Part shown: piece by piece, positions 1 through 64,000 of the stretch | Numbering within the stretch: position 1 is the stretch's first letter | How the letters are laid out: each line of letters starts with the position of its first letter | DNA from: a virus | Virus record (IMG/VR): IMGVR_UViG_3300031992_000092 | Span: 1-64,000 of that record | DNA: 64,000 nucleotides | Reading direction: 5' to 3' (one strand) | The notes under the pieces: model-generated | What the model was told of the DNA's origin: nothing | What the model saw: the letters and a program-made list of their open reading frames with translations, nothing else | Database searches by the model: none | Program-made: the position numbers and the translations under genes

Positions 1-76
1 CTCTGCAAGCACGAATATTTAGCAAAAACACGCCTGGGAAATTTTTTAATCGAATCCCTTAAAAAGGAGAAAAACA

Positions 77-244
77 ATGTCAAAAAATAATCAAGTTCAA
101 GATGATAATGAAAAACTTCGTAAAGATTTTAAGCGTTTTATTAATAGTAAAAAGTTTATTGATTTTATAGTTCAAAATGCTCCAGATATTTATGTTTCAA
201 CTATTATTTTTGAGGCTCTTGATAAAGCATTAAAGGAAATTTAA
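77..244 (+). CDS. small hypothetical protein (55 aa), basic; MSKNNQVQDDNEKLRKDFKRF...
   Basis: ATG at 77 preceded by AAAAAGGAG RBS; TAA at 242-244. Missing from the ORF track only because it is under 60 aa. Confidence 0.4.
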   Translation: MSKNNQVQDDNEKLRKDFKRFINSKKFIDFIVQNAPDIYVSTIIFEALDKALKEI

Positions 245-274
245 TTGACAACTTTTAATTTATAATGATATAAT
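245..274 (+). promoter_or_regulatory. sigma70-type promoter: -35 TTGACA (245-250), 18-bp spacer, extended -10 TGaTATAAT (266-274)
   Basis: Read directly from the sequence. It is a near-consensus promoter immediately upstream of the polymerase gene. Confidence 0.55.
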
Positions 275-303
275 ATTAATGTAAGATAAAATAGTGACGA
301 AAG

Positions 304-3300
304 GTGTCAATTTTGAATCAAAGGGTAAGCATTCATAATCACACTTATTTTAGTAATCTTCGCCTACTTGATGCTTTATCGTCACCAGAGGCGTTGATTG
401 ACAAAGCAATTGAATTAGGTCTTGCAGGAATCGGAATTAGTGACCATGAATCTTTATCAAGTCATGTTAGAGTAAATAAATATGCTCAAAAAATTAAAGA
501 AGATTATCCAGATTTTAAAGTAATTCTAGGTAATGAAATTTATTTAACTAAAACTAGAGATTCAGGACAAAAATATTATCACTTTCTTTTAGCTGCTAAA
601 GATGAAATTGGTCATAAAACTATGCGGGAATTATCAAGTATTGCTTGGTTAAATAGTTATTTTGATAGAGGGTTACAAAGAGTTCCTACACTTTATGATG
701 AATTAAAAGAAATTGTTTTAAAATATGGCAAAGGTCATCTTATTGCTAGTTCAGCATGTATAGGTTCAAATCTTGGACAAAATATCTTAAAAATGCGAGA
801 AGCAGATATTATTGGAGATATTACTTCTCGTAAAGAAGCACATGATGATATTGTTAATCATGTATTATTTTGTCAAGACTTATTTGGAGATGATTTTTAT
901 TTTGAAATTGCTCCAGCATTATATGAAGAACAAATTTATGTTAATCAAAAAACTTATGAATTAAGTAAAATATTTGGAACTAAAGTAACAGTTCAAGATG
1001 ATAGTCACAGAATAACTCAAGAAGATTATATTGCTCATAAAGCTCTTCTTAATAGTAAACAAGGAGAGCGAGAAGATATTGATAGTTTTTATCAATATAC
1101 TTATCTTCAAAGTTATGAAGATATTAGAAAACATTTAGCTCCAACCAATTTAGATTGTGATGAACTGTTTGCTAATAGTATGGAAATTTATAATAAAGTA
1201 GAAGAATATTCTTTACTTCATAATCAGAAAGTAGTTCAAGTAGCAGTACAAGATTTTCCTAAAAAAGAAAAAACTGAATTAGATAAAGAAAAATATTCTG
1301 TTTTAAATTCTTTATATAATAGTGATAATATTCAAGAAAGAAATTGGGTTAATCAATGTATTAATAAACTTAAAGAAAAAAATATTTTTAATGATTTATA
1401 TTTAACAGAATTAGAGTATGAAGCAGATATTCAAAAAGTTGTTGGAGAAAAATTAGGAACTTGTTTATTTGCTTATCCTCTTTTTCTTCAACACTATATT
1501 GATTTATTTTGGGAGTGCGGAAGTCCTGTTGGAGTCGCTAGAGGATCGGGCGCAGCTGGTCTTAACCACTATCTTCTTGGTATTACTCAGTTAGATCCCC
1601 TTAAAGAAGGTTTTAAATATTGGCGATTTCTTAATAAAGAGCGCCTAGAGCTACCAGATATAGATATAGATACGGCACCAGATCGAAAACAAGCGGTCTT
1701 TAGTAAAATAAGAGAAGAACGAGGTCCACTTGGTTTAGTTCAAATTTGTACATTTGGTACTCTAAGTAGTCGAGCATCTGTACAAAGTGCTTGTAGGGGT
1801 TATAGATCAGCTGAATATCCAAATGGAATTGATGTAGATGAAGCTCAATATTTAACTTCTCTTATTGGTAGTGAAAGAGGTTTTGTATGGAGTATCCATG
1901 ATACTGTTTATGGTAATCCAGATAAAAATAGAAAACCTGTTAAAAATTTTGTTAATGCTGTTAGTAAATATTCAGGTTTATTAGATATTATTCTTAAACT
2001 TGAAGGTTGTATATCTCATAGAGGTATTCATGCAAGTGGAGTTCTCTTTCTTGATAAAGGTCATGAGTATGATATTAATGCATTAATGATGGCTCCTGAT
2101 GGATCAATAACAACACAATATGACCTTCACGATGCAGAGTCAACTGGAAATGTTAAGTATGACTTCCTTTACACAGATGTTGAAAGCAAAATAGCTCAAT
2201 GTCTACAACTTTTACAAGAACATGGTAAAATTGAAAAAGATTTAACTTTACGTGAAGCTTATAATAAATATTTACACCCAGATGTTCTTCCAATGGAAGA
2301 AGATAAGCTTTGGGATGCAATTGATAAAGCAAATATTCCTAGTCTTTTTCAATTAACTTCTATGGTTGGTTCTCAAACAGTTAAAAAATTAAGACCTAGA
2401 AATATTAAAACATTAAATGATGTTAATGGTATTATGCGTCTTATGGCTGATGATAGTGGTGAGTCTCCAACAGATAGATATGCAAGACTTCAAAATAATC
2501 CTCAACAATGGGAAGATGAAATGAATTATTATAATCTTACCCAAGAGGAAAAGAATGTTATTAGAGAATATGTCAATAATGGAGTTTTAATTGATCAAGA
2601 GACTCTAATGAGAATTCTTATGGATGAAAGAGTTTGTTCATTTTCTCTTAAGGAATCTAATGCAGCTCGTAAAATCGTAGCTAAAAAACAAATGAATCAA
2701 ATTGAAAAACTACATCAACAAATTCTTAATAAGGCAACAAGTGAAGCGATGGGAAAATATCTATGGTTCCTCCTAGCTCCGTCCATGGGCTATAGTTTTT
2801 CATCCATTCATGGAACAAGTTACAGTTATATTGCCGTTCAATGTGCATATCTTGCCACATATTTTCCATCTATTTATTGGAATACTGCTTGTGTACGAGT
2901 AGATGCGGGATTAGGATTAGATGATACAACCGCATATGAAAAAATTGCTAGAGCATTAGGAAATATCAAAGAACAAGGTATTGGTATTTCAACAATTGAT
3001 ATTAATAAATCTGGGATGTCTTTTGAGCCAGATGAAAAAAACAATACAATTATTTATGGATTAAAAGCACTTAATGGAGTAGGTGGAGAAATTACTCAAC
3101 AAATTATTGATAATAGACCTTATACCTCTGTTGATAATTTTAAAGAAAAAGTTAAAGTAAATAAAACTGTAATGATATCTTTAATTAAATCTGGTGCTTT
3201 TGATGAATTTGGTCCAAGAGACAAGATAATGAAAGATTATTTATATATCACGTGCGGGCCAAAGAAAAGAATTACTCTTCAAAATTTTAAAGGTTTAATG

Positions 3301-4128
3301 GATAGGAACCTTATCCCGCAAGAATTTGAATTTCAAAAAAGATTATTTGTTTTTAATAAAGCATTAAAAGCAAATTGTAAAATTGGTGATATGTATGGTA
3401 TAAACTTTAATTATTATGATTTTTATGAAGAGTTTTTTGATACATCATTACTTGAACCTCTTGGTCAAGGTTTAGGAATTCCTCAAAAAACTTGGGATAA
3501 ACTTTATAAAAATGGAATGGATCCTGTAAGAGATTATTTTAAAGCAAATCAACAAGAAATTTTAGATTTATTTAATAATACTCTTTTACAAGAAGAATGG
3601 GATAAGTATGCTCAAGGAACTCTTTCTACATGGGAAATGGATTCTTTATCTTTTTATTCTCATGAACATGAATTAAGTCATATTGACAATTCTAGATATA
3701 ATATAGTAAACTATAATAGTCTTAAAAGAGAACCTGAAATTGAATATATGTTTAAAAGAAATGGACATGATATTCCTATTTATAAAACTTTTAGAATTGC
3801 TGGAACTGTAATTGCTAAAAATAGCACTAAATCAATTGTAACTATTTTAACAACAGATAATAATGTTGTAGATATTAAGTTTACAAGAGATTATTTTGCA
3901 AAATATAATAAAAGAATTAGTGAAATTGGTTTAGATGGGAAAAAACATATCATAGAAAAAGGATTCTTTGATAAAGGAACATTAGTAATTATTAATGGTT
4001 TTAGACGTGGAGATATGTTTGTTTCTAAAAAATATTCAAGAACAAAAAGTCATCAATTATATAAAATTATTAAAATTAATCAAGATGGAAGTCTTGAGAT
4101 AACAAATAATAGAGCAGGAGAAGAGTAA
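304..4128 (+). CDS. dnaE: DNA polymerase III alpha subunit (DnaE-type) with N-terminal PHP domain
   Basis: Continuous 1274-codon ORF. PHP motif HNHTYFS...GISDHESL is present. Polymerase core motif GSPVGVARGSGAAGLNHYLLGITQLDPL...LPDIDID matches the DnaE active-site region. Start may be GTG at 304 or TTG at 313, which lies 6 nt after AAAGGTG. Confidence 0.85.
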   Translation: MSILNQRVSIHNHTYFSNLRLLDALSSPEALIDKAIELGLAGIGISDHESLSSHVRVNKYAQKIKEDYPDFKVILGNEIYLTKTRDSGQKYYHFLLAAKDEIGHKTMRELSSIAWLNSYFDRGLQRVPTLYDELKEIVLKYGKGHLIASSACIGSNLGQNILKMREADIIGDITSRKEAHDDIVNHVLFCQDLFGDDFYFEIAPALYEEQIYVNQKTYELSKIFGTKVTVQDDSHRITQEDYIAHKALLNSKQGEREDIDSFYQYTYLQSYEDIRKHLAPTNLDCDELFANSMEIYNKVEEYSLLHNQKVVQVAVQDFPKKEKTELDKEKYSVLNSLYNSDNIQERNWVNQCINKLKEKNIFNDLYLTELEYEADIQKVVGEKLGTCLFAYPLFLQHYIDLFWECGSPVGVARGSGAAGLNHYLLGITQLDPLKEGFKYWRFLNKERLELPDIDIDTAPDRKQAVFSKIREERGPLGLVQICTFGTLSSRASVQSACRGYRSAEYPNGIDVDEAQYLTSLIGSERGFVWSIHDTVYGNPDKNRKPVKNFVNAVSKYSGLLDIILKLEGCISHRGIHASGVLFLDKGHEYDINALMMAPDGSITTQYDLHDAESTGNVKYDFLYTDVESKIAQCLQLLQEHGKIEKDLTLREAYNKYLHPDVLPMEEDKLWDAIDKANIPSLFQLTSMVGSQTVKKLRPRNIKTLNDVNGIMRLMADDSGESPTDRYARLQNNPQQWEDEMNYYNLTQEEKNVIREYVNNGVLIDQETLMRILMDERVCSFSLKESNAARKIVAKKQMNQIEKLHQQILNKATSEAMGKYLWFLLAPSMGYSFSSIHGTSYSYIAVQCAYLATYFPSIYWNTACVRVDAGLGLDDTTAYEKIARALGNIKEQGIGISTIDINKSGMSFEPDEKNNTIIYGLKALNGVGGEITQQIIDNRPYTSVDNFKEKVKVNKTVMISLIKSGAFDEFGPRDKIMKDYLYITCGPKKRITLQNFKGLMDRNLIPQEFEFQKRLFVFNKALKANCKIGDMYGINFNYYDFYEEFFDTSLLEPLGQGLGIPQKTWDKLYKNGMDPVRDYFKANQQEILDLFNNTLLQEEWDKYAQGTLSTWEMDSLSFYSHEHELSHIDNSRYNIVNYNSLKREPEIEYMFKRNGHDIPIYKTFRIAGTVIAKNSTKSIVTILTTDNNVVDIKFTRDYFAKYNKRISEIGLDGKKHIIEKGFFDKGTLVIINGFRRGDMFVSKKYSRTKSHQLYKIIKINQDGSLEITNNRAGEE

Positions 4129-4155
4129 AAATATTCTTCTCCTTTTGGAGATAAA

Positions 4156-4470
4156 ATGAATGAATATTGATTTGTACATGAGCCTAAACCTGAATGGGTG
4201 CGGGAATTGCAAGAACAAGGAATTTTAACTGGCCCTGAATATGCTGCTGTAACTATAGTATATACTTTTTATACAGGAGAACATAAAGATTATCTTTATG
4301 ATGGAGATGCTTTAATTAAAACTACAGAAGGTATTATTGCTCCAATTTCTTATCAGTGGATAGACAGAGCTAAAAGAAAAAATCCAGATATGAAATTATA
4401 TTCACCAGTTGAAGGACAAATGGAAGAAATTCTTGCATCTATTTATTCCAATTTGGGCAAAAATAAATAA
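4156..4470 (+). CDS. hypothetical protein (104 aa)
   Basis: ATG at 4156 after GGAGATAAA RBS. In frame with track ORF 4198..4470 if TGA at 4168 is read as Trp (MNEYWFVHEPKPEWVRELQ...). Confidence 0.45.
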
Positions 4471-4532
4471 ATTGTAAATTTTTAATTATATTATAAATAA
4501 GTGAGCACAAAATCTAGTATAGGGAGGAATAG

Positions 4533-4736
4533 ATGATTACACTTTATAGTACAGGTTGTCCTCGTTGTAAAGTTTTAGAGCAAAAACTTCAACAAAAAAA
4601 TATTGATTTTAATATAGAATCAGATATGCAAACTATTATTGATATGGGTTTTAGAGCAGCTCCTATTCTTAAAGTAGATGAAAACTTTTATGATTTTGGA
4701 GGAGCTATTAAGTGGGTAAATTCATATGAAGATTAA
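4533..4736 (+). CDS. nrdH: NrdH-like glutaredoxin-like redoxin (CPRC active site)
   Basis: 67 aa. MITLYSTGCPRCKVLEQ has a CxxC thioredoxin-fold motif. RBS GGGAGGAAT. Lies immediately upstream of nrdD and overlaps its start. Confidence 0.7.
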   Translation: MITLYSTGCPRCKVLEQKLQQKNIDFNIESDMQTIIDMGFRAAPILKVDENFYDFGGAIKWVNSYED

Positions 4737-6690
4737 TATGAAATTAAACCGCAATTTTACAACTCAATATAATAAATTGCAAGGTGAATTTGGAACAGAA
4801 ATTGCAGAATTAAATGGTTTTGGAGATGAGCAACTTTCTTATACGGATTTTATTTCTAATTTTATAGATAAACAAACAGTAGCAGATGCTTCTATTGATA
4901 GTAATTCAAATGTTAGTCATAAAGACATTGTAACTTTAGAAAGAGAAATGCCTAAACCTCATTCTAAGCTTTTAGCTTTTAATAAAATTTATTATGAAAT
5001 TCAAAAGAAATATGGGTTTAAAACAGCTAATGAGTGGTTGCGGGCAGAGTGGATAGGTCAGCTTTATATGCACGACGCTCCATCATCAACATTTAGACAC
5101 TATTGTTTTGCTTATGACTTAAAAGATTTAGCAGAAAGAGGGTTATACTTCTTTCCTGAAAGAAATGCTAAACCAGCAGAGCATTATACAACTTTTATTG
5201 ATTTTGTAAAAGAGTTTGTTAATTATACTTGTAATCGATCTTCAGGTGCAGTAGGGTTGCCAAATCTTCTTCCATATATGTTTTACTTCTGGAAAAAAGA
5301 TATAAATGACGATTATCTAGGCATACGAACTTCGGGCAATGAACGATACTATGCTGATCAGGGATTCCAACGATTTATTTACGCGGTAAACCAAAACATC
5401 ATGAGAGATGGTTCACAATCAGCTTTCACAAATACATCAATTTTTGATCGACCATATTTTGAAGCTCTTTTTGGTGGATCAACATTTCCTGATGGAACCT
5501 TTATGATTGATTATGAAGAAGAAATAATTGAATTTCAAAAATGGTATATGGAAGTTATGTCTGAAATTCGATCAACTAATATGTTAACATTCCCAGTAAA
5601 CACAATATCTCTTCTTCGTAAAGAAGGAAAATATGATTTAAACACTCTTGATGGTTTTGTTGATCAAAATTTTGCAGAGTGGGCTATTAAACATAATATG
5701 AAATGGTCAGATTCAAATATTTTTCAAGATACATCTGTTAATAGTTTATCAAATTGTTGTCGATTAAAAAGTGATATTGCTGAGCTTGGCTATTTTAATA
5801 GCGTCGGGGGATCAGCACTTAAAGTCGGATCTGTTAAAGTATCGACAATAAATCTTGCTCGTTTAGCATTAGATACAGATTCAGAAGAAGAATATTTACA
5901 AGAACTTGAATATAGATTAATTTTAAATCTTAAAGCTCTTGATTGTATTCGCCATATAATTCAAAGAAATGTTGACAAGGGTTTGCTTCCTAATTTTTCA
6001 TATGGCTTAGTTGATTTCCCGCATCTTTATAATACAATTGGCTTCCTTGGTGTTTATGAAACAATGAAAAAATTTGGATACACTAAAGTAGATACATTAG
6101 GTAATACTTATTATACTGATAAAGCTTCTTTGTTCGGTCAGAAAATTTTTGAAACTATTCGTGAAGTATCTAATCAATTTATTAAAGATAATAATTTAGA
6201 TTATAAGATTAATTGTGAACAAATTCCTGGTGAAAATGCAGCAGATAAATTGATGAAAAAAGATAAATTCTTTTATCCAAATGCTAATATTTATGATTTA
6301 CCATTATATGGTAATCAATTTATTCCTTTAGGAATTCAAACTACTGGACAAGAAAGAGTTAGAATTCAGGCGCAATTTGATGCTTTCTGTAATGGAGGAT
6401 CAATACTCCATTATAATATTGATGCACCTTTTACAAGTTACGAAAAAGCTTTATATATGACTAATTATATTGCTCAAAAAGGTGTTACATATTTTGCATT
6501 TAATACTCGAATTTCTACATGTAAAGATAATCATGCATTTTATGGCAACGGGCCTTGTCCAGTATGTGGTAAACCAAAAGACGCAGAATTTACTAGAATT
6601 GTCGGTTTCTACACAAAAATTAACAGTTGGAGCCAGACTCGCAAAGATGAATTTAAACTTCGTAAATGGGATAACATCAATGATAATTAA
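4726..6690 (+). CDS. nrdD: anaerobic ribonucleoside-triphosphate reductase (class III RNR, NrdD)
   Basis: 654 aa. C-terminal Zn-ribbon CPVCG and a glycyl-radical-like motif (TRIVGFY). Overall length and architecture are typical of NrdD. Confidence 0.85.
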   Translation: MKINMKLNRNFTTQYNKLQGEFGTEIAELNGFGDEQLSYTDFISNFIDKQTVADASIDSNSNVSHKDIVTLEREMPKPHSKLLAFNKIYYEIQKKYGFKTANEWLRAEWIGQLYMHDAPSSTFRHYCFAYDLKDLAERGLYFFPERNAKPAEHYTTFIDFVKEFVNYTCNRSSGAVGLPNLLPYMFYFWKKDINDDYLGIRTSGNERYYADQGFQRFIYAVNQNIMRDGSQSAFTNTSIFDRPYFEALFGGSTFPDGTFMIDYEEEIIEFQKWYMEVMSEIRSTNMLTFPVNTISLLRKEGKYDLNTLDGFVDQNFAEWAIKHNMKWSDSNIFQDTSVNSLSNCCRLKSDIAELGYFNSVGGSALKVGSVKVSTINLARLALDTDSEEEYLQELEYRLILNLKALDCIRHIIQRNVDKGLLPNFSYGLVDFPHLYNTIGFLGVYETMKKFGYTKVDTLGNTYYTDKASLFGQKIFETIREVSNQFIKDNNLDYKINCEQIPGENAADKLMKKDKFFYPNANIYDLPLYGNQFIPLGIQTTGQERVRIQAQFDAFCNGGSILHYNIDAPFTSYEKALYMTNYIAQKGVTYFAFNTRISTCKDNHAFYGNGPCPVCGKPKDAEFTRIVGFYTKINSWSQTRKDEFKLRKWDNINDN

Positions 6691-7144
6691 AGGTATTATT
6701 TCTGAAGATTTTATTAATTATAAAAAACCTTGTATGGTTATAGAATTTCCAGTTTGTAAAAACTTTAAATGCGGGCAAGCCCTATGTCAAAACAATCCAT
6801 TAATAAAATATCCAGATATAGAAATTAGTTATTCTCAAATTGTTAAAAAATACATGGAAAATGATATTACACAAGCTATTGTTTTTATGGGGCTAGAACC
6901 TTTTGATAGTCCGCATGATTTATTTCTTTTAATTGAAGAATTTAGAAAATATACAATGGATGATATTGTAATTTACACTGGATATTACTGGAATGAAATT
7001 TCTACATATGTAGCTATGCTAGTGGATTATAAAAATATTATTATTAAATACGGTAGATACATTCCCAATCAAACTCCACACTATGATGAAGTTTTAGGCG
7101 TAAAATTGGTAAGTGATAATCAATATGCTGCAAAGATCAGTTAG
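6680..7144 (+). CDS. nrdG: NrdG-like anaerobic RNR activating protein (divergent Cys motif)
   Basis: C-terminal half (GLEPFDSPHDLFLLIEEF...IVIYTGYYWNEI) resembles the NrdG GGDPL...IWVWTGYKLDEL region. N-terminal cysteines are spaced C-x8-C-x4-C-x4-C rather than the canonical CxxxCxxC. Start is ATG 6680 or ATG 6647. Overlaps the nrdD end. Confidence 0.6.
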   Translation: MIIKGIISEDFINYKKPCMVIEFPVCKNFKCGQALCQNNPLIKYPDIEISYSQIVKKYMENDITQAIVFMGLEPFDSPHDLFLLIEEFRKYTMDDIVIYTGYYWNEISTYVAMLVDYKNIIIKYGRYIPNQTPHYDEVLGVKLVSDNQYAAKIS

Positions 7145-7152
7145 GAATAAAT

Positions 7153-7395
7153 ATGTATTATAATAATTATTTTAACAACAACAATAATACTACTATTTTA
7201 ATTATAATTATAGCTTGTACTCTTATAGTTGGTTTAAGTTTTCTTTTATTTGCTTTTGGCTATTGGCTAATAACTTTAATAGCTGCTCAAATTTTTAATT
7301 TTATAATTCCATTTGAATGGACATATGCTTTAGGAGCTTATGCAATATTAATAATTATTAGATTATTTATGTTACCAAGTGGTCAATCTAAATAA
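7153..7395 (+). CDS. small hydrophobic membrane protein (2 predicted TM helices, poly-Asn N-terminus)
   Basis: 80 aa, strongly hydrophobic (ILIIIIACTLIVGLSFLLFAFGYWLITLIAAQIF...). It is the last gene before a strong terminator. Confidence 0.5.
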   Translation: MYYNNYFNNNNNTTILIIIIACTLIVGLSFLLFAFGYWLITLIAAQIFNFIIPFEWTYALGAYAILIIIRLFMLPSGQSK

Positions 7396-7400
7396 AAAAT

Positions 7401-7448
7401 GCCTCAACAAAAGAATAAAAAATTCTAATGTTGAGGCTTATTTTTTTT
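7401..7448 (+). terminator. rho-independent terminator (stem GCCTCAACA / TGTTGAGGC followed by T8)
   Basis: Perfect 9-bp inverted repeat at 7401-7409 and 7430-7438, followed by a T-run at 7440-7448. Confidence 0.6.
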
Positions 7449-7476
7449 GACATTTTATTTAATAATATAGTATAAT
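7447..7476 (+). promoter_or_regulatory. sigma70-type promoter: -35 TTGACA (7447-7452), 18-bp spacer, -10 TATAAT (7471-7476)
   Basis: Consensus hexamers with canonical spacing, 24 nt upstream of the AAAGGAG RBS and ATG at 7500. Confidence 0.55.
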
Positions 7477-7499
7477 ATAATAAAACGAAAGGAGATTAT

Positions 7500-7898
7500 A
7501 TGGGAGATGTTTCTTTAGGTACTGTATATGATATTAATAAAACTGTATATAGTAATCAATCAGAAAAAATGCCAGAAGCTTTAGTTCAATCCATGTTAAA
7601 AAAAGTTTCAAGCTGGTTTAAAACTAAAGCTCTTTGTGAAGCACAATATTATATGTTTCTTTGTCGTGACCGTAATGATTATACAATTTTTAATTTTATA
7701 AAAAATAATCCAGAAAAAGGAATCAAAGAATTAATTGAATTAATTCAATCTCGTGGAATTCTTAAAGATATTGTCTATAATGAAAAATATAATTATTATG
7801 AATTTTGGATTAGTATAGATACAGAAGGATTTAGACCAGAAATGTATATGTATATTCTTTTTCCATGTAATGAATTTGTAATCGAGATTGGAGATTAA
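7500..7898 (+). CDS. hypothetical protein (132 aa)
   Basis: ORF with AAAGGAG RBS. No recognisable motif. Confidence 0.5.
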   Translation: MGDVSLGTVYDINKTVYSNQSEKMPEALVQSMLKKVSSWFKTKALCEAQYYMFLCRDRNDYTIFNFIKNNPEKGIKELIELIQSRGILKDIVYNEKYNYYEFWISIDTEGFRPEMYMYILFPCNEFVIEIGD

Positions 7899-7900
7899 AT

Positions 7901-8161
7901 ATGGATATGATGATTGCTGCTCGTCCCGCAGCTAATATTACAATTATGATTACGCAAGAAACTCCAGAATATGATGCTCAAATGGTAGCTTCTCAAACTG
8001 TTTTTGAAAAAGATTTGGAAAAAACAATTAGAAAATATTTAAATGATTATAAAATCGAAACAATGTCTATATACGGTCCTTTAGATTATATTGAACATTT
8101 AGCTGATACTCTTGGTAAAACTTTTAATCGTGAAATTACTATAATTGGAGCTGGTGTATAA
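7901..8161 (+). CDS. hypothetical protein (86 aa)
   Basis: ORF tightly packed after the previous gene. Confidence 0.4.
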   Translation: MDMMIAARPAANITIMITQETPEYDAQMVASQTVFEKDLEKTIRKYLNDYKIETMSIYGPLDYIEHLADTLGKTFNREITIIGAGV

Positions 8162-8442
8162 TGATTAAATATCTTCTTAAAACAACTGAAGAATATCGTC
8201 TTGAAACTGTAGAAGATGTAAAAACTTTTCATAAAAAACTTCAACAAGATGCTATAAATCAAGGATATACGCTAAGCTCTTTTGGATATACACAAAAGTC
8301 AACAACTGCTCGTGGAGAAATTATTGATGAATGGTGTGTTGTAAAAGTTATAAAAATATTCCAAAAAGATAAAGAACCAGAAAATGCACTTAATAAAATT
8401 ACTTATGAAACTTTTAATAGAGAGGAGTTTAATGGAGATTAA
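8161..8442 (+). CDS. hypothetical protein (93 aa)
   Basis: ORF with ATGA overlap to the previous gene. Confidence 0.4.
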   Translation: MIKYLLKTTEEYRLETVEDVKTFHKKLQQDAINQGYTLSSFGYTQKSTTARGEIIDEWCVVKVIKIFQKDKEPENALNKITYETFNREEFNGD

Positions 8443-8854
8443 AATAAAATATGAACATGATGATGTCCCTCGATTAAATAAAATTGTTCAAGGAGATTGA
8501 ATTGATTTAACTTTAGATGAAGATATTCAATTAGATAAAGGGCAATCAGGACTATTTTCTTTAGGAGTGTGTATTCAATTACCAAAAGGATATGAAGCAA
8601 TTTTAGCTCCAAGAAGTTCAACATTTAAACGTTATCATTTACTTCAAACCAACTCAATTGGTGTTATTGATAATTCTTATTGTGGAAATAATGATATCTG
8701 GAAAGTTAGTTTTTATGCCACCGAAACTACTTTTGTTCCAAGAGGAACAAGAATTTGTCAATTTAGAATAATTAAAAATCAACCTGAAATTAATTTTATA
8801 GAAGTTTCATCCCTTAATAATCAAGATAGAAATGGTTTTGGTTCAACAGGATAA
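8432..8854 (+). CDS. dut: dUTP pyrophosphatase (dUTPase)
   Basis: With TGA read as Trp at 8496-8498 (GDWIDL) the ORF extends upstream to ATG 8432. Motifs ILAPRSS, GVIDNSYCG...IW and RNGFGSTG are trimeric dUTPase motifs. Confidence 0.75.
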
Positions 8855-9333
8855 TGATTTTATCTTTAGATCAAGCATTAGTCACAACAGGTTGAGCAAT
8901 TTTTGATGAAAATAAATTAATAGCTTATGACAGTTTTACTATAAATGGAAAAGATTCTATTGAAAAAAGATTAGGATTTATTTTTCAAAGATTAATAGAA
9001 TTATATAATAAATATGAGTTTGATTATTTAGTATTTGAAGATATTCAACAGCAACAAAATCCAAGTACATATAAAAAACTTGCATATGTTCAAGCGATTA
9101 TTTTACTTTGATGTTTTTATAATCAAATTAATTTTACAGTATTAAGTCCTTCTCAATGAAGAAAAATATTAGGTGGAAATTTTGGAAGAAAAAGAGAAGA
9201 ACAAAAACAAAAAGCTATTAATTTAGTAAAACAATATTATAATATAAATGTTGATTCAGATATTGCGGATGCAATATGTATTGGAAAAGCCTATTTAGAT
9301 AGTCATAAACAATTAGGATTCGGGGTGATTTAA
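8854..9333 (+). CDS. ruvC: RuvC-like Holliday junction resolvase (phage type)
   Basis: Needs three TGA=Trp codons. N-terminal MILSLDQALVTTGWAIFDEN is the RuvC catalytic Asp/Gly motif. The protein ends at ...SDIADAICIGKAY, the typical C-terminal catalytic Asp region. Not in the track because of the in-frame TGAs. Confidence 0.75.
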
Positions 9334-9334
9334 A

Positions 9335-10270
9335 TTGTCTCTTTTTATTGTGGCAATTATTATAGCATTAGTCCTATTATTCTTTGCAGGCTATTGTAGA
9401 AAAACTAAAGATAATAAATATGATAATTATTCAAAAGCTACAGGACCTCTTATTATAGCAGCAATTATAGTAGCTTTAACAGGTACATTTTTATCTTGCG
9501 TTTATACTCAAGATGTAGGTGAAGTTGTTATTCTTCGTAATCTTGGAGGTCAATTAGCTGGAACAACTGAAGAAGCAGGTTTTCATTTTAAAGCTCCTTG
9601 GCAAGATACTATTGATTATGATATTCGTAACAATATTATTAATCTTTATCGAGATGATGAATATTCCTATGATAATGGAACAGCTCATGGAGCAGAAGTA
9701 ACAGTTTATGATAAATCAGGCGCTCAAGCAAATGTAGATGTTCAAGTAATTTATTCCTTAGACCCAGATGCAGCAATTGATCTTTATACTAAATACCAAG
9801 AACAAGAAAACTTTATTCAAATTTCCGCAGTAAATAATGTGCGGGATGCTGCAAGAAATGTATCAGGACAATTTACTACAATTGAAATGTTAAATGCTCG
9901 TGAAAACTATGCTAAAGCAATTTATGATAAACTTTCAGCAGATTGGGATAAAATAGGATTACATGTCGAAGAGGTCAACGTACAGGACATCAGATACAAT
10001 CAGGAAATTGTTGATGCTTATAATGCTGCTCAAAAAACAGAAATTTCCAAAGTTGAAGCATTAAATCAACAAGAAACCGAAAAAGTTAAAATGGATACTG
10101 AAGTCATGAAAGCTCAAAAAGAAGCAGAAGCTAATAAAATTAGAAGTGATTCTCTAACTCCTGAAATTCTTCAACAAGAATATATTGAAGCTCTTAAAAA
10201 TGGTAACGCTATTTATGTAGTTCCTGAAGGTTCTACTCCAATAGTCAATCTAGATAAGAAAGCAGAATAA
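9335..10270 (+). CDS. SPFH/band-7 (HflK/C-, prohibitin-like) membrane protein
   Basis: N-terminal TM segments, then GEVVILRNLGGQLAGTTEEAGFHFKAPWQDTIDYDIR, which is typical of an SPFH domain start, and a coiled-coil tail. Confidence 0.6.
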   Translation: MSLFIVAIIIALVLLFFAGYCRKTKDNKYDNYSKATGPLIIAAIIVALTGTFLSCVYTQDVGEVVILRNLGGQLAGTTEEAGFHFKAPWQDTIDYDIRNNIINLYRDDEYSYDNGTAHGAEVTVYDKSGAQANVDVQVIYSLDPDAAIDLYTKYQEQENFIQISAVNNVRDAARNVSGQFTTIEMLNARENYAKAIYDKLSADWDKIGLHVEEVNVQDIRYNQEIVDAYNAAQKTEISKVEALNQQETEKVKMDTEVMKAQKEAEANKIRSDSLTPEILQQEYIEALKNGNAIYVVPEGSTPIVNLDKKAE

Positions 10271-10272
10271 AA

Positions 10273-10980
10273 TTGAAATTTTTAAATATTCTTTTTATTG
10301 CAATTCTAAGTTTAAGTATTTTAGGATGTAATAAACCACAAACCCAAGAGAAGAAAGATGAAGAAGTAATAACTGTGCGGGACGAGGAAGCACCTCGTGA
10401 TGGAAGTCAAGCCGGTTCTAATGCAGTCGATATCCCGCACTTCCTCGCCACTTTAGATAATGAAAGATTTACTTATTCTTATTCACCTATTGGATATGAT
10501 AATATTGATATTGAAATGACTAAAGATTTAAATTGTATTCAACAAATTACAAATTGTTTTGGATATAAGTTTGATATACAAAAATTTTATGATGATTATT
10601 TTGATAGCATGAATCTTCATACTGATGTAACTCCAGTTCAAGGAAGTTTTGGACCTTCTGGATGTGTAGAATTTACAAAAACATATTATTCAGATAATGA
10701 TATTCCAATAAGTGTAGAAGAAATTTCTGGTATTGATTTTGAAACTTTTACAAATATTGTTAATCATAATTGGCCTATTATGGTATGGTATACATTAGAT
10801 GATAGTCAATTTGGTGGAGAAATACAATATTGGCCTTTCTATTATCCAATGATTGCTACTAAAGTAGATGAAGAAAATGTTTATTTGTTTGATGCAATTA
10901 ATGGTGAAAAAGTAGAATCTATTTCTGAATTTCAAAGAATTTGGGAGAAATGCGGAAATTATTGTTTAGTTTTCTTTTAA
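10273..10980 (+). CDS. lipoprotein (signal peptide plus LGC lipobox), function unknown
   Basis: MKFLNILFIAILSLSILGCNK is a lipoprotein signal with a Cys lipobox. It is the last gene of the plus-strand block. Confidence 0.6.
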   Translation: MKFLNILFIAILSLSILGCNKPQTQEKKDEEVITVRDEEAPRDGSQAGSNAVDIPHFLATLDNERFTYSYSPIGYDNIDIEMTKDLNCIQQITNCFGYKFDIQKFYDDYFDSMNLHTDVTPVQGSFGPSGCVEFTKTYYSDNDIPISVEEISGIDFETFTNIVNHNWPIMVWYTLDDSQFGGEIQYWPFYYPMIATKVDEENVYLFDAINGEKVESISEFQRIWEKCGNYCLVFF

Positions 10981-10992
10981 AAATAGACATAA

Positions 10993-11031
10993 AAAAAGAG
11001 GGGTACTCAATTAAGAGTACCCCTTATTTTT
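10993..11031. terminator. bidirectional rho-independent terminator (A-run, GGGGTACTC/GAGTACCCC hairpin, T-run)
   Basis: Inverted repeat at 11000-11008 and 11016-11024, flanked by A7 upstream and T8 downstream. It sits between the convergent lipoprotein and endolysin genes. Confidence 0.6.
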
Positions 11032-12591
11032 TTACCATTTATTATCATTTAAAGAGCATTGTAAGGCTTTAACAGATTCTCTACCAAAATATCCATCTAC
11101 ATCAATATCGTAACCTTTATTAACTAACCATTGCTGGAGAGCTCTTGAGGTCCCAGGGCCTCATTGACCATCAACTTCCGCACCAACTTTACTTTGAATA
11201 GCTTCAACTAATTGAGAACCAGTTCCGCTATCATATTCAACATTATACATTCCTCAATGGTAATCTTTATTTCCAAGCCATTGACCGCTAATAACACCAT
11301 CTTCATAAGTACCTAATGTGTGCTGTAAATCAATAATAGTATTTCATCCACCAATACCATCAATTTCAAGTTTTCCACCATCGCGATTATTTTTTGGATC
11401 AGTTGAAACATCTGGTGTGAAATTTCCACTATCAGAATTACTATAATGAGGTCTAATAACATAGGCTACGTTACCCATATTACGATATTTTTCTTGTACG
11501 GCATTACCAACATTACCTTCAATTGTTGGGAATCCAGAGCCATCAAAACTTCCTGTTGCAAATCCAATATGGTCAGTAGCTCCATCTCAATCCCAATTAA
11601 AGATAACAATGTCTCCATACTGTACATTATATTTATCTACAGCATAATTTTTTGCGCCATTATTTAGAGCTAAATCTGTATTATAAGTTGGGAAACCTTT
11701 AACTACAACTCCTGCTTGTTCTAAGCATCAACTTACAAACATGCAGCACCATCAAATTTCAACAGAAGGTCCAGCAAGCCAATCTTCATCTCACTTATCA
11801 GCCAATCAACGACCATATTTAGAACCTGGTTCAGGATCATTAGGAGCATAATATCCTAATTCACCATAAGCAACGTCAATAACACTTTTAGCTGTTCCAC
11901 TCATTTGTTTACTTTCTTCTTCTTTTTTTTCCTCTATTGGTTCATCAGTTTGAATAGTTTGTCCAGCAGCTATTCTTGCGGGATAGTCGATACAACACCA
12001 ATCGCAATCGTGATAACCACTAACATCATCAAATACTATATGACCATCAGATAATCTAATTCCGCCTTGCTGTCACATTCCAATATCTCCAGCTTCAGTT
12101 GGTCAAGAAGCTTTTCATCAAGCAATTCAATTAGCATAGTCACGAAGTTCATCTGCATACATATTGTTTAATCATGCATTTCCACCAGTATAAAGTCCTG
12201 CATAATATCCTCTATTACGGAGAGTATCGCAAAAAACTTTAATAACATCAGTTAAAGTACGTGCTGATAACTGGAATTGTCTTGGATCTTCAACATCTGT
12301 GTAACAAGGTAAATCAAATTTATGTCCATCAAGTAAATCTGCAAAGTGATTAGCATCTTTTCTTGAATTTTCTGTATCTGTAGTAACTGTATAATAATAT
12401 GCTCCAATATGAAGTCCAGCAGCTACAGCTTTTTTATAATTATTTTCAAATTGTCCGTCTTTATAACGTCCTAAATTTGTTTCATTTCCACCAGCTTTAA
12501 TAATAACGCCTCAAAGTCCTCTCTGACGTTTTCAAGCTGCTAAATCAATATCCCCATCTCAATGAGAGATATCAAGAACAAGTTCTTTCAT
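11032..12591 (-). CDS. endolysin: N-terminal GH25 muramidase plus C-terminal domain (519 aa)
   Basis: Table-4 translation from ATG (rc of 12589-12591, RBS AGAGGTG) gives MKELVLDISHWDGDIDLAAWKRQRGLWGVIIKAGGNETNL..., the GH25 (Cpl-1-like) lysozyme N-terminus. The ORF is continuous only when the several TGAs are read as Trp. It ends ...KALQCSLNDNKW*. Confidence 0.75.
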
Positions 12592-12612
12592 TTTCCGCAC
12601 CTCTTTTCTATA

Positions 12613-12650
12613 TAAAAAAAGAGTCCCATATTTCAGGGACTCTTTTTATT
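12613..12650. terminator. bidirectional terminator hairpin (AAAGAGTCCC / GGGACTCTTT) with flanking A- and T-runs
   Basis: 10-bp inverted repeat at 12618-12627 and 12636-12645. It lies between holin and endolysin. Confidence 0.5.
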
Positions 12651-12941
12651 TTATTCTTTTAGATGAGCAGGCTGCTTTTTTAATTCATGCATTAGTATGT
12701 CTGCTTGAAGAGCGGGTTGAGTAAAACTGTTATTCTTCCATCAAGCGATAATAGAAGCTACAACAACAGCAACACCTGAAGCAATTTCATAAATATTGTT
12801 TTCATCAATATCAATAGGAGTTCACCCAAGTAAAGCGCAAAAAGCATTAACTAATGCAATAAATAGAACAATGGTTCTAGCAATAGTCCCAGGTTCAATT
12901 GAAAGCAATCCGTCTAAATTAATTGTTTTTGCTTCAGCCAT
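12651..12941 (-). CDS. holin (96 aa, single strongly hydrophobic core)
   Basis: Table-4 translation MAEAKTINLDGLLSIEPGTIARTIVLFIALVNAFCALLGWTPIDIDENNIYEIASGVAVVVASIIAWWKNNSF.... It is small, has TM segments, and lies immediately upstream of the endolysin. Confidence 0.55.
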
Positions 12942-12967
12942 TTAAAACACCTTCTTTAATTAATTAA

Positions 12968-13768
12968 TTATTCTCCAGTTCCGCTTCCACCAGCGACGAG
13001 TGCATCAATCTCTGCATTAGTAGCAAATGTAATATCTGCATCTAAGACATATGGAGAAAGATCAACGAAGCCAGGAAGTACATCAAATTTATAAGCAGGA
13101 GACTGACCAGTTGTGTCAGTATCAACAACAACTACATTGGTTCCAGCAGGATAAGTCTTAGTTACTCCACTAGCATATTCAACGAAGTCACTAGTAATAG
13201 TAAAGGAGTCAGTAACATTATAAACGTTACCAAGAACACCAACAGCTAGAGTTGGTAGACTTGCAAATGCTACAGAACCAGCAGGCTTATAAACAGTAGC
13301 AATCTGAGCAGCTACAGTGTCATCAACATAAGTTTTAACAGCTGCGCCTGTTGGAAGTTTAGCATCATTAGCAAGTGTAGTCTCAACGTCTTTATAAGCA
13401 GCAGCGTCAAGACCATGAACGGCTACATCTGAACCATTAACAGCAACAGTACCATTTGTAGCACCTTCGGCAACTGTAACATTAACTTTCTTGGTTGTGC
13501 TATCAGGAGTTAAATCTGTAGCATTAACTTGGACACCAAGAACTGGAATTGTTACGTCAACCTTTTTGTTAGCATCAGGAGTTAAGTCAGTACCATTATA
13601 TTGAACACCAAGAATTGGAACTTCAACATCAACAGCACCATCAGCATCCTGTGTTAGAGCTGTACCATTACACTTAACAGTTTTTACTGCACCAGCAGGA
13701 GCAAATGTTTCTGTAGCTTTCTGCCATAAACGTTGAATACCAGCCCAATCAACGAGTTTCATCGCCAT
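12968..13768 (-). CDS. fibre/adhesin-like structural protein with tandem ~24-aa repeats; compositional outlier
   Basis: 266-aa ORF intact in the standard code (no TGA). Visibly more GC-rich than its neighbours. Repeats VDVEVPILGVQYNGTDLTPDANKK / VDVTIPVLGVQVNATDLTPDSTTKK. Contains AAVKTYVDDTVAAQI, which resembles the KxYVD motif seen in phage tail-fibre proteins. Confidence 0.5.
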   Translation of the reverse strand: MAMKLVDWAGIQRLWQKATETFAPAGAVKTVKCNGTALTQDADGAVDVEVPILGVQYNGTDLTPDANKKVDVTIPVLGVQVNATDLTPDSTTKKVNVTVAEGATNGTVAVNGSDVAVHGLDAAAYKDVETTLANDAKLPTGAAVKTYVDDTVAAQIATVYKPAGSVAFASLPTLAVGVLGNVYNVTDSFTITSDFVEYASGVTKTYPAGTNVVVVDTDTTGQSPAYKFDVLPGFVDLSPYVLDADITFATNAEIDALVAGGSGTGE

Positions 13769-13785
13769 ATAATCACCCTTTCTTT

Positions 13786-14418
13786 CTAATTACCTTGTAT
13801 AATTTCTTCTATTTCATCATCTGTAACAGCTCTAAATCCAAAGTCCTCTAATGTTTGATTCCCTGTAAGTTCAACTCCATTAATAGAAGGTTTGTTTGTA
13901 ACATAAAGATAATCTGTTACACCTTCGAGTTCAACTTCTTCTAATCATTTTGTAATATCTTCTACACTTTGATTCATAACTATTGCAGCTTGTGAAAACA
14001 AATTATAATCATCAGAAGCAATAAATTTATCTAAGTCTATTGGGTCTGCGGAAATAGTAACTTGAAAATCATCTGTTCCAATTAAACTATTATTATCAAC
14101 TTTTTCAATTTTACAAATAATATGTCCTTCTTGAATCATTTTTGATGGTCAAGCTATTTCTCAGACTGGATTAATTTTTAAAGTTTTATCTCCAACTTCA
14201 ATACAATTAAATACATTATAGCCTTGAATATCTAATTCTTGATGATGCCATTTTAAATAAATTTTAGTAGAAGAAGTAAAAACAGAAGCAGCTTCTTGAG
14301 AAAAAATTACTTTTAATTTTTTTCCATTAATATCATTGCCACTAAATATCATATCTTCTATTGGTTGATAAAAAGATTTTATTTCTAAAATACAAGAAGT
14401 TAATGATAACATATTCAC
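13786..14418 (-). CDS. hypothetical protein (210 aa)
   Basis: Track ORFs 14161..14418 and 13945..14139 are in one frame, joined through TGA=Trp. They continue to TAG at 13786-13788. Confidence 0.45.
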
Positions 14419-14454
14419 CTCTTCCTTTAATCAATTCTCACTAAAATTATTATA

Positions 14455-14492
14455 AAATAGGGCATCTTACTTTTTGTAAAATGCCCTAAATT
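14455..14492 (-). terminator. terminator hairpin (TAGGGCAT / ATGCCCTA) downstream of the giant receptor-binding gene
   Basis: 8-bp inverted repeat at 14457-14464 and 14482-14489 in an AT-rich context. Confidence 0.4.
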
Positions 14493-14495
14493 TTA

Positions 14496-17400
14496 TTAAT
14501 TTTGTTCTGGAATATAGAAGTAACCTTTATCTGTATTATTATTAACAGAGCCATCTTTACGATAAGCAATATAAATAGTATGCGGGATTCCTTCCAAATT
14601 CTCAAATTTTGCTTCTTTATAATTCATATTAGAATTACCATAAGTATTATAATTATAATTACTAGTAGTAGGTTGAGCATCTATTTTCATAATTAAATAG
14701 TCATAATTGGATTCTCCATATGAACAATATTTAATGATAAATGTATCATATCCATCAATATTAATCATACAAGTATCAGTAGTATTATGTTGATTTGTAT
14801 GTTTACTACTATAATATACTGTATGACCATCTACTTGAGTTCCACTATTAGCTCATTCATCATTATTAAGGTCTATAATATATTCTTGTTGAATTAATAT
14901 TACTCTTAATATCTTTGTAGCAGTTATACTATTATTATAAATACTAGTAGCTGTAATAATTAAAGTATCTCCATCAGAAGCATTTACTAATTTAACTAAA
15001 CCATTAGTATCAATAATAGCGTTACCTTCAATAGACCAAGTTACTCCACGATATTGCGGGTCAACATCAATACTATCATCTGGGTCTATATAGACAGGAG
15101 TTAATTGAGCAACTCTATCATAAACATCTTGTTTATAACAATTGATAGTTTCAATATTGGAATCTAATCTTATAGATACTAATTCTTTATCAGAGCCATC
15201 TTTAAAAGCGCTTAAAACATTTTTTCATTGATAAGCTGCTTTATATGTTGGGAATAAGCTTAATGGAATATAAATAGAGGTTACACCAGTAGAAGAAAGA
15301 TATGTATTAGTATCTGAATTAAAGTTTTTAAATACTCCACGAGCATAAATTGTTCTAAGATTTGTCGCATATCTAAATATTTCTGATGTAGAATTAACTG
15401 CTGAAAAATCTCAACCAGAAATATCTATTGTATTTAATTTATCACAATAATAAAATAATCCATATAAATCTGTGACTGTTGAGAATGTTCATTTAGACAT
15501 ATCGAGTTCAGTAATTGCTCTATCATATCAAAACATTTGTCTAATAGTAGTAAGATATGGAGTATGCATTTCTCCAAAATGAATACTTGTTAAACTAGGA
15601 TTGTTTGCAAACATAGCTTGCATTGTAGTAACATTTGTTACATCCAATAGATCAAAGTCAAAAGTTTTAATTCTTGTTTCATTAAAAGCATGACTTAAAC
15701 TAGTAATTTGTGAGGTTTCACTATTAATAATATCAAAAGAGCCAATCTGATAACGACCACTTAAAGTAATATAAGTTCCACTAAAATTATTAAATGTAAT
15801 ATTTAATGTACCAGCGCTAATATCATTCATAGTAGAAATAATGGTACTAATTCTACCGCAATCACTACAATTAATAAATTCTGTATTGGTAATTTTACTA
15901 TCATAACGAAACATGTTAGATACATTTGCGGAAGATGGTATATGTGGAATAATAACACTCGTTAAATTTGAACAATTTGCCATTGAATATTGTAAATTAT
16001 TAATTTTATCAACAGATAATTTTGTAGCATCAAGAATTGTCATTTTACCTTCATAGAAAGCATAATTAAAATTACAGTCTGCTTGTTCTCGCATATTTCA
16101 TTTTGAAGTATCTAAAATAGTTAAATAAGGACACATATGGAAACAATATGTATAATTAGTTACATTTGAAAAATCCATATTAATATCTTTAAGATTATGA
16201 ATTCCAGTTCCCGCATAAGCATAATTTAATGAATTAGGTTTATTTCTTTCATGAATAATAATTTCTCCATTGTTATTTTCTACTCAATTAACCATATTAA
16301 TATTTTTAATTCTAATAGCACTTCTAATAAATTCATTAAAATTATTATTAATAGTACCTTCAACAATTAAAGTAATAAAACTATTACTATTATTAGCTCC
16401 ATTACAAATTCATCTAATTAAACTATTTCCACCTGTTCAACCATTACATTCAGAAAAATAAATATTTTGAAGAGCAGAACAACCTTTTAAACAATCAGTG
16501 GCATAGCCACTATCATAATCATAAAGTTGCTTAGCATTCCTAAATTCAATTGTGTCAAGAGTAATACAATTTTCAAACATATGAGTCATATGTAAATAAT
16601 AAGCTCGATTAGCAACTACTAAATTTGGAAATTCTATATAATCAATAGACGTACATTCTGCAAACATATAATCATAATAAATATCTGTTCCTTTATTAAT
16701 ATTCATATTATAATTTTCAGGGAAAATAATCTTTTCAAGTAAACCACATTGATAAAACATATATCTTGAATCTTGAATTTTAGTAAAATTAGAATAACCA
16801 ATATCTACAGTTACTAAATTAACACATCCAGAAAACATATATTGAGTATTATTTACATTTCCAACATTTCAAGTAGTCATATTTATTTCTGTAACAAATA
16901 CTTCCATATTATTAGCTATAGTTCCAGAATCTTCCATAAATTTAATTTTAGTTATGGCTCTACAATTTTGAAACATGCAAGACATATTAGTTATAGGAGA
17001 AGTGTCAGCATCATTTGTGGTTGTTGTTAATCTAAATCAATCAATATAATCTAATTCATAACAATTTTGGAATCAACCTTGCATACTAGTAATTCCAATA
17101 AATTTAGAATATTTTAAATTAATAGATTTTAAAGCTCAACATCCAGTAAATAAATATTGAGCACCAGAACTACTTAATTCAACAAAATTTACACTACTTA
17201 AAGTTAAATTTGTTAAAGAATGACAATTAATAAACATTCTGCTAATATTAGTAGCTCTACATGGATTAGTAAATAAATAATTAATATTTAAAGTTTCAAG
17301 AGCATAACAATTTCCAAACATATATTCTAGACTTCTACCACCAACTCATGGGCTAGAATTATTATTTTGTCCAACTCTTGTAAATGAAACATTGTGTAAG

Positions 17401-20400
17401 TCTAAAGATTTTAAAGCTCTACAATGATTAAACATACTTTGACAATACATTACATTAGAAAATAATCAGCCATTATCTCCTTGATGTGTATTAATTTCTT
17501 CAAGAGCATAACAATTTTGTAACATACAGGTTGTACTATAAGCGCCAATCATATTGAAATGTTGATTTAAAGTTTTTAAAGCATAACAATGTTGAAACAT
17601 GTATTGGAAATTGGTACATTTTTGAGAAATAAAACTATCAGGAAAAGTTAATTCTTCAAGAGCATGGCATCCTTCAAACATCCCGTCAACTCTTTGAAGA
17701 TTTGCTCCTCCAAAGGTTTCTGGAATTCTAATTGATTGAAGAGCATAACATCATTGAAACATTCTTTCTGCACTAGTATTATTTATCATTGTAAAAGTAT
17801 CTGGAAGATATAATTCTTCAAGAGACTCACAATAACAAAACATATACGTAGCATTATCTCCACTTCATAAAGAAGTATTAAAATTAGGAATCAAGAGATG
17901 CTGTAATGATTTACAATTATAAAACATTTGATAAAAATCAGAACATTTAATAGTATTAAAACTTGTTAAATCTAACTCTTGTAAAGATTGACAATCATAA
18001 AACATTTCATACATTGTAGTAACATTTTCTGTTGAAAAATTACTAAAATCTAAAGTTTCAAGTTTAGTACATGCATAAAACATTTCAGAAAAAGTAGTTA
18101 CTAAATCTGTATTTAATGGAGTTAAATCAAAAGTTACTAAAGAAGAACAATAACAAAACATATTAGCACAATTAGTTAAACTGTGTCAATATTCCATACC
18201 ACTAATATCTAAAGTAGTTAAATTAATACAATCATAAAATAAATTAGATACATTTTTAATACTTTGTCCTTGAGCCCCTCATGTAGACATATCAATAGTA
18301 GTACCTCTATATCCTCTAAATAAATTAGCAATACTAGTACAAGTATTAATATTTCACTCTTCTAGATGAAGATCAACACTACTACCACAATAAGTTCCGC
18401 CTATTGATTTTCCTGCTAAATAGAAAGTATTATCTCTATAAATAACTCTTTGTAATGCTGAGCATCCTCAAAATTGAGCCTGAATATTTTTAACATGTTC
18501 AGTCCAAAAACTAGAAAGATTAATAGTTCGAATAGTATTAGCATTTAAAAACATTACTGCTCAATTAATAGAAGTAGTTGTTTCTTGAATATTTCATTGA
18601 GACAAATCTACACTAGTTCCCTTATAGCCACTAAACATTGCTACAAAACTTGTTTGCTGTGAAACATCTCAATGACCAATATTTAAAGGAATTTTAATAT
18701 TATAAAACATTTGCCCAACTGCTGTATAATATGTATATCTCATACTTCCATTAGTACCAGTATCAATTCATCTTGTAGAATAGTTTTCATTACTTCAATA
18801 ATCAATTGAATTAGCCTTCATTATAAATGAATTTGTTTCAAAAGTTTTAAGTTTAGAACAATTATAAAACATAGCTTCAAAATTTACAACTTTAGAAGTA
18901 TTAAATGTTTGAATTTTTAAAGTAATTAAATTAGTACATTCAGCAAACATTTCTGCCATACTTGTTCCTTGAGAAGTATCTCAATTAGAAAATATTAATT
19001 CCGTACCTTTATAACCATAAAACATTCTAATAAAATATTTCATTAAAGAGGTATTAAAAAGAGTCAAATCATGAATTTGTCCTATACTTCCATTGAACAT
19101 GTCTCTAACATTTACACTAGAATGGAACTTTCATTCATTTGTTATATACAAATCCTGTAAATTAGAGGTTCCATAAAACATTTCTGACATATTGGTACAA
19201 AATTCAATATTAAAGTCTGAAAGAGTAATTGTAATTGCCTTACAGTTATAAAACATTTGTGACATATTAATACAAGATTCGGTATTAAAATCTAAAAGAG
19301 TAACTGTAGTTGCTTTACATTCTCTAAACATCTGCGACATATTGGTACAAACTTCTGTATTAAAATTTGAAAGTGCGATTGTAGTTAATACAACATTTGT
19401 ATTATAAAACATTTGATACATTGTTGTTACATGAGAAACATCTCAAGTAGAAATATTAATTTCTGGAAGAAAACATCCACCAAACATATAAGTCATATCT
19501 GTAACTGAAGAAGTATCCCAAGTATTAAATAAAATTCAAGGAGCATGTACATCTGCAAAAGTATTAATCATATTCTGTACAGAAGAAATATCTCAAGTAG
19601 ATAAATCTAATCCATTAGTAAAAGTAGACAGCCTAAACATAGCTCTGAAAGAAGTAATATTAGAAACATTTCAATTTGCAACGTTTATATTTGTAAAAGT
19701 TGAACGATACAACATTGCTCTTAAATTAGTAATATTACTAAAATCTAAATTTTCAGCTTCTAATGTTCCAATAGTAGAATCATAAAAGAAACTAAAATCA
19801 CTATCTCAACTAAGAATATTTGTTAAACTAGTAATATCTCAATCTGTAATATTAATTAAATTTGCAGTACATCCTCTAAAAATAAATTGCATATTAGTAC
19901 AATTACTCATATCTCAGGTTCTTAAATCTAATTCAAGACTAGATGTTCCCATTTCTCTAAACATACCACTAGCATTTAAAACTTCACTAGTATCAAGAAT
20001 ATCTAATCCTTCAATAGACTGCAAACCTTTTAATTTATAAAACATATTCATACTATTAGCATTTAAAATAATAGGTGCTGCAACTTCAAAAGTAATAGTA
20101 ATTGTTCCAGTATCATTATCTCAATTAGCTACTACTGGAGAACCTTGAGAACCAATAGCAATACCAGATTTTTGAATACCATTTTCAAATATTATATGTT
20201 TAATTTTAGTATCTTCAAAATTACCATCTGTAACATTACTTCCATTTGCCATACGTTTAATAGTATAAGAAAATTCACCACCAGAAATTAATCTAGAATT
20301 ATATTTTTCTGGAAGAAGCGGAAAATCATAATATGTTTCTACTTTAATAGGAATATCTTCATTTCAAACAGTATACATATTTTGAACACCAGTATACATA

Positions 20401-23400
20401 TCTTTAGGAAATTGCATTGGATATAAAACTATATTGTAATCTAAGTAAGTAGAAGAGACATAGAAAAACGCTCTATCCTCATTTGAATCAACACTACCAT
20501 CCTTACGATAAAGTAAAGTAATAGTATGCGGATTATCATCATAAATTTCATATACAACTGTAGTATATGTCGTACTTGGTTTTCCATAAGTATGATATTC
20601 ACAATTAGAAGTTGATAATCCAGAAGTTTGATCAAGTTTACTAACAATTAAATAATCATAATTTGATTCTCCATTAGAACGAACTCTAATAGAAAATCTT
20701 GAATAACCTTGTATAGTTAAATAACAATAAGCATTTCCATTAGCAATATGATAGTTAGAATTACTTTTATAAATTTGAGAACCATTTATAGCATTATCAC
20801 CATCTTCAATCCATTGGTCATTTAAATCAATAGATCAAGAAGCATCAGATAGGTGTTTAATAGAATATCCTTCTATTTCTGCATTTCTAGCAGTATCATA
20901 AAATTGTCCTATATCCATTTGCTGCATAGCTAAACAATTATATAAACCATTTTCTTTTTCAGTATAATTAAATAACGTTCTATGTTTGCGGAAATCGAGG
21001 TATGTCATACTTTCACAACCAGAAAAAATTTCTCGCATATCCCGCAAATAATTAGAACATAATAATACTATATTAGTTTCAATAGTTTTACAATTCATCA
21101 TCATTTGATAAGCTGAAACGACGGTATTAAAAATAATTTCAGGATAGCGCTCTTGTTTAATTTCTATTAAATTATAACAATTCTTAAACATTTTATCAGC
21201 ATTTTTAATATACATAAAAGGAAATACTTTAGTAACTAAATCATAAGTAGGAGCTGCACCTGTAGATTTTGTTCCTTTTGGTCAAATAATTTTTTCAAGT
21301 TCATAACAATTTTCAAACATTGATGACATATTACCAATATTTTCAGATGTTAAACCAAGATTTCCATTATTATTATATGGTAATCCGGTAGCTTGAGCTA
21401 AATTATGATAAGTTTGGAACATCCAAGTACTTAAATCAATTTCTTGTAATTTTCTACAATCTTTAAATATTCTAACAAATCAATATTTTTGACTATTACT
21501 AGTATTTTCAGAAGGAGAATATTCAGTTGTAGTACCTCTTCAATCACCAAATTTTAGATTAACTAAAACTAAATTTTCAAGATTATAACAACCATCAAAA
21601 GTTCCTTCAAATTCTTGAGTTGTATTATAATTAGTAATATCTATAGGTCTATCATTTGGAAATTTAATACTTGTAATTTTATGACAGTTATAGAAAGTTT
21701 CTTTCAATGAAGTTAATTGAATATCATAACCGCCATATTGATGCCAACTCCTATTACCTCCAGTAATTCAATTATAACCAGCATTTGGATTTGTTTTAGG
21801 AATAAATTTAGAAAAATCCATTTCCATTTCTAAATTTTTACAATTATAGAAAGTTTGACTTAAATTTCATAAAACCATATTTTGAGAACCATTACTTGAT
21901 TTATCAAATTGACCATTAGTAGTAATACTCTTTAAGTTAGTAATATCAATTAATGATTCACAATTATAAAACATTTGTTTAAATTGATTATTAGAATGTC
22001 TATCAACATAATAAGTTCAACCACCACTTGGGGTATAATATCTCCTAAATGCTAAATTAATTTTTTCAGGTAGGATAATATGTTTAACATTTATACATTC
22101 TTTAAACATTCCTTCATAACAAGGACCATTAAAAACATTTGAATATTTTAAATTAATTTCTTCTAAAGATTTACAATTATAAAATAAATAAGAATAATCG
22201 TATAAATTTGTAAAAAAGAAATATTTTAAATCTAAACTTTGTAAAGATTCACAATTATAAAAACATCTACCTACTAATTCAGTTTTTCTTCAATAAGCAC
22301 TAAAACCAAGAGATTGAGCATACTGTCCATGTAAATCTGTAATTGTAATTAAGGATTTACAATTATAAAAAATTCTATCAAAATTACAATATAAATAACA
22401 ATTAGACATATCAAGTGCGGGAAGAGATTCACAATTTTCAAACATACTAGCAGCTTTTACAAGACGTCCATGAAATTCCATTTTAACAAAATCTAAATTA
22501 ATTAAAGATTTACAATTACAGAACATATAAGAAACATCTGTGACACCTCTTGTTCTTCATCTATCAAAAATAATAGATACTAAAGATTCACAGTTTAAAA
22601 ACATTTGGTTTGTAGAATATAATCACGGACTTTCAACATCTCCCATATCCAAAGATTGGAGATTAATACAGTCTTTAAACATTTTCTTAATATCTCTAGC
22701 CATATGCCAATTAAAATTAGATAAATCTAATTGAGTTGCCAAACAACCCTCAAATAAATTATTAAAATAAATATTTTCTTTATTAAATTGTGCGGTCAAT
22801 TGCTCATAAATCACATCTGGCAACCAAGCAAAAATATAATCTTTCTTCCTTGGGAATATAATTGAAGAAATATCAATTTCTCTTAAATTATTACATCCAG
22901 TAAACATATATGACATATCTTGAACATTAATTGTATTAAAATTAGATAAATCTGCAAAAAGTAAGGAAGCACAATTATAAAACATATAAGACATATCTAT
23001 AACATTATTTGTATCAAAATCTTTAAAATCAATTAAACTTAAAGATTCACAATTACTAAATAAATGTGTCATATCTGTTACTTTAGAAGTATCTATATTT
23101 TCAGGAAGTATAAGTTCTTTAAGATTTTTACATCCATTGAACATATATTCCATATCTATAACGTTAGAAAAATTAAAATGAGATAAATCAATATAATCAA
23201 ATAATTCACAATTATTAAACATATAACTTGTATCAGTTAATGTTTGTAATTCTAAATTAGATAAATCTACAGTAATAAGCGAAAAACATCCGTCAAACAA
23301 ATGAGAAATATTTGTAATATTTTCCCATTGAATCTTATTGAAATTGTTTATGCGTCGTAATTCCCGCATATCATAAAAAGTATATTCTGCATTATCTCTA

Positions 23401-26270
23401 ATTACAAAATTTTCAGCTCTGGTTTGAATAATAATTTTTTTAGTGTCACTATTATAATAAATGTATGGCCCAACATATTCTATATCATTAATAGTAGTTA
23501 TATATTGAGTACCATGTGGACTAACAATTCTTGTTCTAAAGTCTATACTTTTAATTTCTTGTAAAGAAACACCTTTAGTTGCAGAATAATTTTCTATCAT
23601 ATTCCGCAATGCCATCCCTGAATAAAATATATTATTATCAAAGCCATATGTTCTTTCTAGCAGCTCTTGGGTTACAGCTCTTTCTCTAATATATTTTCCA
23701 GGCCCATCAATTAAACCAGTAACATTAATATTAAAATTAGGAATAATACTTTCTTTAGTAGTATCATATTTTGATAAAATAACTTCGTTATCATTGTTAA
23801 GAGGAAGCTTATATCAAGGTTCATCCGTTGTTAATTGTTCATAACCATCTGTCTTTTCATAACTTTTATTAATTATAACAACATTTGCTGTTGGGATATA
23901 ATTTTTTAAACATTTTCTTAAAGTAGAATTATAAGATTTTGTTGCTCTATTAATAGTTTTCATTCTTCCTCAATCAACATCTGAGAAATTAATAGAACGT
24001 AAATCTGAACAACCTTTAAACATAGTATCTAAACCATAGATATAATATCAATCATAATATTTCTCATCATATCCTCTATGTGTTTTTCTATAATTAGTTA
24101 TATCTTCAAGATATATTTCATCACAAGGATCTTGAAAAGGAATTAATTCTTCTCTTGTAACAACAGGATTCATTTTAAAATTAGTAATATCAGTTAATCT
24201 CTCATCATCATTAAACATATATGCATAATTACAACAATAACTAGTATTAATTTTTTCAAAAGAAAAATCTTCAAGATAAATCATTCCAGAGAACATACCA
24301 GAACCATCTGCTGGAATATAAAATTCATTTTCTGGTGTTGCTACAATTAATGTTTTAGTATCATGGTCATAATCTCATGTTAAACTATTAGAATAAACTT
24401 TTTTACTATATTCATCTACTCTAACAACCAAACTATTAGGAAGCGGGAATAATACATTCGTTCTTCATTCTATATGTTTTATTACTTTTCCAGCAAATTG
24501 TTTACTAAAATTTTGACCTAAGAAATTATGCATAGAAGGATATTCATAATAAGGCTCTGGTTTGACTATACAATCTTCTCTAATATATCTACCTATTTGA
24601 TGAAGATTTAATTGATAAGTTCTAATACCAGTATTTTGTTCTATCATATAATATGGTAAAGCTAATCCAATATCTTTTAAATATCCATTTCTATTTTGGT
24701 CAAGACCTAATAAACTAGAAGCAGCATCTTTATTCATTCCTGCATCAACTGCTAATTTAAATAAATCTTGCATATAAGCTTGTACGTATTTGTCTTGAAT
24801 ATAATCACTATATGGAAGATTTACTGCTGGAGTATATTGACTATTCATATTAGTAAACATACCCTCTTGTACCATATTACCAGTAGTTAAATCCATTACT
24901 TCTTGAGTAACTACTTCCGTATATGACATTCTTCAATCAATACGAAGTCCAGCTTCTACACTATTTAATAAATCATATCCTGGCACTCCACTAATATTAT
25001 ATCCCATAAAGGCACTACTAGAAGTCATTGTATTAACTTCTGTATAAGTAGTAATACTAGGTTTAATTCCTTCAACTGTTTGAAAATCTTGTCGTGGACT
25101 ATAAGCATCATAATGTGCAATTTGTCATCCATTTACACTTAACATAGTTCTAGAACCTGTTAAAATTTCTTGTAAATTTCAACAATTATGAAAAGGAGAA
25201 TTTACATGCAATGTTTCTTTACCAGAATAGAAGAAATTAATTCAATTAGTTCAATCAATTTTCTTTAATTGGTAACATTCAGAAAACATTCCTGAAATAT
25301 TATTAATTGAAAAAACTGGACTATCAAAAGTAAATTCTTCAAGAGAAATACAAAAATGAAACATAAAACTTACATCTTTAAGAGATGGAACTTTTCAAAA
25401 TAAATTTCTAGGATTTGTTTTTAAACTATAACAATGAGAAAACATGTTTTTCATTGAAACCAAATTTGGAGCAAATATAGGTTCAATATTAACAGTAGTT
25501 AAATTAGGACAATATGCAAATGTTTCTTGCATATATGTAACTTTACTGATATCAATACCCTGAAGATTTGCTTCTACGAGATTTGGACATTCAGAAAACA
25601 TTTGAGTCATATTACTAGAACGTAATACTTTATCTCCATAAAATCTAAAATTAACAAATCCACATTGAGAAAACATTCCAATCATTTCACACTCATGATA
25701 AAAAGTTGGAAGTTTAACCTCAACTAAACAAGAACAATTTTTAAACATTCAATTTAAAATTCTAACATTGGAAGCGTCTCAAGAGGTCAAGTCAATTGTA
25801 TTAATACTTAAACAACCTTGAAATCAACCCTGAAAACTTTTAACCAATGAAGTATCTAAATTACCTATATTAAAGATAAGTCATAATTCACTCATACCAG
25901 AAAACATATTGGTCATATCTTCTGGAACTACAACTTTTCCATTAAATACAATATTTTTAATTTCACTATTATAAGCAGACCATGGATTAGTAAGATATTC
26001 TTCTGATAGGTAGGTAACTTTATCAGGATCACCAATTACTAATGTCCCATGGTCTGTAATAGCCCAAGGACAATCACCATTATATCCAGAATAAAGAATT
26101 TCTCCACCTCGAATATATTTTTCAAGGTCAGACATTTCTTTTCCTGGAAGGTCATCAATAGCAGAAGAAAATTCGTAAGGCATATAGGTTTCATCTCGCC
26201 CATTCTTCTCACGAATAGCATCTGCAATATCCGTTAAAACAGATTTTTTAATAAATACTTCTTCTGCCAT
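14496..26270 (-). CDS. giant receptor-binding/adhesin protein with DUF285/BspA-like leucine-rich repeats (about 3.9 k codons if a single gene)
   Basis: All 15 track ORF pieces between 26270 and 14496 are in the same frame. Junctions checked at 19421, 21215, 22526 and 20400-20520 are TGA codons that fit the repeat (W-x-VS-x-VT-x-M-x-x-MF). The repeat MFxxCxxLxxLDLSNFNTxxVTxMSxMF recurs dozens of times. The N-terminus MAEEVFIKKSVLTDIADAIREKNG is shared with the two upstream receptor-binding genes. In-frame TAA/TAG between the checked points is not excluded. Confidence 0.45.
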
Positions 26271-26282
26271 TTTATCTCCTTT

Positions 26283-29200
26283 TTAATTTGGGTAAATTAC
26301 TCTATAAGTATCTGCTACATTTGCGGGAATATCGTATGTAATTTCACCAGTTGTTTGACTTTCATATCTAATATCAGGACTGGCCGCACTAGCTCTTTTA
26401 TTAATACTAAATTCCCTATTAGCATAAAAATACATTTCTACATTATCTCCCATAATAATTTTATCTAATAAATATCCACCATCTTTACCACTACTAGCAG
26501 ATAAAAAATAAGTTGTTGTGGGAGCGAAACCTTGATTTAATTCAATTTCTAATCCAGATAAATCAAGAGTTTTAATACATTCACATCCTGTTAAAGCATA
26601 ACTAGCATTAACTGTAATAGTAGGTCTATAAGAACCTTGATAAACTTCAACAGAATCTTTTAATTTAAGAGGTAATAATTTAAAATAATTTTCTTCTCCA
26701 TTTGGACCAACTTGGTCTAATCCTAATCTTCTACAATTATAAAACATTTGTTCCATATTATTTAATTCTAATGGCTCCATATTTTGCGGGAAATCAACCC
26801 TTCTAAGATTAATACAGTTAGCAAACATATAAGCCATATTTTTAATAAGAGTAGGATTCAATTCTCAAGTAGAAATATCTACACTATATAAACTAGAACA
26901 ATATCTAAACATTTGAGCACAAGTAGTTAATGCTCCTACTGCTCATTGCGGGAAAGCAAGATTTTCTAAACTTGAACAATTTAAAAAAGCTCCTTGTAAG
27001 TTAATAAAAACAAAAGATGAAGATGTTTCAGGTTGATTAAAAATATGTAAATTAGTACAACCAGAAAACATTTCTTGTCCAATAAATGCTTGTCTAGGAG
27101 CTTGATTAAAAAATGTAATCTCATTTAACATTGTACATTTTTCAAGAATATTTCTAATATTCGTACAACTATATAGATTTAATGGCCGCAAATCAATTTC
27201 TTCAAGATAAGTACATCCTGAAAACATATAAGACATATTAACCACATTCTTTGTATTAAAAGTAGATAAATCAATTTGAGGCAATGTTTTACAATTCTGA
27301 AACATATAACTCATATCAGTGACCCGCACAGTAGTAATATCATTAAATTCTATTTCAATTAATCCTGTAAATGATGCAAATAACTTTGCACTATTGGGAG
27401 CAAAGAAAATTAATCTATTTGGAGTAAATACACTAAGTTCTCCACTTTCTATATCAAATGCAGCATAAGCTCCTGCATTATTATAATAATCTCCTACAGC
27501 TACATAGAAATCTAAATCAAATAAATCTTCGTCCATATTAGCATCTGTAGCATAAAAAATAATTTTTCTTACTTGACTATCTACTGTAGCAGAAGTAGTT
27601 TTAGTATTGCTCATATCATCATTAATAAAGTTTTTAATTCTTTTATTAAAGTTCTCTCCATTAGTTAAACTACCACAACCATAATATACGTCTCCACCAT
27701 CTGGAACTATCGTACCTATAATATAAATATCCTCTGCTGTTATAACTTCTTCAAGACTTGCAGAATACATATTAACTGAGAATTTAATAGATTTTTCATT
27801 TTGAAAATAAGCAATATCATAACCTTGTGGAATAACCAATGTTCTAATACTACCACAATTTGTTAACATATCAGTAGCATTAATTGAGCTATTTGGTAAA
27901 CCAGATGTTGAACTACCATTAAGAATTAAATTACTAAAATCAACTTCTTTTAATCTATAACAATTTTGTAAAAATCCTGTAAAATTAGTTACACTATATG
28001 TACTAAAAGGTAAAACAAATTCTGTAAATTGAACACAATTATTAAACATATTTGACATATTTTTTACTCTAGAAGTTGTTTCAAAAGAATCAAAGAATGT
28101 CATATTCTCTCATTTTAAACTAGTACATCCTTGAAACATACTAGCCATATTTGTAACATTATCCATATCAAAATTAAATAAATCTATTCCAGTTAAATTA
28201 CTACAATTTTGGAACATACCACTCATATTTGTTACATTTGAAGTATTCCAATAGGTGAGATTTAATTGATTAGAACCTTTTCAATTTGCAAAAAAACTAG
28301 CTAAAGAAGTGCGGGCAGAGACATCTCAATAAGTTGTATCTATTTCCGCAGGACAATTTCTTCAAAAATTGCCAAATGGAACATCTTTAGTAATAACTCA
28401 TCCAGCACCAGTTTCTACTTTTTCTAGAGAAGTACATCCATCAAAAAATGCTTCTAAAGAAATTGTTACACCTGATAAGTTTAATTTTGATAAATTTATA
28501 TTTTTTAAAGAAGAACAATTTGCAAAAACAAATCGAGCAAAACATAAAACAGAAGTTGTTTCTCAATTACTGCAATCAAGTTCTTCTAATTTTTTACAAT
28601 TATAAAAAGCATAATTTAATACAGATAATTTTTTAAGATTAGAAAAATTTTGGTATATATGAATTAAATTTTGACATTCATTAAAAGTATAGTGAAAAGT
28701 TGTTAGATTTCTTCCATCTCCAATTGAAGTTAAATCTACTTCAACTAATAAAGAACAATTATTAAACATTGATTGAAGAGATTCTACTGATTGCATATTA
28801 GATGGAAACTCAATAGCTCTTAATTGAGAACAAGAATTAAAAGCTGAATCAAAATATTTAACATTAGAAAAATCATTTTGAGAAAAATCTATTGCTGTTA
28901 AATTTGTACAATTTCTAAATAAACCTCTCATATCTATTACATTAGAAGTATTAATATTTTCAAAACCTAAAACTAATCAAAGAGAATCTAGTCCTCCAAA
29001 TAAACCCATAATAGAAGTTTGTACTTCTATTGGTTCATCAATAATAATTAACCTAATATATTGTCTATAATTATATCAATAAGACCAATATAAAGTTTCT
29101 GTAATATCTTTCTTTTGAGCCACATTTCAACGACTATAATTAGAACCACCATTAATTCAAATATTACTAGTATTTGGTTCAGGTAATTCTCCACCATGAA

Positions 29201-29843
29201 TAAAAAGAACACCTTTTCTAGAAATTTCTCATCTACATGTGCCAATAGTACCAGAATATAAAGGTTCAGTTTCTTTAATAAAAGATGATAAAAATACATC
29301 TGTATCAATTAAATCTATTGCGGGAGCCATCTCAGAAGGAGTATAAGTATCTTCAATTCCTTCTAATTTATATCTAATAGCATTTGCAATATCAAATAAG
29401 TCTTGCTCTTTTACAAGAACAAGACTTTCAGGTTTACTATTTTCAACTACTGTATAAGCATAAAAATTTTGATTAGTTGTTATATCAGTAGTATAATCAA
29501 AAACTAAAGTATGCGCTCCTTGCGGGACTTCAATAGTTCCCTCTTGTAAACTTGAAATATTACCATTTCCAGCTTTATAAGAAATAATCTTTCCATAAAC
29601 ATTAAGAAAAGCTATTCCTCCTAAAGTAGAAGAATTTTGGAAACCATAATATAATGTTTTTCCAACTTGAGTAGTAATATCTGCAAAATAATAATTTCAT
29701 AAAGAAGAATTTTGAGTGGTACCAGCAGCATAATTAGTACCACTTCATTCTCCAGATTTAACGAGGTAAATAGCTCCAGAGACTATAGGAGCATCCTTTA
29801 AAATATTTATGTGTTTTGCATAAGAATCTCCGCTACCAGCCAT
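26283..29843 (-). CDS. receptor-binding protein 2, DUF285/BspA-like LRR repeats (~1186 aa)
   Basis: Start ATG (rc 29841-43) after AAAGGAGG RBS. All track pieces are in one frame. N-terminal ...LFDIANAIRYKLEG...LYSGTIGTC is shared with the other receptor-binding genes. C-terminus ...NVADTYRVIYPN*. Confidence 0.55.
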
Positions 29844-29853
29844 TTAACCTCCT

Positions 29854-32800
29854 TTAATTATATTGAATTGTATAAGTATCAGCTATATTTGGTGGAATAG
29901 CATTAAACTCTTCATTATTAGTATTAACATAAGTAATTAATGATGTGCTTGGCTCTCTAGCTGTAAAGTTCTTATTACCAACAAAATAAGCACCAATTAA
30001 ATTACCAGTAATAATTGTATCAAGAGCATATCCACCTTGAGCACCAGTTTCAGCAGTTAAGAAATCTGTTGTATCTGGTAATGCATTCGTGTTATTTCTA
30101 TAAAGACCCATCTTAGAGAATTTATAAATATATTCTCTACCATCTGAAACTTCAGCCAAATAAATAATACAATATACGGTAGTACGATTACCACTGTTAA
30201 AATTAACAAGATATTCATAAGATTGTTCTGAAGCCATATTATTAAAATTAACACTACTAACAATAGAATCTGAAATACCACCTTGATAATTAGATGCACT
30301 TCCCGCAATATAATATCTAGCATTTCCATTATATCCACTAGGAGTATTAAAAGCTAATGAAAAAGTATAATTTGTATTAGCAATAACAGAGAGTGGTATA
30401 ACAATTTTTTCATATCCGCCACGTCCTGTTAACTTCATGGTATTTATATCATTAACATTATCATACTCATTATTAAAATTAGTATTTGCATAATTATCAA
30501 TATTATAACGATTTCAATTATTAATATTCTTTTGATTTGCAGTTAATAAATTAGTATTATCTAATGTTTCAGTAGAAATAATATTTAATTTACTTAAGTC
30601 TAATTCTTTAATTCCTTTACAACCAGCAAGAACACCTTTAGCATTAATTCTTGTAGTTGAATTACCAGAAATAACATTTTGTAGTAGGAATCCTGGTAAT
30701 GTAAATGCACTTGGAATAAAACTGTATTCTTCATTTACTAATGTTCTGGTAGTCCCAAGTTTCTCACAATTTTGGAACATATAAGAAATATCAGTAGGAA
30801 TTAAAGTAGGCATATCAATTGGGAATTTAATAGAATAAAGATTTCTGCAATTTTGGAACAATCTTGGTAATTTCTTTAATACATCATTATCAAATTCTCA
30901 ATCTTCAATATCTATTGTTTCAAGATTAGTACAATCAGCAAAAATATAAGATAATGAACTTAATCCTGTAACATTTCAATTATTTAAATCTAAGCTTGTT
31001 AATGAACTGCATTGATAAAATGCTCCATCTAAATTAGAAAAATTAAATAAACCATTTGTTGCTGGTTGATTAAAAGTAGATAAACTTGTACATCCAACAA
31101 ATAATTCTTTAGCATTCAAAGGATTTTGTCCAACTTGATTAAAGAAAGTTAATGTTTCAAGTTGATTATCATTCATAAACATTGTTTCAATATTCGCAAG
31201 AGCATTTGTTTCAAAATAAGTTAAATCAATACTCTTTAAGGATACACAATTATTAAAACAATTCTTAAATGATTGATTCTTAGCTGTATTAAATAAAGTA
31301 AAATCAAATGATTCCATTGAACGACATTCTTGGAAAGCACTTTCAAAAGTAGTAACTGAATAAGTGTTAATATAGGCAAAGTTAATTTGTTCCAATGCCC
31401 GCATTCCTCTAAATAAGCTTTCACAATTCTTATTAAATAAAATAAATCGTTCATTTGTTACTATTGTCATAGTAGCTGTTTCTTCATCTCACTTAGCATA
31501 AGCTCCAGCTCTATTATAGTAACATCCAATCCCATACCAACTACTATCATTTTCAAAGAATTCTTCATTTTGATCTCCAGTAGCAAGTTGGAAATTAATA
31601 ATTTTAATATTAGAATCCATTTGACTATAGCTTGTAGAACTATAAGCGATACCAGAAGCGAGATATTTAAGATAACCATTAACTTCTCTACCAGTAGAAA
31701 GAGCTCCACAACCATAATATGTTTTTAATCCAGTATAAATACCTCAATCCATATCATAAATTTGTTCTGGTAAAATGTCTATACTAGCATTAGCTTCATA
31801 CATATAAATTGGGAAGCATGGTTGATATCAAGTATAAATATCTGTTAAAGTATATAAATTAGTTTCTACTTTAACTGGTATAAATAAATTTGAATCATAA
31901 GAATTACCAACATATAATTCTCTTAAATTTGAACAATTCTTCAACATATTTTGAGCGTTAATAGAATGAGCTTTTGCAGTTCCATCGTCATTATCTGCTC
32001 CATGTAATATTCAAGTTGTTCAATCAATACTTTTTATTTGATAACAACCTTGTAACATTTTTTGATAATTAGTTACATGATAAGTACTAAAAGGAAAATG
32101 AAACTCGTTAAATAAAATACAATTTTCAAACATTGATTCAACATTAGTAACATTTCTTGTACTATCAAAATCATAAAAGAAAGTAATATCTTCAAGTTTT
32201 AAATTTTTACAATTATAAAACATATAAGATAAATCTGTACATTTAACAGGCTCAAAACTAAAAATACTAACACCTGTTAAATTAGTACAATTTCTAAATA
32301 ACGACTTCATATTTAAAGCATTTGAAGTATCTCAAAGAGTAAAATCTAATATTTGATTACCTTTCCAATCTTGGAAAAATGCTTCAAAACTTTGTAATGC
32401 TGAAACATCTCATTGTCTTGTATTTAAATAAGCAGCACAATTAGCAAACATTTGTTGAACATTTGCATTAGCATTAAATACTCAACCATTATTTGTTTTA
32501 ATTTCTCCAAGAGCAGTACAACCAGAAAAAATTTGATTTAATGTAGTAGCTCCTGAAATATCAAAACCAGATAAATCTAAAACAGTTAAACAAACACAAT
32601 TTTGAAATGTTTGTTGTAAATTTGTTAAAGCATTGGTAGTAATTCATTTAGAACAATCAAGATTTGATAATTTTGTACAATTTCTAAAAGCATATCTTAA
32701 ATTTTGTAATTTAGATAATCTTTTAAATCTAGTAGTAATACTTCCAAGTGCGGGACATCCATCAAAAGTACATTCCATATTAACAATATTTCTTCCTTCA

Positions 32801-33507
32801 TCCAAAAAAGAAATATCAATTTTATCTAATAATACACAGGCTGCAAAAGCATATTGTAAATTCTGAACATCATATCCACAATGATAATCAACATAATTAA
32901 TATCTGGAAACTTAATTTCCATTATTTGTGAGCAACCATTAAAGATATAAGACATATCTATAATATTTGTAAAATCATTTACAGAAAAATCAATTCCCGC
33001 AAGTCCTTTACAATTTTGAAACATAAAACTAATATTGCTAGTTTTAGTTAAATTTAAATAGTTCATACTATTTATTAATCAAAGTTTATCAAGTCCCGCA
33101 AAGAAATAAGACATATCTGCTCCTGCAATAACAGGACCTTCAAAACTTACTAATTTAATAAAACTTCTATAATCATACCAAGGAGAGTTTGTTTTTCCAG
33201 TATCCCGCACAAAATCTTTTCCATTTTCACATTTCCCTCGACTTATATCAGGCAGGACTCCCGCATATAAAAACAAAACTCCCTTAGTAGAAATTTCTCA
33301 AGAACAAGTTCCAAAAGTACCAGAATATAAAGGCGTTTTATCATGAAGAAAAGAGGTGACGAAAGTATTAGTCTGAATTGAACGAATAGCGTCAGCCATT
33401 TCTCCAACTTTATAATTTTTAGAATAATCTCCTAATTTATTTCTAATAGCATTACCCATATCTGTTAGATATTGTTTGCTAATAATCACCCTTTTCTCTT
33501 CACTCAT
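29854..33507 (-). CDS. receptor-binding protein 1, DUF285/BspA-like LRR repeats (~1217 aa)
   Basis: Start overlaps the tail-fibre stop (TAATG). All 7 track pieces are in one frame. N-terminus MSEEKRVIISKQYLTDMGNAIRNKLGD...LYSGTFGTCSW. C-terminus ...NIADTYTIQYN*. Confidence 0.55.
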
Positions 33508-35546
33508 TAGAACTCCATTCCATCTGCATATTCATAATCTGGAATATAAAAAGTGACAGTTTCACCATTAATAGTAATACTTCCCAATTCAATTCCACTC
33601 TCATAAACTGAAGTTGCAGATACCATATCCTTATTGACGGAAACTCGCCCATCTCCTGTAATAATTAAATTATCTCCAATTTTGATACCACCAATTACAT
33701 CTGCTGTTGCTATTGGCATAGAACCAATAGTACCATCAGGATTAATAACAGTAGTACCAATAATATCATCAATCATACTATTAGTAGTTTCTTTTACATC
33801 AAGAACACCTGCTCCACTAATAGTAAAGCTATTTTCACTAGCAATTATACCACCTAAAACACTATTAGAAGCAGGATTCAAATGAACAGTATAACTACCA
33901 TCTTGTTCTAATTCTTGTCTAAAAGTAGAAGAAAGTGCGGGTAATGTTAAACTTCTATTTCTAACACTTTTCTCATGTCCGTATTGATCAAAAATAATAT
34001 AAGGGAAGATTAATTGACCACCAAGCATTAAATTAGCTGCATCTTGATATCCAGCAGCCGTCATAACACCAGAACCACTATCATGTGTAATGGTCATTCC
34101 TAAATCTTCATCATAAATAATTTTTAATCCACTATCTTCTAATATATTTAAAGCTAATACATTATTTTCAGTTAAATAAATAGGACTAATATCTGAATCT
34201 ACTCTTACACCACCTAATGCAGATTTAGTGGCTGCTGGTAATACATAAGCAGTTCTAACAGACAAAGTTCCTAAAGCATCTACAACAATTGTTCTACCAT
34301 CAACCATAACAGAACCAAGAGTTGTAGTAGATGCTATTTTAGTATTAGCGGAAATATGACCTTCATCATCTATTGTAATTGTATCATTATCAATTTTAAC
34401 TCCACCTAAACGATCATGAGTCGCCATTGTAATTGAAAAATCTGAAAAAGTAGTAGATAAAACTCCATTTTCATCTATTTGAAGAGTTTCACCATCAACT
34501 ATAATACCACCTAGAGTTGATTCTGTAGCCATAGGTAACTCATAGCTAAAAACACTACTAATAGTACCAGTAGCATCAATAGTAATAGTTTCATTATCTA
34601 CCATAACTCCACCTAAAGTATTATTAGATGCCATAGGTAATTCATATGAGCTATCTATTGTAGAAATAACTCCATTTTCAATAACAATAGAAGTATTATC
34701 AGGTCTAACTAAACCATAAGAAGAATCATCTGCAAATGGTACAGAAATTACTCCACGGTCATTAATTAAAATAGTTTGACCATCTGGAATAACTCCACCA
34801 AGAATTGATAAAGTAGCAATAGGTAATGTATAACTTTGCGGGAAATCAACAGACAAATAACCATCCTCATCAATTGTTACATTGTCCCCTGCCCGCACAA
34901 TACCTAAAGTATTATCTGTAGCAACGGGTAAAGCTAAATCTGTAAAATCGACATGGATAAAACCATATTCATCCATTTTAATAGATTCATTATCAATTCT
35001 TACACCACCTAAAACAGATGATGAGGCTCTTGGTAATTCATAAATAGTATCTGTAGCAGATAAGACACCATCTTGAGTAATTTGAAGATTTTCACCAACT
35101 TTAATTCCTCCTAAAGTATTAGCTGTAGCAGGATTTAAAGTATATTGTTTTGCGCTTAAAACTCCATTTTCTACAAAGATAGTAGTATTATCTGGTCTTG
35201 AAATACCTTTAGTATAAGCAGTAGCATCTCCAATAGAAGAAATATCTGGTGTAGTTCCACTTTCAGAATCTCCACCTTCTCCATTAGTAATATCTGAAAT
35301 TTCTTCATTAGTAGCAATAGTATCATTACCTGTACCACTGCCACCCCCACTACCACCAACTACTGTTAATACTCCTTGATTAACAGTAATTGTTTCATTA
35401 TCTGGCATTACTAGTCCCGCAACGGAAGCTGTAGCAAGTGCTAATTTAGCATCAATTAAACGCATATTTTCATTAAAGATACTAATATCAGCATCTTCAT
35501 TATAATCTGGTAATGTTAGTCCCAAATTGGGTGTATAAGTTGCCAT
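33507..35546 (-). CDS. tail fibre protein with repetitive beta-solenoid-like segments (679 aa)
   Basis: Continuous ORF with GGAGG RBS. N-terminus MATYTPNLGLTLPDYNEDADISIFNEN. Contains about 12 copies of a degenerate T-LGGV-VDNETITID--G-IS repeat. Confidence 0.65.
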   Translation of the reverse strand: MATYTPNLGLTLPDYNEDADISIFNENMRLIDAKLALATASVAGLVMPDNETITVNQGVLTVVGGSGGGSGTGNDTIATNEEISDITNGEGGDSESGTTPDISSIGDATAYTKGISRPDNTTIFVENGVLSAKQYTLNPATANTLGGIKVGENLQITQDGVLSATDTIYELPRASSSVLGGVRIDNESIKMDEYGFIHVDFTDLALPVATDNTLGIVRAGDNVTIDEDGYLSVDFPQSYTLPIATLSILGGVIPDGQTILINDRGVISVPFADDSSYGLVRPDNTSIVIENGVISTIDSSYELPMASNNTLGGVMVDNETITIDATGTISSVFSYELPMATESTLGGIIVDGETLQIDENGVLSTTFSDFSITMATHDRLGGVKIDNDTITIDDEGHISANTKIASTTTLGSVMVDGRTIVVDALGTLSVRTAYVLPAATKSALGGVRVDSDISPIYLTENNVLALNILEDSGLKIIYDEDLGMTITHDSGSGVMTAAGYQDAANLMLGGQLIFPYIIFDQYGHEKSVRNRSLTLPALSSTFRQELEQDGSYTVHLNPASNSVLGGIIASENSFTISGAGVLDVKETTNSMIDDIIGTTVINPDGTIGSMPIATADVIGGIKIGDNLIITGDGRVSVNKDMVSATSVYESGIELGSITINGETVTFYIPDYEYADGMEF

Positions 35547-35558
35547 CTATCCTCCGTT

Positions 35559-37802
35559 CTATCCTTCATAAACCGTTTGCCAGCTATCATTTTTAATATT
35601 TCCTCAAGATCCCTGGTCTAATATATCTTGCCATGTTTGCGGGCTATGGAGATTACTATTATTTCTATCTATAAACTCGCTACATGTAATACTGCTAGTT
35701 CCAGTTGGTTCTAAAGGAATAGTTATCGTTTGAATAATATAATTCCCATGAGTATTAGTGCTTTCATCATTAATACTTATTCGACTATTGGGTTCAAGAT
35801 ATAAATTTGGAATAATTGTTAAATTAATTGTAGTTGCATAATTAGTATGTGCATATAATTGATATTTAATTTGTTCATATGCTGGATTATAAAAACCACC
35901 TAATGCTAATGCATTATAAACATTTTTTGTTACTTGTGTTCAAGGTTGAAAATTAGCATTACATTCTGCAATAGCTTCTTGTAGATTAGTATCATCTACA
36001 CTCAAAAAAACTAAATTAGGAATATCAGCAGCAAATAAACAATTTACATCATCATTATTATCTACAAGTGTTCTAATTCCAATATTATTAACACTAAAAA
36101 TTCCTATGGAAGAAGTTGGTTCAATAAAATCTAAAAAATAATTCCCATCACATAAAGATTGAATTCTCTTAGAACCTTTTTCTTTTACTCTATAGAAACA
36201 ATTATTTTCTAAATCATACATTTGAGGTCAGAAAGCTTCAAGCTCCGCAAAATATCTATTACTTTGTGTACCATTCTTTTGAGCTTCTAAACCTTGATAA
36301 TATAACTCTGTTCTTCAATCTGTTGGAGTTACAAAAGCAGAAAATTTAACAAACACATGTTCTTTCCATTTTTCTCCATCTCAAGAATAAACAGTATTAT
36401 CTTGTTTATTGTAATATATTAATCCTATAATTCCTGGTAATCCACTATTAGTTGGATTAGAATTTACAATTAAAGGAACAATAGCTTTAGTATAATCCGT
36501 ATCAGTTTCTTTATATAAAAGAATATCTGAATGTTCAGATAATTGTGGTTTTTTATCAATTGCTAAATGATAAAAAACATCACTGTTGATTCCAGAAAAA
36601 GTATTTTTTCTTAATCCATGAATGATATAATCATTCTTAATATTAGTATAATTAGGATTTTTATTAATACTAATTATATTTATTCCATCATCAAAAGAAT
36701 AAACCTCTGTAGGATTTGATATTTCAATCTCATAAGCAGATAATGTACCAGTAAAAATTAAATTACTACCAGAAGTTCCAAGTCTATCCAATAGTACAGA
36801 AGATTGAGATTTATTTAAATAATTTTTAATTTCTCTAAAATGAAATAATCCAAATTCATCATAAAAATACTCAAAATTTCCTAATGTATTTTTAATGGTA
36901 TCTAAAATATTTACAATATTATCTCCAGCATTTGCAATTAATTCATCTGGATATGTAAAGTCTGTATTCAAGTAACCTACATCATCTCCATATGATTTAA
37001 TTAATACATTAGTTAAATCAGCAGGTTCGTCTATGGTTGCTTGATAAGTAATATAATTAATATTATCAATTGTTTGCTCTTGCGGGATAAGATATAAGGG
37101 AGAACTCCCAACTCATTTCATAACTTCCTTTGCCCGCAAAGGTACATCTTCTATAATAATATTATTTAATGGTTCATTACCAAAATGATTTAATAATTCT
37201 TGAATTATACTAATTATAGGAACTTTTTTAGTAACATAACTTCCATCAGGTTCTTGCGTTCTTAACGTATCTAAAATAACCGTTGAAGGAAAAATTCCTC
37301 CTGAATCTCCATTTAAAAGACTCATTTTATCATTTAAGTTTAAAGTAATATTAACAGCAGAACTTAAACTAGATACACAAGAAAATTTATTTAAAACAAA
37401 TAAACCTTGCGGAAATCACAAAATTGGATAATCACTATAATATTCAGTATTATTTTTAATTCCAATTTCTACAAAAATTTTTTTATTTATAGAGAATATA
37501 TAATTAATATCTTCAATATTAACTTCTCCACCACTTACAGTAAAATTTAAAGTGCCTGTTCGTCTCATAGCAGAATTACCATCTTTGTTAATGGTTCCAC
37601 TAACAGCTTCTCCTTGAATTTCTTTAATTGGATTTTCATCTCAATCTAAAAGAGTTATTAAAACATACTTCTTTTGATTGATTTCTCATTCTAAAGATTT
37701 TAGAAAAGCTTGTTGAGATTCCTTGTCTGAAGTGTCATTTTGAAGATAAGGATATTTCTTAACAAACACTCTTCCTCCTTTTACTTCATAAAATTCATTC
37801 AT
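35559..37802 (-). CDS. baseplate/tail-tip structural protein (~747 aa)
   Basis: Track pieces 37113..37325, 36381..36971 and 35940..36221 are in one frame, joined by TGA=Trp. Start is ATG at 37802 or GTG at 37769, which lies 4 nt after AAGGAGG. Its position between baseplate genes and the tail fibre suggests the role. Confidence 0.5.
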
Positions 37803-37816
37803 AAATTAATAAAAAA

Positions 37817-37846
37817 GTGGGCAAAAAAATTCTACATTTTTGCCCA
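37817..37846. terminator. terminator hairpin GTGGGCAAAAA / TTTTTGCCCA
   Basis: 10-bp inverted repeat with embedded A/T runs, between two minus-strand genes. Confidence 0.45.
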
Positions 37847-37858
37847 ATCTACAAAGTT

Positions 37859-39517
37859 TTATTCAATAGAAATTATGCCTAGTTTGTGCATGTTATCTAG
37901 AGAATCTGCATCTGCTACTTCATAAGCCGTAGCTGAAAAATTATATAATCTTCTTGAAGTTCCTTGGAAAGGAGTAAGAGATATATCTGTGAGTATTACA
38001 ATTAAATTACCTTCTGTTTCTGAACGTAATAATTTAGGTTCTCCATCATTTAATCAATTTAAAAGTTCTTTTCTAAATATTCTTTCTCACAAATAATCAT
38101 TATATTCTGTAATTTGTTGATTATTATTATAATTATTATAAAGATTTTTAACTTCTGTATTAAAAATATCAGATTTATTTAAAAATAATGCTTGTTCATC
38201 TTCTTGACTAGAAATTAATCCACCAAATTGAAGAGACATATAATTCATTTTACCATTTTCCGCAAACTTAGGATACTTTCCTCCTAAAGTATCAAACTTA
38301 GTTCTATTAATATTCTGTCTGTAAGAAGTAATATTAATATTATAAGCTAATTTAATTTGCTTATCTGCTCTTGATAAAATTATATCATAAAAATCATTTA
38401 TAATAGCTTGTGTAGTATAAACAGGAGTAAATAAATCTTCTGCTTCATTAATAGAATTAGCATATCCAGCTTGTACTGAATACTTATATCAAACCATACT
38501 TTCTATAGTGTTATCTGTAATAGAAATATTAAATTTACCATTTGTACCAATATTTTTAATAATTTTTAAATCTTCTCAAACAGTAAAATTACTTGAACTT
38601 GATGTTCTTTTTACATATAAATTACAACATTTTCCTGAATACTGAATATCATTTTTAACATTTAAAATTATTAAACCATTCTCATTATCAGATTCTACCG
38701 TAAGAGTAGGATTAAAATATTGTGATTGTTGATTTTCTACAATTGTAATATAATAATCTTTAAAATCTGAATATAAATGTTTAGTTGTATATTCTACTCT
38801 AATAGTATAATTTCCAGCACTTAAATTTAAATTCATTAAATTTAATCTATAATATAAATGATTTACTTTTATATTATTACTAGTATAAACTTTTTCAGAA
38901 GAATATAAAATAGCATTATTACTGTTTCTAACACTAATAACGAAATAATGTAAATTATCTTCCGAAGTTAAATCACCATTTATTAATAAGATTCCTTGAT
39001 TAATAGAAGTCCTAGAAGAACTATTATCAGATAAATTTTGCATATTTAAAACAGGAGCTACAATTGGTTGTAATAAACAAACTGTAGACCATTCAGAAAA
39101 ATTTTCTTGATTTGTATTTAAATATTCAGCAGTAGAATTTGGAACTGTTCCACTTCCCGCGGAAGCAGTTTTATCAAATCTAATTTGTAATTTATAAATT
39201 TTATTAATATTTCAACCAGTTATAATACTATTATTATGTCTTTCTTTAATAATATCAGTTGGTTTCAAAGTAATATAATAACCATTATCATCATGATTAA
39301 TTCTTTGAATTATAATTCCAGTATTAGCAGCTCCAGTATTTAAAACATTTTCATTAGTATCTTGAGAAACTAAGGCAACATGAACATAATTAACATCTAA
39401 TGCTGTATTATAAGGAGAAAAAGCATAATAAAATTTAGCATCTTGTAAATATGAAAAGGCTGGAGCTATAGAATCTATCTGTGGAGGATATAAAGTATTA
39501 ATAATTGTTCCTGCCAT
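37859..39517 (-). CDS. structural protein, function unknown (~552 aa)
   Basis: Start after AGGGAGG RBS. Track pieces 39212..39517 and 38576..39043 are in frame. Continues through TGAs to TAA at 37859. Confidence 0.5.
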
Positions 39518-39537
39518 AGCCTCCCTCTTTCTTTATT

Positions 39538-39750
39538 TTATTCTACAGATTCTTCTTCCTCATTTTCTTCAGGCTCTTGGACTGTAATAGCTGTAATAAA
39601 TTCTTGGAAGATATCATCTTTAAGTTCAACTAAATAACTATTAACAGCATCTTCCATCATATAAGCTGGAACCTGATTTTGTTGTCTAATTGAAGAAAGA
39701 ACTCTTTTAACCATTTTTTGAACTTCTAATCTTAATTGTTGTTCTACCAT
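39538..39750 (-). CDS. small acidic protein (70 aa)
   Basis: Intact ORF with AAGGAGG RBS and an acidic C-terminal tail (EPEENEEEESVE). Confidence 0.5.
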   Translation of the reverse strand: MVEQQLRLEVQKMVKRVLSSIRQQNQVPAYMMEDAVNSYLVELKDDIFQEFITAITVQEPEENEEEESVE

Positions 39751-39822
39751 GAGAACCTCCTTGTATCTCTAAAAACCTTATTTATATTATACCCATTTTT
39801 TAAAAAATTTATACACAAATTT

Positions 39823-41589
39823 TTAATGTGGGTAGACAGTAATTTTAACAGTATGACTATCTATTTCAGAAGAACTTCCTGTTTTTAAAGTAAAAGAATT
39901 TACTATATATCTATTTGTGTCGTATATTTCAACGGTATCTGGAAGAGTGTCTATTACCAATATTCCTTCAACTGATGAAGCATCTATTTCATCTATTCTA
40001 CCAGTATGGACATCTGTAATATATACTTTTCTAGGTGCTTGTACAACTTGTCTACCATTTAACGTAGAACCACTAGTTTGAGAATGTACAATTTTGTGAT
40101 CAACAGCATTATCACAAATAATATGAAAAGTTATTTGACCTTTTGGTAAAGGTCTGTCATTACCAGAGACAAATTGTACAGAATAAACTTTATTAGCTTT
40201 CTTACGTTCTTCATATAATGTAGAACCACCTGAACCAGTATGACTTTCAAGATATTCTAATTTCATATCTTGTAAAGCTGCATCTTGACTTGCTTTATCA
40301 CTATTTTTAGTATAAATATTATCTGTTAATTGATTCATTTCTGCTTTTGAAGCTCTACGAACTTCTTTAGCATAATAAGTATCATCTTCAAAAATAGTTG
40401 ATTTTTGTCATGTTAATTGACCAGAACGAGGACTTAAATAAAGAACTTTATTACTAGCGTGAGAAAGAATAATTTGTTCAATTTTTTCTTCATCCCAATT
40501 CATTTCAGCTCTTTTTTGTAAATCTGGTTCTCCATAATGATGATAGTTAGCTTGTACTAACTCATCAAAAGGAATAACAAAATAAATTCCTCCAATACCA
40601 TATTCCATTCTAGCAGCATCATAAACTCTAACCTGAATTCCAGTAACACCATTTTGACGCCAATAGGCCCCAGATCAAAGTCCTTGACCAGAATATCAAA
40701 AATTAGAAAGATTATGAACCGGATATCAATCATGAGTTAATCAATATTCAAAAATTAAACCATCATCAGTATAATATCTATGACTATTACCAAATTTGAT
40801 TCTTTCTCCAGAATGATTATTAAAAGCATTACTATAAGCATCACCTATTTTAGCATGATTTAAAGTATCAATACTAAGTCCAGGCATCCAACCCATAGAA
40901 GTATAACTTGTAGCAGGTCCAACAGCCTCAGCTATATCACCACTAAAATTATACATTATTTCAACATTATTAATAACATTGAATTCTCATCCACCTTGCG
41001 TAGCATCTTGAGGATCTCAAACAGTATCGCCATGTTTCTGAACAGATTCAAGACCCAATAGAATGGAATTAGTTTGTACTTTGCGGGACAAGCCTGAAAA
41101 TCCTGTAATGTTTCCATTACTATCTAAGATTGGCTCAATATTTCCGTTTGGCATTACTATCTTATTTCAAGCTCAATCTTGACCCATTGCTGCTCCTTTA
41201 TAGGAGGTGCCTCCTCGATTGTCCATCCAATTTGTACCAGATAATGTTGCAGCATCAAAGTCAAAAGGTTGACCAATATCAACTTCTGACGTAAAAGGAG
41301 CAAATCCCGCAGGTTTCATAGGAGTTCTAGTAGTAATATTTACAGTCGCTTGAAAAGGAAACAATTGTCATTGTCCTCCACCAGCATTAAAATATAAATC
41401 TCTAGTGTTTCCAAAATTAAAACCGAGAGGGGCATTTATCTTTCCTCTCATCGTTGTATTATAAATATATCCTAAAGGATAAAATAAATGCCCTCTATAT
41501 CATACTTCTTTTACATGATTATTACCATAATAAATAGGTTCATTTCAAGTACGAAAGGAAGCATCTCTATAGTTAACTTCATTAAACAA
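39823..41589 (-). CDS. Trp-rich structural protein, function unknown (~588 aa)
   Basis: TTG start 7 nt after AGGAGG, abutting the stop of the upstream gene. Four track pieces are in one frame, joined by TGA. Confidence 0.45.
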
Positions 41590-41600
41590 TAGATTACCTC

Positions 41601-44600
41601 CTAACTATCAACAATAAAGTAAATTGTATCATCGTCCCGCACAAAATCTGTAGCATAAAATTCTTTACTACTAATTACTTTATGCTGAGTTTGAACTTCT
41701 TCAGAAAGAGTACCATATCTTTCTTGCGGATCAATGGTTGAACCAAGTTTATTAGCAACCTCTGCCATATCACTACCCATTGTTGACAATCTTTGATTAA
41801 TGTCTGCTAAATCTGTAGCATATTTATTTAAGAATTCATTAAAACCTTGTTTCAAATCTAAAAATTCTTTATATCAGCTATAAACTATTGCAGACCACAT
41901 ATAAATTGCATTAAATTGCTCTGCTACTGATTTAGATTGAGCAGCAGTCATATCAAATACTATATTATTATTATTATCTAAATGTGCTCCAATTAAAGAA
42001 TTAGTTTTACTACTTGCTCTAATTGGGTCTGAAATAAATTTATAATCAGCACCTCAAGCGCTACCTATCATTTCAATACTATGATCTTCTGTATTAGGAA
42101 TTGTACTATTTATAATAGTTCAAGGAGTTACAAGTCCAGGAGAAGCAACAACGCTTAAGTGTTTAGCTTTATTAGATAAGTCTAAACTTTGACTTGTAGA
42201 ATAAAGCTGTCCTGAATAAGAATTTAACGCAAAACTTCCTCCACTACCCCTATCTTGCGGAATAAGCTTTAATGTACTATCATCCGTTCCAGTTTTTGCT
42301 GTTATAATTATTCCTTGAGCGCTATTCGCGGATGTAATATTAATTCCATTTATTTGAGATGAAATATCTAAACCGTGACCAACCTTTAAAGCACTCTTTT
42401 TACCATGATTTAAGTAGAATTCAACAGTATTAGTGCTATTTCCATTAGCTTTACTGCTAATAACAGAAAAAGCATTAGCAGCATTAGAACCAGTTTTATA
42501 TCCTACTACCATTTGAGTAGCTTTACTATTAACTTGTAAATTATAATTAAGGTCTATCTCAGAAGTTCAATCTCCATTTAGAACCCTAATTTTATTATTT
42601 GTTGCTCTACTTGTTTTTCCAATTTCACCTGTAAAAGAACCATCTAATAATAAATTATGATTTATTAAAGAAGGGCTTATTTGATTTGTCTTATAAACAA
42701 GAGACTTAGAAAGAAGAACAAATTGTTCTTCTGCTACCAAACTAGTATTACCTTTTTTACTTATTACCAAACCTCTGACAACATCATTTAATTCATTTCA
42801 ATCTTCTCTAATTTGTTCATAAGCTGGTAAACCAGTTCTATTATCAAATAAAATATTTCCTTCTTTATCTGTTACAAAGTTTTTATGAACCAGTTCTAGA
42901 CTATTAATTTTTAATAATAAACCATCTTCTGCAAATTTACAAGTTCTTCTTGGATCGTTTACAGTATTTGCTCCATTAGCAAATAATCTAATTTCTTTAC
43001 CATGTAAACTGACAGGTCTGGCATATTCGTTTTGTAAATTACCACCTGTAATATATAAAGTAGAATCCGTAGCTTGTCTTGAACCACTTTGAACTTTATC
43101 AATAAAAGCTTTAAATACTGTTACATTACTTTCAGCAAAGTTATCACTACTAAGATTAACTTCATCAACAATACCTATATAACCATCTTCTACACCAAAA
43201 GCATCAACATCACTAATATTTAAATTATTATAATTATTTAGCAATGAATTAGCAAAGAAACGACCCTGTGCATCAATACCAACTTTTAATTGACGTTTTC
43301 AAGTATCTCCATCTTTATAATGACTAAAAATACTAAAAATAGATTTCTGATTAGGATCAAGTTGTAATTCTAGACTTTCCGCTTTTCCTTTATCTTTACT
43401 TCCTTGACCTGAAACAGTATTTTTACTACCTTTGATTGAAATATAAGCTGGTTCCGCAGATATTAAAATTCCACAATCTGTTGAGTTAATATCCTCAATA
43501 TGGCCTTCTGCGAAAGAATCTCTATAAGGTTTACCTGTTTGTATAGAATGTTTTCCTTTACTGTTAGTAATATTAAATAATGAATGTGAACCAATAGTCC
43601 AATTACCAATTAAACTTTCTCCATTTGGATTTAAAATAATTTTACCATTTTGATAATTATTATTTGCGGTGGCTACATCTTCTGGTAATCCAAACTCTGC
43701 TTTACCAGTTTTAGCATCTAAGAAAATAGAACGTCTACCAAAAGAATATCCCATTAAACCCACATCTTCTTCTTTTGGCTGTTCATAATGTTTTTCAACA
43801 CCCATTACAATACCAGTAAAAGTATTATCTTCTTCTTTTTTACCAGCACCAATTTGCGGAGCAAGGATATACCCATCATCTTCATTAATATCAATATGAG
43901 TACCATCTCACCCGTTCAATGACCGCAAACCATAAGTATTTAATAAGAAATTGATAGGAATTCAAAATTCTACTTCACAAGTATTATTTGGAATAATACT
44001 CCAAATATCTTTAGCATCATTTTCATTTGAATAAATTCTACCATGAATAACATTATTAAATCATTCTCCATTATAATTATCTTTTGGAGCAATATAACAC
44101 ATAAAACTATCAATTTCTTCAGAAATAGGAGTTACTATTCTTGGATAAGTAGTTCATTCAGAATGTTGTTTTTTCCAAGAGCCTTCACTTAAAGCTGCTT
44201 TTGGTTTATCATTTTTATTTATTAATAATTCAAAATTAGCAGTTTCACTATTATTATTTATACCACCTTGCGGTTCAATGGCTAGATATTTGGTTCCAAT
44301 TCCCATATTTTTTCAATTAAAAGAAAAACCTTGATTTTTATTATATAAAGGATTTTCTCCGTCACTACCATAAATAATAGTTTGTAAGGTTTTATGTTTA
44401 TCAAACCAAATAGTATATTCGCCATTTTCTCTATTAAGATATCTAATAATAGGAATTCCTAAGAAAGCATATAATTCACGAGTAATATCTTCATCTTTAT
44501 AAGACAATGTTGCTTTTACAATTTGATTAATTTGATTTTTACCAGAATCTATATTATCAGCAAAAGTACATAAACCATTTTGAGTATTAATAGATAAAAA

Positions 44601-47054
44601 TCTTGAAGTAGATTCTCCCAAGAGTCTCCAAGAAATATTATCAGTATTTTTAATATCTGCAAGTCTTCCCTCATAATATTTTTCAAACTGTAACATTAAA
44701 ATATTTTCTGAGAGTGCGGGACGTCCTATTACATTTCATGATGCAACTTCATTACCACCATCATTAATAGTCGTTTCAATTGATAATAAACTATCATCAA
44801 GAGTTTCTCGTCTACTAACGATTTTTCCCGCGTAACTAGTACCATTACTTCCATTTTCTCCAATTTTTAAGAAAGTAAAAGTAGTAGAATTAGAAAATAC
44901 TTGGTCTTGATAAGTTAATTGTACTGTAATTTGATTATTAGTTGCAGACACATCATAATAATCTTTTATTTTTAAAGGTAAAATATCTTCTTGATAATAT
45001 TTATATCCTTCATTTCCCGCAAAATTTTCTAAATTATATCCTTCAAAATCAAATAAAGTATTTGTTATAGGTACTATTCATTTATAATCATAATCTGCTA
45101 AATTAATTAATTCTCCTTCAGGAGAATAAAATAAAACAGATAAAGGATTAATTATCTGCGGCTCTTGGAATCTACTACTAGTAGGAGAAATACCATCTTC
45201 ATTATATTGAAATAATTGATTTCCATTTATAATTTCAATAGTATATCCACGCTCTTGAACATCTTCTCCATTAGTTAATCTTAAAGAAGCTGCTCCTAAA
45301 TAATAATCTATATTATTTATCTTTTGAGTTACAGTACATCCAATTTCTACATCTCCAGTTGTTGAAACTAAAGAAGTAGTAAAAAAGTTTTTATTAATAG
45401 TGGTATCATTATAAGCTTCAATTTCTCTTTTTAAAGATTGTGAAAGAGAAGTGTCTACTATTTGACTAGATATTCTTGCTTGATATTCTGCATCTACAGC
45501 GTTTTGATATTCTGTTTCTAATTGCTCTTTAGTTTTAACATATGTTACCGCTGTCTCTCCATTTGGAGAATAAATAGTTCTAGACCATCAGAATGAAAAA
45601 TCATTATTATTATAGTTATTAATAAAACTATTATCAACACCATCATGTCCATCTATTAAGCATTTAATAGTTATTGTACCATTAGTATAATCAAATTTTA
45701 ATCCTCTATTACTTTCTAATGTAACAGGATATTTCCGCATAAGATTATAAACTTTAAATGTTTCTGATAATACTACTTGTGGAGAATTATCTGTAGTAGT
45801 ATTTGCAATAGTTACTATTAATTTATATTCATTCTCATAAGCTAAACATTGAGAATCATAAAGAGTTATTTTTTTAGTTGTTGTATCTAATTTCTTTCAT
45901 TTAGCACCAGCTAAATAAGAATAATATTCAGAACTAGAATTTATTCTATCATCTCTTAAAAATCAATTATAACTGGTTTGAGTTTCATCAGAAATATCTG
46001 TATTTTGTTTATATAAAACAATAGCTTGAAATCTTAAACTTTGTCCACTATAAGAAAAATTTGTTCCATCTAGGGGAGAAATAATTAAATTATAATTATT
46101 ATCTGATATACTTGCGGGATTAGCACTAAAAAGTTCTAAATTTGAAATGAAGATGTCATCATCATCTATTCCCACAACACTTGTAGATTCAAAATCTTTA
46201 CTATAAATTTCAACACTTTTTAAATATAAATAATTTGTTGAATCTATTGGATAAATCATATATTGATTTGAAGGTATTTCAAATCTAAATGGATTACCAA
46301 TCATTTGATCTGAATCTATAGTAAAACTTCTATAAATAATATCTTCTTGATTATAATATTCAATTAAACCAGAAGATGTTTCTTGTTGTTGAATTTTAGC
46401 ACCATCTTTTTTAAATGCTAAAGTAACACTATATCCATATTTACCAAATTGGGTTAATTTATGTGCATAAGATAATGCTGTGCGGAAAGTGGCTCCTAAT
46501 CAAATAAAGTTAGATTGTTCTAAACTAGCTCTAAAACCATTTTCATCAAAATTCATTTGCGGGATAGACCCTATTAAATTTACCAATTCAGTATTACTAT
46601 TTTCATATTGCTCTATTTTATAATATAAATATTTACCATCATGAGCTTTATATGAATTTAATCCTTGTGGAAAAGATACAGCTCCATTACTTAAACAATT
46701 ACCACTTGTCTTTTTATATTTATATTTTTCAATATCTAAAAGTGTTAATAATTCTTTATTTGAAGTTGTAGTAGCTTTTCCTGTAATTAATTTTGTATTA
46801 GTAAAATCTCCTAAAGGAACAAGTACATATACTAATTCATCTAAGGCATAACTTATATCTAAATTCTGGGCATAAGCAGTAAAAAATCCATCCTGATATT
46901 GAACTTTATATTCACCAGTCATAGAATTTGTACAACCTATAATAGAACAAATAATAGTTTTATCTAATTGTAATTCAGAAACTCGTTCTTTAATTAGATA
47001 ATCTGTTGCCTCTAATAAAGATTGTTGAATAGTTTGATTATCAACTCCTGCCAT
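41601..47054 (-). CDS. distal-tail / tail-associated (Dit/Tal-like) baseplate protein(s); about 1,817 codons in one frame, possibly more than one gene
   Basis: Start ATG after AAGGTGGTGA RBS at 47054. Nine track pieces are all in the same frame. Junctions checked at 46500, 45963 and 43805 are TGA. Terminal TAG at 41601. Its position immediately after the tape-measure gene suggests the role. Confidence 0.4.
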
Positions 47055-47061
47055 CTGTCAC

Positions 47062-47102
47062 CACCTTAAATGTAAAAAAAAAGAGCGAAGAACACAAAGG
47101 TT
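47062..47102 (-). terminator. hairpin plus T-run downstream of the tape-measure gene
   Basis: AAGAGCGA / TCGCTCTT inverted repeat at 47071-47078 and 47095-47102, with an A9 run on the plus strand (T9 on the transcript). Confidence 0.4.
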
Positions 47103-47178
47103 CCTCGCTCTTATAATAATCCTTTTGCTCTCTTTAGATAATAAAATTTATTAAGAGATATTTATTATTTTTTGCCCA

Positions 47179-50100
47179 CTATTTTTTTCTATGAGCATAT
47201 TGCGCAACATTATTTGTTAAACTTAATATTGCTTCTCTAATGTCATTTTCACTAGTAGCATTTGGGAAATTAGCTTCAATTTGAATATTCTGATTTAATT
47301 CCTGCATTTCTGTTGAAGAATTAATATTTTGAATATGTGACCCAAGAGATGAAGATGAAATATTAGAAATCATCTGTCTAATCAAATCAACTGCTTGTAA
47401 AATATTAACAGTATCTTGCGGATTAAGCACTAATTCTTTTTCATGAAGAATTGCTAAACGACCGTTATCTTGACTATCTCAATCTCCTGTATATCCACCT
47501 GTATCAAAACGACTTACATCAAATTGTGAGTAAGATGAATATCCTCCGCTTGCTCAACGATGTGGGTCATAATTATAACCATAACCACTATTAAATAAGT
47601 TTTGAACTGCACTATAAATAGCATCTCCAGTTTCTTGACCAAACTTTTCATTCATATAAGCATGCCTTGTTGGATCGTCACCTCATGAACCATAAGTTCA
47701 AATATTACCAGCAATACCTTCTACAAGGTCATCAAAACTATATCCTCTAATAGTGCTATCTCCGCCTCCACTAGGTGCGGGAGTAGCAAAGACAGAATTA
47801 TAACCAGCTACAGAACCAGTACTAGCAATTGCGGTACTATAAGAAGAACCACCACTTGTAGCATTAATAATATCTGTATTAATTGTAGCTGCTCTTTGAG
47901 CATTAGCAGCTTGTTGAGCAACTTCTTGTTCCATATTATAATTTCTAGATTCAGAAATAGCTAATTGATTTTCAAGTTGAGCAGCTCTTTGAGCATAAAT
48001 ACTTAAAGTATCTCTCATTGAACCAATTTGGCCGCCAAGCTCGTTAATATGTTGAGTATATTGCGCTACAACTCCTAAGTCATTATTAAGACTTTCAATA
48101 AAAGCATCTGTTTCATCTTTAAGTCTCATAGTTTCTTCTGTTGTTCCAGAAATAGCAGAAGTTACTTCTCCTAATGAATTTACTACATTTCCTGCTGCAT
48201 TTTCAACACTAGATTGCCATTCTGCAAAATTTTGAGTAGCATGTTCAATTAATTCATCGTTAGCAGCTTGTACCGTAATACCATCATTAATTCAACTTAA
48301 TGCAGAATTTGTAAATCTTTCATCAATTTCTGATAAAGTTTCATCATTACCTTCTGCAAAATCTTTCATAATATTATTGAAGGTATCAGTAGTATTAACT
48401 GTAATTGAAGAAGCAATATCAAGAGCATCTTGAAGAATATTACCTTGAGCTAATTCAAAAACTTTAGTTTCTCTTTCGAGATATTGTTCCATAGCTTCTG
48501 TCATAGCTTTAATTTTTTCTTCTTTTTGCTCTTCTGTTAGGGTTGTATCATTCATAATTTCTAGTATCGCATTACGAGTGTTCTGTAATACAGAAATTAT
48601 ATTTTCTTGGCTAGAAACTAAAGCGTTCTTAGAAATCTCATAAGCATTTTGTTGAGCATCTAATAAATCAGCAGCGGCAGAATTGGTATCATTATCATTT
48701 GCGGTATAAACATAAGAATAATTTCCTTGTCTATCTCGTTGCAAACGCATATTATTTTTATTATTTCTAGCTTCTTCTAATGCAATTGTTTTTTGAAGAA
48801 TCTCAAATTGAGCATTAGCATAATCAACTTGATATTGAGATAATTGAGTTTCACCTTGAAGTAATTCAAGCTGATTCATCATAGCATCTCTAATACGTTG
48901 TTGCGTTGTTAATGTATTAGTGCTATTTAATAAATTAGTATATTTATTTTGAAGTTTTTGAACTTCATAAGCACTTTCAACAACATCAAGATATTGTTCA
49001 GCATTTCTACTAATAATTTCTCATTGATCTGCATATTCACTTATTGTTTGACCATTAAGTAAAGAACGCTCTCAATCTTCTATGGCTTGTTCATTTTGAA
49101 GCTCAAATTTCTTATTAATAGTCTCTATCTGTTGTTCTGTTTGACTTCAAAGTGCTTTTTCTTTATCAAGAATTTTATCTTGAAGTTCATATCACTTTTG
49201 TAATCCATCTGCCGTTTCAATATTAAGCTCTTCTTGCATAGCTTTATAATTAGAAATAACTTGTTGGATAGTTGCTATTTGATTCTCATTATTTTCAATC
49301 ATATTATCATAAAGAATCATTAAGCTCTCATAATTACGACTATTACCATAAGTCATTTCAATAAGCTTTTGATAATGCTCTAATTTTTCATTAAGATGAT
49401 CAAACTTTGTTAATTGTCTATCTGTCTTATCATAAATTTCATTTAGATAATCAGAGAAAGCACTTTGCAACTCTTCATATTCTTGTACATATGTTTCAAG
49501 ATATTTCTTTGCACCATCTAAACTATTTTTAACAGCTTCATATAATTGAGCAGAATTTTTACCAAATATAGAACTTTCACCAGTAGATTCAAATTGGTCA
49601 ATTTGTTCTAATAGTTTATTCATATCTTCAATTTGTAGCTGGAATCAACCCTTATTTCCAGTTTCCATACTATCACCAGTACGAATACTATCCATAATAG
49701 ATTCAATATCTCCAACTCTACGAGCATAATAATCTCTTTCAGATTGAGTTAAACTCATATCTTGTGCTCGTTTAGCTGCTTCGTTAGCTTCCTTACTATA
49801 ATATTCTAGCATTGATTCAGTACCAGCATCCCAATAGTTGGAAAGTTTAGCTACTGCATTATTCATGCGGTCAAGCGGTCTATCTCCGCTTACAAGTTGA
49901 CTAAATAATGTATTGATATCGAGTACAGTTTCCCGCATATCCTTTAAGTTTGATATCATACTTACAGTTTTCTTATAAGCTTCAATTTGCAAATCTTCAA
50001 TTTTATTATAGAATTCTTCAATTGCTGTTTCAGATTGTTCAATCTCTTCAGATACTAATTGATCATATCTTTGAATATCTTCTTGATATTGATCTAAAGC

Positions 50101-53100
50101 TTCTTTAGAATTCTTTAATAAATTTTCATAATATTCTTTATTACTAGATTGAAGATTTTTATAAGCATTTTCAATAGCTTTTTCACTAGAAGTTGCAGCT
50201 TTTTGAGCTCTATCAATTTCACTTTTTAAAGCAGATTCTTCTTCACTTCCTGCGGCTGCATTATTATATTGATCAATTAAAGAATTAATTTTTTGATTAT
50301 TTTCTTGTTTAACTCTATTAATTTCAGTTAAATAATCATTTTGAGCTTGAACTTGTGCTTCGTTATAAGCATCTACAGCAGAATTATATTTAGACTGTAA
50401 ACTATTAAATACTTCTGTATTATTTAAAGCAAATCCAGCAGAATCAAATGCAACACCTTGTCCCGCAAGATTTGTTTTAAGCTGCTCTGCTTCTTCTTTT
50501 TGTAATGCTAATTTCTTCTCTTGGGCTTGAATTTGTGTCTTTAATAAAGCAATCTGTTCACCAAGATTTTTAGCATAATCATGTCCAGTAATTCTATCTT
50601 GCTCATTAGCAATTCTAGTAAACTGATTTGCTAATTTTTCAAGAATAGTATTAATACGCTCATATCTATCAGCTTCATCATCAAGATATTCTTTCATATC
50701 AAGATTTGAACCAGTAACAGCTTCAGGATTTTCAACATAATCTTTAAGAGTTTTTTGTTTTTCTTTTTCTGTTTTTTCTTTTTCTGGTTCAGGAATGCCA
50801 ACTTTTTCTAAAGTAGCAGGAGTTTCAACGCCTTTAGCTTCAATTTGAACTGCCCCAGCACGTAATCTATTAGCCAAATTTCTTAAAGCTTCTGCCTTAG
50901 CAGCTTCACTCTCTGCTTCGTCAAGAAGAGTTTGTTTACCATTCTGTTGAGATTGAATAATTTCTTGTGCTCTTTGTTTAGCCGCAGCAAGAGCTTGACT
51001 AATCATATTTCCAACAGCACTTAGAATATTGCCAGAACCAGAATAACCACTAAAAATACTTTGTGTATTTTCAATAGTTCCTTCTAATGCTTGAACAGCT
51101 TGGGCAGCCGCATCAGTATTAGCAGCTCCAGCAGCCTTAACTGCTTGAGCAACCTGATAAGCGTCTTGAGCCATTCTTCTAAAACTAGTACGTCCATTTT
51201 GTGCGAGTTGATTTAGATTTTTACTAGCACTATCAGTTCCAGAAGCAATATTTTCAGCCATTGTTTTATTAGCTTCATCATCTGATTGTACTAAAGCTTG
51301 TGCTACTTTATCTTGCGCCAATCCTCTTTCTTCAAGTAAACTCATACTTGTTTCAGTTAAATTTTGATTAGCTTTAGCAATTAAATCATTTGCTTCCTGT
51401 TCTGTATGAACGTGTCTTTCGGCTTCCTCTCTTAACATTTGAGATTGAGTATCATAAGATTCAGCCATTTGTTCTAGATAATCAGCATAATTATTTAATT
51501 TACTACGTTGAGCTTCTGCCATAGACTGAGCATCAGCAGAATGAAGTCCCATAATACTTTGAACAACTTCAGCATTAAGTTGAATCATTCCATCAGCAGT
51601 AATAGAATATCCTTCAAGAATACCTGGAAATGCTAATGCTAATTCGTCAACTTTATCTGCTGCTACTACGAATTCGTCTCCTACATCTCCTGTAGCATCA
51701 ACAATATCATCCATAATATCCATGATACTATTAGCTTGATCTAATAAATCAGCACCCATATCTATTGAAAGACTAAAGGACTGATTTTCCATATCTCTAG
51801 CTAAATCATAAAGAAGTTGTAAATCATTATAAGCAGCTTCTATGTCTTTATCATCTAAATGAAATACTAAATCATCATAATCTTCAAGTTCTTCTCTAGC
51901 TTCAACAACATCATCAACTTGACCTCTTAATTTTTCATATTCAGAAGAAAGATTTTCAATATCTTGCATTTGTAATGCATGTTGTTGGTCATTAAGAGTA
52001 TCATTTAAAGCATAAATAGCTTTTTCAGCTTCAATACCATTTTCAGCTAATAATTCATAAACGCTACCAACAGAATCAGATGAAATTTTAACAGCATCTA
52101 AACTTTCTTGTAAGTTTTCAGTAACAAATACGCGATAATCTTCTGCTGTTAATTCAGTATCTTCTCTTACTTTTTGTAAAGCATCTGACATTTTTCCTTG
52201 AAAATCTGATATTTGATCTTCAAGATCACCATTTAAACGGAAATCTATTGTAGATTTATCTAAATTTTTTAAACCTTCATTTCAAGCTTCTACAAATTCA
52301 TCAGCACTTTCAAAACCAAGTTCTTTAAAAATATCTTCGTTTTCATAAAATGCTTGTTTTACTTTATCTACAAATTCAGGTCCACGGAATTCCATATATT
52401 CAGTAAAATCAATTCCAGTGAAATTAAAAGATCGAGAACTATAATCAAAAGCATTTGCTCCACCTTCACCAAGAGTAGAAACAAGTTTATCGTTAAAACT
52501 TTGAGCTTGTTCCATATATGATTTAAGCAAGTCTTTGTCTTGTGTAATTGCTTCTAAAACACCTGCTTGAATTAGTCCTTCTTTAATTTCTTCAGAACTA
52601 ATTTCTTTCATCTCTTCATCAGAACGTCCAGTTAATTCTTGATACTGTCCTTTATTAAAACTCTCTGATTGACGATTAATAGAATTACTGACCTGTCTAT
52701 ATAATTCACTTTCTGTATCATTAAGAGTATTATTAACTAACTGATTAACAAAATCTTTTTCATTATCGTTTAATTTTTGATAATCTTCATTATTAACTAA
52801 TGCAGACTGAACTAAAGCATTACTTTGTTCTTGCGCAGCAACGGTATTTGCCTGTATTTTTGTTCCAAGGTCTAGTAAAGCATCTCTATGTCGTGATAAT
52901 AACTCATTTCCAGTATTTATACTATCTACAAGATTGTTACTTGCTAATTCCTCACCTGTAGCATTAGGATTCTCAAATAAGTAATTTACAATATTTTTAA
53001 GTTGTTCATCGTCTAAATTAATAGATGCGGGACCACTAAGTTGAGCAGTTCCATACTGATAACCTGTAATTTTAGTTTCTCTATCAAAACCAGAATTAGT

Positions 53101-56100
53101 ATCATGAATAATTTTTTCATTCTCTGCTTGAGCTTGTTCTCTAACTTGTTGAGCTTCAATAACTTGATTTTTTGCTACATTTGCAATTTGATTTTCTACA
53201 ACCTTTTTCATTCCTTCTTCTGAAAAAGTTAAAGCTCCAGTTTCAGAATCAGTTATTATATATTGTGCTAATTCAGGGAAATTCTTTATTAAATCTAAAA
53301 CTTTTTGATTGGCAGTTACTAAAGCTTGAGTTCATTCAAGAGTTCCTTTTGTTAAATTCTCAAAAGTTGAATCTAAATTTTTAACTTCCTCTAAGCCACT
53401 TGTTAATTCATCTAATTTAGATTTGGCTTTTGCAGTATTCTCACTAGCAATTCTTAAATTCTCATTAGCCTTTTCTAAAGCAATATCATATCTATGGACT
53501 CAATCATAAATAGCTTTAATAGCTGCAACTAATACAGCAATTCCAGCTACTATTGCTGCTGCTATTGGAAGTATAGCACCTAAACTTGCTCCAAAACCTA
53601 AAGTCCCTGCTGTAGCTGCTTCTGCAGCACCTGTAAAAATACCAAAATGGCTACTTAAACCTGATAATATATTTGCAATTGTTGTAGAGTTTCCTAAAGC
53701 AGTAACTACTGTTTTAAAACTTCCAAAGCCTTCTTTTATATCTTTAAAAGATATAACTAACATTGGAAGTGAAGTTAATAAATTACCTACTATTTTATCA
53801 AATTTTTCAGCATTAGATAAACTATCATCAGAAATAATATTTCCTAATGAAGTAAAACTTTGTCAAACAAACACTAAGCTTGTTAAACCATCTACTAATT
53901 GAAGAACAGAACGAGTTTGTTCTTCAAAATTTAATTTAACTCCAAAATCTTTATTGACTTCAAGTTGTTGTTTATAAAGAGTTTCAGCATCTAAAATTTC
54001 AGCATCTCCTAATTGAGAGCGTAATCCTTGTTGCTTCCCTCCAGCTTGATCATTATAATCTTGAATTAAATCTGTAGGATCAACATATGAGTCTTTTAAT
54101 TCTGATAAAATATTTTGCTGCTTTTGAGCATCTTCTATTACATCATCTAATTGTTCAAATCCACTTATTAATTTATCTAATTTTTGTTTTCACTTATCTG
54201 TAATTTCTTCATTATTAAAAATTTCTGCTTTTAATTCTTCTAATCTTTTAGAAGCTTTATCACTACCAATATTAGTTTCATCAAATAATTCTTCTAGTTG
54301 TGAAATATATTCTTTTAATCCAGTAGAACTAGCTTGAATTTGTCCTTTTTCTGTAAGAGATAATTTAACACCAGCTTCTTTTAATTGAGCTTCTTTTGTT
54401 TCTTTCTCAATTAAATTTTCTAAATCTACTCTTCTATTGTTTTGAGCAGCATGGAGAGCATTTTCTGCTTGAACCGTTTTTTCAAGTAATTCATTATATT
54501 CTTGTTGATTTTTAGCAGAGGCATCGGCAATATTTTTACCTGCGGATGATTGTGTAAATTGATAAGCTCCAGAATTACTCATTTCAGTGGCTCCAAGAGA
54601 AGCCAATAAGTCTCTATTATATTTATCTGATGCTTTACCCTGTTTATTTTGTTCTCTATTAAATAAAAATTCTCCAATAGAAGAACCAATCTCACGATTT
54701 CCTAATTTTAAGAACATGGAAGTAAATGCGGTCAAGACTGGCAAGCCTCCACCGACACTATCAACAACATTCTGTAAAATATTAACAAAAGTTGTTAAAG
54801 TCTCAATAGCAGGTTTATAATTATCAGCATTAAATAAAGAATTAATTAAACCTTCTCCAGCAGCAGATAATGATTGCATTTTAGCTACTGCGGAATCCAT
54901 GTAAATTTCTTGCTGTTTATCTAAAGTTCCAATTGCACCTTCAGCAGTTTCTAATGTATCTTTATACATATCTGCATTTGACATTAAGGTCTGAAACATA
55001 TTAACTTGCTGTTTACCAGCTACCTGAATTGCTAATGCTTGTTGTTGAGCTCTGTCAAGTTCATCTCACTTATCCATTAAATCTTCGAGAATTTCACCCA
55101 TTTCCCGCATTTGACCATTAGCATCTAAAACCTCTACACCAACAGACTTTAATGCTCCAGAAACTTTACCTAAATCAACTCCATCTTCAAGAGTTTCTCC
55201 AAGTTTTAAATCTCCAATACGAGCATAAATACTACGTAAAGCATTACCAACTGTTTCAGGAGCTTGACGAGTAACAGAAACCATTGTTGATAATTGTGCG
55301 GTCAATTGATTTTGTGATACGCCTAAATCATGAGCTAATGATGCAACACGAGTTTCAGCAGTAGCTAATTCATTAAGGTCAGATGCACTTTCTGCGGCAA
55401 CTAGAGCCATAGCATCCAAAGAATCTTTAGCTTCATCAATTGAAAGTTTATATCCATTCATTAATGAAGTAATTTGTGAAGAAGCTGTTTCAGAACTTTG
55501 TTGAGTAACATTTGCTACTTCATTCGTAAGTTCTGCTAATTTCTTTTGATCTTCAACATTAAAACCGTTTTGAGCAAAAATTTGAGCAGCATCTACGATA
55601 TCAATAGTAGAACGACCTAAATTTTGTCCAGCTTGACTAGCTCATTCTGCAAATGATTTCATTTGTTCGTTACTTTGACCAGAAACAATTTGAATATTAT
55701 TTAAAGAAGTATCTAAATCTTGAACATATTCTACAGAACGACGTAGATTATTAGACATTGTCTCAAAAATACTAGCAGTAATACCCCAACGAACAGTATT
55801 ACCAAAAGTATTTACAATTTTATCAACAGCACTACTAATAGTATTAAGATTAGTATGAATTCTTCCTAATCCACCAACCATATTATTAATAGCAATTTGA
55901 CCAGAAGCACCAGCTTTATCTAAATCACTAATTAGTGTATCTAATCCAATATTTCCAATTTCTTTTTGTAATTGTTGTCCATTAATAACACCAAGTTTAG
56001 GATTAAAAGCTTTAGTTAAAGCGTCTTGGAGTTTCTGTACATTAGCAAGAGACTGGTCTAAACCAAGGTGATCTGCACCAGGGTCTAAATGCATTTGATT

Positions 56101-56214
56101 CAAAGTTGTTGTAACTTGAGTCAAAGATTTCTGTAATTGTTCAATACCCTTTAAATCAGCAGAAGTTTTTAACTGATATTCAATTGTATTTGAATACTTA
56201 CTCAATGTTCTCAC
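47179..56214 (-). CDS. tail tape-measure protein (about 3,011 codons)
   Basis: Ten track ORF pieces from 56214 down to 47179 are all in the same frame (junction at 53500 is TGA, with no stop nearby). Long coiled-coil stretches. A hydrophobic/Gly-rich segment (LGFGASLGAILPIAAAIVAGIAVLVAAIKA, around 53500-53763) is typical of tape-measure proteins. Lies between tail-tube-side genes and baseplate genes. Start codon uncertain (GTG at 56214). Confidence 0.65.
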
Positions 56215-56302
56215 CTTCTTCTATATAAAGGTGCTCATTGACTAAGGTAATTCCTTTTATATAAAACAAAATGAGAACCTCCTTTGTCTCCTATAGTTTA
56301 GC

Positions 56303-56347
56303 TATAAAAAAATAGCCTTATCTTTATTATCTAAAAATAAGGCTATT
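56303..56347 (-). terminator. terminator: 11-bp stem AATAGCCTTAT / ATAAGGCTATT plus T-run
   Basis: Perfect inverted repeat at 56311-56321 and 56337-56347, with an A8 run (56303-56310) giving a U-run on the minus transcript. Confidence 0.5.
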
Positions 56348-56370
56348 AATTTTATTTAATTTTGACCAAA

Positions 56371-56847
56371 CTAATTATTAGGATTTGTCCAACGTTCAGT
56401 AATATTTTCTAATTGTTTTATATTTTCTGAACTAGCTACTTCTTGTAAACGTTCAGTAGCCATATTTACAATATCTCCACTTACAGTTTGTAACATATCA
56501 AAAATTCCACGAGTAGATAATTGATAATCTTTTAAGTCATTATACCACTCTATTCCGCAATTAATAATATAATCAAATTCTTCTGCATGTTCATTATAAA
56601 GTTTATCGTAATATCCATCTTTAACAACTTTATCAAAGGCTTCATTAATATTAATTGTAACTAAAGCAGCTAATTCTTCTTTTGTCTCTTGGTAAAACAT
56701 AATAGTAGAAAATACTACTAGTGCTCTTTCAAAAATAAATCCTTTAAGATATCCATCTTTATTTGCTTCTTGAAGAGAAAAAGTAATAATGTCTGTAATA
56801 TCTTGAGAACTTAAAACTCTTTTTTCTTCTACTTCTATATTAATCAT
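56371..56847 (-). CDS. hypothetical protein (158 aa), possibly a tail assembly chaperone
   Basis: Intact ORF with AGGAGG RBS. Acidic. Lies between the major-tail and tape-measure genes. Confidence 0.4.
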   Translation of the reverse strand: MINIEVEEKRVLSSQDITDIITFSLQEANKDGYLKGFIFERALVVFSTIMFYQETKEELAALVTININEAFDKVVKDGYYDKLYNEHAEEFDYIINCGIEWYNDLKDYQLSTRGIFDMLQTVSGDIVNMATERLQEVASSENIKQLENITERWTNPNN

Positions 56848-56925
56848 TTTTCCTCCTAAGTAAAATTATTTACAATTATATTATACCCAATTTTTTAGCA
56901 TTGTAAACAAAATTTTACAAAAAAT

Positions 56926-58542
56926 TTACAAAACTTTTTGCATTAATTGAGATATTTCCCGCATTGTAATTTCTACTCTAATCTTAGTATTATACATTAA
57001 ATCTAAACTTCTTCTCCAAAGTAAATCTGAACGATCTTGAGCATCATCTAAAATTCCATCTCCCTCAGTATCTACTTGCCATAGTTGTTGATTTAAGTTT
57101 GAGTAGGTTGAACGAACTAATCCTAAATTTTTACCATTACTATTTGCAACTTCTGATAAACCAACAGATGAAGAAGAATTTAAAAAATGTTCTATAAAAT
57201 TAGACATGGTTCAAAAATTACCATTAATAACCATATAAAAACTTTGGTCATCAGTATCTTCAAAACCAGCTAAAGCATTTAATAAACTTCTATATCCAAT
57301 ACTTTTAATTAAAAATTGTCATTTATTATCTGCTTCACTATAATCATTATTTCTACTTATTCCAGAAGCTATTTGTAGTATAGCTCACATATCTTCACCA
57401 GTATAACCTGCTTCTCTTCCCAAGAGTGTAGACATAGGAGTTCCATCTTGAATTTTAATGGTATAAGATTTTAAATTATCAGTTAATTGCTTTTCATAGT
57501 TCTTAGCATTTGCGCCTAACGCTATTCTTAAAACTCCACCTTCATCAGTAATATCAATAGAAAAGTCTTTCTTAGCTTTCTTTTTATAATAAGCTTGTTT
57601 CTGTTTTACTTCTTTTAATATTTCTTTTAATTCACTATCAGGATTAAAATTAACTCCATAATAATTATTTCCAGTATGACTATAAGAAACTTGCTGTTCT
57701 ATAAAATGTTCAATTTGTTCGTTAGCTTCTAATGCTTTTAAATGTGAGCGGACAATGCCAACACCTTCACTAACTTCTCTCAAAGTTTTATCAGCTTCTC
57801 GTAATCAGGCAATACATTTTTTACGAACTTCATCTAATAAGAAAATATCTTTCTCAAAATGACCACTATTTGTAGAACCTGTTTTACCATGTCGAACAAT
57901 CATGCCACTTTTTATCTCTTCCTGACAAAGCGGTATCAACTGCGCCGCAAGTACTACTTTTCCCATTGCAGTATTATATTGTTCATTAGCATTATCAGGA
58001 ATTTTAAAAGCATCGTTACTATATTTACCCATTAATGCAGCAATAACTTTACCTGCGGAAGAATATCCAGCTAAACTATCTTGTCCTAATATAGAACCTT
58101 CTGTTACTTTTAACATAGTATTTTCTACATATGCATCTAACATATGTTGAGTTTCATCAGATAATGATTGTAAATAATTATTAATAGTATCTACAAAATC
58201 ATCAATAGTGTCAAATGTTAATAAATCTTTTTTTAATCTGGTAATAATTTCTCTCGGATCCTTATCCGCACTTATTTCTGTTTCATCATTATTTTCGAAA
58301 TCTTTATTAGAAATTGTAGAAATTCCTTGTAAAATTTCTCCACTGAGAAATTGAGAAACAGCTTCTTCATCTATATTATTTTGTTTAGCTATTCTTTTAA
58401 TTTTTTCTTGTCTTTTGGCTAAATTTAACAAATGTCTTTCTAAAATTTCTGTTTTTGTTTCATATCAAATTTGATTTGCTCAAGCTTCTTCGGGAATATG
58501 TTCTTGTCAGAAATGTAAATATCTAAAACTATAATTTTCCAT
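56926..58542 (-). CDS. hypothetical structural/assembly protein (~538 aa)
   Basis: ATG (rc 58540-42) after GGAGTATAAA. Track pieces 57805..58431, 57385..57783 and 56926..57207 are in one frame, joined by TGA. Confidence 0.45.
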
Positions 58543-58561
58543 TTTATACTCCTGAAAAATC

Positions 58562-58600
58562 TAAAAAAAAAGAGAGGTGCTTGTAAAAACACCTCTCTGA
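58562..58600 (-). terminator. terminator: AGAGAGGTG / CACCTCTCT hairpin plus T-run, downstream of the major tail gene
   Basis: 9-bp perfect inverted repeat at 58571-58579 and 58590-58598, with an A8 run on the plus strand. Confidence 0.6.
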
Positions 58601-58612
58601 ATATTAATTAAA

Positions 58613-59788
58613 TTATGACTTTGTAACTGTAACAGTATAAGTCTTAGTAGCGGTTCCCTTTGTAACCTTAACTGTAACTGTATTCTCTCCAGTAGCCCAA
58701 GTAGCAGCATTACCATTAGTAATAACTGTTGTACCATTTTTAATTTCAATGGTAGCAGTATTATCTGTAGCAATAGCACTAATTGTACCATTGGCTGTAG
58801 TTGTTGTACCAGTGTAAGTTAATGTTTCAGCATCGAATGTTGGGCTAAGAGTAACTCCACTAATTGTTAATGCAGAAAGAGTAGCATCATCTTCATCAAC
58901 TGGAGTTTCTGTAGCTTCGATGTTTTCGTCACCAATAATCTGGAAAACGACAACACGCTTTTTGGTTTTATCAAACTTTGTATAGTCAGGGAATGCATCC
59001 ATAACGAATGAGAATGTTGATGGATCACCAGTATTAGCCATATTGAAAGTAAATGAAGATTGAATCTTAACATTAGGGAAGATAATCTCAACTGGCATAT
59101 CCTCACCAGAGTATTCTTCACGGAATAATCCAGAAGCTTCTACATAGTAGTTTCCAGCAAAGTTATCAGCATCAATAGTAATCTGTTTAACGCCAGCAGT
59201 TTTAACTACATATGTATCAACACGAAGAGTGTGTCCAACATATCCAGCAGCACCATCAAAGGTAATTTCAATTCCATCAGAACCTACTGTATGTTCACCA
59301 TCAGCAATAGAAGTTGTTGCAACAGGAACAACACCAGCACCAGCGTTATCTAGAACCATACCAAAAATAGGAGCAGTTCCAGAATTAACATAAAGAACAA
59401 CATCTTCTCCACCAGCTGTATCAGCATCAACTTTAACTTTTCCACCTGCTAAAATAGGAAGATCGAAAGTTGTGTGAACATACATTTTCTGGTCACCAGT
59501 ACCAGCATCAATAAGTCCAGCACCAGTTAGAACAGCAATACCCATAGGAGAAAGAAGAGCATCTTCTACGTTAAATGTAACAGTACGTTCGCCTTCCCAA
59601 GCAATAAGACGAGGATTACCACGACCACCACGAGCATAAACTAACTCAGATGTTCCCTCGACGCTTGAAGTCTTAGCTGTATCAATATAAAGTACAGGTT
59701 GACCTTTTGCGAAAGTAGTGTTACCAATTTGAGTCTGGGTACGAGCTTTGAATACAACGTCACAAATTTCACGAATACCAAAACGCAT
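58613..59788 (-). CDS. major tail protein with C-terminal Ig-like (Big_2-type) domain
   Basis: Continuous ORF without TGA and with higher GC than its neighbours. C-terminal ...ATLSALTISGVTLSPTFDAETLTYTG... is a bacterial Ig-like domain signature common on major tail proteins. Probable ATG at 59788 after AGGTGA; the track starts at GTG 59800. Followed by a strong terminator. Confidence 0.55.
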   Translation of the reverse strand: MRFGIREICDVVFKARTQTQIGNTTFAKGQPVLYIDTAKTSSVEGTSELVYARGGRGNPRLIAWEGERTVTFNVEDALLSPMGIAVLTGAGLIDAGTGDQKMYVHTTFDLPILAGGKVKVDADTAGGEDVVLYVNSGTAPIFGMVLDNAGAGVVPVATTSIADGEHTVGSDGIEITFDGAAGYVGHTLRVDTYVVKTAGVKQITIDADNFAGNYYVEASGLFREEYSGEDMPVEIIFPNVKIQSSFTFNMANTGDPSTFSFVMDAFPDYTKFDKTKKRVVVFQIIGDENIEATETPVDEDDATLSALTISGVTLSPTFDAETLTYTGTTTTANGTISAIATDNTATIEIKNGTTVITNGNAATWATGENTVTVKVTKGTATKTYTVTVTKS

Positions 59789-59907
59789 CTTAAGTATCAC
59801 CTATTCCTTTCTTTTAATCTCGGTAATTTTTTACAATGCCATTGTTTAATCACCATTCACTAAAGGAATAGCGATTCTCTATAATCAAGATTCCAACAGA
59901 ATCAAGA

Positions 59908-60666
59908 CTAATTATATAAATTTCTTTGTCAATTGTCGGGTTCATCCATATTTTCAGTGGATGCAAATGGTTGTAAAGCAATTTTTTGATATAAATCACA
60001 TTCTTGTTTTGAAATATATCTTGTAAAAGCATCGTAGAGTTGAAAAGGAGTATAATTATAAAATATATTTACATCCATTTGTAACCCAATAGACAAAATA
60101 GAAGTATAAAAACTAAATAATGATTGAAAATTGTCTGAAGATTTTTTATTAGTTCTTTGTCTGGCTGCTTCTAATTTTTTAGCAATTTTTTCCGCTAATT
60201 CGTTTGCAGGATTAAATTTATTTTCTCTACTATCTGGCGGATCAAACAATTCTTTAACAACAGTAGAAAAATTTTCAAAGTTATACATTTGAATCATACC
60301 TATAACAGTATTATTTTCATCCTCTTGTAAACTAAAATTTATACTATTTTGAGTATAAAATACATTATAAATAGGGAAACATAATTCAAAAAACTTATCA
60401 AAAGAATTTTTAATTAATCCTTCATCAGTTTTTATTACCTCTAATAAAATTTGAAAATTACTAAATTCATTTAATTCAGAATTGCCCTCTTTTACTGAGG
60501 AAAAAAAATCTTCTGGACTCCCAATCATTTTTATAGCTGTAAAAAATTCATTTTCTCCAAATTGAACTATATCTTTAATTGTAGGCTGAATAATAAATAT
60601 TCCACAAGTAGGAATTTTTACTTGACTTCCTGAAAGATAAAGTCCACTATCTCCTTGTAACCTCAT
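59908..60666 (-). CDS. hypothetical tail/neck protein (252 aa)
   Basis: ATG after GGTAGTGA. Track ORF 59929..60675 continues through TGA to TAG at 59908. Confidence 0.45.
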
Positions 60667-60678
60667 ATTAATCACTAC

Positions 60679-61290
60679 CTATTGAACATGTTCGCGAACA
60701 TCTTCATTAGTAATTATTTCATTTTTATCTTCATCATTTTCATGTGTTGCAGAATATTGAAGAACAATTCCTCCTCAATCTTCATTCATTATTAAACGCT
60801 GAGCGCCAACAAAACGAAGTTTTCCAATACCAGTTAAACGAGTATTGTTTAAAATTCCATCAAGATATCCCGCAATAGCAATTGGACGAGTTTTATAATT
60901 ATCCAATTCTCAACAATCAGTATTACAAAAAATAGAAAAATTTATAGTCACATTTCTAAATTCAGGATTAGAAGTTGGGAAAAAATCTGTAAATTCAATG
61001 ATTATATAAGATTTAACCTCTCCAAAGTCTTTAATTTTTAATTTTGGAGTTAAAGAAATATAACCCTCTTCTTTTAACTTTCCTAAACTATACTTATCTA
61101 TAATTTGTAAATATTGACCTTGACTTTCATCAAGACAATCAGGAGTGTTAATAATTAAAAGTCTTTTTAAATAATTACTATAAGGTTTGTTTTCTACAAA
61201 TAATTTTCTTAATATTAATTCTTGGTCTTTTTCACAAGAAAGGAAGCTAGAATGAAAATCTGTCATTATTTGTTGTGATACTCTTTTCAT
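60679..61290 (-). CDS. hypothetical neck/tail protein (203 aa)
   Basis: ATG after AGGGAGG. Track ORF 60910..61290 continues through TGA to TAG at 60679. Confidence 0.45.
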
Positions 61291-61302
61291 TTTAAACCTC
61301 CC

Positions 61303-62427
61303 TTATAAAGATTTAATATTAATTGTTTTAACATACTGTTCATTATCTGTAATTAATCCAAGAGTGAAAGAAGATTTCTTTCTAGATATAATTTCAATAG
61401 TACATTGTGTGCGGGAAGATTTGACAATTTTAGCCATTCTCTCATCAGGAATTGTAAATTCTCCCTCAACTAATGACGTATAAGTAACAATATCATAAGG
61501 ATATACTTCATCAGGTCCTTGAATGTATTGTACTGGATCTGCAATTGTAATTTCTTTTTCATATACAGTATCATTTATAATATATTTAATTTTAAAACTA
61601 CCAATTGCACTTTCTAATATATTAATAGAACAAATTTGAGCATTTTGATAAGTATCTATTAATATGGCTTTTGAATCATTATCCGCAAGTACCCATTGAC
61701 CAGATTCATCATAATAATTTGAATTAATCATATAACTAATATTTGAATCTTGTTTAACTATATCTTGTCCAATAATTATATCATTTTCATCTTCTATTGG
61801 GACAGAAGGTAAATTTTTATATTCATTGGTATAATCTTCTTTAATTACTAATTCAATAACTCCTGGAGTTGAAATAGAATCAATAGTTTGAACTTCTCAA
61901 GGTAGTCCCGCAATATTAATTTTAGTAAATCTGTGAAAATAATCTAATGTATTTTCATCCTTCTTAATATAGATTCTTCCAGATAAATTCATTTCATTTA
62001 AATTAATACTGCGTTTTTGAAACCATCTAATATCAGTTTCAGTTGGACCTTGAAAATAGATTCAATAATTTTTATTATTAATATCAAGTTGATAACGACA
62101 TCTTATAATTTGAGCTTTTAAATATGCTGTTTCTACTAAATCTGGAAGAAGAATCATTCAATAAGTTTGATCATCTAAACATTGAAATACATCTCCAGGT
62201 TCAAGCTCACTACTAAAATCAACTGAAATTATTTTTTTGTCATAGTCCATTTTAATATTATCAGTATTTATTAAACAACGAACTATTCTTTTTAATGGAG
62301 TTTTAATTCATCTACTATTATAGTCTGAAGCTAATGCTAAATGAAAACTCCATAGTTTAGTTTGTTTTATCCGACCATTAGAATTTCCACCCCAATATTT
62401 TATTCTATTTTTTAAAGAATTAGACAT
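61303..62427 (-). CDS. hypothetical structural protein (374 aa)
   Basis: ATG at 62427 overlapping the upstream stop. Continues through several TGAs into track ORF 61303..61731. Confidence 0.45.
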
Positions 62428-62728
62428 TTTGTTTAATCCTATCTAAAAGGCTACAGCATTCAAATATTGTTCTTCTATAAAGAGTAAAATCAATATCTTG
62501 AGATACTTGTAAACCTTCTAGTTTAGAAGCACAAGTTAATAAATCTCTTTGGTCGGAAAAAAGACTACTTAACCCTAGCAATTCTACTACCAAGGTTTCT
62601 AAAGGCTTATGCCAATCTTTTTCTTCTTCCCGCATAGGAAGAAGTTTAAAAACTTGAGATAAAATTCTACTAAGATTTTCTTGTACTGTAACTGTATCTA
62701 TATCAATATTATATTTTGTCATAGTCAT
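62420..62728 (-). CDS. hypothetical protein (102 aa)
   Basis: Intact ORF. Start overlaps the upstream stop (TAATG). Confidence 0.5.
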   Translation of the reverse strand: MTMTKYNIDIDTVTVQENLSRILSQVFKLLPMREEEKDWHKPLETLVVELLGLSSLFSDQRDLLTCASKLEGLQVSQDIDFTLYRRTIFECCSLLDRIKQNV

Positions 62729-63204
62729 TAGTCTTTCTCCTTCATGATTAAATCGAAGGTAGACTCATAACTACCATCCGTTCTTTTTCTTCTACGTCTA
62801 TAAAGTCGTTGAAGATGAAAACCTCTTGTTTTATATTGTTCTTGAAGCTTTAAAAGTTTGTCAATATGACTTGCTTGACTTGTAAACTTAAAATCGCTAC
62901 CACTATATTTTTGTCGAATATTTTCAACACTAGCTAACTGATAACCAATTCATTCAACAATCATATATTGACGTAATATCATTTTTTCTTCTAAATCCAA
63001 TAAACAAGAAAACCGAGCATTTTCTAAATCTACATTAAATATGTCTTTTTTAGGAAATTCAAAGTGCGGAATGGCTGCTAAAAGAATTTCTTGAAGAAGC
63101 TCTTCTGTATCCTCTTTTGTTAATTCCATAAACATATCATCAGTAATTCCCGCAAGGAAGAAATCATACATCTCAGAGAAAGAAGTTACCTCTTCATCAG
63201 CCAT
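62728..63204 (-). CDS. hypothetical protein (158 aa), acidic N-terminus; possible head-tail connector/adaptor
   Basis: Track ORF 62950..63204 continues through TGA to TAA at 62728. Position just after the head gene and the helical acidic N-terminus fit a gp6-like adaptor, but there is no motif proof. Confidence 0.4.
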
Positions 63205-63213
63205 TTTTCCTCC

Positions 63214-63777
63214 TTAAACTTTTACTCTACGTCCCGTAGATTCTTCTTGTTTATTTTGTTGAACTCTACGGCCATGCTTTTCCTCTTCTTTTGGAGCGTC
63301 GGCCGCAATAGCTCTTTTATTTTTTATCATATTTAAAACATTTAATCCAGTAGCTTTACTAATAGCTTCCATACGATTAATGTCAGAAATTTCAAGTTCA
63401 ACTGCTCGATTGACTAATCTATTTTTAATTGCTTTTGGAGCAAAATCAAGAGCATCTAATAATGTATCCATGCTCGCAGTAGTTAATGCGGCATCAATAT
63501 CTTCATCAGTTCAATTATATTCTATAGTATCATCCCGCACACCAAATTCACGAGCAAGAGCTTTATTATCTACTCTAAGGTAATTTTGAAGTAAAATTTT
63601 TCCTCCACGATCATAAGATAATTCTCTTAATTCACCAGCTTTAATTTTAAAAGTAGCTTTTGGAGGAAATTCTCTTTCAATTCCTGTTGGTGTTTTATAA
63701 GAAACTACAGAATCCGAAAGACTAGTTACTGCAACAACCTCATCATCAGGAATAGCAGTCATATCTACAATTGTCAT
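63214..63777 (-). CDS. hypothetical protein (187 aa)
   Basis: ATG after AAGGAG RBS. Track ORFs 63511..63777 and 63214..63471 are in frame, joined by one TGA. Confidence 0.5.
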
Positions 63778-63800
63778 TTTATCTCCTTATATCTCCAAAA

Positions 63801-63838
63801 AGTAGGGGAGGGGAGTTTCACTCAACCCTCCCCTACTT
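63801..63838 (-). terminator. terminator: 12-bp stem AGTAGGGGAGGG / CCCTCCCCTACT plus T-run
   Basis: Perfect GC-rich inverted repeat followed on the minus transcript by UUUUGG. Sits directly after the partial upstream gene. Confidence 0.6.
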
Positions 63839-63851
63839 CTATAAATTAAAA

Positions 63852-64000
63852 TTAAACAGTCTTGGTAAGACTGGTATTTACATACTGAGTAATTGCAGGA
63901 TTAGAGAATACTGCGATACCAAACTTTTTATAGGTCTGCATATCGGTTGACCAATCATCATTATCTGTGATTGTACGAACCATTGTTGGACCTTCAAAAG
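63852..64000 (-). CDS. 3' end of a gene that begins beyond the window (possibly the major head protein)
   Basis: Open frame ...GPTMVRTITDNDDWSTDMQTYKKFGIAVFSNPAITQYVNTSLTKTV* ending at TAA 63852-63854. A strong terminator immediately downstream is typical after major capsid genes. Its identity is an inference. Confidence 0.35.
   Translation of the reverse strand, partial: FEGPTMVRTITDNDDWSTDMQTYKKFGIAVFSNPAITQYVNTSLTKTV

Follow-up and report, generated by a model that had tools for sequence, protein, structure and literature searches.

The window analysed here, 64,000 nucleotides of the IMG/VR record IMGVR_UViG_3300031992_000092, is a stretch of a TGA-recoded, SPbeta-like ("Agate"-type) siphovirus, a rumen phage. 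Its gene content bears out the viral origin proposed in a first-pass annotation of the letters alone, and its G+C content is 29.0%, not the ~25% given there. The genes form an early/replication block and a late/structural block on opposite strands (Table 1). In-frame TGA is nearly absent from the early block and encodes Trp in the late one. Genes for a DnaB helicase and a CHC2 zinc-ribbon primase adjoin the PolIII alpha gene directly upstream of the window. The phage also encodes a small winged-helix protein next to its SSB/Sak4 genes; L086 2162-2449 codes for a MarR-like 95-aa protein. We recovered 107 kb of phage sequence, from which at least ~30 kb of the genome is missing; these 107 kb yielded neither a Mu-Gam-type end protector nor a DNA methyltransferase or restriction-type gene. 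The phage is probably virulent, with a Gram-positive host.

Both blocks are dotted with the word TGCGGG (complement CCCGCA). The plus strand contains 30 TGCGGG and 29 CCCGCA, in line with the earlier estimate of ~30 each, whose example coordinates all lie within 8 nt of a real site. Together the pair occurs 59 times compared with 1.9 expected from an order-1 Markov model, so that the strong over-representation first reported is confirmed at 32-fold; the same model expects 0.7 copies of TGCGGGA/TCCCGCA. In 100 dinucleotide-preserving shuffles TGCGGGA averaged 0.66 copies (sd 0.96, maximum 4) vs 48 observed, an excess of ~70-fold, and 0/100 shuffles had as many as 5 copies. Hexamers with at least five G/C have a median count of 1, and no unrelated word of this kind exceeds 13 copies. 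The excess of TGCGGGA is real.

The bases around the core are also constrained. T precedes GCGGG in 59 of 63 cases, and both neighbours behave as first described, with A on the 3' side in 48/59 sites (81%, estimated at ~75%) and C on the 5' side in only 2/59. TGCGGA variants, put at more than 15, number 30 vs 4.8 expected. With G, A, C or T as its next base, TGCGG exceeds expectation ~33, 7, 5.5 and 2.7 times, respectively. Specificity is graded, not all-or-none, which supports a Chi-like reading. The full signal is asymmetric and spans ~12 nt, (not C)-TGCGG-R-A-NNN-S(S), at ~1.5 per kb across the 107 kb of phage. A7 is present in 76% of sites, S is favoured at nt 4-5 past the heptamer (p = 2e-16) in most frame classes, and the TGCGGA variants share the flank context (A7, S11) of the TGCGGG sites. 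A second heptamer, CCAAGAG, is over-represented in the window; it requires a separate explanation and is a point against the Chi-like reading.

Every one of the 59 TGCGGG sites falls within coding DNA, where six codon contexts are used, and intergenic and tRNA regions contain no motif sites. They occupy every frame on both strands (sense frames 1/2/0, 18/13/2 sites; antisense frames 2/0/1, 12/11/3), as had been claimed. Rare codons are recruited: the motif accounts for 18/24 CGG (Arg), 11/23 CCC and 12/31 CCG codons. The use of CGG therefore indicates a signal at the DNA level rather than a codon or peptide bias, in agreement with the first-pass annotation. The flanks of the sites and the spacers of the pairs are mutually unrelated; thus the motif is not a repeat element. 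The 12-nt motif, the excess of head-to-head pairs, the TGA recoding and the differing dialects of related phages were first noticed in this analysis.

A mild coding-strand preference had been suggested from tallies of 11:4 in the plus-strand block and ~27:19 in the minus-strand block. The sense majority survives recounting but the figures do not (8 sense to 4 antisense and 25:22), and the preference is better turned round: GC skew alone predicts ~3:1 sense in the late block, where ~1:1 is observed, and therefore both orientations are enriched. Antisense sites are in excess in that block (z = 3.8 and 2.1), and the strand ratio is 51:44 over 107 kb despite strong GC skew. Spacing is Poisson-like, random rather than regular, with about one site per 1.4-2.3 kb on each strand. 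Head-to-head (convergent) pairs 35-65 nt apart are the only pair class enriched (7 vs 2.1, 33 vs 14.8 and 21 vs 11.5), an excess that, to our knowledge, none of the published Chi models predicts.

Table 1 Gene blocks, TGCGGG sites and TGCGGA variants in the window.
Feature	Position	Strand	Next base	Remark
Early/replication gene block with motif	304..10980	+		PolIII alpha 304-4128, NrdD 4726-6690, NrdG, dUTPase, RuvC-like, SPFH
Late/structural gene block with motif	11032..63777	-		GH25-CHAP lysin 11032-12591; 3924-aa LRR protein 14496-26270; tape measure 47179-56094; major capsid 58613-59788
TGCGGG site	623..628	+	A	sense in PolIII-alpha gene
TGCGGG site	2904..2909	+	A	
TGCGGG site	3253..3258	+	C	left member, head-to-head pair with 3315
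TGCGGG site	3315..3320	-	A	right member, head-to-head pair with 3253
TGCGGG site	4199..4204	+	A	
TGCGGG site	5039..5044	+	C	in NrdD gene
TGCGGG site	6018..6023	-	A	
TGCGGG site	6770..6775	+	C	
TGCGGG site	7925..7930	-	A	
TGCGGG site	9840..9845	+	A	
TGCGGG site	10376..10381	+	A	head-to-head pair with 10434
TGCGGG site	10434..10439	-	A	head-to-head pair with 10376
TGCGGG site	11977..11982	+	A	antisense in lysin gene
TGCGGG site	14581..14586	+	A	
TGCGGG site	15055..15060	+	T	
TGCGGG site	16210..16215	-	A	
TGCGGG site	21041..21046	-	A	
TGCGGG site	22416..22421	+	A	
TGCGGG site	23363..23368	-	A	
TGCGGG site	26322..26327	+	A	
TGCGGG site	26785..26790	+	A	
TGCGGG site	26947..26952	+	A	
TGCGGG site	27323..27328	-	T	
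TGCGGG site	28310..28315	+	C	
TGCGGG site	29319..29324	+	A	
TGCGGG site	29521..29526	+	A	
TGCGGG site	30302..30307	-	A	
TGCGGG site	31398..31403	-	C	
TGCGGG site	32749..32754	+	A	
TGCGGG site	32996..33001	-	A	
TGCGGG site	33095..33100	-	A	
TGCGGG site	33204..33209	-	A	
TGCGGG site	33260..33265	-	A	
TGCGGG site	33936..33941	+	T	
TGCGGG site	34837..34842	+	A	head-to-head pair with 34892
TGCGGG site	34892..34897	-	C	head-to-head pair with 34837
TGCGGG site	35416..35421	-	A	
TGCGGG site	35638..35643	+	C	
TGCGGG site	37081..37086	+	A	head-to-head pair with 37133
TGCGGG site	37133..37138	-	C	head-to-head pair with 37081
TGCGGG site	41082..41087	+	A	
TGCGGG site	41306..41311	-	A	
TGCGGG site	41636..41641	-	A	
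TGCGGG site	44715..44720	+	A	
TGCGGG site	45016..45021	-	A	
TGCGGG site	46113..46118	+	A	
TGCGGG site	46558..46563	+	A	
TGCGGG site	47776..47781	+	A	antisense in tape-measure gene
TGCGGG site	49932..49937	-	A	conserved in L001
TGCGGG site	50462..50467	-	A	conserved in L001
TGCGGG site	53026..53031	+	A	conserved in L001
TGCGGG site	55104..55109	-	A	conserved in L001 and L002
TGCGGG site	56958..56963	-	A	conserved in L001 and L002
TGCGGG site	60869..60874	-	A	conserved in L001 and L002
TGCGGG site	61410..61415	+	A	conserved in L001 and L002
TGCGGG site	61907..61912	-	A	conserved in L001 and L002
TGCGGG site	62629..62634	-	A	conserved in L001 and L002
TGCGGG site	63149..63154	-	A	conserved in L001 and L002
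TGCGGG site	63534..63539	-	A	conserved in L001 and L002
TGCGGA variants (30 in 1516..63070, 6 nt each)	starts 1516, 9264, 10951, 14047, 15927, 20527, 20987, 37408, 41725, 42256, 43855, 46481, 47417, 54541, 54889, 58054, 63065	+		
TGCGGA variants (6 nt each)	starts 6910, 9824, 11177, 12594, 23603, 28345, 36244, 38259, 43453, 45734, 56554, 58265, 61682	-		

Comparison with relatives shows individual sites coming and going at a maintained density: at 93-97% identity 19/19 sites are conserved, at ~70% only 4/15, and L002 gained a new site through three clustered substitutions. Dozens of related gut/rumen phages have their own dialects, among them TGCGGC, TGCGGA and overlapping GCGGC pairs; NotI-type octamers in relatives are two overlapping GCGGC copies in opposite orientation. 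TGCGGGA(AA) recurs in phages of only 41-46% capsid or 41-45% primase identity, and closer relatives (62% primase, 71% ligase identity) use TGCGGC. The dialect does not follow phage phylogeny (capsid, primase) and therefore suggests a host-determined reader. In L187-191 the asymmetric word CCAGAAG is over-represented. The signal was not found in cultured relatives infecting Bacilli, and those with the same YorI-YorJ-YorK-YorL replication module (SPbeta, 949 and EF1) show no GCGG enrichment.

The AddAB/RexAB enzymes of Firmicutes respond to Chi sites that include AGCGG in B. subtilis, GAAGCGG in S. aureus and GCGCGTG in L. lactis. Our motif is G-rich, as are all known Chi sites; its core TGCGG is one base off AGCGG, and GCGG is common to the motif, the S. 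aureus site and Caulobacter GCGGTGGT (bioRxiv 10.1101/2021.07.08.451572; PMC5443536). E. coli Chi shows a context effect at nt 4-7 of its 3' flank (PMC5041463), which the S preference past our heptamer parallels. Like Chi, the motif is short, asymmetric, strongly over-represented and tolerated inside genes, and the resemblance extends to function by density rather than position and to partially active variants. The first-pass annotation had put forward a Chi-like site, a modification or nicking target and a binding-site array with no preference among them. Because of the GCGG core, the graded specificity, the 3'-flank context and the host-linked-looking distribution among relatives, we keep as the leading reading, tentatively, that the motif, as a density-selected, strand-specific DNA signal, regulates the AddAB/RexAB helicase-nuclease of the phage's Firmicute host in the manner of Chi and is selected in both orientations. 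Host AddAB as the reader and the direction of reading are inferred; a phage-encoded reader is a serious alternative.

Under the Chi-like reading, AddAB would enter any double-strand end of the phage DNA, whether from injection, restriction cuts, broken forks or packaging, and degrade the DNA until it ran into a copy of the motif on the 3'-ended strand, approached from the 3' side. There it would cease cutting that strand and pass it on to RecA or to the Sak4/SSB recombination system that the phage encodes, which would feed recombination-dependent replication. AddAB recognises a given Chi with a probability of only ~0.25 (PMC5443536), so a high density of sites would be useful. Many copies in both orientations may have been selected because breaks arise anywhere and give two ends and because recognition per site is modest, and the phage would write these copies into its genes using whatever codons fit.

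Among the closest known systems are, besides these Firmicute Chi sites, the Chi-rich phages lacking RecBCD inhibitors (Bobay et al. 2013, PMC3784561; LLS-type lambdoid phages, PMC12315714). Our phage is likewise without a recognisable Gam in the 107 kb recovered, which we count for the Chi-like reading. Against it, sites in the known Chi-rich phages show strong polarity (20:3 and 32:0) and cluster near an end (PMC12315714), whereas here the orientations are near equal, the sites are evenly spread at ~1.5 per kb and head-to-head pairs are in excess; the word matches no known Chi. Nor do the cultured relatives enrich the known Chi of their hosts: Lactococcus phage 949 has 0 GCGCGTG, Sophrita has 9 AGCGG vs 14.5 expected and Sundance 0 vs 23. 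In SPbeta, the archetype of the phage family, AGCGG lies 27:2 on one strand and is not over-represented. The Enterocloster phage PMBT24 is enriched in GCGGC despite an annotated Gam gene, which also speaks against a Chi-like role; its GCGGC/TGCGGC enrichment is mostly at Ala-Ala codon pairs.

A somewhat unlikely alternative is that the phage itself encodes the reader of a strand-specific replication signal, with the complement 5'-TYCCGCA-3' as preferred template site of its DnaG-type primase, or as a nickase site. Primase recognition sites are GTC in T7, GCA in SP6 and CTG/CTA for bacterial DnaG, and bacterial primers are 11-12 nt long. Synthesis would start with 5'-GCGGRA..., and the S-S positions ~11-12 nt further on would mark the end of the primer, which would thus be stable although the genome has only 29% G+C; forks travelling in either direction would be served by the sites on the two strands, and head-to-head pairs would be small bidirectional start points. 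The DnaB and primase genes beside PolIII alpha are consistent with this, as are the fit of motif plus S-S context to primer length, the complement ending in GCA, a per-strand spacing near Okazaki-fragment size, enrichment on both strands as a strand-specific template signal requires, and an excess of convergent pairs alone, the geometry of first primers at a bidirectional start. Yet the dialect does not track primase similarity (62% and 51-57% identity with TGCGGC, 41-45% with TGCGGG), the cultured relatives sharing the Yor module (SPbeta, 949 and EF1) show no GCGG enrichment, and spacing is random, not regular. Known primases read trinucleotides; our literature search found no genome-wide enrichment for any, and we know of none.

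We consider it unlikely that the motif is a restriction-modification-type target of a phage or host methyltransferase/nuclease (Type III, Type IIL/MmeI-like or BREX-like), from which the phage would gain by modification or processing at many sites, such as self-marking or programmed breaks starting recombination-dependent replication. Like ours, the sites of these enzymes are asymmetric words of 6-7 bp that carry an A close to the 3' end, and the head-to-head excess matches the substrate grammar of Type III/ISP enzymes. Their specificity shifts fast between relatives, as the word does between close relatives here, several words can be found per genome with such enzymes, and one genome carries at least two different over-represented asymmetric words (TGCGGRA and CCAAGAG here, CCAGAAG in L187-191). 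SPbeta-group phages carry multispecific cytosine methyltransferases with GCNGC among their targets. But we know of no mechanism by which a phage benefits from added sites, our sites are enriched where phages avoid such targets, and specificity is graded instead of crisp, as the share of sites with A7 illustrates. The 107 kb, which lack ~30 kb or more of the genome, yielded no gene for a cognate enzyme. Known R-M selection removes sites rather than adding them (PMC6286503).

It is quite improbable that the sites form an array bound by a protein of phage or host that recognises double-strand DNA and serves to organise, protect or mark the chromosome of the phage; candidates include the winged-helix protein and a Tus-Ter-like polar roadblock. 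The 12-bp footprint with its 3-bp unspecified spacer fits one recognition helix plus a neighbouring contact, the MarR-like protein is encoded, and the intergenic and tRNA regions, in which a bound protein would interfere with expression, contain no sites. An orientation-blind reader, however, should follow mutational ease towards ~3:1 sense, only one close-pair class is enriched, ~150 intragenic roadblocks would hinder transcription, and no candidate protein is linked to the motif. Already disfavoured and very improbable is the absence of any function, with the excess arising from composition, from bias in codon pairs or peptides, from a repeated element or from mutation or repair that is biased by context (e.g. 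very-short-patch-type): top words are codon-pair effects in some relatives (Sophrita GCA-GGA, in frame in 47/62 cases; PMBT24 TGCGGC) and SPbeta has a mild GCNGC excess (90 vs 47), but the codon contexts and rare codons on both strands, the unrelated flanks and spacers, the shuffles and the clustered substitutions in L002 all argue against it, and the near-cognate words that repair bias needs are far too rare for a 70-fold excess.

The distribution of the motif also recalls DNA uptake sequences (Neisseria DUS, Pasteurellaceae USS AAGTGCGGT), with about one copy per kb, orientations about equal, sites in tolerant frames of coding DNA, density maintained while sites turn over, and dialects of related lineages that are one or two positions apart. 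DUS and USS belong to the chromosomes of naturally competent Gram-negative bacteria and owe their spread to uptake bias, whereas the carrier here is probably a virulent phage of a Gram-positive host, has no sites in intergenic terminator-like pairs and has no known link to competence. A further resemblance is that GTGCGG occurs in the USS core.

Enrichment of TGCGGG, mostly as TGCGGGA, is real, strong and spread across the phage family. The over-representation claimed in the first-pass annotation holds for the window, where the plus strand carries 30 copies of TGCGGG and 29 of CCCGCA (the form in which minus-strand copies read); for hexamers that contain at least five G/C, the median is 1 copy. 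TGCGGGA was observed 48 times vs 0.66 in dinucleotide-preserving shuffles, which reached a maximum of 4. T precedes GCGGG in 59 of 63 cases, and the base that follows TGCGG is G, A, C and T in 59, 30, 10 and 12 copies, with about 12.5 copies expected for all four combined. These counts indicate that the core is TGCGG and that the next base is preferred in a graded fashion. Expectations come from an order-1 Markov model and from shuffles, which replaced higher orders; orders 3 to k-2 were dropped as they swallow the motif signal, because sub-words of the motif occur almost nowhere else.

The same annotation had proposed a signal at the DNA level, and the codon usage bears this out. All 59 sites lie in genes, rare codons are used, and six codon contexts are represented (xTG-CGG-GAx, xxT-GCG-GGA, TGC-GGG and three on the opposite strand). 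Among the codons of the window, 18/24 CGG, 11/23 CCC, 12/31 CCG and 13/54 GCG fall within the motif. A codon test of the same kind exposed codon-pair artefacts elsewhere, namely GCA-GGA in the Bacillus phage Sophrita and Ala-Ala pairs in the Enterocloster phage PMBT24. The intergenic stretches of the window are free of motif sites, and so is the tRNA array upstream, G+C-rich as it is. A dispersed repeat element of the REP/MITE type was rejected on the genic position of all sites and on the unrelated spacers of paired sites; the sequence past 12 nt is random, and thus the motif is not a repeat element.

A position profile computed over 88.5 kb of the clade outlines the whole word. Position 0 is not C, positions 1-5 are TGCGG, position 6 is R and position 7 is A in 76% of sites; G is rare at position 8 and C at position 9. 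S occupies position 11 in 71% (p = 2e-16) and position 12 in 56% (p = 2e-6), a preference found in most frame classes and shared by TGCGGA sites. TGCGGR occurs 158 times in the 107 kb of phage sequence recovered. Site spacing is Poisson-like, and regular spacing was rejected with a coefficient of variation of 0.94 vs 0.98 under random placement. Over 107 kb the strand ratio of TGCGGG is 51 plus to 44 minus with a weak regional excess. The early block has the strand ratio that GC skew predicts. The late block has about 1:1 sense to antisense vs the predicted 3:1 or so in favour of sense, an antisense excess of z = 3.8 at 11-30 kb and z = 2.1 at 30-48 kb, so the motif is raised on both strands beyond mutational ease. 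A clean orientation switch was rejected (best change-point in the window at about 30 kb, 29:13 vs 14:24, uncorrected p 0.007); the change-point becomes weaker for TGCGGR and once composition is corrected.

Convergent (head-to-head) pairs less than 100 nt apart exceed expectation, whereas divergent and tandem pairs do not. We observed 7 such pairs in this clade vs 2.1 expected (P 0.0065), 33 vs 14.8 in phages with TGCGGC (P <0.0005) and 21 vs 11.5 in other TGCGGG phages (P 0.0075), which amounts to about 2-3 times expectation in three independent phage groups. The majority of convergent distances lie at 35-65 nt, and 42-62 nt separate the members of the pairs listed in the table for the window and for the related locus L094.

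The window belongs to a phage with a recoded stop codon. Long-ORF coverage of the window rises from 51% to 94% once TGA is read as a sense codon; recoding of TAG gives no rise. TGA is nearly absent from the early plus-strand genes, and in the late minus-strand block there are 192 in-frame TGA vs 91 TGG, one of them encoding the Trp of the GH25 'SHW' motif in the endolysin. TGA stands for Trp in the late genes only. Near-identical IMG/VR contigs supply the region upstream of the window, which holds an array of 25 tRNAs, one with the anticodon UCA, and genes for a type II topoisomerase, an ATP-dependent ligase, an SSB-like protein, a Sak4-type ATPase, DnaB, a CHC2 primase and a RecJ-like nuclease, in the same gene order as SPbeta yorG-yorL. 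The profile fits that of the TGA-recoded 'Agate' phages from animal guts (bioRxiv 10.1101/2021.08.26.457843; PMC10607447). Cultured phages related by capsid are Enterococcus EF1, Lactococcus 949, Enterocloster PMBT24, Brevibacillus Sundance and Bacillus Sophrita, all with hosts among the Firmicutes; megablast of window positions 20-40 kb against GenBank phages gave no near-identical cultured phage. The gene of the 3924-aa protein is the sparsest motif region of the window, with 6 sites in 11.8 kb.

Coordinates of the genes, site pairs and words discussed in the text (window positions unless a locus of a related phage is named)
Feature	Position	Strand	Details
Plus-strand gene block	1-11 kb	+	PolIII alpha, NrdD/NrdG class III ribonucleotide reductase, dUTPase, RuvC-like nuclease, SPFH protein
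Minus-strand gene block	11-64 kb (11032-63777)	-	GH25-CHAP endolysin, fibre proteins, 3924-aa LRR protein, 2971-aa tape measure, major capsid protein
3924-aa protein	14496-26270	-	DUF285/BspA-type leucine-rich repeats, 62 in-frame TGA
tRNA with anticodon UCA	L109 8582-8677		about 29 kb upstream of window, in 25-tRNA array
Pilin-like surface protein	L098 4534-6540		sortase-dependent, phage-borne; domains GramPos_pilinBB, SpaA, LPXTG
Head-to-head pairs, window	3253/3315, 10376/10434, 34837/34892, 37081/37133		spacers unrelated
Head-to-head pair, L094	4051/4093		spacer unrelated
CCAAGAG/CTCTTGG, example sites	2541, 3214, 8738, 10344	+	
CCAAGAG/CTCTTGG, example sites	3458, 8109, 23664	-	

Two genes were considered as pointers to the host and rejected. 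Homologues of the LPXTG pilin-like protein sit mostly on other phage contigs of 130-175 kb, and also in metagenome sequence. The endolysin matched, among species genomes, bacteria that are unrelated and a contig of a TGA-recoded phage that had been mis-binned. The locus L101 (CAMPBT010000008.1), from a MAG labelled 'uncultured Bacillales bacterium', is itself a phage of this family with recoded TGA that was binned as bacterial, and both TGCGGC and TGCGGG are enriched in it.

In relatives at 93-97% identity all 19 of 19 sites are retained, and L002 has gained one site in the capsid gene from three clustered substitutions. Long-range positional conservation was rejected, as 4 of 15 aligned sites are retained at about 70% identity with about 2.5 expected by chance; site density in that relative is still high despite the turnover. 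A survey of about 160 loci centred on capsid, polymerase, ligase and primase genes showed TGCGG to be 3-10 fold enriched in nearly all metagenomic relatives, with lineage-specific versions of the word, or dialects. G follows TGCGG in this clade, L041/42/46/48/67, L149 (27 sites in 12.5 kb), L168 and L172; C follows in many relatives, L116 among them, where 60 sites within 21 kb are spread over all six frame classes; A follows in L090, L156 and L166. Phages of 27-32% G+C carry NotI octamers GCGGCCGC within genes at 2-5 per 15-21 kb (primase-centred loci L153, L159, L132 and L158). These and the GCCGCGGC palindromes of relatives, restriction-site-like as they are, were rejected as a separate phenomenon, being opposite GCGGC copies that overlap. 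The dialects correspond to neither capsid nor primase identity. No GCGG excess is seen in the cultured relatives that infect Bacilli or C. botulinum.

The mechanism with the best support, which we hold tentatively, is a signal of the Chi type maintained in both orientations. Chi sites are short (5-8 nt), asymmetric and G-rich. The motif fits this description, its TGCGG core and R-A extension comprising 4-5 G and 1 C, and it has the GCGG core in common with Chi of B. subtilis, S. aureus and Caulobacter. E. coli Chi is modulated by 3'-flank context at nt 4-7 (PMC5041463), and the S enriched at nt 4-5 past our heptamer would be an analogous flank. Besides G-richness and this likeness, the graded specificity, the density held despite turnover, the host-like look of the dialects, the absence of a Mu Gam homologue from the 107 kb recovered and the low per-site recognition probability of AddAB count in favour of Chi. 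Chi-rich phages without RecBCD inhibitors are an established precedent.

Several observations count against it. Use of the motif is not polar over the 107 kb, whereas Chi-rich lambdoid phages are one-oriented (20:3 and 32:0) with terminal clustering. The expectation that cultured relatives enrich the known Chi of their hosts was not borne out: the L. lactis Chi is missing from phage 949, and Sundance (L108, 1-50000) wholly lacks AGCGG, the Chi pentamer of B. subtilis (0 vs 23 expected), with TGCGG, GGCGG and CGCGG present. In SPbeta (L111, 60001-110000) AGCGG is of ordinary frequency, 29 vs 22.6, and its strands are split 27:2, beyond what GC skew explains. A second enriched word, CCAAGAG, exists, and the head-to-head excess lies outside the predictions of Chi models. 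After a break inside a convergent pair, each of the two AddAB molecules would meet a site in the right orientation at the same time, which could reconcile the pair excess with Chi.

It is possible, if rather doubtful, that the motif is not host Chi and serves as a phage 'self-barcode', a strand-specific word some 12 nt long that occurs densely, differs between lineages and is read by a phage-encoded machine. The reader, perhaps a primase-helicase, a nickase or a polar end-protecting factor, would use the density of sites to tell phage DNA apart from that of the host and would start or protect replication there, the functional unit being the head-to-head pair about 50 nt apart. The dialects that dozens of SPbeta-like phages from gut and rumen carry, and CCAAGAG, would then reflect diversifying co-evolution of reader and genome.

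A phage-encoded priming or nicking signal appears unlikely. Judged by sequence identity, the word does not co-vary with the primase: primases 62% and 51-57% identical go with TGCGGC and those 41-45% identical with TGCGGG. Literature searches for primase-site enrichment and for the motif as a literal string yielded nothing relevant. The target of an R-M-type enzyme is quite unlikely; an R-M or BREX-type site calls for all-or-none specificity, whereas TGCGG is followed by G > A > C > T and the A at position 7 is partial. Pfam and tblastn searches of the recovered 107 kb, which falls short of the full genome by about 30 kb or more, revealed no gene for a cognate methyltransferase or nuclease, and the same 107 kb has no homologues of the ExoV-like helicase, the 949 and PMBT24 methyltransferases or YonO. 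A literature search on over-representation of restriction sites returned only a paper on their avoidance (PMC6286503) and gave no report of enrichment. An array of sites for a DNA-binding protein is very unlikely, and a motif of no function is highly improbable.

The motif also resembles DNA uptake sequences in its density of about 1 per kb, its two orientations, its location within genes and its dialects among relatives; we know of no sequence-specific DNA uptake in Firmicutes.

If the motif mimics Chi, the TGCGG core with lineage-specific extensions would be a first candidate Chi for uncultured rumen and gut Firmicutes, and the dialects could be used for host prediction in a large group of uncultured phages. 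A virulent stop-codon-recoded phage would then accept an evident penalty in codon usage in order to restrain the main DNA-end nuclease of its host in both directions, a strategy documented to date mainly for a single orientation and in lambdoid phages that are temperate. Should it not be Chi, the motif would represent a new type of signal across phage genomes that has a grammar of its own: an asymmetric word of 12 nt that is over-represented on both strands and whose head-to-head copies lie some 50 nt apart. Related signals in cultured relatives are GCGGC in PMBT24 and CCAAGAG in EF1.

The second over-represented heptamer, CCAAGAG/CTCTTGG, has 22 copies in the window vs about 4 expected. It is likewise a DNA-level signal, present on both strands and in several frames. 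EF1 carries 43 copies vs 8, many metagenomic relatives are enriched too, and in the loci L187-191 CCAGAAG takes a similar role.

What the first reader, a model, noticed from the sequence alone, without database searches (positions are those of the whole stretch)
1..64000. UGA-to-Trp genetic code: standard-code ORF calls fragment almost every late gene
Functional proteins are recovered only when TGA is read as Trp: the RuvC catalytic motif TTGWAIFD, the dUTPase N-terminus, and the GH25 endolysin DISHWDG. Track ORF pieces over tens of kb are strictly in frame, separated only by TGA. This indicates a mollicute host (Mycoplasma, Spiroplasma, Mesoplasma) or a recoded phage. A tailed phage of at least 64 kb with DnaE, class III RNR and a roughly 3,000-aa tape measure in a table-4 background is unusual compared with the small known mycoplasma phages.
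Basis: partly seen in the sequence, partly recalled or inferred. Interest (0 to 1): 0.6.

Follow-up and report, generated by a model that had tools for sequence, protein, structure and literature searches.

The report
Phage that rereads TGA as tryptophan
This 64-kb stretch belongs to a roughly 148-kb tailed phage that writes its late (virion and lysis) genes with the stop codon TGA meaning tryptophan but keeps its early replication genes readable in the standard code, a known phage trick for hosts with a normal code and a cell wall, not a sign of a mycoplasma host.

Summary
Reading TGA as sense turns 113 ORF fragments in 11-64 kb into 24 long ORFs covering 99% of the DNA. No gene ends in TGA.

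TGA means Trp. In a standard-code endolysin homologue, 12 of 17 TGA positions are TGG. Close relatives mostly swap TGA with TGG.

The mollicute interpretation is not supported, for four reasons:
- The early block (DnaE, NrdD/G and others) has 5 TGA against 36 TGG, while the late block has 187 against 56, at the same GC3 of about 0.1.
- The lysis cassette targets peptidoglycan: a GH25+CHAP+PG-binding endolysin and an SPP1-type holin.
- The closest characterised phages infect walled Bacillota.
- A 98-99% identical contig carries a 25-tRNA array that includes a tRNA(UCA).

This is the pattern Borges et al. described for TGA-recoded "Agate"-type gut phages. It is a new member of a known kind.

One side finding lies outside the window. 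This phage's tRNA(UCA), and about 40 others in IMG/VR, carry an extra hairpin in the variable region. Its 7-nt loop copies the tRNA-Trp anticodon loop (U-CCA-A), and its stem covaries. I propose, untested, that it supplies TrpRS identity. I found no description of it in the papers searched.

The parts
1..10980 (+). Early block for replication and nucleotide metabolism. It is readable in the standard code: 14 genes, 5 in-frame TGA against 36 TGG, and every stop is TAA or TAG.
304..4128 (+). DnaE-type DNA polymerase III alpha subunit (PHP, DNA_pol3_alpha, finger and HHH domains). 0 TGA, 12 TGG.
   Evidence: PF07733, 1.2e-39
4533..4736 (+). Small glutaredoxin/thioredoxin-like protein upstream of nrdD. 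The match is weak.
   Evidence: below Pfam cut-offs; phrog_22, 7.9e-06
4726..6690 (+). NrdD, anaerobic (class III) ribonucleotide reductase. 0 TGA, 8 TGG.
   Evidence: PF13597, 1e-84
6470..7144 (+). NrdG-like radical-SAM activase. The start codon is uncertain; public gene calls give 154-165 aa.
   Evidence: Fer4_12, 1.3e-06
7901..8161 (+). 86-aa early protein of unknown function. It has a weak sub-threshold hit to a release-factor-like family and no homologues outside its own cluster.
   Evidence: baeRF_family5, E 0.0035, 17.9 bits against a cut-off of 27
8384..8854 (+). dUTPase with one in-frame TGA at 8498. The start codon is uncertain.
   Evidence: PF00692, 5e-13
8854..9333 (+). RuvC-like Holliday junction resolvase with three in-frame TGA (8893, 9109, 9157) and no TGG. 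It is the one clearly recoded gene in the + block.
   Evidence: PF02075, 3.8e-11
9335..10270 (+). SPFH/Band 7 domain protein. 0 TGA.
   Evidence: PF01145, 6.6e-28
10998..11025 (.). Bidirectional intrinsic-terminator-like hairpin (10-11 bp, T runs on both sides), lying between the convergent early and late blocks.
   Evidence: 2 found against 0.2 expected
11032..12591 (-). Endolysin with GH25 muramidase, CHAP and peptidoglycan-binding domains. 17 TGA, 7 TGG.
12651..12941 (-). SPP1-type holin. 2 TGA, 1 TGG.
   Evidence: PF04688, 1.5e-24
12968..13768 (-). 266-aa Ala/Val/Thr-rich structural-type protein with no TGA (2 TGG). Its GC content is higher (0.41).
   Evidence: (phrog_38190)
14496..26270 (-). 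Giant 3,924-aa protein with repeated DUF285 / LRR_5 domains, probably a host-recognition or adhesin protein. 62 TGA, 11 TGG.
26283..33507 (-). Two large tail or baseplate proteins of 1,186 and 1,217 aa, with 15 and 14 TGA.
33507..35546 (-). 679-aa fibre-like repeat protein with a recurring LGGV/I motif. It contains no Trp codon of either kind.
   Evidence: Phage_head_fibr, faint
35559..47054 (-). Five tail or baseplate genes (747, 552, 70, 542 and 1,817 aa), together holding 41 TGA and 15 TGG.
47179..56094 (-). Tape measure protein of 2,971 aa (up to 3,013 if it starts at an upstream non-ATG codon). 17 TGA, 3 TGG.
   Evidence: PF10145, 1.9e-30
56371..58542 (-). Two genes between the tube and the tape measure (538 aa with 7 TGA; 158 aa with none), in the position where tail assembly chaperones usually sit.
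58613..59788 (-). Tail tube protein of the YomU/SPbeta type with a C-terminal Ig-like extension. 0 TGA, 2 TGG.
   Evidence: PF27173; phrog_2729, 7.3e-53
59908..63777 (-). Six head-tail connector or virion genes. Five contain TGA: 9 TGA and 5 TGG in total.
63852..63998 (-). 3' end (48 codons plus stop) of the major capsid protein gene. The rest lies beyond the window.
   Evidence: identical to the C-terminus of the 348-aa ORF in L148

Best explanation
The window is part of a roughly 148-kb tailed phage (long tape measure, SPbeta/YomU-type tail tube; sipho-type morphology is inferred). The phage uses two coding regimes.

Genes needed first contain essentially no TGA, either as a sense codon or as a stop. 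These are DNA polymerase, gyrase, helicase, primase, ligase and the anaerobic RNR. The host's ordinary translation system can read them.

Virion, lysis and a few other genes use TGA for about 77% of their tryptophans. These include the tail, baseplate, tape measure, portal, terminase, holin, endolysin, RuvC and ThyX. Under the standard code they would be truncated.

The phage carries a tRNA array that includes a tRNA with anticodon UCA. Once that tRNA is made and charged with tryptophan, UGA is read through and the late proteins are completed. Recoding therefore acts as a translational lock that delays assembly and lysis.

The host is most likely an anaerobic member of the Bacillota with a peptidoglycan wall and the standard code, living in an animal gut.

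Shown here:
- TGA is a sense codon.
- It stands for Trp.
- Early and late genes differ sharply in TGA use.
- The tRNA(UCA) is present in a 98-99% identical genome.
- The lysis genes target peptidoglycan.

Inferred, not shown:
- the order in which the genes are expressed;
- charging of the tRNA by the host TrpRS;
- competition with host RF2;
- the identity and genetic code of the host.
For: TGA is a sense codon:
- Coding density is 0.88 under table 11 and 0.99 with TGA as sense in 11-64 kb. Making TAG sense instead gives no such gain.
- Under table 11 each late gene breaks into 2-63 pieces.
- Pfam domains are recovered only in the TGA=W translations.
- 0 of 37 genes end in TGA; 29 end in TAA and 8 in TAG.

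TGA stands for Trp:
- In the endolysin, the homologue L004 is written in the standard code (0 TGA, 22 TGG). It has TGG at 12 of the 17 TGA positions and Y, Y, F, C, T at the others.
- Across 120 homologues, most TGA columns are W.
- Between 94-99% identical relatives, codon changes at TGA are almost always TGA<->TGG: 3+3 in L002, 3+3 in L147, 1+5 against 3 other changes in L148.
- Trp makes up 1.42% of late-block residues if TGA = Trp, but only 0.33% if only TGG counts. The early block has 1.13%.

Early and late genes differ:
- 5 TGA against 36 TGG in the early block, 187 against 56 in the late block (Fisher 1.8e-15; binomial 2e-18).
- The 10 kb immediately upstream of DnaE in the 99% identical contig (topoisomerase/gyrase subunit fragment, ligase, helicase, primase, exonuclease; L005) has 1 in-frame TGA. 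The next 10 kb (L014, with GyrB and GyrA) has 8, all in ThyX (5) and a 122-aa gene (3). All stops are TAA or TAG.

Suppressor tRNA:
- A tRNA with anticodon UCA, A1-U72 and G73 sits in a 25-tRNA array of IMGVR_UViG_3300028591_004246.
- That contig is 98-99% identical in protein sequence to the window.

Host:
- Endolysin with GH25 + CHAP + PG-binding domains, and an SPP1 holin.
- NrdD/NrdG point to anaerobic growth.
- The tail tube is of the YomU type, and its nearest characterised phage relatives infect Enterococcus, Clostridium, Brevibacillus, Lactococcus and Bacillus.
- Endolysin relatives occur in ruminant-gut MAGs.

Genome size:
- Tiling the contigs gives about 147 kb.
- A 148,461-bp contig carries an identical early protein.

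Literature:
- Borges et al. describe the same pattern for TGA-recoded Agate phages.
- Seki et al. showed experimentally that phage TrpRS:tRNA(UCA) pairs insert Trp at UGA.
Against: - The window itself holds no tRNA. The tRNA(UCA) comes from a near-identical relative, not from this exact sequence.
- No host was identified directly: there is no CRISPR spacer match and no prophage junction.
- No TrpRS, RF1 or RF2 homologue was found in the roughly 118 kb of this phage type that I could read. About 29 kb remains unseen, so how RF2 is overcome is unknown.
- The base after sense TGA codons shows no bias away from strong termination contexts (p = 0.22). That test gave no sign of competition with RF2.
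- The split is not strictly early versus late. ThyX (5 TGA), dUTPase (1) and a 122-aa gene (3) lie in the nucleotide-metabolism region. Several abundant virion proteins have no TGA.
- The giant protein carries DUF285, a domain first named in Mycoplasma. I take this as weak evidence, because from my own knowledge, not checked here, the domain is common in Bacillota.
Confidence: 0.85

Rival explanations
1. The phage infects a wall-less mollicute (Mycoplasma, Spiroplasma, Mesoplasma) and simply shares its host's native code 4.
For: - TGA = Trp.
- Very low GC of 29%.
- DUF285 repeats in the giant protein.
Against: - Early genes avoid TGA despite GC3 of about 0.1: 5 TGA against 36 TGG, versus 187 against 56 in late genes. 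In a native code-4 setting, mutation pressure should push all genes towards TGA.
- The endolysin has GH25, CHAP and peptidoglycan-binding domains and sits beside an SPP1 holin. These have no substrate in a wall-less cell.
- The nearest characterised phages infect walled Bacillota.
- 20 of 37 genes (54%) carry in-frame TGA. That lies within the 26-71% Borges et al. report for phages of standard-code hosts, and below the roughly 90% they report for phages that share their host's code.
- The phage carries its own tRNA(UCA).
Confidence: 0.04
2. The host is an undescribed walled bacterium that itself uses code 4. The TGA-free early genes would then reflect recent gene exchange with standard-code phages, not timing control.
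For: - One relative (L143) was binned into a MAG labelled 'uncultured Bacillales bacterium'.
- Code-4 lineages exist outside the mollicutes, in insect endosymbionts (my own knowledge).
Against: - L143 is itself a TGA-recoded phage-like contig: coverage is 0.61 under table 11 and 0.90 with TGA as sense. Its binning therefore says little about the host's code.
- TGA avoidance covers nearly all of a contiguous replication region of about 30 kb. That region has the same GC3 as the rest of the genome, which does not look like recent import.
- The known walled hosts of related recoded phages use the standard code.
Confidence: 0.07
3. TGA encodes glycine (code 25, as in Absconditabacteria/Gracilibacteria phages), selenocysteine, or serine inserted through the long-variable-arm tRNA(UCA).
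For: - ARAGORN labels the tRNA(UCA) as tRNA-SeC.
- Its long variable arm is a feature of the serine, leucine and selenocysteine tRNAs.
Against: - TGA positions align with Trp or aromatic residues, not with Gly, Ser or Cys. In the standard-code homologue 12 of 17 are TGG, and several alignment columns are 100% W.
- There are 187 TGA codons in the late genes.
- The tRNA has a normal 7/5 acceptor/T-stem geometry, A1-U72 and G73, and a Trp-type anticodon loop.
Confidence: 0.02
4. The in-frame TGAs are assembly or sequencing errors, or the genes are decaying pseudogenes.
For: None beyond the bare fact that the ORFs are interrupted under table 11.
Against: - Only TGA interrupts the frames, never TAA or TAG, over ORFs up to 11.8 kb long.
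- The same TGA codons are conserved in independent assemblies from JGI, ENA and Logan samples.
Confidence: 0.01

Closest known systems
TGA-recoded 'Agate' clade phages of animal and human guts (Borges et al., bioRxiv 10.1101/2021.08.26.457843; published 2022)
   Same: - TGA is read as Trp.
- In-frame TGA accumulates in structural and lysis genes while the DNA replication genes stay in the standard code.
- TGA is not used as a stop, GC content is low, and a suppressor tRNA is present.
This phage is about 148 kb.
- Homing-endonuclease genes are recoded. In the relative L148, an HNH ORF with 3 TGA sits between terminase pieces.
   Different: - Membership could not be tested. The clade is defined by a terminase tree, and its reference genomes are not in the collections available here.
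- In this genome the late genes seen in the window form one long minus-strand block, with further fibre genes near the tRNA array.
- The endolysin is among the most heavily recoded genes here (17 TGA). Borges et al. highlight a transmembrane lysis protein and a tail protein instead.
phAss-1 / proposed Phassvirus (OQ749652; PMC10607447), a 136-kb human-gut phage of NCBI's 'Caudoviricetes code 15 clade'
   Same: - Its tail tube is homologous: 48.5% identity over the aligned parts.
- It is a large genome with a big tRNA set (36 tRNAs, 3 of them suppressors).
- 28% of its ORFs are recoded, mainly virion genes.
- No phage aminoacyl-tRNA synthetase was found.
- Its predicted host is in the Bacillota (Clostridia).
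   Different: It recodes TAG to Gln, not TGA to Trp. There is no detectable nucleotide similarity.
Jade-phage 'code change module': TrpRS + tRNA(UCA) + RF1 (Borges et al.; validated as the AP1 and HF2 pairs by Seki et al., PMC12636597)
   Same: A phage-encoded tRNA(UCA) makes UGA read as Trp. Trp insertion was shown by mass spectrometry.
   Different: - No TrpRS or release factor was found in the roughly 118 kb of this phage type that I examined.
- The tRNA here has an extra hairpin in the variable region.
- A short-arm tRNA(UCA) directly beside a TrpRS gene was seen in a different IMG/VR contig (L035).
Large Bacillota phages with a YomU-type tail tube: the PF27173 family, named after Bacillus SPbeta YomU, and tblastn relatives Enterococcus phage EF1, Lactococcus phage 949 and Brevibacillus phage Sundance
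   Same: - Their tail tubes are homologous: 31-36% identity for EF1, 949 and Sundance, and a PF27173 YomU_Tube match for the window protein.
- The tblastn relatives have genomes of 115-142 kb.
   Different: - These phages are annotated in the standard code.
- Whether they share the very long tape measure or the DnaE-type polymerase was not checked here.
- No close sequence relationship exists. The window gave no megablast match in INPHARED.
Known mollicute phages (for example Mycoplasma phages P1 and MAV1, and the Spiroplasma phages)
   Same: They use TGA = Trp.
   Different: - Those phages are small, share the code of a wall-less host throughout their genomes, and need no peptidoglycan hydrolase (my own knowledge; not tested here).
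- The present phage fails the expectations for that group; see the membership test.

Membership tests
Stop-codon-recoded phage, TGA->Trp, on a standard-code host (Borges et al. 2022; Ivanova et al. 2014) | Many genes carry in-frame TGA, and reading it as sense restores full-length, homologous proteins. | tested here: met
   - 20 of 37 genes carry in-frame TGA.
- 113 fragments become 24 ORFs, and coverage rises from 0.88 to 0.99.
- Pfam domains are recovered.
Stop-codon-recoded phage, TGA->Trp, on a standard-code host (Borges et al. 2022; Ivanova et al. 2014) | TGA aligns with tryptophan in homologues. | tested here: met
   - 12 of 17 endolysin TGA positions are TGG in the standard-code homologue L004.
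- W predominates across 120 homologues.
- TGA<->TGG is the dominant exchange between close relatives.
Stop-codon-recoded phage, TGA->Trp, on a standard-code host (Borges et al. 2022; Ivanova et al. 2014) | Recoding is concentrated in structural and lysis genes, and the replication genes are readable in the standard code. | tested here: met
   - 187 TGA against 56 TGG in late genes, 5 against 36 in early genes.
- The replication genes in the 10 kb upstream of DnaE have 1 in-frame TGA; the next 10 kb holds two recoded genes.
- Exceptions are RuvC, ThyX, dUTPase and two small genes.
Stop-codon-recoded phage, TGA->Trp, on a standard-code host (Borges et al. 2022; Ivanova et al. 2014) | The phage encodes a suppressor tRNA with anticodon UCA. 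| tested here: met
   - There is none in the window.
- It is present in the 98-99% identical contig IMGVR_UViG_3300028591_004246, and in a 97% relative.
Stop-codon-recoded phage, TGA->Trp, on a standard-code host (Borges et al. 2022; Ivanova et al. 2014) | The host uses the standard code. | tested here: inconclusive
   - This is inferred from the peptidoglycan-directed lysis genes, the TGA-free early genes and the hosts of related phages.
- No host genome was linked to the phage.
Stop-codon-recoded phage, TGA->Trp, on a standard-code host (Borges et al. 2022; Ivanova et al. 2014) | TGA is lost as a stop codon. | tested here: met
   0 of 37 genes end in TGA; 29 end in TAA and 8 in TAG.
Agate clade sensu Borges et al. 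| Placement within the clade on the large-terminase phylogeny. | not testable with these tools
   - The reference Agate genomes are not in the searchable collections.
- The terminase lies outside the window. In the relative L148 it is split by homing-endonuclease ORFs.
Agate clade sensu Borges et al. | Genome of about 127-180 kb, from an animal or human gut, with a Firmicutes host. | tested here: inconclusive
   - The size of about 148 kb fits.
- Habitat and host are only inferred, from ruminant-gut MAG relatives and from the lysis genes.
Phage of a mollicute host with native code 4 | TGA is used for Trp throughout the genome, including the early genes. | tested here: not met
   - DnaE has 0 TGA against 12 TGG, and NrdD 0 against 8.
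- The early block as a whole has 5 against 36.
Phage of a mollicute host with native code 4 | The lysis functions suit a cell without peptidoglycan. | tested here: not met
   The phage has a GH25 muramidase + CHAP + PG_binding endolysin and an SPP1-type holin.
Code 25 phages (TGA->Gly) of Absconditabacteria/Gracilibacteria | TGA aligns with glycine. | tested here: not met
   The TGA columns are W or aromatic. Gly is never the commonest residue; it is a single sequence in two columns.
Bona fide tRNA-Sec (selC), for the tRNA(UCA) of the relative | 8/5 or 9/4 acceptor/T geometry with a 6-bp D stem. | tested here: not met
   - The tRNA has a 7-bp acceptor stem, a 4-bp D stem and a 5-bp T stem, and it scores 56 bits on the general tRNA model.
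- The selC-like tRNAs recovered in the same scan look different.

The most novel reading that the evidence does not exclude
The opal-suppressor tRNA of this phage type belongs to a widespread structural class that I could not find described.

What it looks like:
- It is a tRNA-Trp-like molecule with anticodon UCA, G73 and usually A1 or G1.
- Its 21-29-nt variable region forms a second stem-loop that resembles an anticodon arm.
- The 7-nt loop of that arm reads N-U-C-C-A-A-N, the tRNA-Trp anticodon loop.

Evidence:
- I took 41 distinct sequences from IMG/VR, selected for carrying the motif.
- In these, U-CCA-A is invariant, while the five stem pairs are 83-100% canonical with 4-6 different pair types each.
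- In slid-register controls only 5-71% of pairs are canonical.

Proposal: the extra arm presents the CCA identity element that bacterial TrpRS requires, in cis, so that a standard-code host's own TrpRS charges a tRNA whose real anticodon is UCA. This would answer an open question raised by Borges et al.: how recoded phages without their own synthetase get their suppressor tRNAs charged. It might also help explain why they detected suppressor tRNAs in only 35% of TGA-recoded genomes.

The functional claim is untested. B. subtilis TrpRS is reported to work with a plain UCA variant, so the arm may not be strictly required. It may instead serve modification enzymes, stability or another partner.
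Probability: 0.3. Interest if true: 0.8.

Novelty: new member of a known kind. Interest (0 to 1): 0.45.

Why it matters
For annotation, table 11 shreds about 50 kb of this window into meaningless fragments, and a blanket 'code 4 = mycoplasma' reading would assign the wrong host. The block structure shows that a mixed-code or code-4 gene call is needed, together with a host inference based on the lysis genes.

Biologically, the window is a clean example of recoding used as a translational lock on assembly and lysis. The holin has 2 TGA and the endolysin 17. The most abundant virion proteins (tail tube here; capsid in close relatives) stay free of TGA.

The larger potential value is the accessory CCA hairpin on the suppressor tRNA. 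If it recruits the host TrpRS, it explains how a phage can switch a cell's genetic code with one small RNA. It would also give a natural design principle for opal-suppressor tRNAs in genetic code expansion.

Tried and rejected
- **tRNA and Rfam scans of the window.** Nothing was found, so the suppressor had to be sought in relatives.
- **Megablast of 25 kb against INPHARED.** No match.
- **Exact-protein look-ups.** The first attempts failed for DnaE, and for the tail tube with the wrong start. They worked with the correct ORFs.
- **Translating recoded ORFs with the built-in table 11.** The tools refuse this. All recoded proteins were translated with table 4 in scripts and pasted in.
- **TAG as the recoded codon.** No gain in coding density.
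- **Base after sense TGA codons.** I looked for avoidance of strong RF2 contexts and found no bias (chi-square p = 0.22). The test does not discriminate between hosts.
- **Search for TrpRS and RF1.** tblastn with B. subtilis sequences recalled from memory found nothing in the window or the tiled relatives. The queries are valid: they hit a TrpRS beside a short-arm tRNA(UCA) in L035 and an RF-like gene in L048. About 29 kb of the roughly 148-kb genome was not reached.
- **Host search in GTDB genomes with the endolysin.** Hits were only distant (35-46% identity). One of them is itself a recoded phage contig binned into a 'Bacillales' MAG. No host was assigned.
- **Literature search for the sample accessions.** Nothing found.
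- **Literature searches for a suppressor tRNA with an anticodon-like variable arm.** Nothing found. The library is incomplete, so this does not prove novelty.
- **The 86-aa early protein with a weak release-factor-like Pfam hit.** It has no homologues outside its own cluster and no PHROG hit, so I dropped it.
- **g36 (63771-63998, +).** Rejected as a spurious ORF. The minus strand there encodes the capsid C-terminus.

Full report

The window has 29% GC. Its GC skew changes sign near 11-12 kb.

Counting stop codons by frame already shows the anomaly. With TGA as a stop, the longest open frame is 1,276 codons. With TGA as sense, open frames of 3,928 and 3,013 codons appear on the minus strand.

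I built greedy non-overlapping ORF sets under three readings:

| Reading | ORFs | Mean length | Coverage |
|---|---|---|---|
| Table 11 | 127 | 149 aa | 88.1% |
| TGA as sense | 36 | 581 aa | 97.6% |
| TAG as sense (control) | 128 | 152 aa | 90.3% |

The effect is confined to 11-64 kb, where 113 ORFs become 24 and coverage rises from 0.88 to 0.99. The first 11 kb is indifferent to the code (14 versus 12 ORFs; 0.928 versus 0.929).

Under table 11 the endolysin falls into 18 pieces, the giant ORF at 14496-26270 into 63, and the tape measure into 18. Only TGA ever interrupts these frames. In the six frames of the window, TAA+TAG take 3.7-7.1% of codons, so an 11.8-kb frame free of them cannot arise by chance.

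- RuvC with LVTTGWAIFD, where the W is TGA at 8893;
- a dUTPase with one TGA;
- a GH25 endolysin beginning MKELVLDISHWDG;
- DnaE, NrdD and NrdG;
- a 2,971-aa tape measure.

**2. Which amino acid does TGA encode?**

The endolysin has 17 TGA and 7 TGG and many full-length homologues. In an alignment of 120 of them, most TGA columns are dominated by W, several at 97-100%.

Some of those homologues may themselves have been translated with table 4. I therefore fetched DNA for three of them:
- L004 comes from an NCBI MAG and is written in the standard code (0 in-frame TGA, 22 TGG, stop TAG). It has TGG at 12 of the 17 positions and Y, Y, F, C, T at the rest.
- L002 (98% identical) and L003 (65% identical) are recoded, and they exchange TGA and TGG in both directions.

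Across all orthologous ORFs of 94-99% identical relatives, changes at TGA codons are almost always TGA<->TGG.

If TGA = Trp, the late genes contain 1.42% Trp, a normal value. If only TGG counts, they contain 0.33%.

Glycine (code 25), serine and selenocysteine are excluded by the alignments.

**3. Native code-4 host, or a recoded phage on a standard-code host?**

Four independent lines favour the recoded phage.

*(a) Codon use by gene class.* The plus-strand block 1-10980 has 5 TGA and 36 TGG. It encodes DnaE, a glutaredoxin-like protein, NrdD, NrdG, dUTPase, RuvC, an SPFH protein and small unknown proteins. The minus-strand block has 187 TGA and 56 TGG (Fisher p = 1.8e-15). A binomial test of the early block against the late-block ratio gives p = 2e-18. 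Both blocks have GC3 near 0.1. Mutation pressure would therefore drive Trp codons to TGA wherever TGA is tolerated, so keeping TGG in early genes implies selection against TGA there.

I walked into a 98-99% identical contig, IMGVR_UViG_3300028591_004246 (93,199 bp). The 10 kb immediately upstream of DnaE (a topoisomerase/gyrase subunit fragment, ligase, helicase, primase, exonuclease and others) has a single in-frame TGA. The next 10 kb, which holds GyrB and GyrA, is also largely TGA-free but contains two recoded genes, ThyX (5 TGA) and a 122-aa gene (3). Every stop in both stretches is TAA or TAG. No gene in the window stops at TGA.

*(b) Lysis genes.* The endolysin combines a GH25 muramidase, a CHAP peptidase and peptidoglycan-binding repeats. 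It sits next to an SPP1-type holin. These act on a peptidoglycan wall, which mollicutes lack.

*(c) Relatives.* The tail tube is of the YomU/SPbeta type. Its nearest characterised homologues are in large phages of Enterococcus, Clostridium, Brevibacillus, Lactococcus and Bacillus, and in phAss-1, a TAG-recoded gut phage with a predicted Clostridia host. Endolysin relatives in species-representative genomes come from ruminant-gut MAGs. NrdD/NrdG point to an anaerobe.

*(d) The phage brings its own decoder.* The window has no tRNA. The near-identical contig has an array of 25 tRNAs, including a tRNA with anticodon UCA and an ordinary tRNA-Trp(CCA).

20 of 37 genes (54%) carry in-frame TGA. That lies inside the 26-71% range reported for recoded phages of standard-code hosts, and below the roughly 90% reported for phages that share their host's code.

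**4. Genome context.**

Tiling the window with three IMG/VR contigs closes a circular map of about 147 kb. An ENA contig of 148,461 bp carries an identical early protein and the same gene order. The window is therefore about 43% of a phage of about 148 kb.

No host genes or integrase were seen in the roughly 118 kb examined.

Beyond the right end of the window lie, in the relatives:
- the capsid gene (its last 48 codons are at 63852-63998), with 0 TGA;
- a head-decoration-like gene;
- a scaffold or protease gene;
- the portal gene, with 3 TGA;
- a terminase broken up by HNH and LAGLIDADG-type ORFs.

Further recoded fibre genes lie next to the tRNA array.

A bidirectional terminator-like hairpin at 10998-11025 separates the convergent early and late blocks.

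**5. How it most likely works.**

1. The host's ribosomes translate the TGA-free early genes.
2. The tRNA array is transcribed, and tRNA(UCA) is charged with Trp.
3. UGA is then read as Trp, in competition with RF2.
4. The virion and lysis proteins, which would otherwise be truncated, are completed.

RuvC, needed to resolve branched DNA before packaging, is recoded in the same way even though it sits in the plus-strand block.

The most abundant virion proteins, and a few others, contain no TGA. These are the tail tube here, the capsid in close relatives, g15, g20 (no Trp at all) and g27. For three of them, six of six Trp codons being TGG has probability 1.5e-4 under the late-block ratio. I read this as selection for efficient translation of very highly expressed genes. 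That is an inference.

The timing, the role of the host TrpRS and the way RF2 is outcompeted are all inferred. I found no TrpRS or release-factor gene, and about 29 kb is unseen. The base following sense TGA shows no context bias.

**6. Comparison with what is known.**

This is the architecture Borges et al. describe for TGA-recoded phages, in particular their Agate clade:
- TGA stop codons are lost beforehand in low-GC genomes;
- suppressor tRNAs are present;
- the hosts are Firmicutes.

Phage tRNA(UCA)/TrpRS pairs have been shown experimentally to insert Trp at UGA.

I could not test clade membership, because the reference genomes and the terminase tree are not available here. I therefore file the window as a new member of a known kind, not as a named Agate phage.

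**7. Side finding outside the window: an unusual suppressor tRNA.**

The tRNA(UCA) of the relative is 96 nt long. It has:
- a normal 7-bp acceptor stem with A1-U72 and G73;
- a Trp-type anticodon loop, CUUCAAA;
- a normal T arm;
- a 26-nt variable region that folds into a 5-bp stem with the loop GUCCAAA.

A phage with only 56% DnaE identity has the same loop on a completely different 7-bp stem.

An IMG/VR scan for Trp-type UCA anticodon arms returned 118 stretches. Among 79 distinct long-arm sequences there were two kinds:
- selC-like tRNAs;
- about 40-45 Trp-like tRNAs whose extra hairpin has the loop CUCCAAA, GUCCAAA, GUCCAUA or UUCCAAC.

In 41 sequences selected for the motif, U-CCA-A is invariant. 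The five stem pairs are 83-100% canonical with 4-6 pair types each, against 5-71% canonical in slid registers, and there are 36 distinct stems. Short-arm versions were about three times rarer.

21 of 38 dual-arm loci show a gain of at least 0.10 in coding density under TGA-as-sense, even within the few kilobases fetched.

The only TrpRS gene found next to any of these tRNAs sits beside a short-arm one.

Bacterial TrpRS uses the CCA anticodon and G73 as its major identity elements (citing Himeno et al. 1991). I therefore propose that the extra arm supplies the CCA signal that the UCA anticodon has lost. This is a hypothesis only. Three points count against it or limit it:
- B. subtilis TrpRS reportedly accepts a plain UCA variant.
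- The geometry is untested.
- My literature searches cover only an open-access subset.

**8. Verdict.**

- TGA = Trp is confirmed.
- The mollicute host is rejected.
- The window is a recoded phage of a walled, standard-code, probably anaerobic Bacillota host (confidence 0.85).
- The phenomenon itself is known, so interest in the window as such is moderate. The accessory-arm suppressor tRNA is the part that deserves follow-up.

Noticed in passing
L019 68-163 (= L022 5558-5653, L149 15557-15652), contig IMGVR_UViG_3300028591_004246; also L006 23262-23358 (-) and about 40 other IMG/VR loci (L024-L139): The tRNA(UCA) has a tRNA-Trp-like body plus an extra stem-loop in the variable region. The 7-nt loop of that arm copies the tRNA-Trp anticodon loop (N-U-CCA-A-N), and its stems covary freely. 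ARAGORN labels these tRNAs tRNA-SeC. The arm may be a TrpRS identity mimic.
   Followed up: partly
L019 3481-4128 (contig IMGVR_UViG_3300028591_004246): A ROOL RNA (RF03087, 298 bits, E 1.5e-68) sits inside the phage tRNA array. A weak YrlA-like (Y RNA) hit lies just downstream at 4148-4251 (32.6 bits, below the gathering score).
   Followed up: no
L149 3-908 (contig IMGVR_UViG_3300028591_004246, about 22.3-23.2 kb): By eye, this ORF looks like a TROVE/Ro60-type protein with a vWA-like C-terminus. It lies in the same genome as the YrlA-like RNA hit. No family search was run on it.
   Followed up: no
window 7901-8161 (+): An 86-aa early protein with no Trp has a weak, sub-threshold Pfam hit to baeRF_family5, a release-factor-like family (E 0.0035). 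It has no homologues outside its own 100%-identity cluster. This could be chance; a factor acting on termination would be relevant to recoding.
   Followed up: partly
window 33507-35546 (-): A 679-aa fibre-like protein contains no tryptophan codon at all, neither TGA nor TGG. It is built from about a dozen repeats of an ...LGG(V/I)...D... motif.
   Followed up: no
window 12968-13768, 56371-56847, 58613-59788 (-); L148 8877-9923: Several late genes use only TGG for Trp: g15, g27, the tail tube and, in relatives, the major capsid protein. g15 and the tube also have higher GC (0.39-0.41 against about 0.27). This suggests either selection for efficient translation or recent acquisition.
   Followed up: partly
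L148 1021-4599 (contig IMGVR_UViG_3300032038_006501): The large terminase appears in at least two pieces (1021-2124 and 3089-3748). An HNH/NUMOD-type endonuclease ORF with 3 TGA separates them, and a LAGLIDADG-like ORF follows, which suggests intron or intein insertions.
   Followed up: no
L014 583-1191 and 3813-4181 (contig IMGVR_UViG_3300028591_004246): ThyX (5 TGA, 1 TGG) and a 122-aa gene (3 TGA) are recoded even though they lie among TGA-free nucleotide-metabolism and gyrase genes. The early/late split is therefore not purely positional.
   Followed up: no
L003 (ENA ERZ14209543 NODE_102, 147,424 bp), 151-5855 and 16457-18593: A more distant recoded relative (endolysin 65% identical, 15 TGA) has its tRNA array directly upstream of the endolysin. 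It also carries T4 Rnl1-type RNA ligase and kinase/HD genes, that is, tRNA-repair functions. No UCA tRNA lies in the part fetched.
   Followed up: no
L143 (GTDB genome contig CAMPBT010000008.1, 'uncultured Bacillales bacterium' MAG): A contig binned into a bacterial MAG is itself a TGA-recoded phage-like sequence. Coverage is 0.61 under table 11 and 0.90 with TGA as sense, and its endolysin has 14 TGA. MAG taxonomy here should not be read as a host assignment.
   Followed up: partly
window 10998-11025: A perfect bidirectional terminator-like hairpin with T runs on both strands lies exactly between the convergent early (+) and late (-) blocks.
   Followed up: yes
L035 4430-5524 (IMGVR_UViG_3300021399_000106, 166,546 bp): A short-arm tRNA(UCA) lies immediately next to a TrpRS gene (48% identical to the recalled B. 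subtilis TrpRS over 326 aa). This resembles the 'code change module' described for Jade phages.
   Followed up: no

Follow-up and report, generated by a model that had tools for sequence, protein, structure and literature searches.

Tryptophan codons in this phage are divided between the two coding strands far beyond chance: the 14 genes on the + strand of the window contain 5 in-frame TGA and 36 TGG codons, and the 23 genes on the − strand contain 189 TGA and 56 TGG (Fisher p = 1.4e-15). This recount, made with gene models under code 4, agrees with the original prediction of TGG-only early genes and TGA-dense late genes. Very probably, the early genes have been kept in the standard code and the late genes are TGA-recoded and suppressor-dependent, in a walled host that would itself use the standard code. 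The window is the whole 64-kb stretch analysed, positions 1–64,000 of IMGVR_UViG_3300031992_000092; it is estimated to cover ~43% of the genome of what appears to be a siphovirus-type phage of ~149 kb, a size derived from the overlapping contigs of relatives.

The window has a low GC content (29%), and its coding density rises from 0.685 under code 11 to 0.961 under code 4. Residues aligned with TGA positions in homologues are predominantly tryptophan (W 598, Y 98, L 96), with glycine outside the 12 commonest, unlike code 25, and Pfam matches to GH25, Holin_SPP1 and RuvC run across TGA codons. As judged by homology, TGA is read as tryptophan in this phage. Of practical use is the correct annotation of the window, as code 11 would break it into called fragments.

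The + strand block carries the following features, with tryptophan codons given as TGA/TGG.

245–274, +, sigma-70 promoter, perfect consensus TTGACA-18-TATAAT, TG-extended, 30 nt upstream of dnaE
304–4128, +, dnaE (Pol III alpha; PHP, NTPase, finger and HhH domains), 0/12
4156–4470, +, orf104, unassigned function, TGA at codon 5, 1/2
4533–4736, +, nrdH-like glutaredoxin, CPRC motif, weak Pfam Thioredoxin_3/Glutaredoxin match, 0/1
4726–6690, +, nrdD, anaerobic ribonucleotide reductase (PF13597, E = 1e-84), 0/8
6680–7144, +, nrdG activase, 0/1
7153–7395, +, 80-aa membrane protein, 0/2
7447–7476, +, second perfect sigma-70 promoter, heading the orf132–dut–ruvC–SPFH–lipoprotein block
7500–8442, +, orf132 (7500–7898), o86 (7901–8161) and o93 (8161–8442), jointly 0/3
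8432–8854, +, dut (dUTPase), 1/1
8854–9333, +, ruvC-type resolvase, in the sigma-70-driven operon, 3/0
9335–10270, +, SPFH/Band-7 protein, 0/2
10273–10980, +, putative lipoprotein, signal peptide ending ...LSILGC, 0/4
10998–11025, both strands, bidirectional intrinsic terminator at the convergence of the + (early) and − (late) units

Only two 12/12 sigma-70 matches occur in the 64-kb window, each directly upstream of a TGA-poor block. Neither dnaE nor nrdD contains a TGA on recount; the 12 tryptophan codons claimed for dnaE are all TGG, and the zero claimed for nrdD stands as well, albeit with 8 tryptophan codons and not the 9 first counted. Also as first described, the nrdH, nrdG, SPFH and lipoprotein genes are TGA-free, and dut and ruvC on the same strand require one and three TGA codons, respectively. 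The true start of nrdG is the ATG at 6680, which leaves an upstream TGA outside the gene. Missing from the genes first listed is orf104, a further + strand gene with TGA; its ATG is preceded by a GGAG ribosome-binding site, and no other in-frame start lies past the TGA.

The − strand block is dominated by lysis and virion genes.

11032–12600, −, endolysin (GH25, CHAP and PG-binding), GH25 match spanning 9 TGA codons, 17/7
12651–12941, −, SPP1-type holin (PF04688, E = 1.5e-24), 2/1
12968–13768, −, 266-aa Ala/Val/Thr-rich protein, GC 0.41, 0/2
13786–14418, −, 210-aa late ORF, 3/1
14496–26270, −, 3924-aa giant ORF, tail-fibre or adhesin candidate by position, 62/11
26283–47054, −, eight tail/baseplate-region ORFs, functions by position only: 1186 aa 15/2, 1217 aa 14/3, 679 aa 0/0, 747 aa 9/3, 552 aa 5/1, 588 aa 12/4, 1817 aa 17/7, and 70 aa (39538–39750), no Trp codon
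47179–56214, −, 3011-aa ORF in tape-measure position, downstream of the tube gene plus two small ORFs, 17/3
56371–58542, −, ORFs of 158 aa (0/2) and 538 aa (7/2) between the tube gene and the tape-measure-position ORF
58613–59800, −, major virion structural (tube-like) protein, Ig-like C-terminus, GC 0.385, 0/2
59908–63777, −, six head–tail connector region ORFs, 1/0, 2/0, 4/4, 0/1, 1/0 and 1/0

The claimed abundance of TGA in late genes is borne out by the endolysin, the holin and the 3924-aa and 3011-aa ORFs. UGA had been put at about half of tryptophan codons, which is too low: TGA makes up ~77% of those in the late genes. With a share of 0.77, the probability of finding no TGA among the 20 tryptophan codons of dnaE plus nrdD is 1.4e-13, in keeping with the view that their absence is improbable by chance. 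The partition is not absolute, as 3 of the 14 + strand genes (orf104, dut and ruvC) need TGA despite lying in sigma-70 operons, and 6 of the 23 − strand genes lack it, including the tube protein gene and ORF 12968–13768.

In other respects the strands are alike. The G-ending share in AAR, GAR, CAR, TTR and AGR codons is 9.5% (+) and 10.8% (−), these A/G-ending pairs being ~90% A-ending on either strand. TGA occurs 9.1 (+) and 8.5 (−) times per 1000 codons in frame 1 and 60.9 and 59.3 times in frame 2, against 1.4 and 11.0 times in frame. With off-frame TGA and A/G bias equal, the depletion is therefore specific to the reading frame and to the genes, and not compositional.

The same partition is found in the sequences of relatives. 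Contig IMGVR_UViG_3300028591_004246 (L138), 97.6% identical over 14 kb, keeps all 12 TGG codons of dnaE, and its + strand ORFs over ~20 kb upstream contain 9 TGA against ~71 TGG, with five of the nine in thyX and three in a SLOG-domain gene. Its upstream replisome genes (gyrase, ligase, primase and RecJ-like) are also TGA-free. In L082, with a DnaE 56% identical, DnaE has 0 TGA and 19 TGG, RuvC has 3 TGA and the − strand genes are recoded; a code-15 relative, L089, mirrors this with 3 TAG in its RuvC and none in its DnaE. Judged crudely, codes 11, 4 and 15 are all represented among the relatives. Between relatives of 95–98% identity, synonymous TGA–TGG exchanges affect 11 of ~101 late tryptophan codons but 0 of 39 early ones. 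Single genes within early operons (ruvC, dut and thyX) appear to be gated by a recoded stop, and such gating seems to have arisen convergently with TGA and TAG across related lineages.

The phage encodes the GH25–CHAP–PG-binding endolysin, the SPP1-type holin and an LPXTG pilin-like protein, and on these grounds the host is likely to be a walled Gram-positive bacterium. In line with an animal gut origin, relatives of the endolysin are located in metagenome-assembled genomes from water-deer ileum and in a Ruminococcus RUG bin. The phage uses code 4, and its host would read TGA as stop, as the three wall- and lysis-related proteins and the strong avoidance of TGA in early genes indirectly suggest. 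Needed first in such a host would be the two + strand units behind perfect host-type sigma-70 promoters, comprising dnaE, nrdH, nrdD, nrdG and several small genes, together with the upstream gyrase, ligase, primase and RecJ-like genes. Selection would purge in-frame TGA from this set against the A-ending mutational bias, so that unmodified host ribosomes and RF2 could translate it. As a suppressor tRNA(UCA) accumulated, UGA would come to be read as tryptophan, and full-length holin, endolysin, tail, baseplate and connector proteins would be made only after its build-up; ruvC, dut, orf104 and, upstream, thyX would likewise await the suppressor, though embedded in early operons. Gene function and promoters suggest this timing; the block may have regulatory value or may simply be tolerated. 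The early/late partition of a stop-codon-recoded phage, as first proposed, is consistent with every test run.

Regulatory value is the sole point that separates this account from one of permissive drift, which involves the same machinery. Under drift, AT pressure would turn TGG into TGA wherever translation follows tRNA availability and purifying selection would clear TGA only from genes translated earlier, making the partition passive and not a lysis timer. The late TGA share does approach the ~90% A-ending share of two-fold purine-ending codons, TGA–TGG exchanges between close relatives run in both directions, and the recoded RuvC sites differ in place between this phage, L082 and L089. Weighing against drift, although not decisively, are the three recoded stops of RuvC in each of three lineages, with two different stop codons and in an early-type operon, and the statistically preferential recoding of lysis-cassette genes (Borges et al., 10.1101/2021.08.26.457843); a passive origin has some plausibility, short of being probable. 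TGG could instead mark high expression and not earliness, TGA being shunned where high or reliable output is needed and suppression competes with RF2. The tube protein, ORF 12968–13768 and a likely capsid gene in relative L001 (4900–5946) are late yet TGA-free, and the first two have G-ending shares of 35% and 34% in the control codon pairs, against ~10% elsewhere. However, dnaE and nrdD lack such a general shift (9% and 15.5%) and are nevertheless 100% TGG, and enzymes of replication would hardly be the most abundant proteins. Selection for output would account for the late-gene exceptions only, and is unlikely to underlie the partition.

The original prediction also raised the possibility that the polymerase/RNR module came recently from a donor with the standard code, so that TGA had yet to accumulate in it. 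Such an origin would yield 100% TGG, and an AT-rich donor would be compatible with the GC content and codon bias, but TGA-free and TGA-using genes are interleaved within operons, the TGA-free state continues through another >20 kb of replisome genes, and DnaE and the tube protein share their closest cultured relatives, the Enterococcus EF1-like phages (37% and 35% identity). The persistence of the split at 56% DnaE identity and its mirror in the TAG-recoded relative also disfavour a foreign origin, which we regard as very improbable. Equally hard to sustain is a Mollicutes-like host that itself uses code 4, with the TGG preference reflecting host codon usage in some genes. Mollicutes and their phages do typically combine low GC, here 29%, with code 4; against this, the endolysin, holin and LPXTG-anchored protein imply that the host has sortase and a wall of peptidoglycan, the near-total avoidance of TGA by the replisome would lack a reason, and only 3 of 14 early genes contain TGA, compared with ~90% of genes recoded where phage and host share a code (Borges et al., 10.1101/2021.08.26.457843).

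For the favoured account, in which late genes depend on suppression, the source of the suppressor matters. A search for tRNA genes in the 64-kb window found none. Located ~29 kb upstream of dnaE and on its strand in the 97.6%-identical relative is an array of 25 tRNA genes, including one tRNA(UCA) (L138:68–163) and one tRNA-Trp(CCA); another relative, L162, has an identical tRNA(UCA), and L082 also carries a tRNA(UCA). The suppressor is thus present in near-identical relatives and is likely to be encoded by this exact genome too. Because the array lies on the early strand, a delay, if there is one, would presumably depend on build-up of the tRNA or on competition with RF2. No gene for RF1 or TrpRS, accessories to a code change that some clades possess but that are dispensable, was found among the ORFs scanned in ~115 kb of the ~149-kb composite genome.

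The tRNA(UCA) folds with stems of 7 bp (acceptor), 5 bp (T) and 4 bp (D, with the loop AAUGGUA). It has G73, A1–U72 and a long variable arm, and scores 56.2 bits against the Rfam tRNA model, with the hairpin scored as a variable-region insertion. It is labelled tRNA-SeC by ARAGORN, but a tRNA-Sec or allo-tRNA identity was rejected, as these need an 8/5, 8/4 or 9/3 branch and a 6-bp D stem, in place of the 7/5 branch and 4-bp stem seen here. The fifth (variable) arm consists of a 5–7-bp stem and a 7-nt loop, [G/C]UCCAAA, in which UCCAAA is a copy of the tRNA-Trp anticodon loop; in related UAG suppressors, which share the scaffold, the loop has CUGA or UUGA instead (Gln; CUG/UUG). A five-arm tRNA(UCA) with an anticodon-loop copy may be new. 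Tentatively, the code switch could depend on five-arm suppressor tRNAs of a class not described before, in which the decoy loop serves as the anticodon identity element for host TrpRS or GlnRS and decoding of the stop falls to the true anticodon arm (UCA or CUA). If so, and with early genes free of TGA, the phage would impose a new codon meaning using host synthetases alone. A mimic arm acting as identity element would explain how synthetases that read the anticodon can charge suppressors in which it is altered, and would provide a principle, taken from nature, for designing orthogonal suppressor tRNAs. The suppressor is of larger potential value than the codon partition and merits separate study.

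The partition itself is already described for the TGA-recoded ‘Agate’ gut phages, in which recoding affects structural and lysis genes and the replication machinery is in the standard code (10.1101/2021.08.26.457843); the present phage adds one case, a clean and well-controlled instance of the published phenomenon. By the published description, the two have in common code 4, a genome of ~127–154 kb, an animal gut origin, an encoded suppressor tRNA and close relatives in codes 11, 4 or 15. Beyond the features that the preprint text gives for Agate, the present phage appears to gate ruvC, dut and thyX by TGA within early operons, and it has abundant virion genes that are TGA-free.

Phage phAss-1 (proposed Phassvirus) and the Enterococcus EF1-like group (PMC10607447) are also large siphovirus-type phages, of ~135–142 kb. 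The tube protein is 48% identical to that of phAss-1 and 35% to that of EF1, with DnaE 37% identical to that of EF1; a dnaE–nrdD–nrdG–thyX module and a large early-strand tRNA array are shared, and recoding falls mainly on virion genes. EF1 differs in using the standard code, and phAss-1 in reading TAG as Gln (code 15), with three Sup(CUA) genes, of which two immediately precede nrdD, whereas here TGA is read as Trp and the suppressor lies ~29 kb upstream of dnaE.

A further parallel is offered by TAG-recoded crAss-like and Lak phages, which likewise combine a reassigned stop in late structural and lysis genes with standard early genes, but infect Bacteroidota, reassign a different stop to a different amino acid and have virion and replication modules unrelated to those of the present phage. 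Phages of code-4 and code-25 hosts (Mollicutes; Absconditabacteria/Gracilibacteria) also use in-frame TGA as sense, but they share the code of the host and have TGA in ~90% of genes, whereas the present phage has partitioned TGA, Trp and not Gly, and a probable walled host. Type II tRNAs and the opal suppressors of the allo-tRNA/selC* type (Mukai et al., PMC5389517) resemble tRNA(UCA) in their long variable arm and G73. Distinct from them are its canonical 7/5 acceptor/T branch, tRNA-Trp-like D arm, A1–U72 pair and variable loop copying the tRNA-Trp anticodon loop, and the TGA positions of the present phage correspond to Trp, and not to Ser, Cys or Sec.

Under the bacterial code, the genes of this stretch (GC content 29%) are broken up into fragments. 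Coverage of the window by stop-to-stop ORFs of 300 nt or longer is 68.5% with code 11, 96.1% with TGA as sense and 72.3% with TAG as sense, and reading TGA as sense resolves the window into two gene sets, one per strand, referred to here as early (+) and late (-) from gene function and promoters.

Features of the window
77-10980, + strand: early set of 14 genes, comprising dnaE, orf104, nrdH, nrdD, nrdG, a small membrane protein, three small ORFs, dut, a ruvC-type resolvase, an SPFH protein, a putative lipoprotein and a 55-aa ORF
77-244, + strand: the 55-aa ORF
245-274: perfect sigma-70 promoter, 30 nt before dnaE
7447-7476: perfect sigma-70 promoter, preceding orf132-dut-ruvC-SPFH-lipoprotein
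10998-11025: bidirectional terminator where the two gene sets meet
11032-63777, - strand: late set of 23 genes, among them a GH25+CHAP+PG-binding endolysin, an SPP1-type holin, a run of very large ORFs (3924, 1186, 1217, 679, 747, 552, 588, 1817 and 3011 aa), a virion structural (tube-like) protein and head-tail connector genes

With code 4, the 37 window genes end in TAA (29) or TAG (8) and in no other codon. Where window proteins are aligned with related, non-identical loci, the residues opposite TGA (written as X) are chiefly W (598), followed by Y (98) and L (96), and Pfam domain matches span TGA codons in the endolysin, holin, RuvC and dUTPase. As judged from these alignments, TGA is Trp in this phage; code 25 (TGA as Gly) is rejected, Gly lying outside the 12 commonest aligned residues.

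The original prediction of split Trp-codon usage, with early genes almost confined to TGG and late genes dense in TGA, is confirmed by a per-gene count on code-4 gene models: the + strand holds 5 TGA and 36 TGG, the - strand 189 and 56 (Fisher p=1.4e-15, 37 window genes). Given the late-gene TGA share of 0.77, the probability of finding zero TGA among 20 Trp codons is 1.4e-13. As predicted, dnaE is free of TGA (0 TGA, 12 TGG), nrdH, nrdG and the SPFH and lipoprotein genes use TGG alone, and TGA is required in dut (1) and ruvC (3, with no TGG); nrdD is likewise TGA-free, with 8 TGG in place of the 9 first counted. Also needed is a TGA at codon 5 of orf104, which has a good ribosome-binding site and no other in-frame start beyond that codon.

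Composition or strand bias is rejected as the cause of this split. The G-ending share of the five other two-fold purine-ending codon pairs is 9.5% on the + strand and 10.8% on the - strand, and off-frame TGA densities are similarly matched (9.1 versus 8.5, and 60.9 versus 59.3, per 1000), whereas in-frame TGA stands at 1.4 versus 11.0 per 1000; Trp content is close (1.16% and 1.42%). Because these controls are equal on both strands, early genes resist a roughly 90% mutational drive to A at this position. Among 95-98% identical relatives, TGA and TGG have interchanged at 11 of about 101 aligned Trp codons in late genes and at 0 of 39 in early genes. The translational block that TGA would impose on late genes may be adaptive, or it may be something the phage tolerates under AT pressure.

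Near-identical IMG/VR contigs (IMGVR_UViG_3300028591_004246 and _000460, 3300031992_002114 and 3300032038_006501) extend the window both ways, and their overlaps point to a genome of about 149 kb.

Features outside the window, from relatives
20 kb upstream of dnaE, + strand: GyrB, GyrA, ATP-dependent ligase, AAA_24 ATPase, primase-like protein and RecJ-like nuclease, all without TGA
L141:4465-11561, same strand as dnaE: tRNA array with 25 genes, some 29 kb upstream of the window (L141, locus in a near-identical relative)
L138:68-163 (= L141:5558-5653), L082:23262-23358(-), and L162: five-arm tRNA(UCA) (L138, near-identical relative, contig IMGVR_UViG_3300028591_004246; L082, code-4 relative)

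The + strand ORFs in these 20 kb together hold 9 TGA and about 71 TGG, with 5 of the TGA in thyX and 3 in a SLOG-domain gene. Recent acquisition of the polymerase/RNR module from a standard-code donor, offered originally as an alternative source of TGA-free dnaE and nrdD, is not supported. TGA-free genes are interleaved with TGA-using ones, and replication genes stay free of TGA over more than 30 kb; for DnaE and the tube protein alike, the nearest cultured relatives are the Enterococcus EF1-like phages (37% and 35% identity). The split is moreover conserved: in L082, whose DnaE is 56% identical, DnaE has 0 TGA and 19 TGG against 3 TGA in RuvC, recoding affects the converging - strand genes and tRNA(UCA) is present, and TAG-recoded L089 has 3 in-frame TAG in RuvC and zero in DnaE.

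Perfect 12/12 matches to the sigma-70 consensus (TTGACA-18-TATAAT) occur twice in the whole 64-kb window, both intergenic and both directly preceding TGA-poor + strand blocks; the 53-kb late region has no 12/12 match and one 11/12 match (56907-56880). This placement is consistent with early transcription by the host polymerase, and since one promoter lies ahead of the orf132-dut-ruvC block, dut and ruvC would be gated at translation within an early-type transcript. Three recoded stops are found in the RuvC-type resolvase of each of three lineages (8854-9333; L082:20214-20708; L089:21983-22450), TGA in the two code-4 phages and TAG in the code-15 phage L089, at sites that differ among the lineages; DnaE has none in any of the three. 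On this comparison, what recurs is the recoded gene and not the recoded site, which suggests recurrent translational gating of the resolvase.

A few late genes are free of TGA: the tube protein (58613-59800), the ORF at 12968-13768 and, in the relative's locus L001, the likely capsid gene (4900-5946). These encode what are likely the most abundant virion proteins. The first two have a GC content of 0.39-0.41 against about 0.27, and G-ending codons at 34-35% against about 10% elsewhere, a pattern resembling codon adaptation in virion proteins made in abundance; the effect is secondary and does not extend to dnaE or nrdD. Exceptionally long, and almost devoid of recognisable families, are the late ORFs of 3924 aa (14496-26270), with 62 in-frame TGA of its own, and 3011 aa (47179-56214). 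The 679-aa late protein (33507-35546) has zero Trp codons, many repeats of a motif like A(T/S)xxxLGG(V/I)xxD and matches to several PHROGs of unknown function. When TGA-free pieces of the large late ORFs were searched against PHROG, hardly any functional name came back, so the labels 'tape measure', 'baseplate' and 'receptor-binding protein' derive solely from position.

The search beyond the window for a suppressor tRNA or release factor, proposed with the original prediction, was successful for the tRNA: the array of the near-identical relative includes one tRNA with anticodon UCA alongside a normal tRNA-Trp(CCA). No release-factor or TrpRS gene was found among the ORFs scanned (about 115 kb of the roughly 149-kb composite genome). 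The window itself has no tRNA or other RNA family at ARAGORN default and Rfam gathering thresholds, and relaxed ARAGORN gave only noise (122-240 'genes'). A suppressor between dnaE and nrdD, the site of the suppressors of the TAG-recoded phage phAss-1, is rejected, the gap holding nrdH and no tRNA. Within the array are also an HNH endonuclease gene (L141:4723-5244) and several C34 tRNAs for G-ending codons (Lys CUU, Glu CUC, Gln CUG, Ser CGA, Thr CGU), despite such codons making up just about 10% in this phage.

The tRNA(UCA) of the lineage is 96 nt long and resembles tRNA-Trp in A1-U72, in G73 and in its D loop, AAUGGUA. Its variable region, which follows the anticodon arm (loop CUUCAAA), folds into a fifth arm: a 5-bp stem (5-7 bp across L138, L082 and L162) closed by a 7-nt loop, GUCCAAA, which copies the anticodon-loop sequence of tRNA-Trp(CCA). 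Against the Rfam tRNA model it reaches 56.2 bits, with the hairpin treated as a variable-region insertion, and ARAGORN labels it tRNA-SeC; its structure and the alignment of TGA with Trp both argue against a Ser, Sec or allo-tRNA identity, which is rejected.

Scanning IMG/VR for UCA tRNAs with the variable region left free (pattern GGTCTTCAAAACC-N5-35-GGGTTCGA, within L142-L259) gave 93 loci, in which 58 of the 75 unique variable regions are long; UCCA occurs in 38/58 and YUGA in 2/58. Across 41 unique UCCAAA tRNAs, stem pairs 2-5 are paired in 90-100%, with 4-5 pair types each, and 193/205 cells are paired against 114 +/- 5.5 in shuffles; the stems show strong covariation. The phAss-1 Sup(CUA) (88 nt, L137:12445-12532(-)) has the same scaffold with a variable-arm loop UCUGAA, and a metagenome CUA scan (L261-L380) yielded at least 30 unique long variable regions; among the matches listed, 24/30 carry CUGA or UUGA (Gln anticodons) and 2/30 UCCA. 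Loop motif is associated with stop anticodon (Fisher p=1.5e-13, with the CUA side taken from the matches listed and the statistics inflated by tRNA kinship). Given UCCA on UCA and CUGA/UUGA on CUA suppressors, the loop tracks which amino acid the recoded stop specifies, and we infer that it may serve TrpRS or GlnRS as a decoy identity element. A targeted literature search, including the most relevant papers, found no description of such an amino-acid-tracking loop, a slight hint that this association is new.

The endolysin domains, SPP1-type holin and an LPXTG pilin-like protein indicate a walled, sortase-bearing Gram-positive host rather than a Mollicute. The pilin-like gene (L138:5953-7959, relative, + strand; 4 TGA, 3 TGG) lies just downstream of the tRNA array and encodes GramPos_pilinBB and SpaA domains with an LPXTG sortase anchor, a possible host-surface modifier. 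An almost complete purge of TGA from early genes makes no sense unless TGA is a stop codon in the uninfected host. An endolysin scan of bacterial genomes gave matches of only 43-46%, in a 'Bacillales' and an Olsenella MAG; these may be binned phage DNA and so do not point to a host.

Relatives retrieved with the tube protein and DnaE as queries (L003-L089) form a clade of 90-175 kb phages with members best read with code 11, code 4 or code 15, as classified by coding density with ORFs running off locus ends ignored, a crude guide. Searching contigs for the exact DnaE and tube proteins gave no match. The mixed codes fit repeated, recent code switches, and TAG-recoded relatives inside the same EF1-like group are described in the phAss-1 paper (PMC10607447). 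Borges et al. (10.1101/2021.08.26.457843) report 'Agate' phages from animal guts, TGA-recoded and about 127-154 kb in size, and propose that recoding postpones the late and lysis proteins to the time when the changed code is in force. The predicted likeness to the early/late partition of stop-codon-recoded phages is thus supported, and, the pattern being already published in Agate phages, the present finding is a known phenomenon correctly recognised in a further genome. The partition itself is of a known kind; the suppressor tRNA, outside the window, is the one potentially novel lead.

What the first reader, a model, noticed from the sequence alone, without database searches (positions are those of the whole stretch)
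14496..33507. Cassette of three tandem receptor-binding genes with shared N-terminal anchors and DUF285/BspA-type LRR bodies
Genes starting at 33507, 29843 and 26270 all begin with a related domain of about 120 aa (K-YLTD-NAIR-K-G ... LYSG--G-C-W-I---G-L). They then diverge into long arrays of the MFxxCxxLxxLDLSNFNT-NVT-MS-MF repeat (DUF285 / BspA-like leucine-rich repeat). Receptor-binding proteins 1 and 2 also share C-termini (NIADTYTIQYN / NVADTYRVIYPN). A conserved anchor with variable distal modules is the architecture of multi-receptor-binding-protein phages. Using surface-protein LRRs of the DUF285 family as phage receptor-binding domains does not appear to be described.
Basis: partly seen in the sequence, partly recalled or inferred. 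Interest (0 to 1): 0.7.

Follow-up and report, generated by a model that had tools for sequence, protein, structure and literature searches.

The report
Giant leucine-rich-repeat tail fibres, recoded phage
A gut-type phage that reads TGA as tryptophan in its late genes carries three huge tandem leucine-rich-repeat genes in its tail-fibre slot, each with a short helical N-terminal tag shared by thousands of phage tail-fibre-like proteins, so they are most likely virion adhesins of a structural kind no one has studied experimentally.

Summary
Three tightly packed minus-strand genes lie between tail genes and the endolysin of a long-tailed phage: A (1,217 aa), B (1,186 aa) and C (3,924 aa). All three match Pfam DUF285 strongly, and B and C also match LRR_5.

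- The exchangeable "anchor" is about 45–55 aa (two predicted helices), not 120 aa. The next ~70 aa is a β cap that belongs to the LRR body.
- In B the anchor starts at residue 139, after a unique extension.
- A and B are full-length paralogs (37% identity).

The anchor is a large family with no Pfam model: 11,386 cluster representatives, almost always N-terminal in the listed hits. It is fused to LRR_5/DUF285 (36 of 111 sampled), tail-collar, Gp10_C, Kelch, collagen/phosphatase and other bodies, and sits in the receptor-binding-protein slot of unrelated phages. A 92.6%-identical relative keeps the cassette but shows mosaic replacement patches in B and C, one starting at the anchor/body junction.

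The tail-attached adhesin or receptor-binding role is well supported by inference but not demonstrated. The families are already catalogued, with unknown function.

The parts
29854..33507 (-). Gene A, 1,217 aa (code 4; 14 in-frame TGA). Layout: anchor, cap, LRR block 1, non-repeat insert (aa 533-692), LRR block 2, unique insert (aa ~977-1143), then a C-terminal tail shared with B.
33340..33507 (-). Anchor motif of A (aa 1-56): ...YLTDMGNAIRNKLG...Y..GEMADAIRSI
33124..33339 (-). Cap of A (aa 57-128): LYSGTFGTCSWEISTKGVLFL...SPWYDYRSFIKLVSF. By homology to the modelled C cap, it is predicted to form beta strands that run into the LRR.
26283..29843 (-). Gene B, 1,186 aa (15 in-frame TGA); a paralog of A.
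29430..29843 (-). B-specific N-terminal extension (aa 1-138). No Pfam match and no other copy in the window.
29262..29429 (-). Anchor motif of B (aa 139-194), internal to the protein.
28212..29303 (-). Mosaic or replacement patch in B (aa ~181-544: cap plus first LRR block). It is 38-78% aa identical to the relative L041, with dS of 0.2-0.7, while the flanks are 93-100% identical.
14496..26270 (-). Gene C, 3,924 aa (62 in-frame TGA, 11 TGG). Layout: anchor, cap, at least 74 LRR units in several blocks, four large non-repeat regions, a weak Ig-like stretch, and a duplicated beta module.
26109..26270 (-). Anchor motif of C (aa 1-54). Modelled as helices at aa 9-23 and 31-39, followed by a low-confidence linker.
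23751..25373 (-). Mosaic patch in C (aa ~300-840). It is 58-87% aa identical to L041 with raised dS, while aa 1-300 are 93-100% identical.
20436..20834 (-). Internal copy of the ~130-aa all-beta module (…GESNYDYL…YRKDGSV…), C aa ~1813-1945.
14499..14885 (-). C-terminal copy of the same module (C aa ~3796-3924). It is also the C-terminal module of the unrelated protein P0172.
29857..30078 (-). C-terminal tail of A (aa 1144-1217), homologous to B's tail.
26286..26522 (-). C-terminal tail of B (aa 1108-1186), homologous to A's tail.
19173..19373 (.). 75-nt tandem duplication (2.7 copies, 81% matches), equal to recently duplicated 25-aa LRR units in C. A second array with a 78-nt period lies at 22902-23060.
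33507..35546 (-). g679, a fibre-like protein with LGG-type repeats and no Trp. Its stop overlaps the start of A. It is one candidate docking partner.
35559..37802 (-). g748, a tail protein (phrog_32343, phrog_1887).
11032..12591 (-). Endolysin (GH25 + CHAP + peptidoglycan-binding domain; 17 in-frame TGA). It closes the late module downstream of C, g222 and g266.

Best explanation
A, B and C are late-expressed virion proteins of a TGA-recoded (code 4) long-tailed phage. They are giant fibre-like adhesins, most likely receptor-binding proteins.

Proposed mechanism: each protein docks on the distal tail or baseplate through a short N-terminal two-helix anchor motif (L-DIA-AIR-K-G..Y-P-EMA-AI). 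It then projects long BspA/DUF285-type leucine-rich-repeat solenoids, interrupted and capped by uncharacterised beta modules, which contact cell-surface ligands.

Three paralogs with different bodies give the particle several binding specificities. Recombination downstream of the conserved anchor and duplication of repeat units diversify them. Because the genes are full of in-frame TGA, they can only be made once TGA is read as Trp, that is, in the late phase.

Shown here: gene structure, genetic code, domain families, the anchor's modularity and N-terminal position, tail-module synteny here and in other phages, and the mosaic divergence.

Inferred: presence in the virion, docking through the anchor, and receptor binding.
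For: Genetic code:
- Code 4 doubles the long-ORF content.
- In ortholog alignments TGA is conserved 122 times, swaps with TGG 15 times, and never swaps with a Gly codon.
- Early genes (polymerase, NrdD-like) have 0 TGA and 20 TGG. Late genes are TGA-rich, and no gene ends in TGA. This matches the pattern of Borges et al..

Genomic context:
- Gene order is TMP (~2,970 aa), g1817, g588, g552, g748 (tail protein), g679 (fibre-like), A, B, C, g222, g266, endolysin.
- The gaps between A, B and C are 10-12 nt with ribosome-binding sites.

LRR identity: DUF285 and LRR_5 matches lie far above Pfam cut-offs.

Not exported bacterial proteins: no signal peptide, TM segment, lipobox or LPxTG.

The anchor is modular:
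- 11,386 representatives at E <= 1e-3 and 2,495 at E <= 1e-10. In the top 150 it sits almost always at residues 1-43, or in tandem.
- Bodies among 111 members: LRR_5 24, DUF285 12, plus Kelch, Collar, Gp10_C, Laminin_G_3 and PKD.
- Among the 25 PHROG families listed, every one with a functional label is tail fibre, tail collar, tail protein or virion structural protein.
- In 12 IMG/VR contigs the motif is at aa 12-29, followed by LRR_5, collagen plus metallophosphatase, tyrosine phosphatase or unknown bodies.

Receptor-binding-protein slot in other phages:
- P0019 follows TMP, a 169-aa and a 350-aa protein, and precedes the endolysin.
- P0023 lies directly before a CHAP/amidase endolysin.
- The L017 anchor-LRR_5 gene follows Dit and two further genes. 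The L015 anchor-LRR_5 gene follows a collagen-like tail fibre gene.
- A DUF285-like region lies inside the gene annotated 'tail protein I' of Klebsiella phage ST16-OXA48phi5.4, between a baseplate gene and a tail-collar fibre gene.

Structure: the model of C 1-129 (mean pLDDT 77) shows two helices, a low-confidence linker, then a beta cap and the first LRR strands.

Evolution:
- The relative L041 (92.6% nt identity) keeps A-B-C.
- Neighbouring tail genes are 95-97% aa identical with dN/dS 0.06-0.18.
- B is 85% identical (dN/dS 0.45) and C(1-880) 82% (dN/dS 0.32). Both have sharply bounded diverged patches with raised dS, and B's patch starts at the anchor/body junction.
Against: - There is no direct evidence (proteomics or imaging) that A, B or C are in the virion.
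- LRR solenoids are typically monomeric, whereas characterised receptor-binding proteins are mostly trimers. Oligomeric state could not be tested.
- No docking partner was identified. Neighbours of anchor genes in other phages show no detectable homology to this window's tail proteins.
- Gene A diverges no faster than the flanking tail genes.
- In Butyrivibrio phage Bo-Finn a DUF285 homolog lies outside the tail module, so DUF285 in a phage does not by itself mean tail fibre.
- The non-LRR modules have no family assignment, and the one modelled has low confidence (pLDDT 53) and no significant fold match.
- Bacterial BspA-type proteins are known adhesins for eukaryotic matrix and cells, so the ligand need not be the bacterial receptor.
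Confidence: 0.65

Rival explanations
1. A, B and C are attached to the virion through the anchor, but they are accessory adhesins for something other than the infection receptor. Candidates are mucus or host-animal matrix glycoproteins, or other surfaces in the gut or rumen. They would keep the phage where hosts are, as in Ig-like 'adherence to mucus' models, while another protein such as g679, g266 or a tail-tip protein acts as the true receptor-binding protein.
For: - The closest solved bodies are BspA-type proteins: a Firmicutes 'cell surface protein' (4gt6) and Treponema TpLRR (6mlx). From established knowledge, bacterial BspA-family proteins bind eukaryotic matrix and cells.
- The phage encodes further fibre-like proteins, g679 and g266.
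- Gene A evolves no faster than structural neighbours.
- The extreme length of C (3,924 aa) is unusual for a primary receptor-binding protein.
Against: - The same anchor is fused to classical tail-fibre, collar and Gp10_C bodies.
- In small prophages the anchor protein is the only candidate in the receptor-binding-protein slot.
- The mosaic replacement patches in B and C resemble host-range determinants.
Confidence: 0.17
2. A, B and C are late phage proteins that are not part of the virion. For example, they could be released at lysis or displayed on the infected or lysogenic cell, acting as decoys, in superinfection exclusion, or as colonisation factors (moron-type BspA surface proteins).
For: - DUF285/LRR genes occur outside tail modules in some phages: Butyrivibrio Bo-Finn and the L003 prophage, which has an extra LRR_5 gene after the endolysin.
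- Automatic annotation calls such proteins 'surface protein'.
Against: - There is no signal peptide, lipobox, TM segment or sortase motif.
- The genes are embedded in the tail operon with 10-12 nt gaps.
- They are densely TGA-recoded like the structural and lysis genes.
- The N-terminal anchor is shared with tail fibre and collar proteins.
Confidence: 0.1
3. The region is not phage at all, but chromosomal DNA of a code-4 Mollicute encoding DUF285 lipoprotein-like surface proteins.
For: - DUF285 was defined on Mycoplasma proteins.
- GC is about 27% and TGA is read as Trp.
Against: - The window is a contiguous phage module with tail, virion structural, tape-measure-like and endolysin genes.
- The endolysin has GH25, CHAP and peptidoglycan-binding domains, which imply a walled host.
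- The replication genes avoid TGA completely.
- Close relatives are in IMG/VR viral contigs.
- There are no lipoboxes.
Confidence: 0.02

Closest known systems
Multi-receptor-binding-protein phages with conserved N-terminal docking modules (for example CBA120 TSP1-4, G7C gp63.1/gp66, Klebsiella PhiK64-1; from my own knowledge). T5 lateral fibre pb1 has a ~40-residue N-terminal anchoring domain (PMC12750041).
   Same: - Several tandem fibre genes in the tail module.
- A short conserved N-terminal element followed by long variable bodies.
- Recombination that starts right after the anchor.
   Different: - The anchor here is an unrelated ~45-aa two-helix motif with no Pfam model and no solved structure.
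- The bodies are LRR solenoids rather than trimeric beta-helices or fibres.
- Docking hierarchy and oligomeric state are unknown.
Bacterial BspA-family / DUF285 LRR surface proteins (Tannerella BspA, Treponema LrrA/TpLRR, Mycoplasma DUF285 proteins; Pfam PF13306 and PF03382)
   Same: - The same repeat families, with scores far above the Pfam cut-offs.
- The closest solved structures are 4gt6 and 6mlx.
   Different: - No secretion or surface-anchoring signals.
- They carry a phage tail-fibre anchor, are encoded in a phage tail operon, and are TGA-recoded.
[quoted passage not shown]
   Same: - phrog_29123 has the same anchor (often doubled), cap and DUF285-like architecture. A matches it at 8e-22 and phrog_9915 at 1.2e-36.
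- 107 of 111 anchor proteins hit phrog_29123.
   Different: - Catalogued members are about 250-530 aa, whereas A, B and C are 1,186-3,924 aa with multiple LRR blocks and extra modules.
- All of these families are labelled 'unknown function'.
TGA-recoded (code 4) gut phages of Borges et al., for example the Agate and Jade clades (10.1101/2021.08.26.457843)
   Same: - Low GC.
- In-frame TGA confined to structural and lysis genes, with replication genes in standard code.
   Different: - Clade membership was not tested.
- No suppressor tRNA was found in the 64-kb window.
Klebsiella phage ST16-OXA48phi5.4 gp35 'tail protein I' (Peduoviridae)
   Same: A DUF285-like region lies inside a gene annotated as a baseplate/tail protein, next to a tail-collar fibre gene.
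   Different: - The gene is annotated 'tail protein I' rather than carrying the helical anchor.
- Identity is only 23%.
- It is a myovirus of a Gram-negative host and uses the standard code.

Membership tests
Pfam DUF285 (PF03382) | HMM score above the gathering threshold (25 bits) | tested here: met
   A scores 133.6, B 177.6 and C 538.6 bits.
Pfam LRR_5, BspA-type LRR (PF13306) | HMM score above the gathering threshold (27.7 bits) | tested here: met
   B scores 90.8 and C 148.5 bits. A has no LRR_5 hit at E <= 0.01, so this is met for B and C only.
Bacterial BspA-like surface adhesins | Export and surface attachment (signal peptide, lipobox, sortase motif or membrane anchor) | tested here: not met
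   No hydrophobic N-terminus, lipobox or LPxTG. The maximum Kyte-Doolittle score over a 19-residue window is <= 1.42. This was a simple motif and hydropathy test, not a dedicated predictor.
Phage receptor-binding protein / tail fibre | Encoded in the tail module, distal to the tape measure and baseplate genes and before the lysis genes | tested here: met
   Gene order. The same slot holds anchor proteins in L003, L005, L015 and L017.
Phage receptor-binding protein / tail fibre | N-terminal virion-attachment module shared with recognised tail fibre proteins | tested here: met
   The anchor profile finds proteins whose bodies match Collar, Gp10_C and PHROG tail fibre, tail collar and tail protein families.
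Phage receptor-binding protein / tail fibre | Physical presence in the virion and binding to a host receptor | not testable with these tools
   This needs proteomics, EM or adsorption assays.
Phage receptor-binding protein / tail fibre | Homotrimeric fibre or spike architecture | not tested
   Only monomer models were possible, and code-4 translations are rejected by the structure tool. LRR solenoids are usually monomeric (established knowledge).
Multi-receptor-binding-protein cassette (conserved anchor, variable distal modules) | Paralogous anchors with differing bodies, and exchange of bodies between relatives | tested here: met
   The anchors align at z = 17-48. The bodies differ, although A and B are 37%-identical paralogs. 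Replacement patches in B and C lie downstream of conserved anchors in the comparison with L041. No whole-gene swap was seen.
TGA-recoded (code 4) phages | In-frame TGA read as Trp in late genes, with standard-code-compatible early genes | tested here: met
TGA-recoded (code 4) phages | Phage-encoded TGA suppressor tRNA or other code-change module | tested here: inconclusive
   ARAGORN finds no tRNA in the 64-kb window. A near-identical relative sits on a 93-kb contig, so the rest of the genome is unseen.
phrog_29123 (anchor-LRR phage proteins, unknown function) | Significant HMM match | tested here: met
   A matches at 8e-22 in two stretches, the best being A 75-198 against profile positions 277-402.

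The most novel reading that the evidence does not exclude
Leucine-rich-repeat solenoids of the BspA/DUF285 type, plugged onto the tail by a near-universal ~45-aa two-helix anchor, would be a major overlooked class of phage receptor-binding proteins in phages of gut and rumen Firmicutes. They would be structurally unlike the trimeric beta-helix and fibre paradigm and possibly monomeric. In this recoded phage they have expanded into a three-gene array of up to 3,924 aa that may bind several ligands, possibly including non-bacterial (mucosal or eukaryotic) ones.
Probability: 0.3. Interest if true: 0.8.

Novelty: new variant of a known kind. Interest (0 to 1): 0.6.

Why it matters
Receptor-binding proteins set phage host range and are the main target for engineering phages. 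Almost all characterised ones are trimeric fibres or spikes.

If LRR solenoids carrying this helical anchor are genuine tail adhesins, three things follow:
- Thousands of "unknown function" proteins in gut and rumen phages gain a role.
- The anchor gives a simple sequence tag for finding receptor-binding proteins in uncultured Firmicutes phages.
- It also offers a natural plug-in point for swapping binding modules.

The locus also shows how annotation under the standard code shatters such genes in recoded phages, which hides them from surveys.

Tried and rejected
- **Internal cap copies.** I suspected the second half of the '120-aa domain' was a cap recurring at the start of every internal LRR block. 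An HMM of the three caps found no significant internal copies, so I dropped the idea. The cap is single-copy, but it belongs structurally with the LRR.
- **Close relatives in IMG/VR.** The g679 scan found none. An A-specific peptide pattern found none. The gene B scan found only distant DUF285 proteins in 16 contigs, some from giant viruses.
- **INPHARED megablast** with 24.5 kb of the tail module: no match.
- **Genome-contig scan** for the DIADAIREKNG pattern: two off-target hits only, one internal to an unrelated protein and one a GC-rich spurious frame. No host was identified.
- **PDB sequence search** with the anchor profile: noise only, best E = 0.5.
- **Pfam on nine non-LRR segments**: nothing except a sub-threshold Ig-like hit.
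- **Homolog searches for distal modules.** The A C-terminal region has only a 94%-identical fragment. The C module has one homolog, P0172.
- **Structure prediction** of code-4 translations was rejected by the tool. The model of the C module has low confidence (pLDDT 53) and no significant fold match; the top hits are generic beta-sandwich modules such as MAM, CUB and CBM. The BFVD search with the anchor model gave no hit at E <= 1e-3.
- **Docking partner.** blastp between this window's tail proteins and the neighbours of anchor genes in other phages found nothing, apart from the endolysin.
- **Mis-set frame.** The g1817 row came from a mis-set frame and should be ignored.
- **Code 25 (TGA = Gly)** was rejected because TGA swaps only with TGG, TTT, TAT or TTA.

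Full report
**1. What is at the coordinates**

Under table 11 the region 14496-33507 is a litter of about 25 short minus-strand ORFs. The window has about 27% GC. Translating with code 4 (TGA = Trp) doubles the amino acids in long ORFs, from 10,947 to 21,403. It also merges the fragments into three genes:
- A = 33507..29854, 1,217 aa
- B = 29843..26283, 1,186 aa
- C = 26270..14496, 3,924 aa

The genes are separated by 10-12 nt that carry AGGAG-type ribosome-binding sites, and the stop of the upstream gene overlaps the ATG of A.

TGA is Trp and not Gly. In ortholog alignments TGA is conserved 122 times and replaced by TGG 15 times. Otherwise it is replaced only by TTT, TAT or TTA. The invariant cap tryptophan is TGA in A and B but TGG in C. 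No gene ends in TGA.

**2. Context**

The window is a phage. Downstream of C lie two small genes and an endolysin with GH25, CHAP and peptidoglycan-binding domains. Upstream lie, in order:
- a fibre-like protein with no Trp (g679)
- a tail protein (g748; phrog_1887, phrog_32343)
- three more large structural genes
- a tape-measure-like gene of about 2,970 aa
- virion structural genes

The plus-strand early genes (a PolIII-alpha-like polymerase and NrdD) contain 20 TGG and no TGA, while the late genes are full of TGA. This is the pattern Borges et al. describe for TGA-recoded gut phages that infect standard-code hosts. The peptidoglycan-directed endolysin argues against a Mollicute host. ARAGORN finds no tRNA in the window.

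**3. The claimed features**

Pfam DUF285 matches are very strong (A 3.8e-39, B 9e-53, C 1.2e-164), and LRR_5 matches B and C. A repeat HMM built from the proteins finds 22, 20 and 74 units, with consensus LKNFNTSNVTNMSYMFYNCTSLEEID. The units are arranged in blocks separated by non-repeat inserts.

The N-terminal regions are homologous well beyond chance (z = 17-48). In B, however, the region starts at residue 139, behind a unique 138-aa extension.

A and B are colinear paralogs (A 4-976 = B 139-1100, 36.6% identity) that also share a ~75-aa C-terminal tail. They are diverged duplicates rather than one anchor on unrelated bodies. C shares the anchor, the cap and the repeat type.

**4. The anchor is shorter, and far more widespread, than proposed**

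A profile search with the ~125-aa region found close fragments of A. One of them (P0002) ends exactly at the first TGA, because public gene callers used code 11. The search also found many proteins that share only the first ~45 aa.

An exhaustive HMMER search with a 43-position profile of that motif found 11,386 cluster representatives at E <= 1e-3 and 2,495 at E <= 1e-10. In the top 150 the motif sits almost always at residues 1-43, often with a second copy at ~57-97.

Among 111 of these proteins the recognisable bodies are:
- LRR_5 (24) and DUF285 (12)
- Kelch propellers, DUF6273, tail Collar, Gp10_C, Laminin_G_3, PKD and Big_3

Among the 25 PHROG families listed, every one with a functional label is tail fibre, tail collar, tail protein or virion structural protein. 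107 of the 111 hit phrog_29123, a family of unknown function with an anchor-LRR architecture. A itself hits phrog_29123 and phrog_9915.

A degenerate DNA pattern for DIADAIREKNG found 12 IMG/VR contigs. In all of them the motif lies at aa 12-29 of its ORF. The bodies that follow are LRR_5 (L011, L015, L017), collagen plus metallophosphatase (shown for L006; L013 looks alike), a tyrosine phosphatase (shown for L012; L016 starts identically) or unknown.

The motif has no Pfam family and no relative among solved structures.

An AlphaFold model of C 1-129 (mean pLDDT 77) shows two helices (aa 9-23 and 31-39). A low-confidence linker follows. Then a well-predicted beta cap runs into the first LRR strands.

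My own idea that the cap recurs at each internal block was not supported.

**5. Is the anchor a tail-attachment device?**

Position supports it:
- P0019 follows tape measure, a 169-aa and a 350-aa protein, and precedes the endolysin in a small prophage.
- P0023 lies directly before a CHAP/amidase endolysin.
- The L017 anchor-LRR_5 gene follows Dit and two further genes.
- The L015 anchor-LRR_5 gene follows a collagen-like tail fibre gene.
- L003 and L007 share homologous TMP, Dit-like and Tal-like genes upstream of anchor genes with different bodies. L006, L013 and L015 share an upstream neighbour despite different bodies.

Independently, a DUF285-like region lies inside the 1,008-aa gene annotated 'tail protein I' of Klebsiella phage ST16-OXA48phi5.4.

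A, B and C lack signal peptides, lipoboxes, TM segments and sortase motifs. This argues against the bacterial-surface role implied by the name 'BspA family surface protein'.

Against over-generalising, the DUF285 homolog of Butyrivibrio phage Bo-Finn lies outside the tail module. I also found no homolog of the putative docking partners among this window's tail proteins.

**6. Comparative genomics of the cassette**

- A 93-kb IMG/VR contig carries gene C at 98.4% nt identity.
- Five short metagenome contigs keep the g679-to-A junction at 72-98% identity.
- A 29.7-kb contig (L041) is colinear at 92.6% identity and has the same A-B-C order. So there is no whole-gene swapping at this distance.

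Divergence is uneven, however. Tail genes and A are 95-97% aa identical, with dN/dS of 0.06-0.18. B is 85% identical (dN/dS 0.45) and C(1-880) is 82% (dN/dS 0.32).

The excess is confined to sharply bounded patches with raised dS: B aa ~181-544 and C aa ~300-840. The anchors and the remaining parts are 93-100% identical. That is the signature of recombinational replacement of body segments. In B the patch starts at the anchor/body junction.

Within C, tandem duplications of 75 and 78 nt show recent gain of repeat units.

**7. Distal modules**

None of the non-LRR parts has a Pfam family. C carries two copies of a ~130-aa all-beta module, one of them at the C-terminus. The same module ends an unrelated protein that has a Listeria-Bacteroides repeat. 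Its model has low confidence and no significant fold match. A carbohydrate-binding beta-sandwich is therefore only a guess. A's C-terminal region is an orphan.

**8. Comparison with what is known, and novelty**

Functionally the locus looks like a multi-receptor-binding-protein cassette with a conserved N-terminal dock. T5 pb1's ~40-residue anchoring domain is a useful analogue.

By sequence the bodies are members of DUF285 and LRR_5. As proteins they fail the defining export feature of bacterial BspA adhesins.

DUF285/BspA genes have been annotated in phage genomes before. Vibrio phage pir03 has a 19-kb DUF285 ORF, and DUF285 proteins are packaged in giant-virus AaV particles. Anchor-LRR families exist in PHROGs and UniProt. 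I found no paper that assigns them a tail-fibre or receptor-binding role.

I rate this a new variant of a known kind. The concept (a modular receptor-binding-protein cassette) is known. The anchor family, the LRR body as its most common cargo, and the giant recoded three-gene array are not described.

**9. Verdict**

The best explanation is tail-attached LRR adhesins or receptor-binding proteins, with confidence about 0.65. The main rival is that they are virion-attached adhesins for non-receptor ligands.

Noticed in passing
window 295..10980 (+) versus 11032..63786 (-): The genetic code is split by module. The plus-strand replication and nucleotide-metabolism genes (polymerase and NrdD-like) use only TGG for Trp (0 TGA, 20 TGG). 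The minus-strand structural and lysis genes use mostly in-frame TGA. No gene in the window ends in TGA, and no tRNA (suppressor) is found in the window.
   Followed up: partly
window 12968..13768 (-), g266: This gene is compositionally foreign: GC is 0.41 against about 0.27 for its neighbours. It is free of TGA, rich in Ala/Val/Thr, and has fibre-like repeats (phrog_38190). It sits between the LRR cassette and the endolysin and may be a recent acquisition from a standard-code, higher-GC phage. The 391-aa virion protein at 58613..59800 is similar (GC 0.385, no TGA).
   Followed up: partly
window 47179..56094 (-) and 41601..47054 (-): The tape-measure-like protein is extremely long (about 2,970 aa) and is followed by a 1,817-aa protein with no PHROG hit. 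This implies an unusually long tail and a large distal complex.
   Followed up: no
window 33507..35546 (-), g679: This 679-aa protein contains no tryptophan codon at all (neither TGG nor TGA). It is built of LGG-type repeats (phrog_9625) and has a weak head-fibre match (PF11133). It lies immediately upstream of gene A and overlaps its start.
   Followed up: partly
L006, L013, L012, L016 (IMG/VR contigs): In other phages the same N-terminal anchor is fused to enzymes. L006 has a collagen repeat plus a calcineurin-like metallophosphatase (L013 looks alike). L012 has a Y_phosphatase3 tyrosine-phosphatase-family domain (L016 starts identically). These could be tail-borne enzymes acting on phosphodiester-linked wall polymers.
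   Followed up: partly
L001 7761..9574 (ENA scaffold, high GC): A double-anchor DUF285-like gene (P0013) appears broken into several consecutive short ORFs. It lies next to a type I restriction-modification system and an rve-type transposase fragment, so it may be a decaying prophage remnant.
   Followed up: no
L034 (Klebsiella phage ST16-OXA48phi5.4, NC_049450.1 23679..26705): The gene annotated 'tail protein I' is 1,008 aa and contains a DUF285-like region. It lies directly before a tail-collar fibre gene.
   Followed up: partly
window 19173..19373 and 22902..23060: Tandem DNA duplications of 75 and 78 nt lie inside gene C and correspond to whole LRR units. They show ongoing expansion of the repeat array.
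   Followed up: partly
public protein databases (P0002, P0171 and similar): Public gene calls of this phage's relatives are truncated at every TGA. For example, a 69-aa 'hypothetical protein' equals the first 69 residues of gene A. These giant genes are therefore invisible as such in standard-code annotations.
   Followed up: yes
window 4720..7144 (+): An anaerobic ribonucleotide reductase (NrdD-like) is followed by an overlapping ORF that looks like its activase. This is consistent with an anaerobic (gut or rumen) host.
   Followed up: no

Follow-up and report, generated by a model that had tools for sequence, protein, structure and literature searches.

The giant gene and its surroundings

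The minus strand of the 64-kb window (the whole stretch of phage DNA that we analysed) carries a tail and lysis region. Its order is a tape measure gene (47179-56220; 3,013 aa), five tail or tail-fibre-like genes including a separate fibre-like gene at 33507-35546, three DUF285 genes, two small genes and an endolysin gene (11032-12645) whose product has GH25, CHAP and peptidoglycan-binding domains. We identified no terminase gene in the window. The source is a gut-type, siphovirus-type phage. The three DUF285 genes, a giant gene and two upstream paralogues, follow one another with tight operon spacing. The features of these genes are listed below.

14496..26270, minus strand: giant DUF285/BspA-type leucine-rich repeat (LRR) coding sequence, 3,924 codons plus TAA with TGA read as Trp; intact in a second contig
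26136..26270, minus strand: N-terminal motif of about 45 aa (MAEEVFIKKSVLTDIADAIREK...), found by regular expression and BLASTP; also present in the two upstream paralogues
25173..25919, minus strand: LRR block A, aa 118-366 (repeat HMM, Pfam DUF285)
24249..25172, minus strand: non-repeat region without a family match, aa 367-674; IMG/VR relative only in the same phage lineage
21006..23327, minus strand: LRR block C, aa 982-1755 (Pfam and repeat HMM)
20457..20852, minus strand: X1, internal domain of about 130 aa, predicted jelly roll, aa 1807-1938
19995..20456, minus strand: linker and array cap after X1, aa 1939-2092; open frame with no stop, Shine-Dalgarno site or start
15357..19994, minus strand: LRR block D, the longest array, aa 2093-3638 (repeat HMM; DUF285 E = 1.3e-95 for aa 1997-2996)
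14898..15356, minus strand: array cap at the C-terminal end plus a weak Ig-like match (aBig_2, E = 0.009, under the Pfam cut-off), aa 3639-3791
14499..14897, minus strand: X2, C-terminal copy of the predicted jelly roll, aa 3792-3924
26283..29843, minus strand: upstream paralogue of 1,186 aa with DUF285/LRR_5 arrays; carries the N-terminal motif of the giant protein at aa 149
29854..33507, minus strand: second upstream paralogue of 1,217 aa; carries the same motif at aa 14

The giant protein consists largely of repeats. A repeat HMM found about 79 DUF285/BspA-type LRR units of 25-26 aa, arranged in four blocks. DUF285 (PF03382) matched all four quarters of the protein with 76-316 bits against a cut-off of 25, and LRR_5 (PF13306) matched with 68 bits. 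We assigned the repeats to the LRR class on the strength of scores above the Pfam gathering threshold and tandem units of about 25 aa. Regular-expression and BLASTP searches found a single copy of the N-terminal motif, L..IADAIR.K, in the giant gene and in each paralogue, and the motif matches the N-terminus of phrog_29123. By inspection, we saw no signal peptide or lipobox; the N-terminus (MAEEVFIKKSVLTDIADAIREKNG) lacks a hydrophobic signal segment. The missing export signal is consistent with a phage protein that is released by lysis.

The gene reads in one frame from 26270 to 14496, with 62 TGA codons, no internal TAA or TAG and a terminal TAA (14496-14498). About 270 TAA or TAG codons would be expected in 3,924 codons from base composition (probability of none, about 1e-121), and the remaining two frames of the reverse complement contain 223 and 447. 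An earlier sequence-only reading had proposed a single table-4 open reading frame with TGA as a sense codon, and our table-4 translation, which met no TAA or TAG before the terminal TAA, bears this out. That reading had counted fifteen consecutive pieces; the 62 TGA codons cut the frame into 63, of which 13 to 17 reach at least 80-100 aa. Genes at this locus are separated by a TAA, 10-12 nt containing AGGAG(G), and an ATG. The giant gene follows this pattern: its ATG at 26270 is preceded by AAAGGAG and lies 12 nt past the TAA of the upstream gene. It is the only place within the whole 11.8 kb where a strong Shine-Dalgarno site and an in-frame start occur together.

We compared the gene with a separately assembled phage contig, IMGVR_UViG_3300028591_004246, whose sequence shows 97.7% nucleotide identity and which contains a complete 3,923-aa open reading frame. 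Across 3,466 aligned codons, we counted 91 synonymous and 63 non-synonymous differences and a single 1-codon indel. Four positions carry TGA in one genome and TGG in the other. Within the giant protein, the tryptophan of the W-[DN]-x-S repeat motif is encoded by TGA at no fewer than 14 sites, with TGG also in use there, and a TGG in X1 aligns with a TGA in X2. Because the frame is open in the second genome, TGA and TGG are exchanged, and synonymous differences outnumber non-synonymous ones, we conclude that the gene is real and that its TGA codons are read as tryptophan. TGA encodes tryptophan across the structural and lysis genes of this phage. The TGA/TGG exchanges and shared W positions led us to reject code 25, in which TGA encodes glycine.

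In-frame TGA codons are concentrated in the late genes. The endolysin and tape measure genes contain 17 each, and the plus-strand DnaE and NrdD genes contain none; one plus-strand RuvC-like gene is an exception and uses TGA. GC skew flips where the coding strand flips. ARAGORN found no tRNA at all in the 64-kb window, and hence no suppressor tRNA(UCA). Phage suppressor tRNAs have been detected in just 35% of code-4 genomes (Borges et al., 10.1101/2021.08.26.457843). A wall-less, Mycoplasma-like host that naturally uses code 4 is unlikely, given the GH25, CHAP and peptidoglycan-binding domains of the endolysin.

The X domain and a putative role in adsorption

The C-terminal domain of the giant protein recurs internally, as the sequence-only reading had noticed, although at about 130 aa it is larger than the 70 aa or so suggested there. 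We call this domain X. Its two copies, X1 and X2, share 41% identity across 133 aa (BLASTP E = 6e-27) and belong to a family with more than 1,000 cluster representatives at 50% identity. Conserved family motifs include GESNYDY and YRKDGS...DDRGY. X has no match by sequence in Pfam, PHROG or PDB. A k-mer-indexed protein search with X2 alone returned nothing, and an exhaustive profile search was required. X2 also had no tblastn match among 50,697 deposited phage genomes. The genome scan for X was run with alignment A1; alignment A3 was too diverse.

AlphaFold models predict that X folds as a jelly roll (beta-sandwich) of the type seen in CUB, MAM and CBM families. A 37-sequence alignment gave a pLDDT of 92, compared with 50 in a two-sequence run. 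Solved structures share no more than 16% sequence identity with X, and predicted viral structures no more than 24%. Elsewhere, X adjoins genes for Phage_tail_C and Peptidase_S74 proteins in tail modules, and X-domain relatives structurally resemble tail-protein domains. At loci L003-L006, X forms the C-terminus of proteins of about 450 aa.

The giant gene lies where a receptor-binding or tail-fibre protein is expected, in what appears by position to be a tail-tip module: the tape measure/baseplate genes are on one side of it and the lysis genes on the other. We favor a role in host adhesion because the gene sits between tail genes and an endolysin gene in a siphovirus-type phage. The receptor-binding or fibre role is putative; it is drawn from sequence and gene position, and DUF285 proteins have no established function. 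The N-terminal motif may be a virion-attachment segment by which the giant protein docks at the tip of the tail. The solenoids formed by the LRRs could serve as spacers and binding surfaces, and X1 and X2 might bind glycans of the host cell wall. In this way, the protein would mediate adsorption to a peptidoglycan-bearing (Gram-positive-type) host in the gut or rumen. The 62 TGA codons would limit its synthesis to the time after the phage switches the cell to TGA read-through. Overall, we think it probable that the locus holds one real late gene with TGA as tryptophan, that its product is a modular fibre or adhesin, and that the LRR-X-LRR-X order comes from old cassette joining.

The product of a real single gene could instead be something other than a receptor-binding virion protein, such as a decoration protein, a mucus-adherence protein or a protein released by lysis that acts on other cells. 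DUF285/BspA proteins are bacterial surface adhesins, and their phage members have no known function. The DUF285 genes of Butyrivibrio phage Bo-Finn lie away from its tail genes, and here the fibre-like gene at 33507-35546 and other tail-tip genes could perform receptor binding. We nevertheless consider such a role rather unlikely. The giant gene and its two paralogues are tightly packed between tail and lysis genes, the protein has no signal peptide, and the relatives of X occur in tail modules and resemble tail-protein domains.

A bolder version of the adhesin model is possible, and we offer it only tentatively. X may be an unrecognised, widespread family of heads with which phages of gut anaerobes bind receptors or carbohydrates, and the giant gene might encode a bivalent super-adhesin that displays two diverged heads, X1 in mid-fibre and X2 at the distal end, on about 79 LRRs. 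If so, one gene would provide two receptor specificities, and its 62 recoded stop codons would control when the product is made.

Origin of the LRR-X-LRR-X layout

We surveyed the architectures in which X occurs, mostly in proteins called with the standard code, some of which may be fragments. X lies at the extreme C-terminus in 98 of 179 copies and is internal in about a third. The commonest architecture, an LRR array followed by a C-terminal X, accounts for 55 of 150 representatives, and the LRR-X-LRR-X order was found in none. The giant protein thus looks like two LRR-X units in series. Since X is internal in so many other proteins, an internal copy alone is not evidence that a stop codon has been lost. 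Going by architecture, the layout most likely dates from an old event that joined two LRR-then-X cassettes of this paralogue-rich locus in frame. Such an origin is plausible, although searches of IMG/VR with the unique region of the protein and of JGI metagenome contigs with the X1-linker junction recovered no relative that carries the two halves as separate genes. Another idea was that X1 corresponds to the N-terminal X of X-LRR-X cassettes such as those of the MDxRRR-type proteins P0002, P0019, P0027 and P0031. X1 and X2 are both nearer to C-terminal copies, and we found no specific support for this idea.

The sequence-only reading had suggested that an entire receptor-binding gene was duplicated in tandem and that the stop and start between the copies were lost. 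The two X copies, the resemblance to two LRR-X units and the three tandem paralogues already at the locus would fit a recent event of this kind, but other comparisons make it very unlikely. X1 and X2 share only 41% identity, and neither is the other's nearest relative: 52 family members outscore X2 in a search with X1 and 8 outscore X1 in a search with X2, which places X2 53rd for X1 and X1 9th for X2, and the higher scorers come from unrelated sources. In a self dot-plot, the two halves share no colinear diagonal except X1/X2. Repeats in the DNA of the gene reach no more than 84% identity and 126 nt. There is also no trace of a second start, as L..IADAIR.K occurs just once in the giant protein and the 150 aa past X1 resemble no gene-start region (z <= 0.7).

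A second possibility raised earlier, that two adjacent ordinary genes lie here, would have the first end with X1 near 20457 and the second start just downstream, separated by a missed stop or by a TGA stop at W1969. X is most often found at the very end of its proteins, and a TGA does occur 31 codons past X1. However, translation has to pass 25 TGA codons before it reaches X1, which is possible only if TGA is a sense codon. The frame has no internal TAA or TAG and is kept open in the second genome. We looked for an in-frame TAA or TAG followed by a ribosome-binding site and start near 20400 and found none; inspection of X1 and the linker after it revealed no stop, Shine-Dalgarno site or start. 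The real gene boundaries of the locus differ in this respect, and no Shine-Dalgarno site with a start lies anywhere inside the open reading frame. The frame continues past the internal domain into a further repeat array, as the sequence-only reading had described, with its first TGA at that 31st codon. We therefore give almost no weight to a two-gene arrangement: with no stop, Shine-Dalgarno site or start near X1, 14496-26270 is one real late gene, not two.

It is likewise extremely unlikely that repeats were collapsed, expanded or chimerically joined during assembly into a frame that exists in no phage. The protein is repetitive, with its many units of 25-26 aa, and the related IMG/VR contig extends only 14 nt beyond the giant gene's ATG on the upstream side, so assemblers do break nearby. 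At the DNA level, however, the repeats are no longer than 126 nt and have diverged to 60-84% identity, with only two short tandem arrays. The separate assembly differs at 2.3% of bases and has the same structure with its single 1-codon indel across the open reading frame, and a chimera would not be expected to leave 11.8 kb without TAA or TAG. Beyond this second contig, our searches turned up no orthologue in another phage. The unique region at aa 447-601 matched only IMGVR_UViG_3300028591_004246 in IMG/VR, and the X1-linker junction had zero matches in JGI metagenome contigs. Using the downstream 266-aa protein as an anchor recovered 73 loci, nearly all from unrelated high-GC phages, which were of no use for orthology.

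Relation to known phages and protein families

The giant gene is an unusually large example of known things rather than a new kind of system, and it leaves the current understanding of recoding and phage adsorption unchanged. It would provide a clear example of receptor-binding loci growing by cassette joining. Gene calling with the standard code splits it into 63 pieces. Databases are probably full of such protein fragments, and, as a consequence, how large the adhesins of recoded phages are and how they are built would be under-recorded. X is common in gut metagenomes, can be folded confidently and occurs in phage tail modules, yet it has no family entry; defining it would help to annotate the host range of uncultured phages.

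In its genetic code, the phage resembles the TGA-recoded (code 4) phages of the gut and rumen, such as the 'Agate' lineage of about 127 kb (Borges et al., 10.1101/2021.08.26.457843). Both use TGA in structural and lysis genes and the standard code in replication genes (here DnaE and NrdD). Further likenesses are a host that evidently has peptidoglycan and a GC skew that flips at the gene-strand flip. The likeness is one of features, seen in a window with no identified terminase and no suppressor tRNA in its 64 kb. Borges et al. describe no giant LRR gene.

We also compared the phage with phAss-1 and 'Phassvirus', siphovirus-type gut phages of 133-136 kb (PMC10607447). The virion structural protein at 58613-59800 is 48.5% identical to its counterpart there, and both have a tape measure of about 3,000-3,200 aa, a DNA polymerase III alpha subunit and a class III ribonucleotide reductase. 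The phAss-1 group differs in reading TAG as glutamine (code 15) and in its fibre, which has pectate-lyase-like domains in place of DUF285 LRRs and X. In that group, too, the receptor-binding gene varies: it encodes either a single fused protein of 1,070 aa or two split ones of 538 and 429 aa (PMC10607447).

The predicted fold of X resembles those of the CBMs that decorate tails of Gram-positive siphophages and of CUB/MAM/CBM jelly rolls, a likeness of fold at the low sequence identities given above (at most 16% for solved and 24% for predicted viral structures). The repeats belong to the same family as phage DUF285/BspA LRR proteins (phrog_9915, 17273, 22899 and 29123), which have long arrays as here and are all annotated as 'unknown function'. 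Vibrio jumbo phage pir03 has a 19-kb DUF285 gene, ORF 200 (PMC7765460). In bacteria, DUF285/BspA proteins are secreted as lipoproteins or sit on the cell surface; the giant phage protein, by contrast, lacks a signal peptide. What sets it apart from the known family is the joining of its arrays with two X domains and the location of its gene in a tail-lysis module.

Reading frame and genetic code of the giant gene

The minus-strand region from 26270 to 14496 is one gene of 3,924 codons, referred to here as the giant gene. Frame 0 of the reverse complement of 14496-26270 contains 62 TGA codons and a terminal TAA, which is the only TAA or TAG found when 26270 to 14496 is translated in table 4. 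The single long open frame proposed in a sequence-only reading is borne out, and the gene is real. The remaining two frames contain 223 and 447 TAA/TAG codons. About 270 are expected in 3,924 codons from base composition (window G+C, 29%), and the probability of finding none is ~1e-121. Read with table 11, the frame falls apart into 63 pieces, and the earlier count of fifteen holds only for the long ones (13-17 of at least 80-100 aa).

A separately assembled, 97.7% identical contig, IMGVR_UViG_3300028591_004246, begins 14 nt 5' of the giant-gene ATG and carries a complete ORF of 3,923 aa. Across 3,466 aligned codons, the two genomes differ by 91 synonymous and 63 non-synonymous changes and one 1-codon indel. 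This excess of synonymous changes looks like the pattern of purifying selection on the reading frame. It is very unlikely that assembly collapse or a chimera made the ORF, because the nucleotide repeats within the gene never exceed 126 nt, have diverged to 60-84% identity and include only two short tandem arrays. Differences between the genomes cluster in two leucine-rich repeat (LRR) segments, aa 1400-1600 and 3000-3200 (window ~21470-22070 and 16670-17270), with 12 and 13 non-synonymous changes per 200 aa versus 0-6 elsewhere in the protein; recombination or diversifying selection may be concentrated in these segments. The contig is the sole close IMG/VR relative, and its end (its positions 1-40) falls at the boundary between the giant gene and its upstream paralogue, a break that probably reflects strain-to-strain differences in paralogous or variable receptor-binding genes.

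Real gene boundaries at this locus consist of TAA, 10-12 nt with AGGAG(G), and ATG, or of an overlapping TAATG. The giant gene starts with the ATG at 26270, preceded by AAAGGAG and 12 nt from the upstream gene's TAA, and this is the only in-frame start with such a Shine-Dalgarno site across 11.8 kb. We rejected a division into two genes, the first ending with X1, the internal copy of a recurring domain. Near 20400 there is no in-frame TAA or TAG followed by a ribosome-binding site and start, and no Met codon after X1 is preceded by a Shine-Dalgarno site. The TGA 31 codons downstream of X1 cannot be a terminator, since translation has to pass 25 other TGA codons before it reaches X1.

Three lines of sequence evidence show that TGA is read as Trp. 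The giant gene and the second contig differ by four TGA/TGG codon swaps; the W of the repeat motif W-[DN]-x-S is TGA at at least 14 positions and TGG at the same motif position elsewhere; and a TGG-encoded Trp near the X1 start aligns with a TGA-encoded Trp in X2, the C-terminal copy. When TGA is read as sense, the entire minus-strand block 11032-63786 resolves into long ORFs (3,929, 3,014, 1,849, 1,238, 1,187 codons and others). The plus-strand DnaE (298-4125) and NrdD (4726-6687) genes contain no TGA. Gut phages with codes 4 and 15 show the same pattern, in which late genes are recoded and replication genes are not (10.1101/2021.08.26.457843). A neighbouring RuvC-like resolvase gene (8830-9333, plus strand) has three in-frame TGA codons, one within a TTGW motif, so the code boundary does not lie exactly at the strand switch near 11 kb. 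GC skew is positive to ~10 kb and negative beyond, turning where the coding strand switches. No tRNA genes were found in the 64-kb window.

Domain make-up and the X family

DUF285 (PF03382) matches all four quarters of the giant protein in Pfam (best E 1.3e-95), and BspA-type LRR_5 matches the protein as well. A repeat HMM built from the protein's own sequence identified ~79 units in four blocks.

Features of the giant protein
aa 118-366, 675-757, 982-1755 and 2093-3638, minus: LRR blocks 1-4 (repeat HMM)
aa 367-674, minus: non-repeat region of 308 aa, no family match
aa 1807-1938 (nt 20457-20852), minus: X1, within a 337-aa non-repeat stretch that also holds a linker (repeat HMM)
N-terminal of X2, minus: weak Ig-like segment (Pfam)
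aa 3792-3924 (nt 14499-14897), minus: X2

No signal peptide is visible at the N-terminus. A single copy of the motif LTDIADAIREK is present in the giant protein, near its N-terminus, and one more in the product of either upstream gene (1,186 and 1,217 aa); the motif also matches the start of phrog_29123. Both upstream products are DUF285 proteins and can be aligned to the giant protein over their N-terminal parts. Their C-terminal ~75 aa are shared (40% identity) and unrelated to X. The 1,217-aa paralogue (29854-33507, minus) carries an Asn/Tyr-rich insert of ~150 aa (aa ~985-1140) that its 1,186-aa neighbour lacks.

X1 and X2 align over 133 aa with 41% identity (E = 6e-27). This confirms the internal recurrence of the C-terminal domain that was first noted, with a unit of ~130 aa rather than ~70. 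Sequence searches with X against Pfam, PHROG and PDB gave no matches. An X1+X2 profile scored on 1.84 billion cluster representatives matched 1,019 proteins at E <= 1e-3, of which 429 reach E <= 1e-10, and every match that came with source information is an unnamed metagenomic protein. By sequence, X is a large family without a domain-library entry, and its recognition is new. It occurs as a stand-alone 169-aa gene in a tail module adjoining Phage_tail_C and Peptidase_S74 genes, as the C-terminus of ~450-aa proteins on viral contigs of 17-47 kb, and in gut genome bins of Christensenella, Lachnospiraceae, Alistipes, Anaerovoracaceae, Bacilli and Bacteroidaceae. Co-occurring domains are LRR_5, DUF285, Big_2, BACON and WG repeats.

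In the best 150 representatives, X is found at the very C-terminal end (98 copies), internally (61), N-terminally (11) or alone (9), and 21 proteins have at least two copies. Once LRR blocks are taken into account, LRR-then-terminal-X is the commonest layout (55 proteins); X-LRR-X occurs four times and LRR-X-LRR-X not at all. Eight metagenomic X-family proteins (P0002, P0019, P0027, P0031, P0058, P0082, P0119 and P0125) represent a recurrent class with a conserved MD(I/A)RRR N-terminus, X immediately after it, and then LRRs; four of them add a C-terminal X, a distinct X-LRR-X architecture.

Origin of the LRR-X-LRR-X layout

Given the commonest layout, the giant protein looks like two canonical LRR-X units in series, which lends some support to the earlier suggestion that a whole receptor-binding gene was duplicated in tandem. 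The gene is, however, not the product of a recent duplication. X1 and X2 are not mutual best matches: 52 foreign members outscore X2 with X1 as query, and eight outscore X1 with X2 as query. The halves are not colinear, a self dot-plot of the protein linking them by X1/X2 only. The N-terminal motif is not repeated, and the 137 aa after X1 resemble gene-start regions no more than shuffled sequence does (z <= 0.7). Both copies are nearer the C-terminal than the N-terminal X type of X-LRR-X proteins. We infer that two diverged LRR-X cassettes would have been joined in frame long ago to give the giant gene, at a locus already holding three tandem paralogues. Searches for relatives turned up none in which the two halves are separate genes. 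The phAss-1 group offers a parallel: two of its genomes carry the receptor-binding gene as a fusion, and a third has it split (PMC10607447).

Tail-module setting and known systems

Minus-strand gene order around the giant gene
58613-59800, minus: virion structural protein (phrog_2729; weaker match to major-head-protein family phrog_10)
47179-56220, minus: tape measure, 3,013 aa, 17 in-frame TGA
next, minus: 1,848-aa protein
next, minus: three tail proteins
33507-35546, minus: fibre-like protein, 679 aa (best match phrog_9625; weak Phage_head_fibr)
next, minus: three DUF285 genes, then two small genes
next, minus: endolysin (GH25, CHAP and peptidoglycan-binding domains)

The fibre-like protein has many LP.A...LGG(V/I)..D-like repeats; its gene contains neither TGA nor TGG and overlaps the first DUF285 paralogue, stop codon on start codon, in the sequence TAATG. 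A 266-aa gene at 12968-13789 (minus; phrog_38190, unknown function) has no TGA. G+C around it is 36% (12001-14000) versus 25-27% across the adjoining giant gene, and its product's C-terminal part has 42-50% identity in dozens of 30-60-kb phage contigs of 54-57% G+C; the gene has the look of a module gained by horizontal transfer.

The structural protein has relatives in large siphoviruses of Enterococcus, Lactococcus, Bacillus, Brevibacillus and Clostridium and in the TAG-recoded gut phage phAss-1. Together with the endolysin domains, they point to a host with a cell wall. That host is probably an anaerobe of the gut or rumen, of Firmicute type, that uses the standard code. The length of the tape measure, close to the 3,149-3,209 aa of the phAss-1 group (PMC10607447), implies that the non-contractile tail is very long.

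The giant protein is a putative tail-tip adhesin. Its N-terminal motif would dock it on the phage, the LRR solenoids would extend it and may also bind, and X1 and X2 would serve as putative glycan-binding heads. Every phage DUF285 PHROG family is annotated as unknown function. Contrary to the tail-tip reading, the DUF285 genes of Butyrivibrio phage Bo-Finn lie outside the tail module, whereas those in the window lie between tail genes and the endolysin.

The giant protein's 3,924-aa combination of elements and its LRR-X-LRR-X layout are new; TGA recoding of late genes, very long tape measures, jelly-roll binding modules on siphophage tails and DUF285/BspA arrays in phages are already known. 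Vibrio phage pir03 likewise has DUF285 arrays in one ORF, of 19 kb (PMC7765460).
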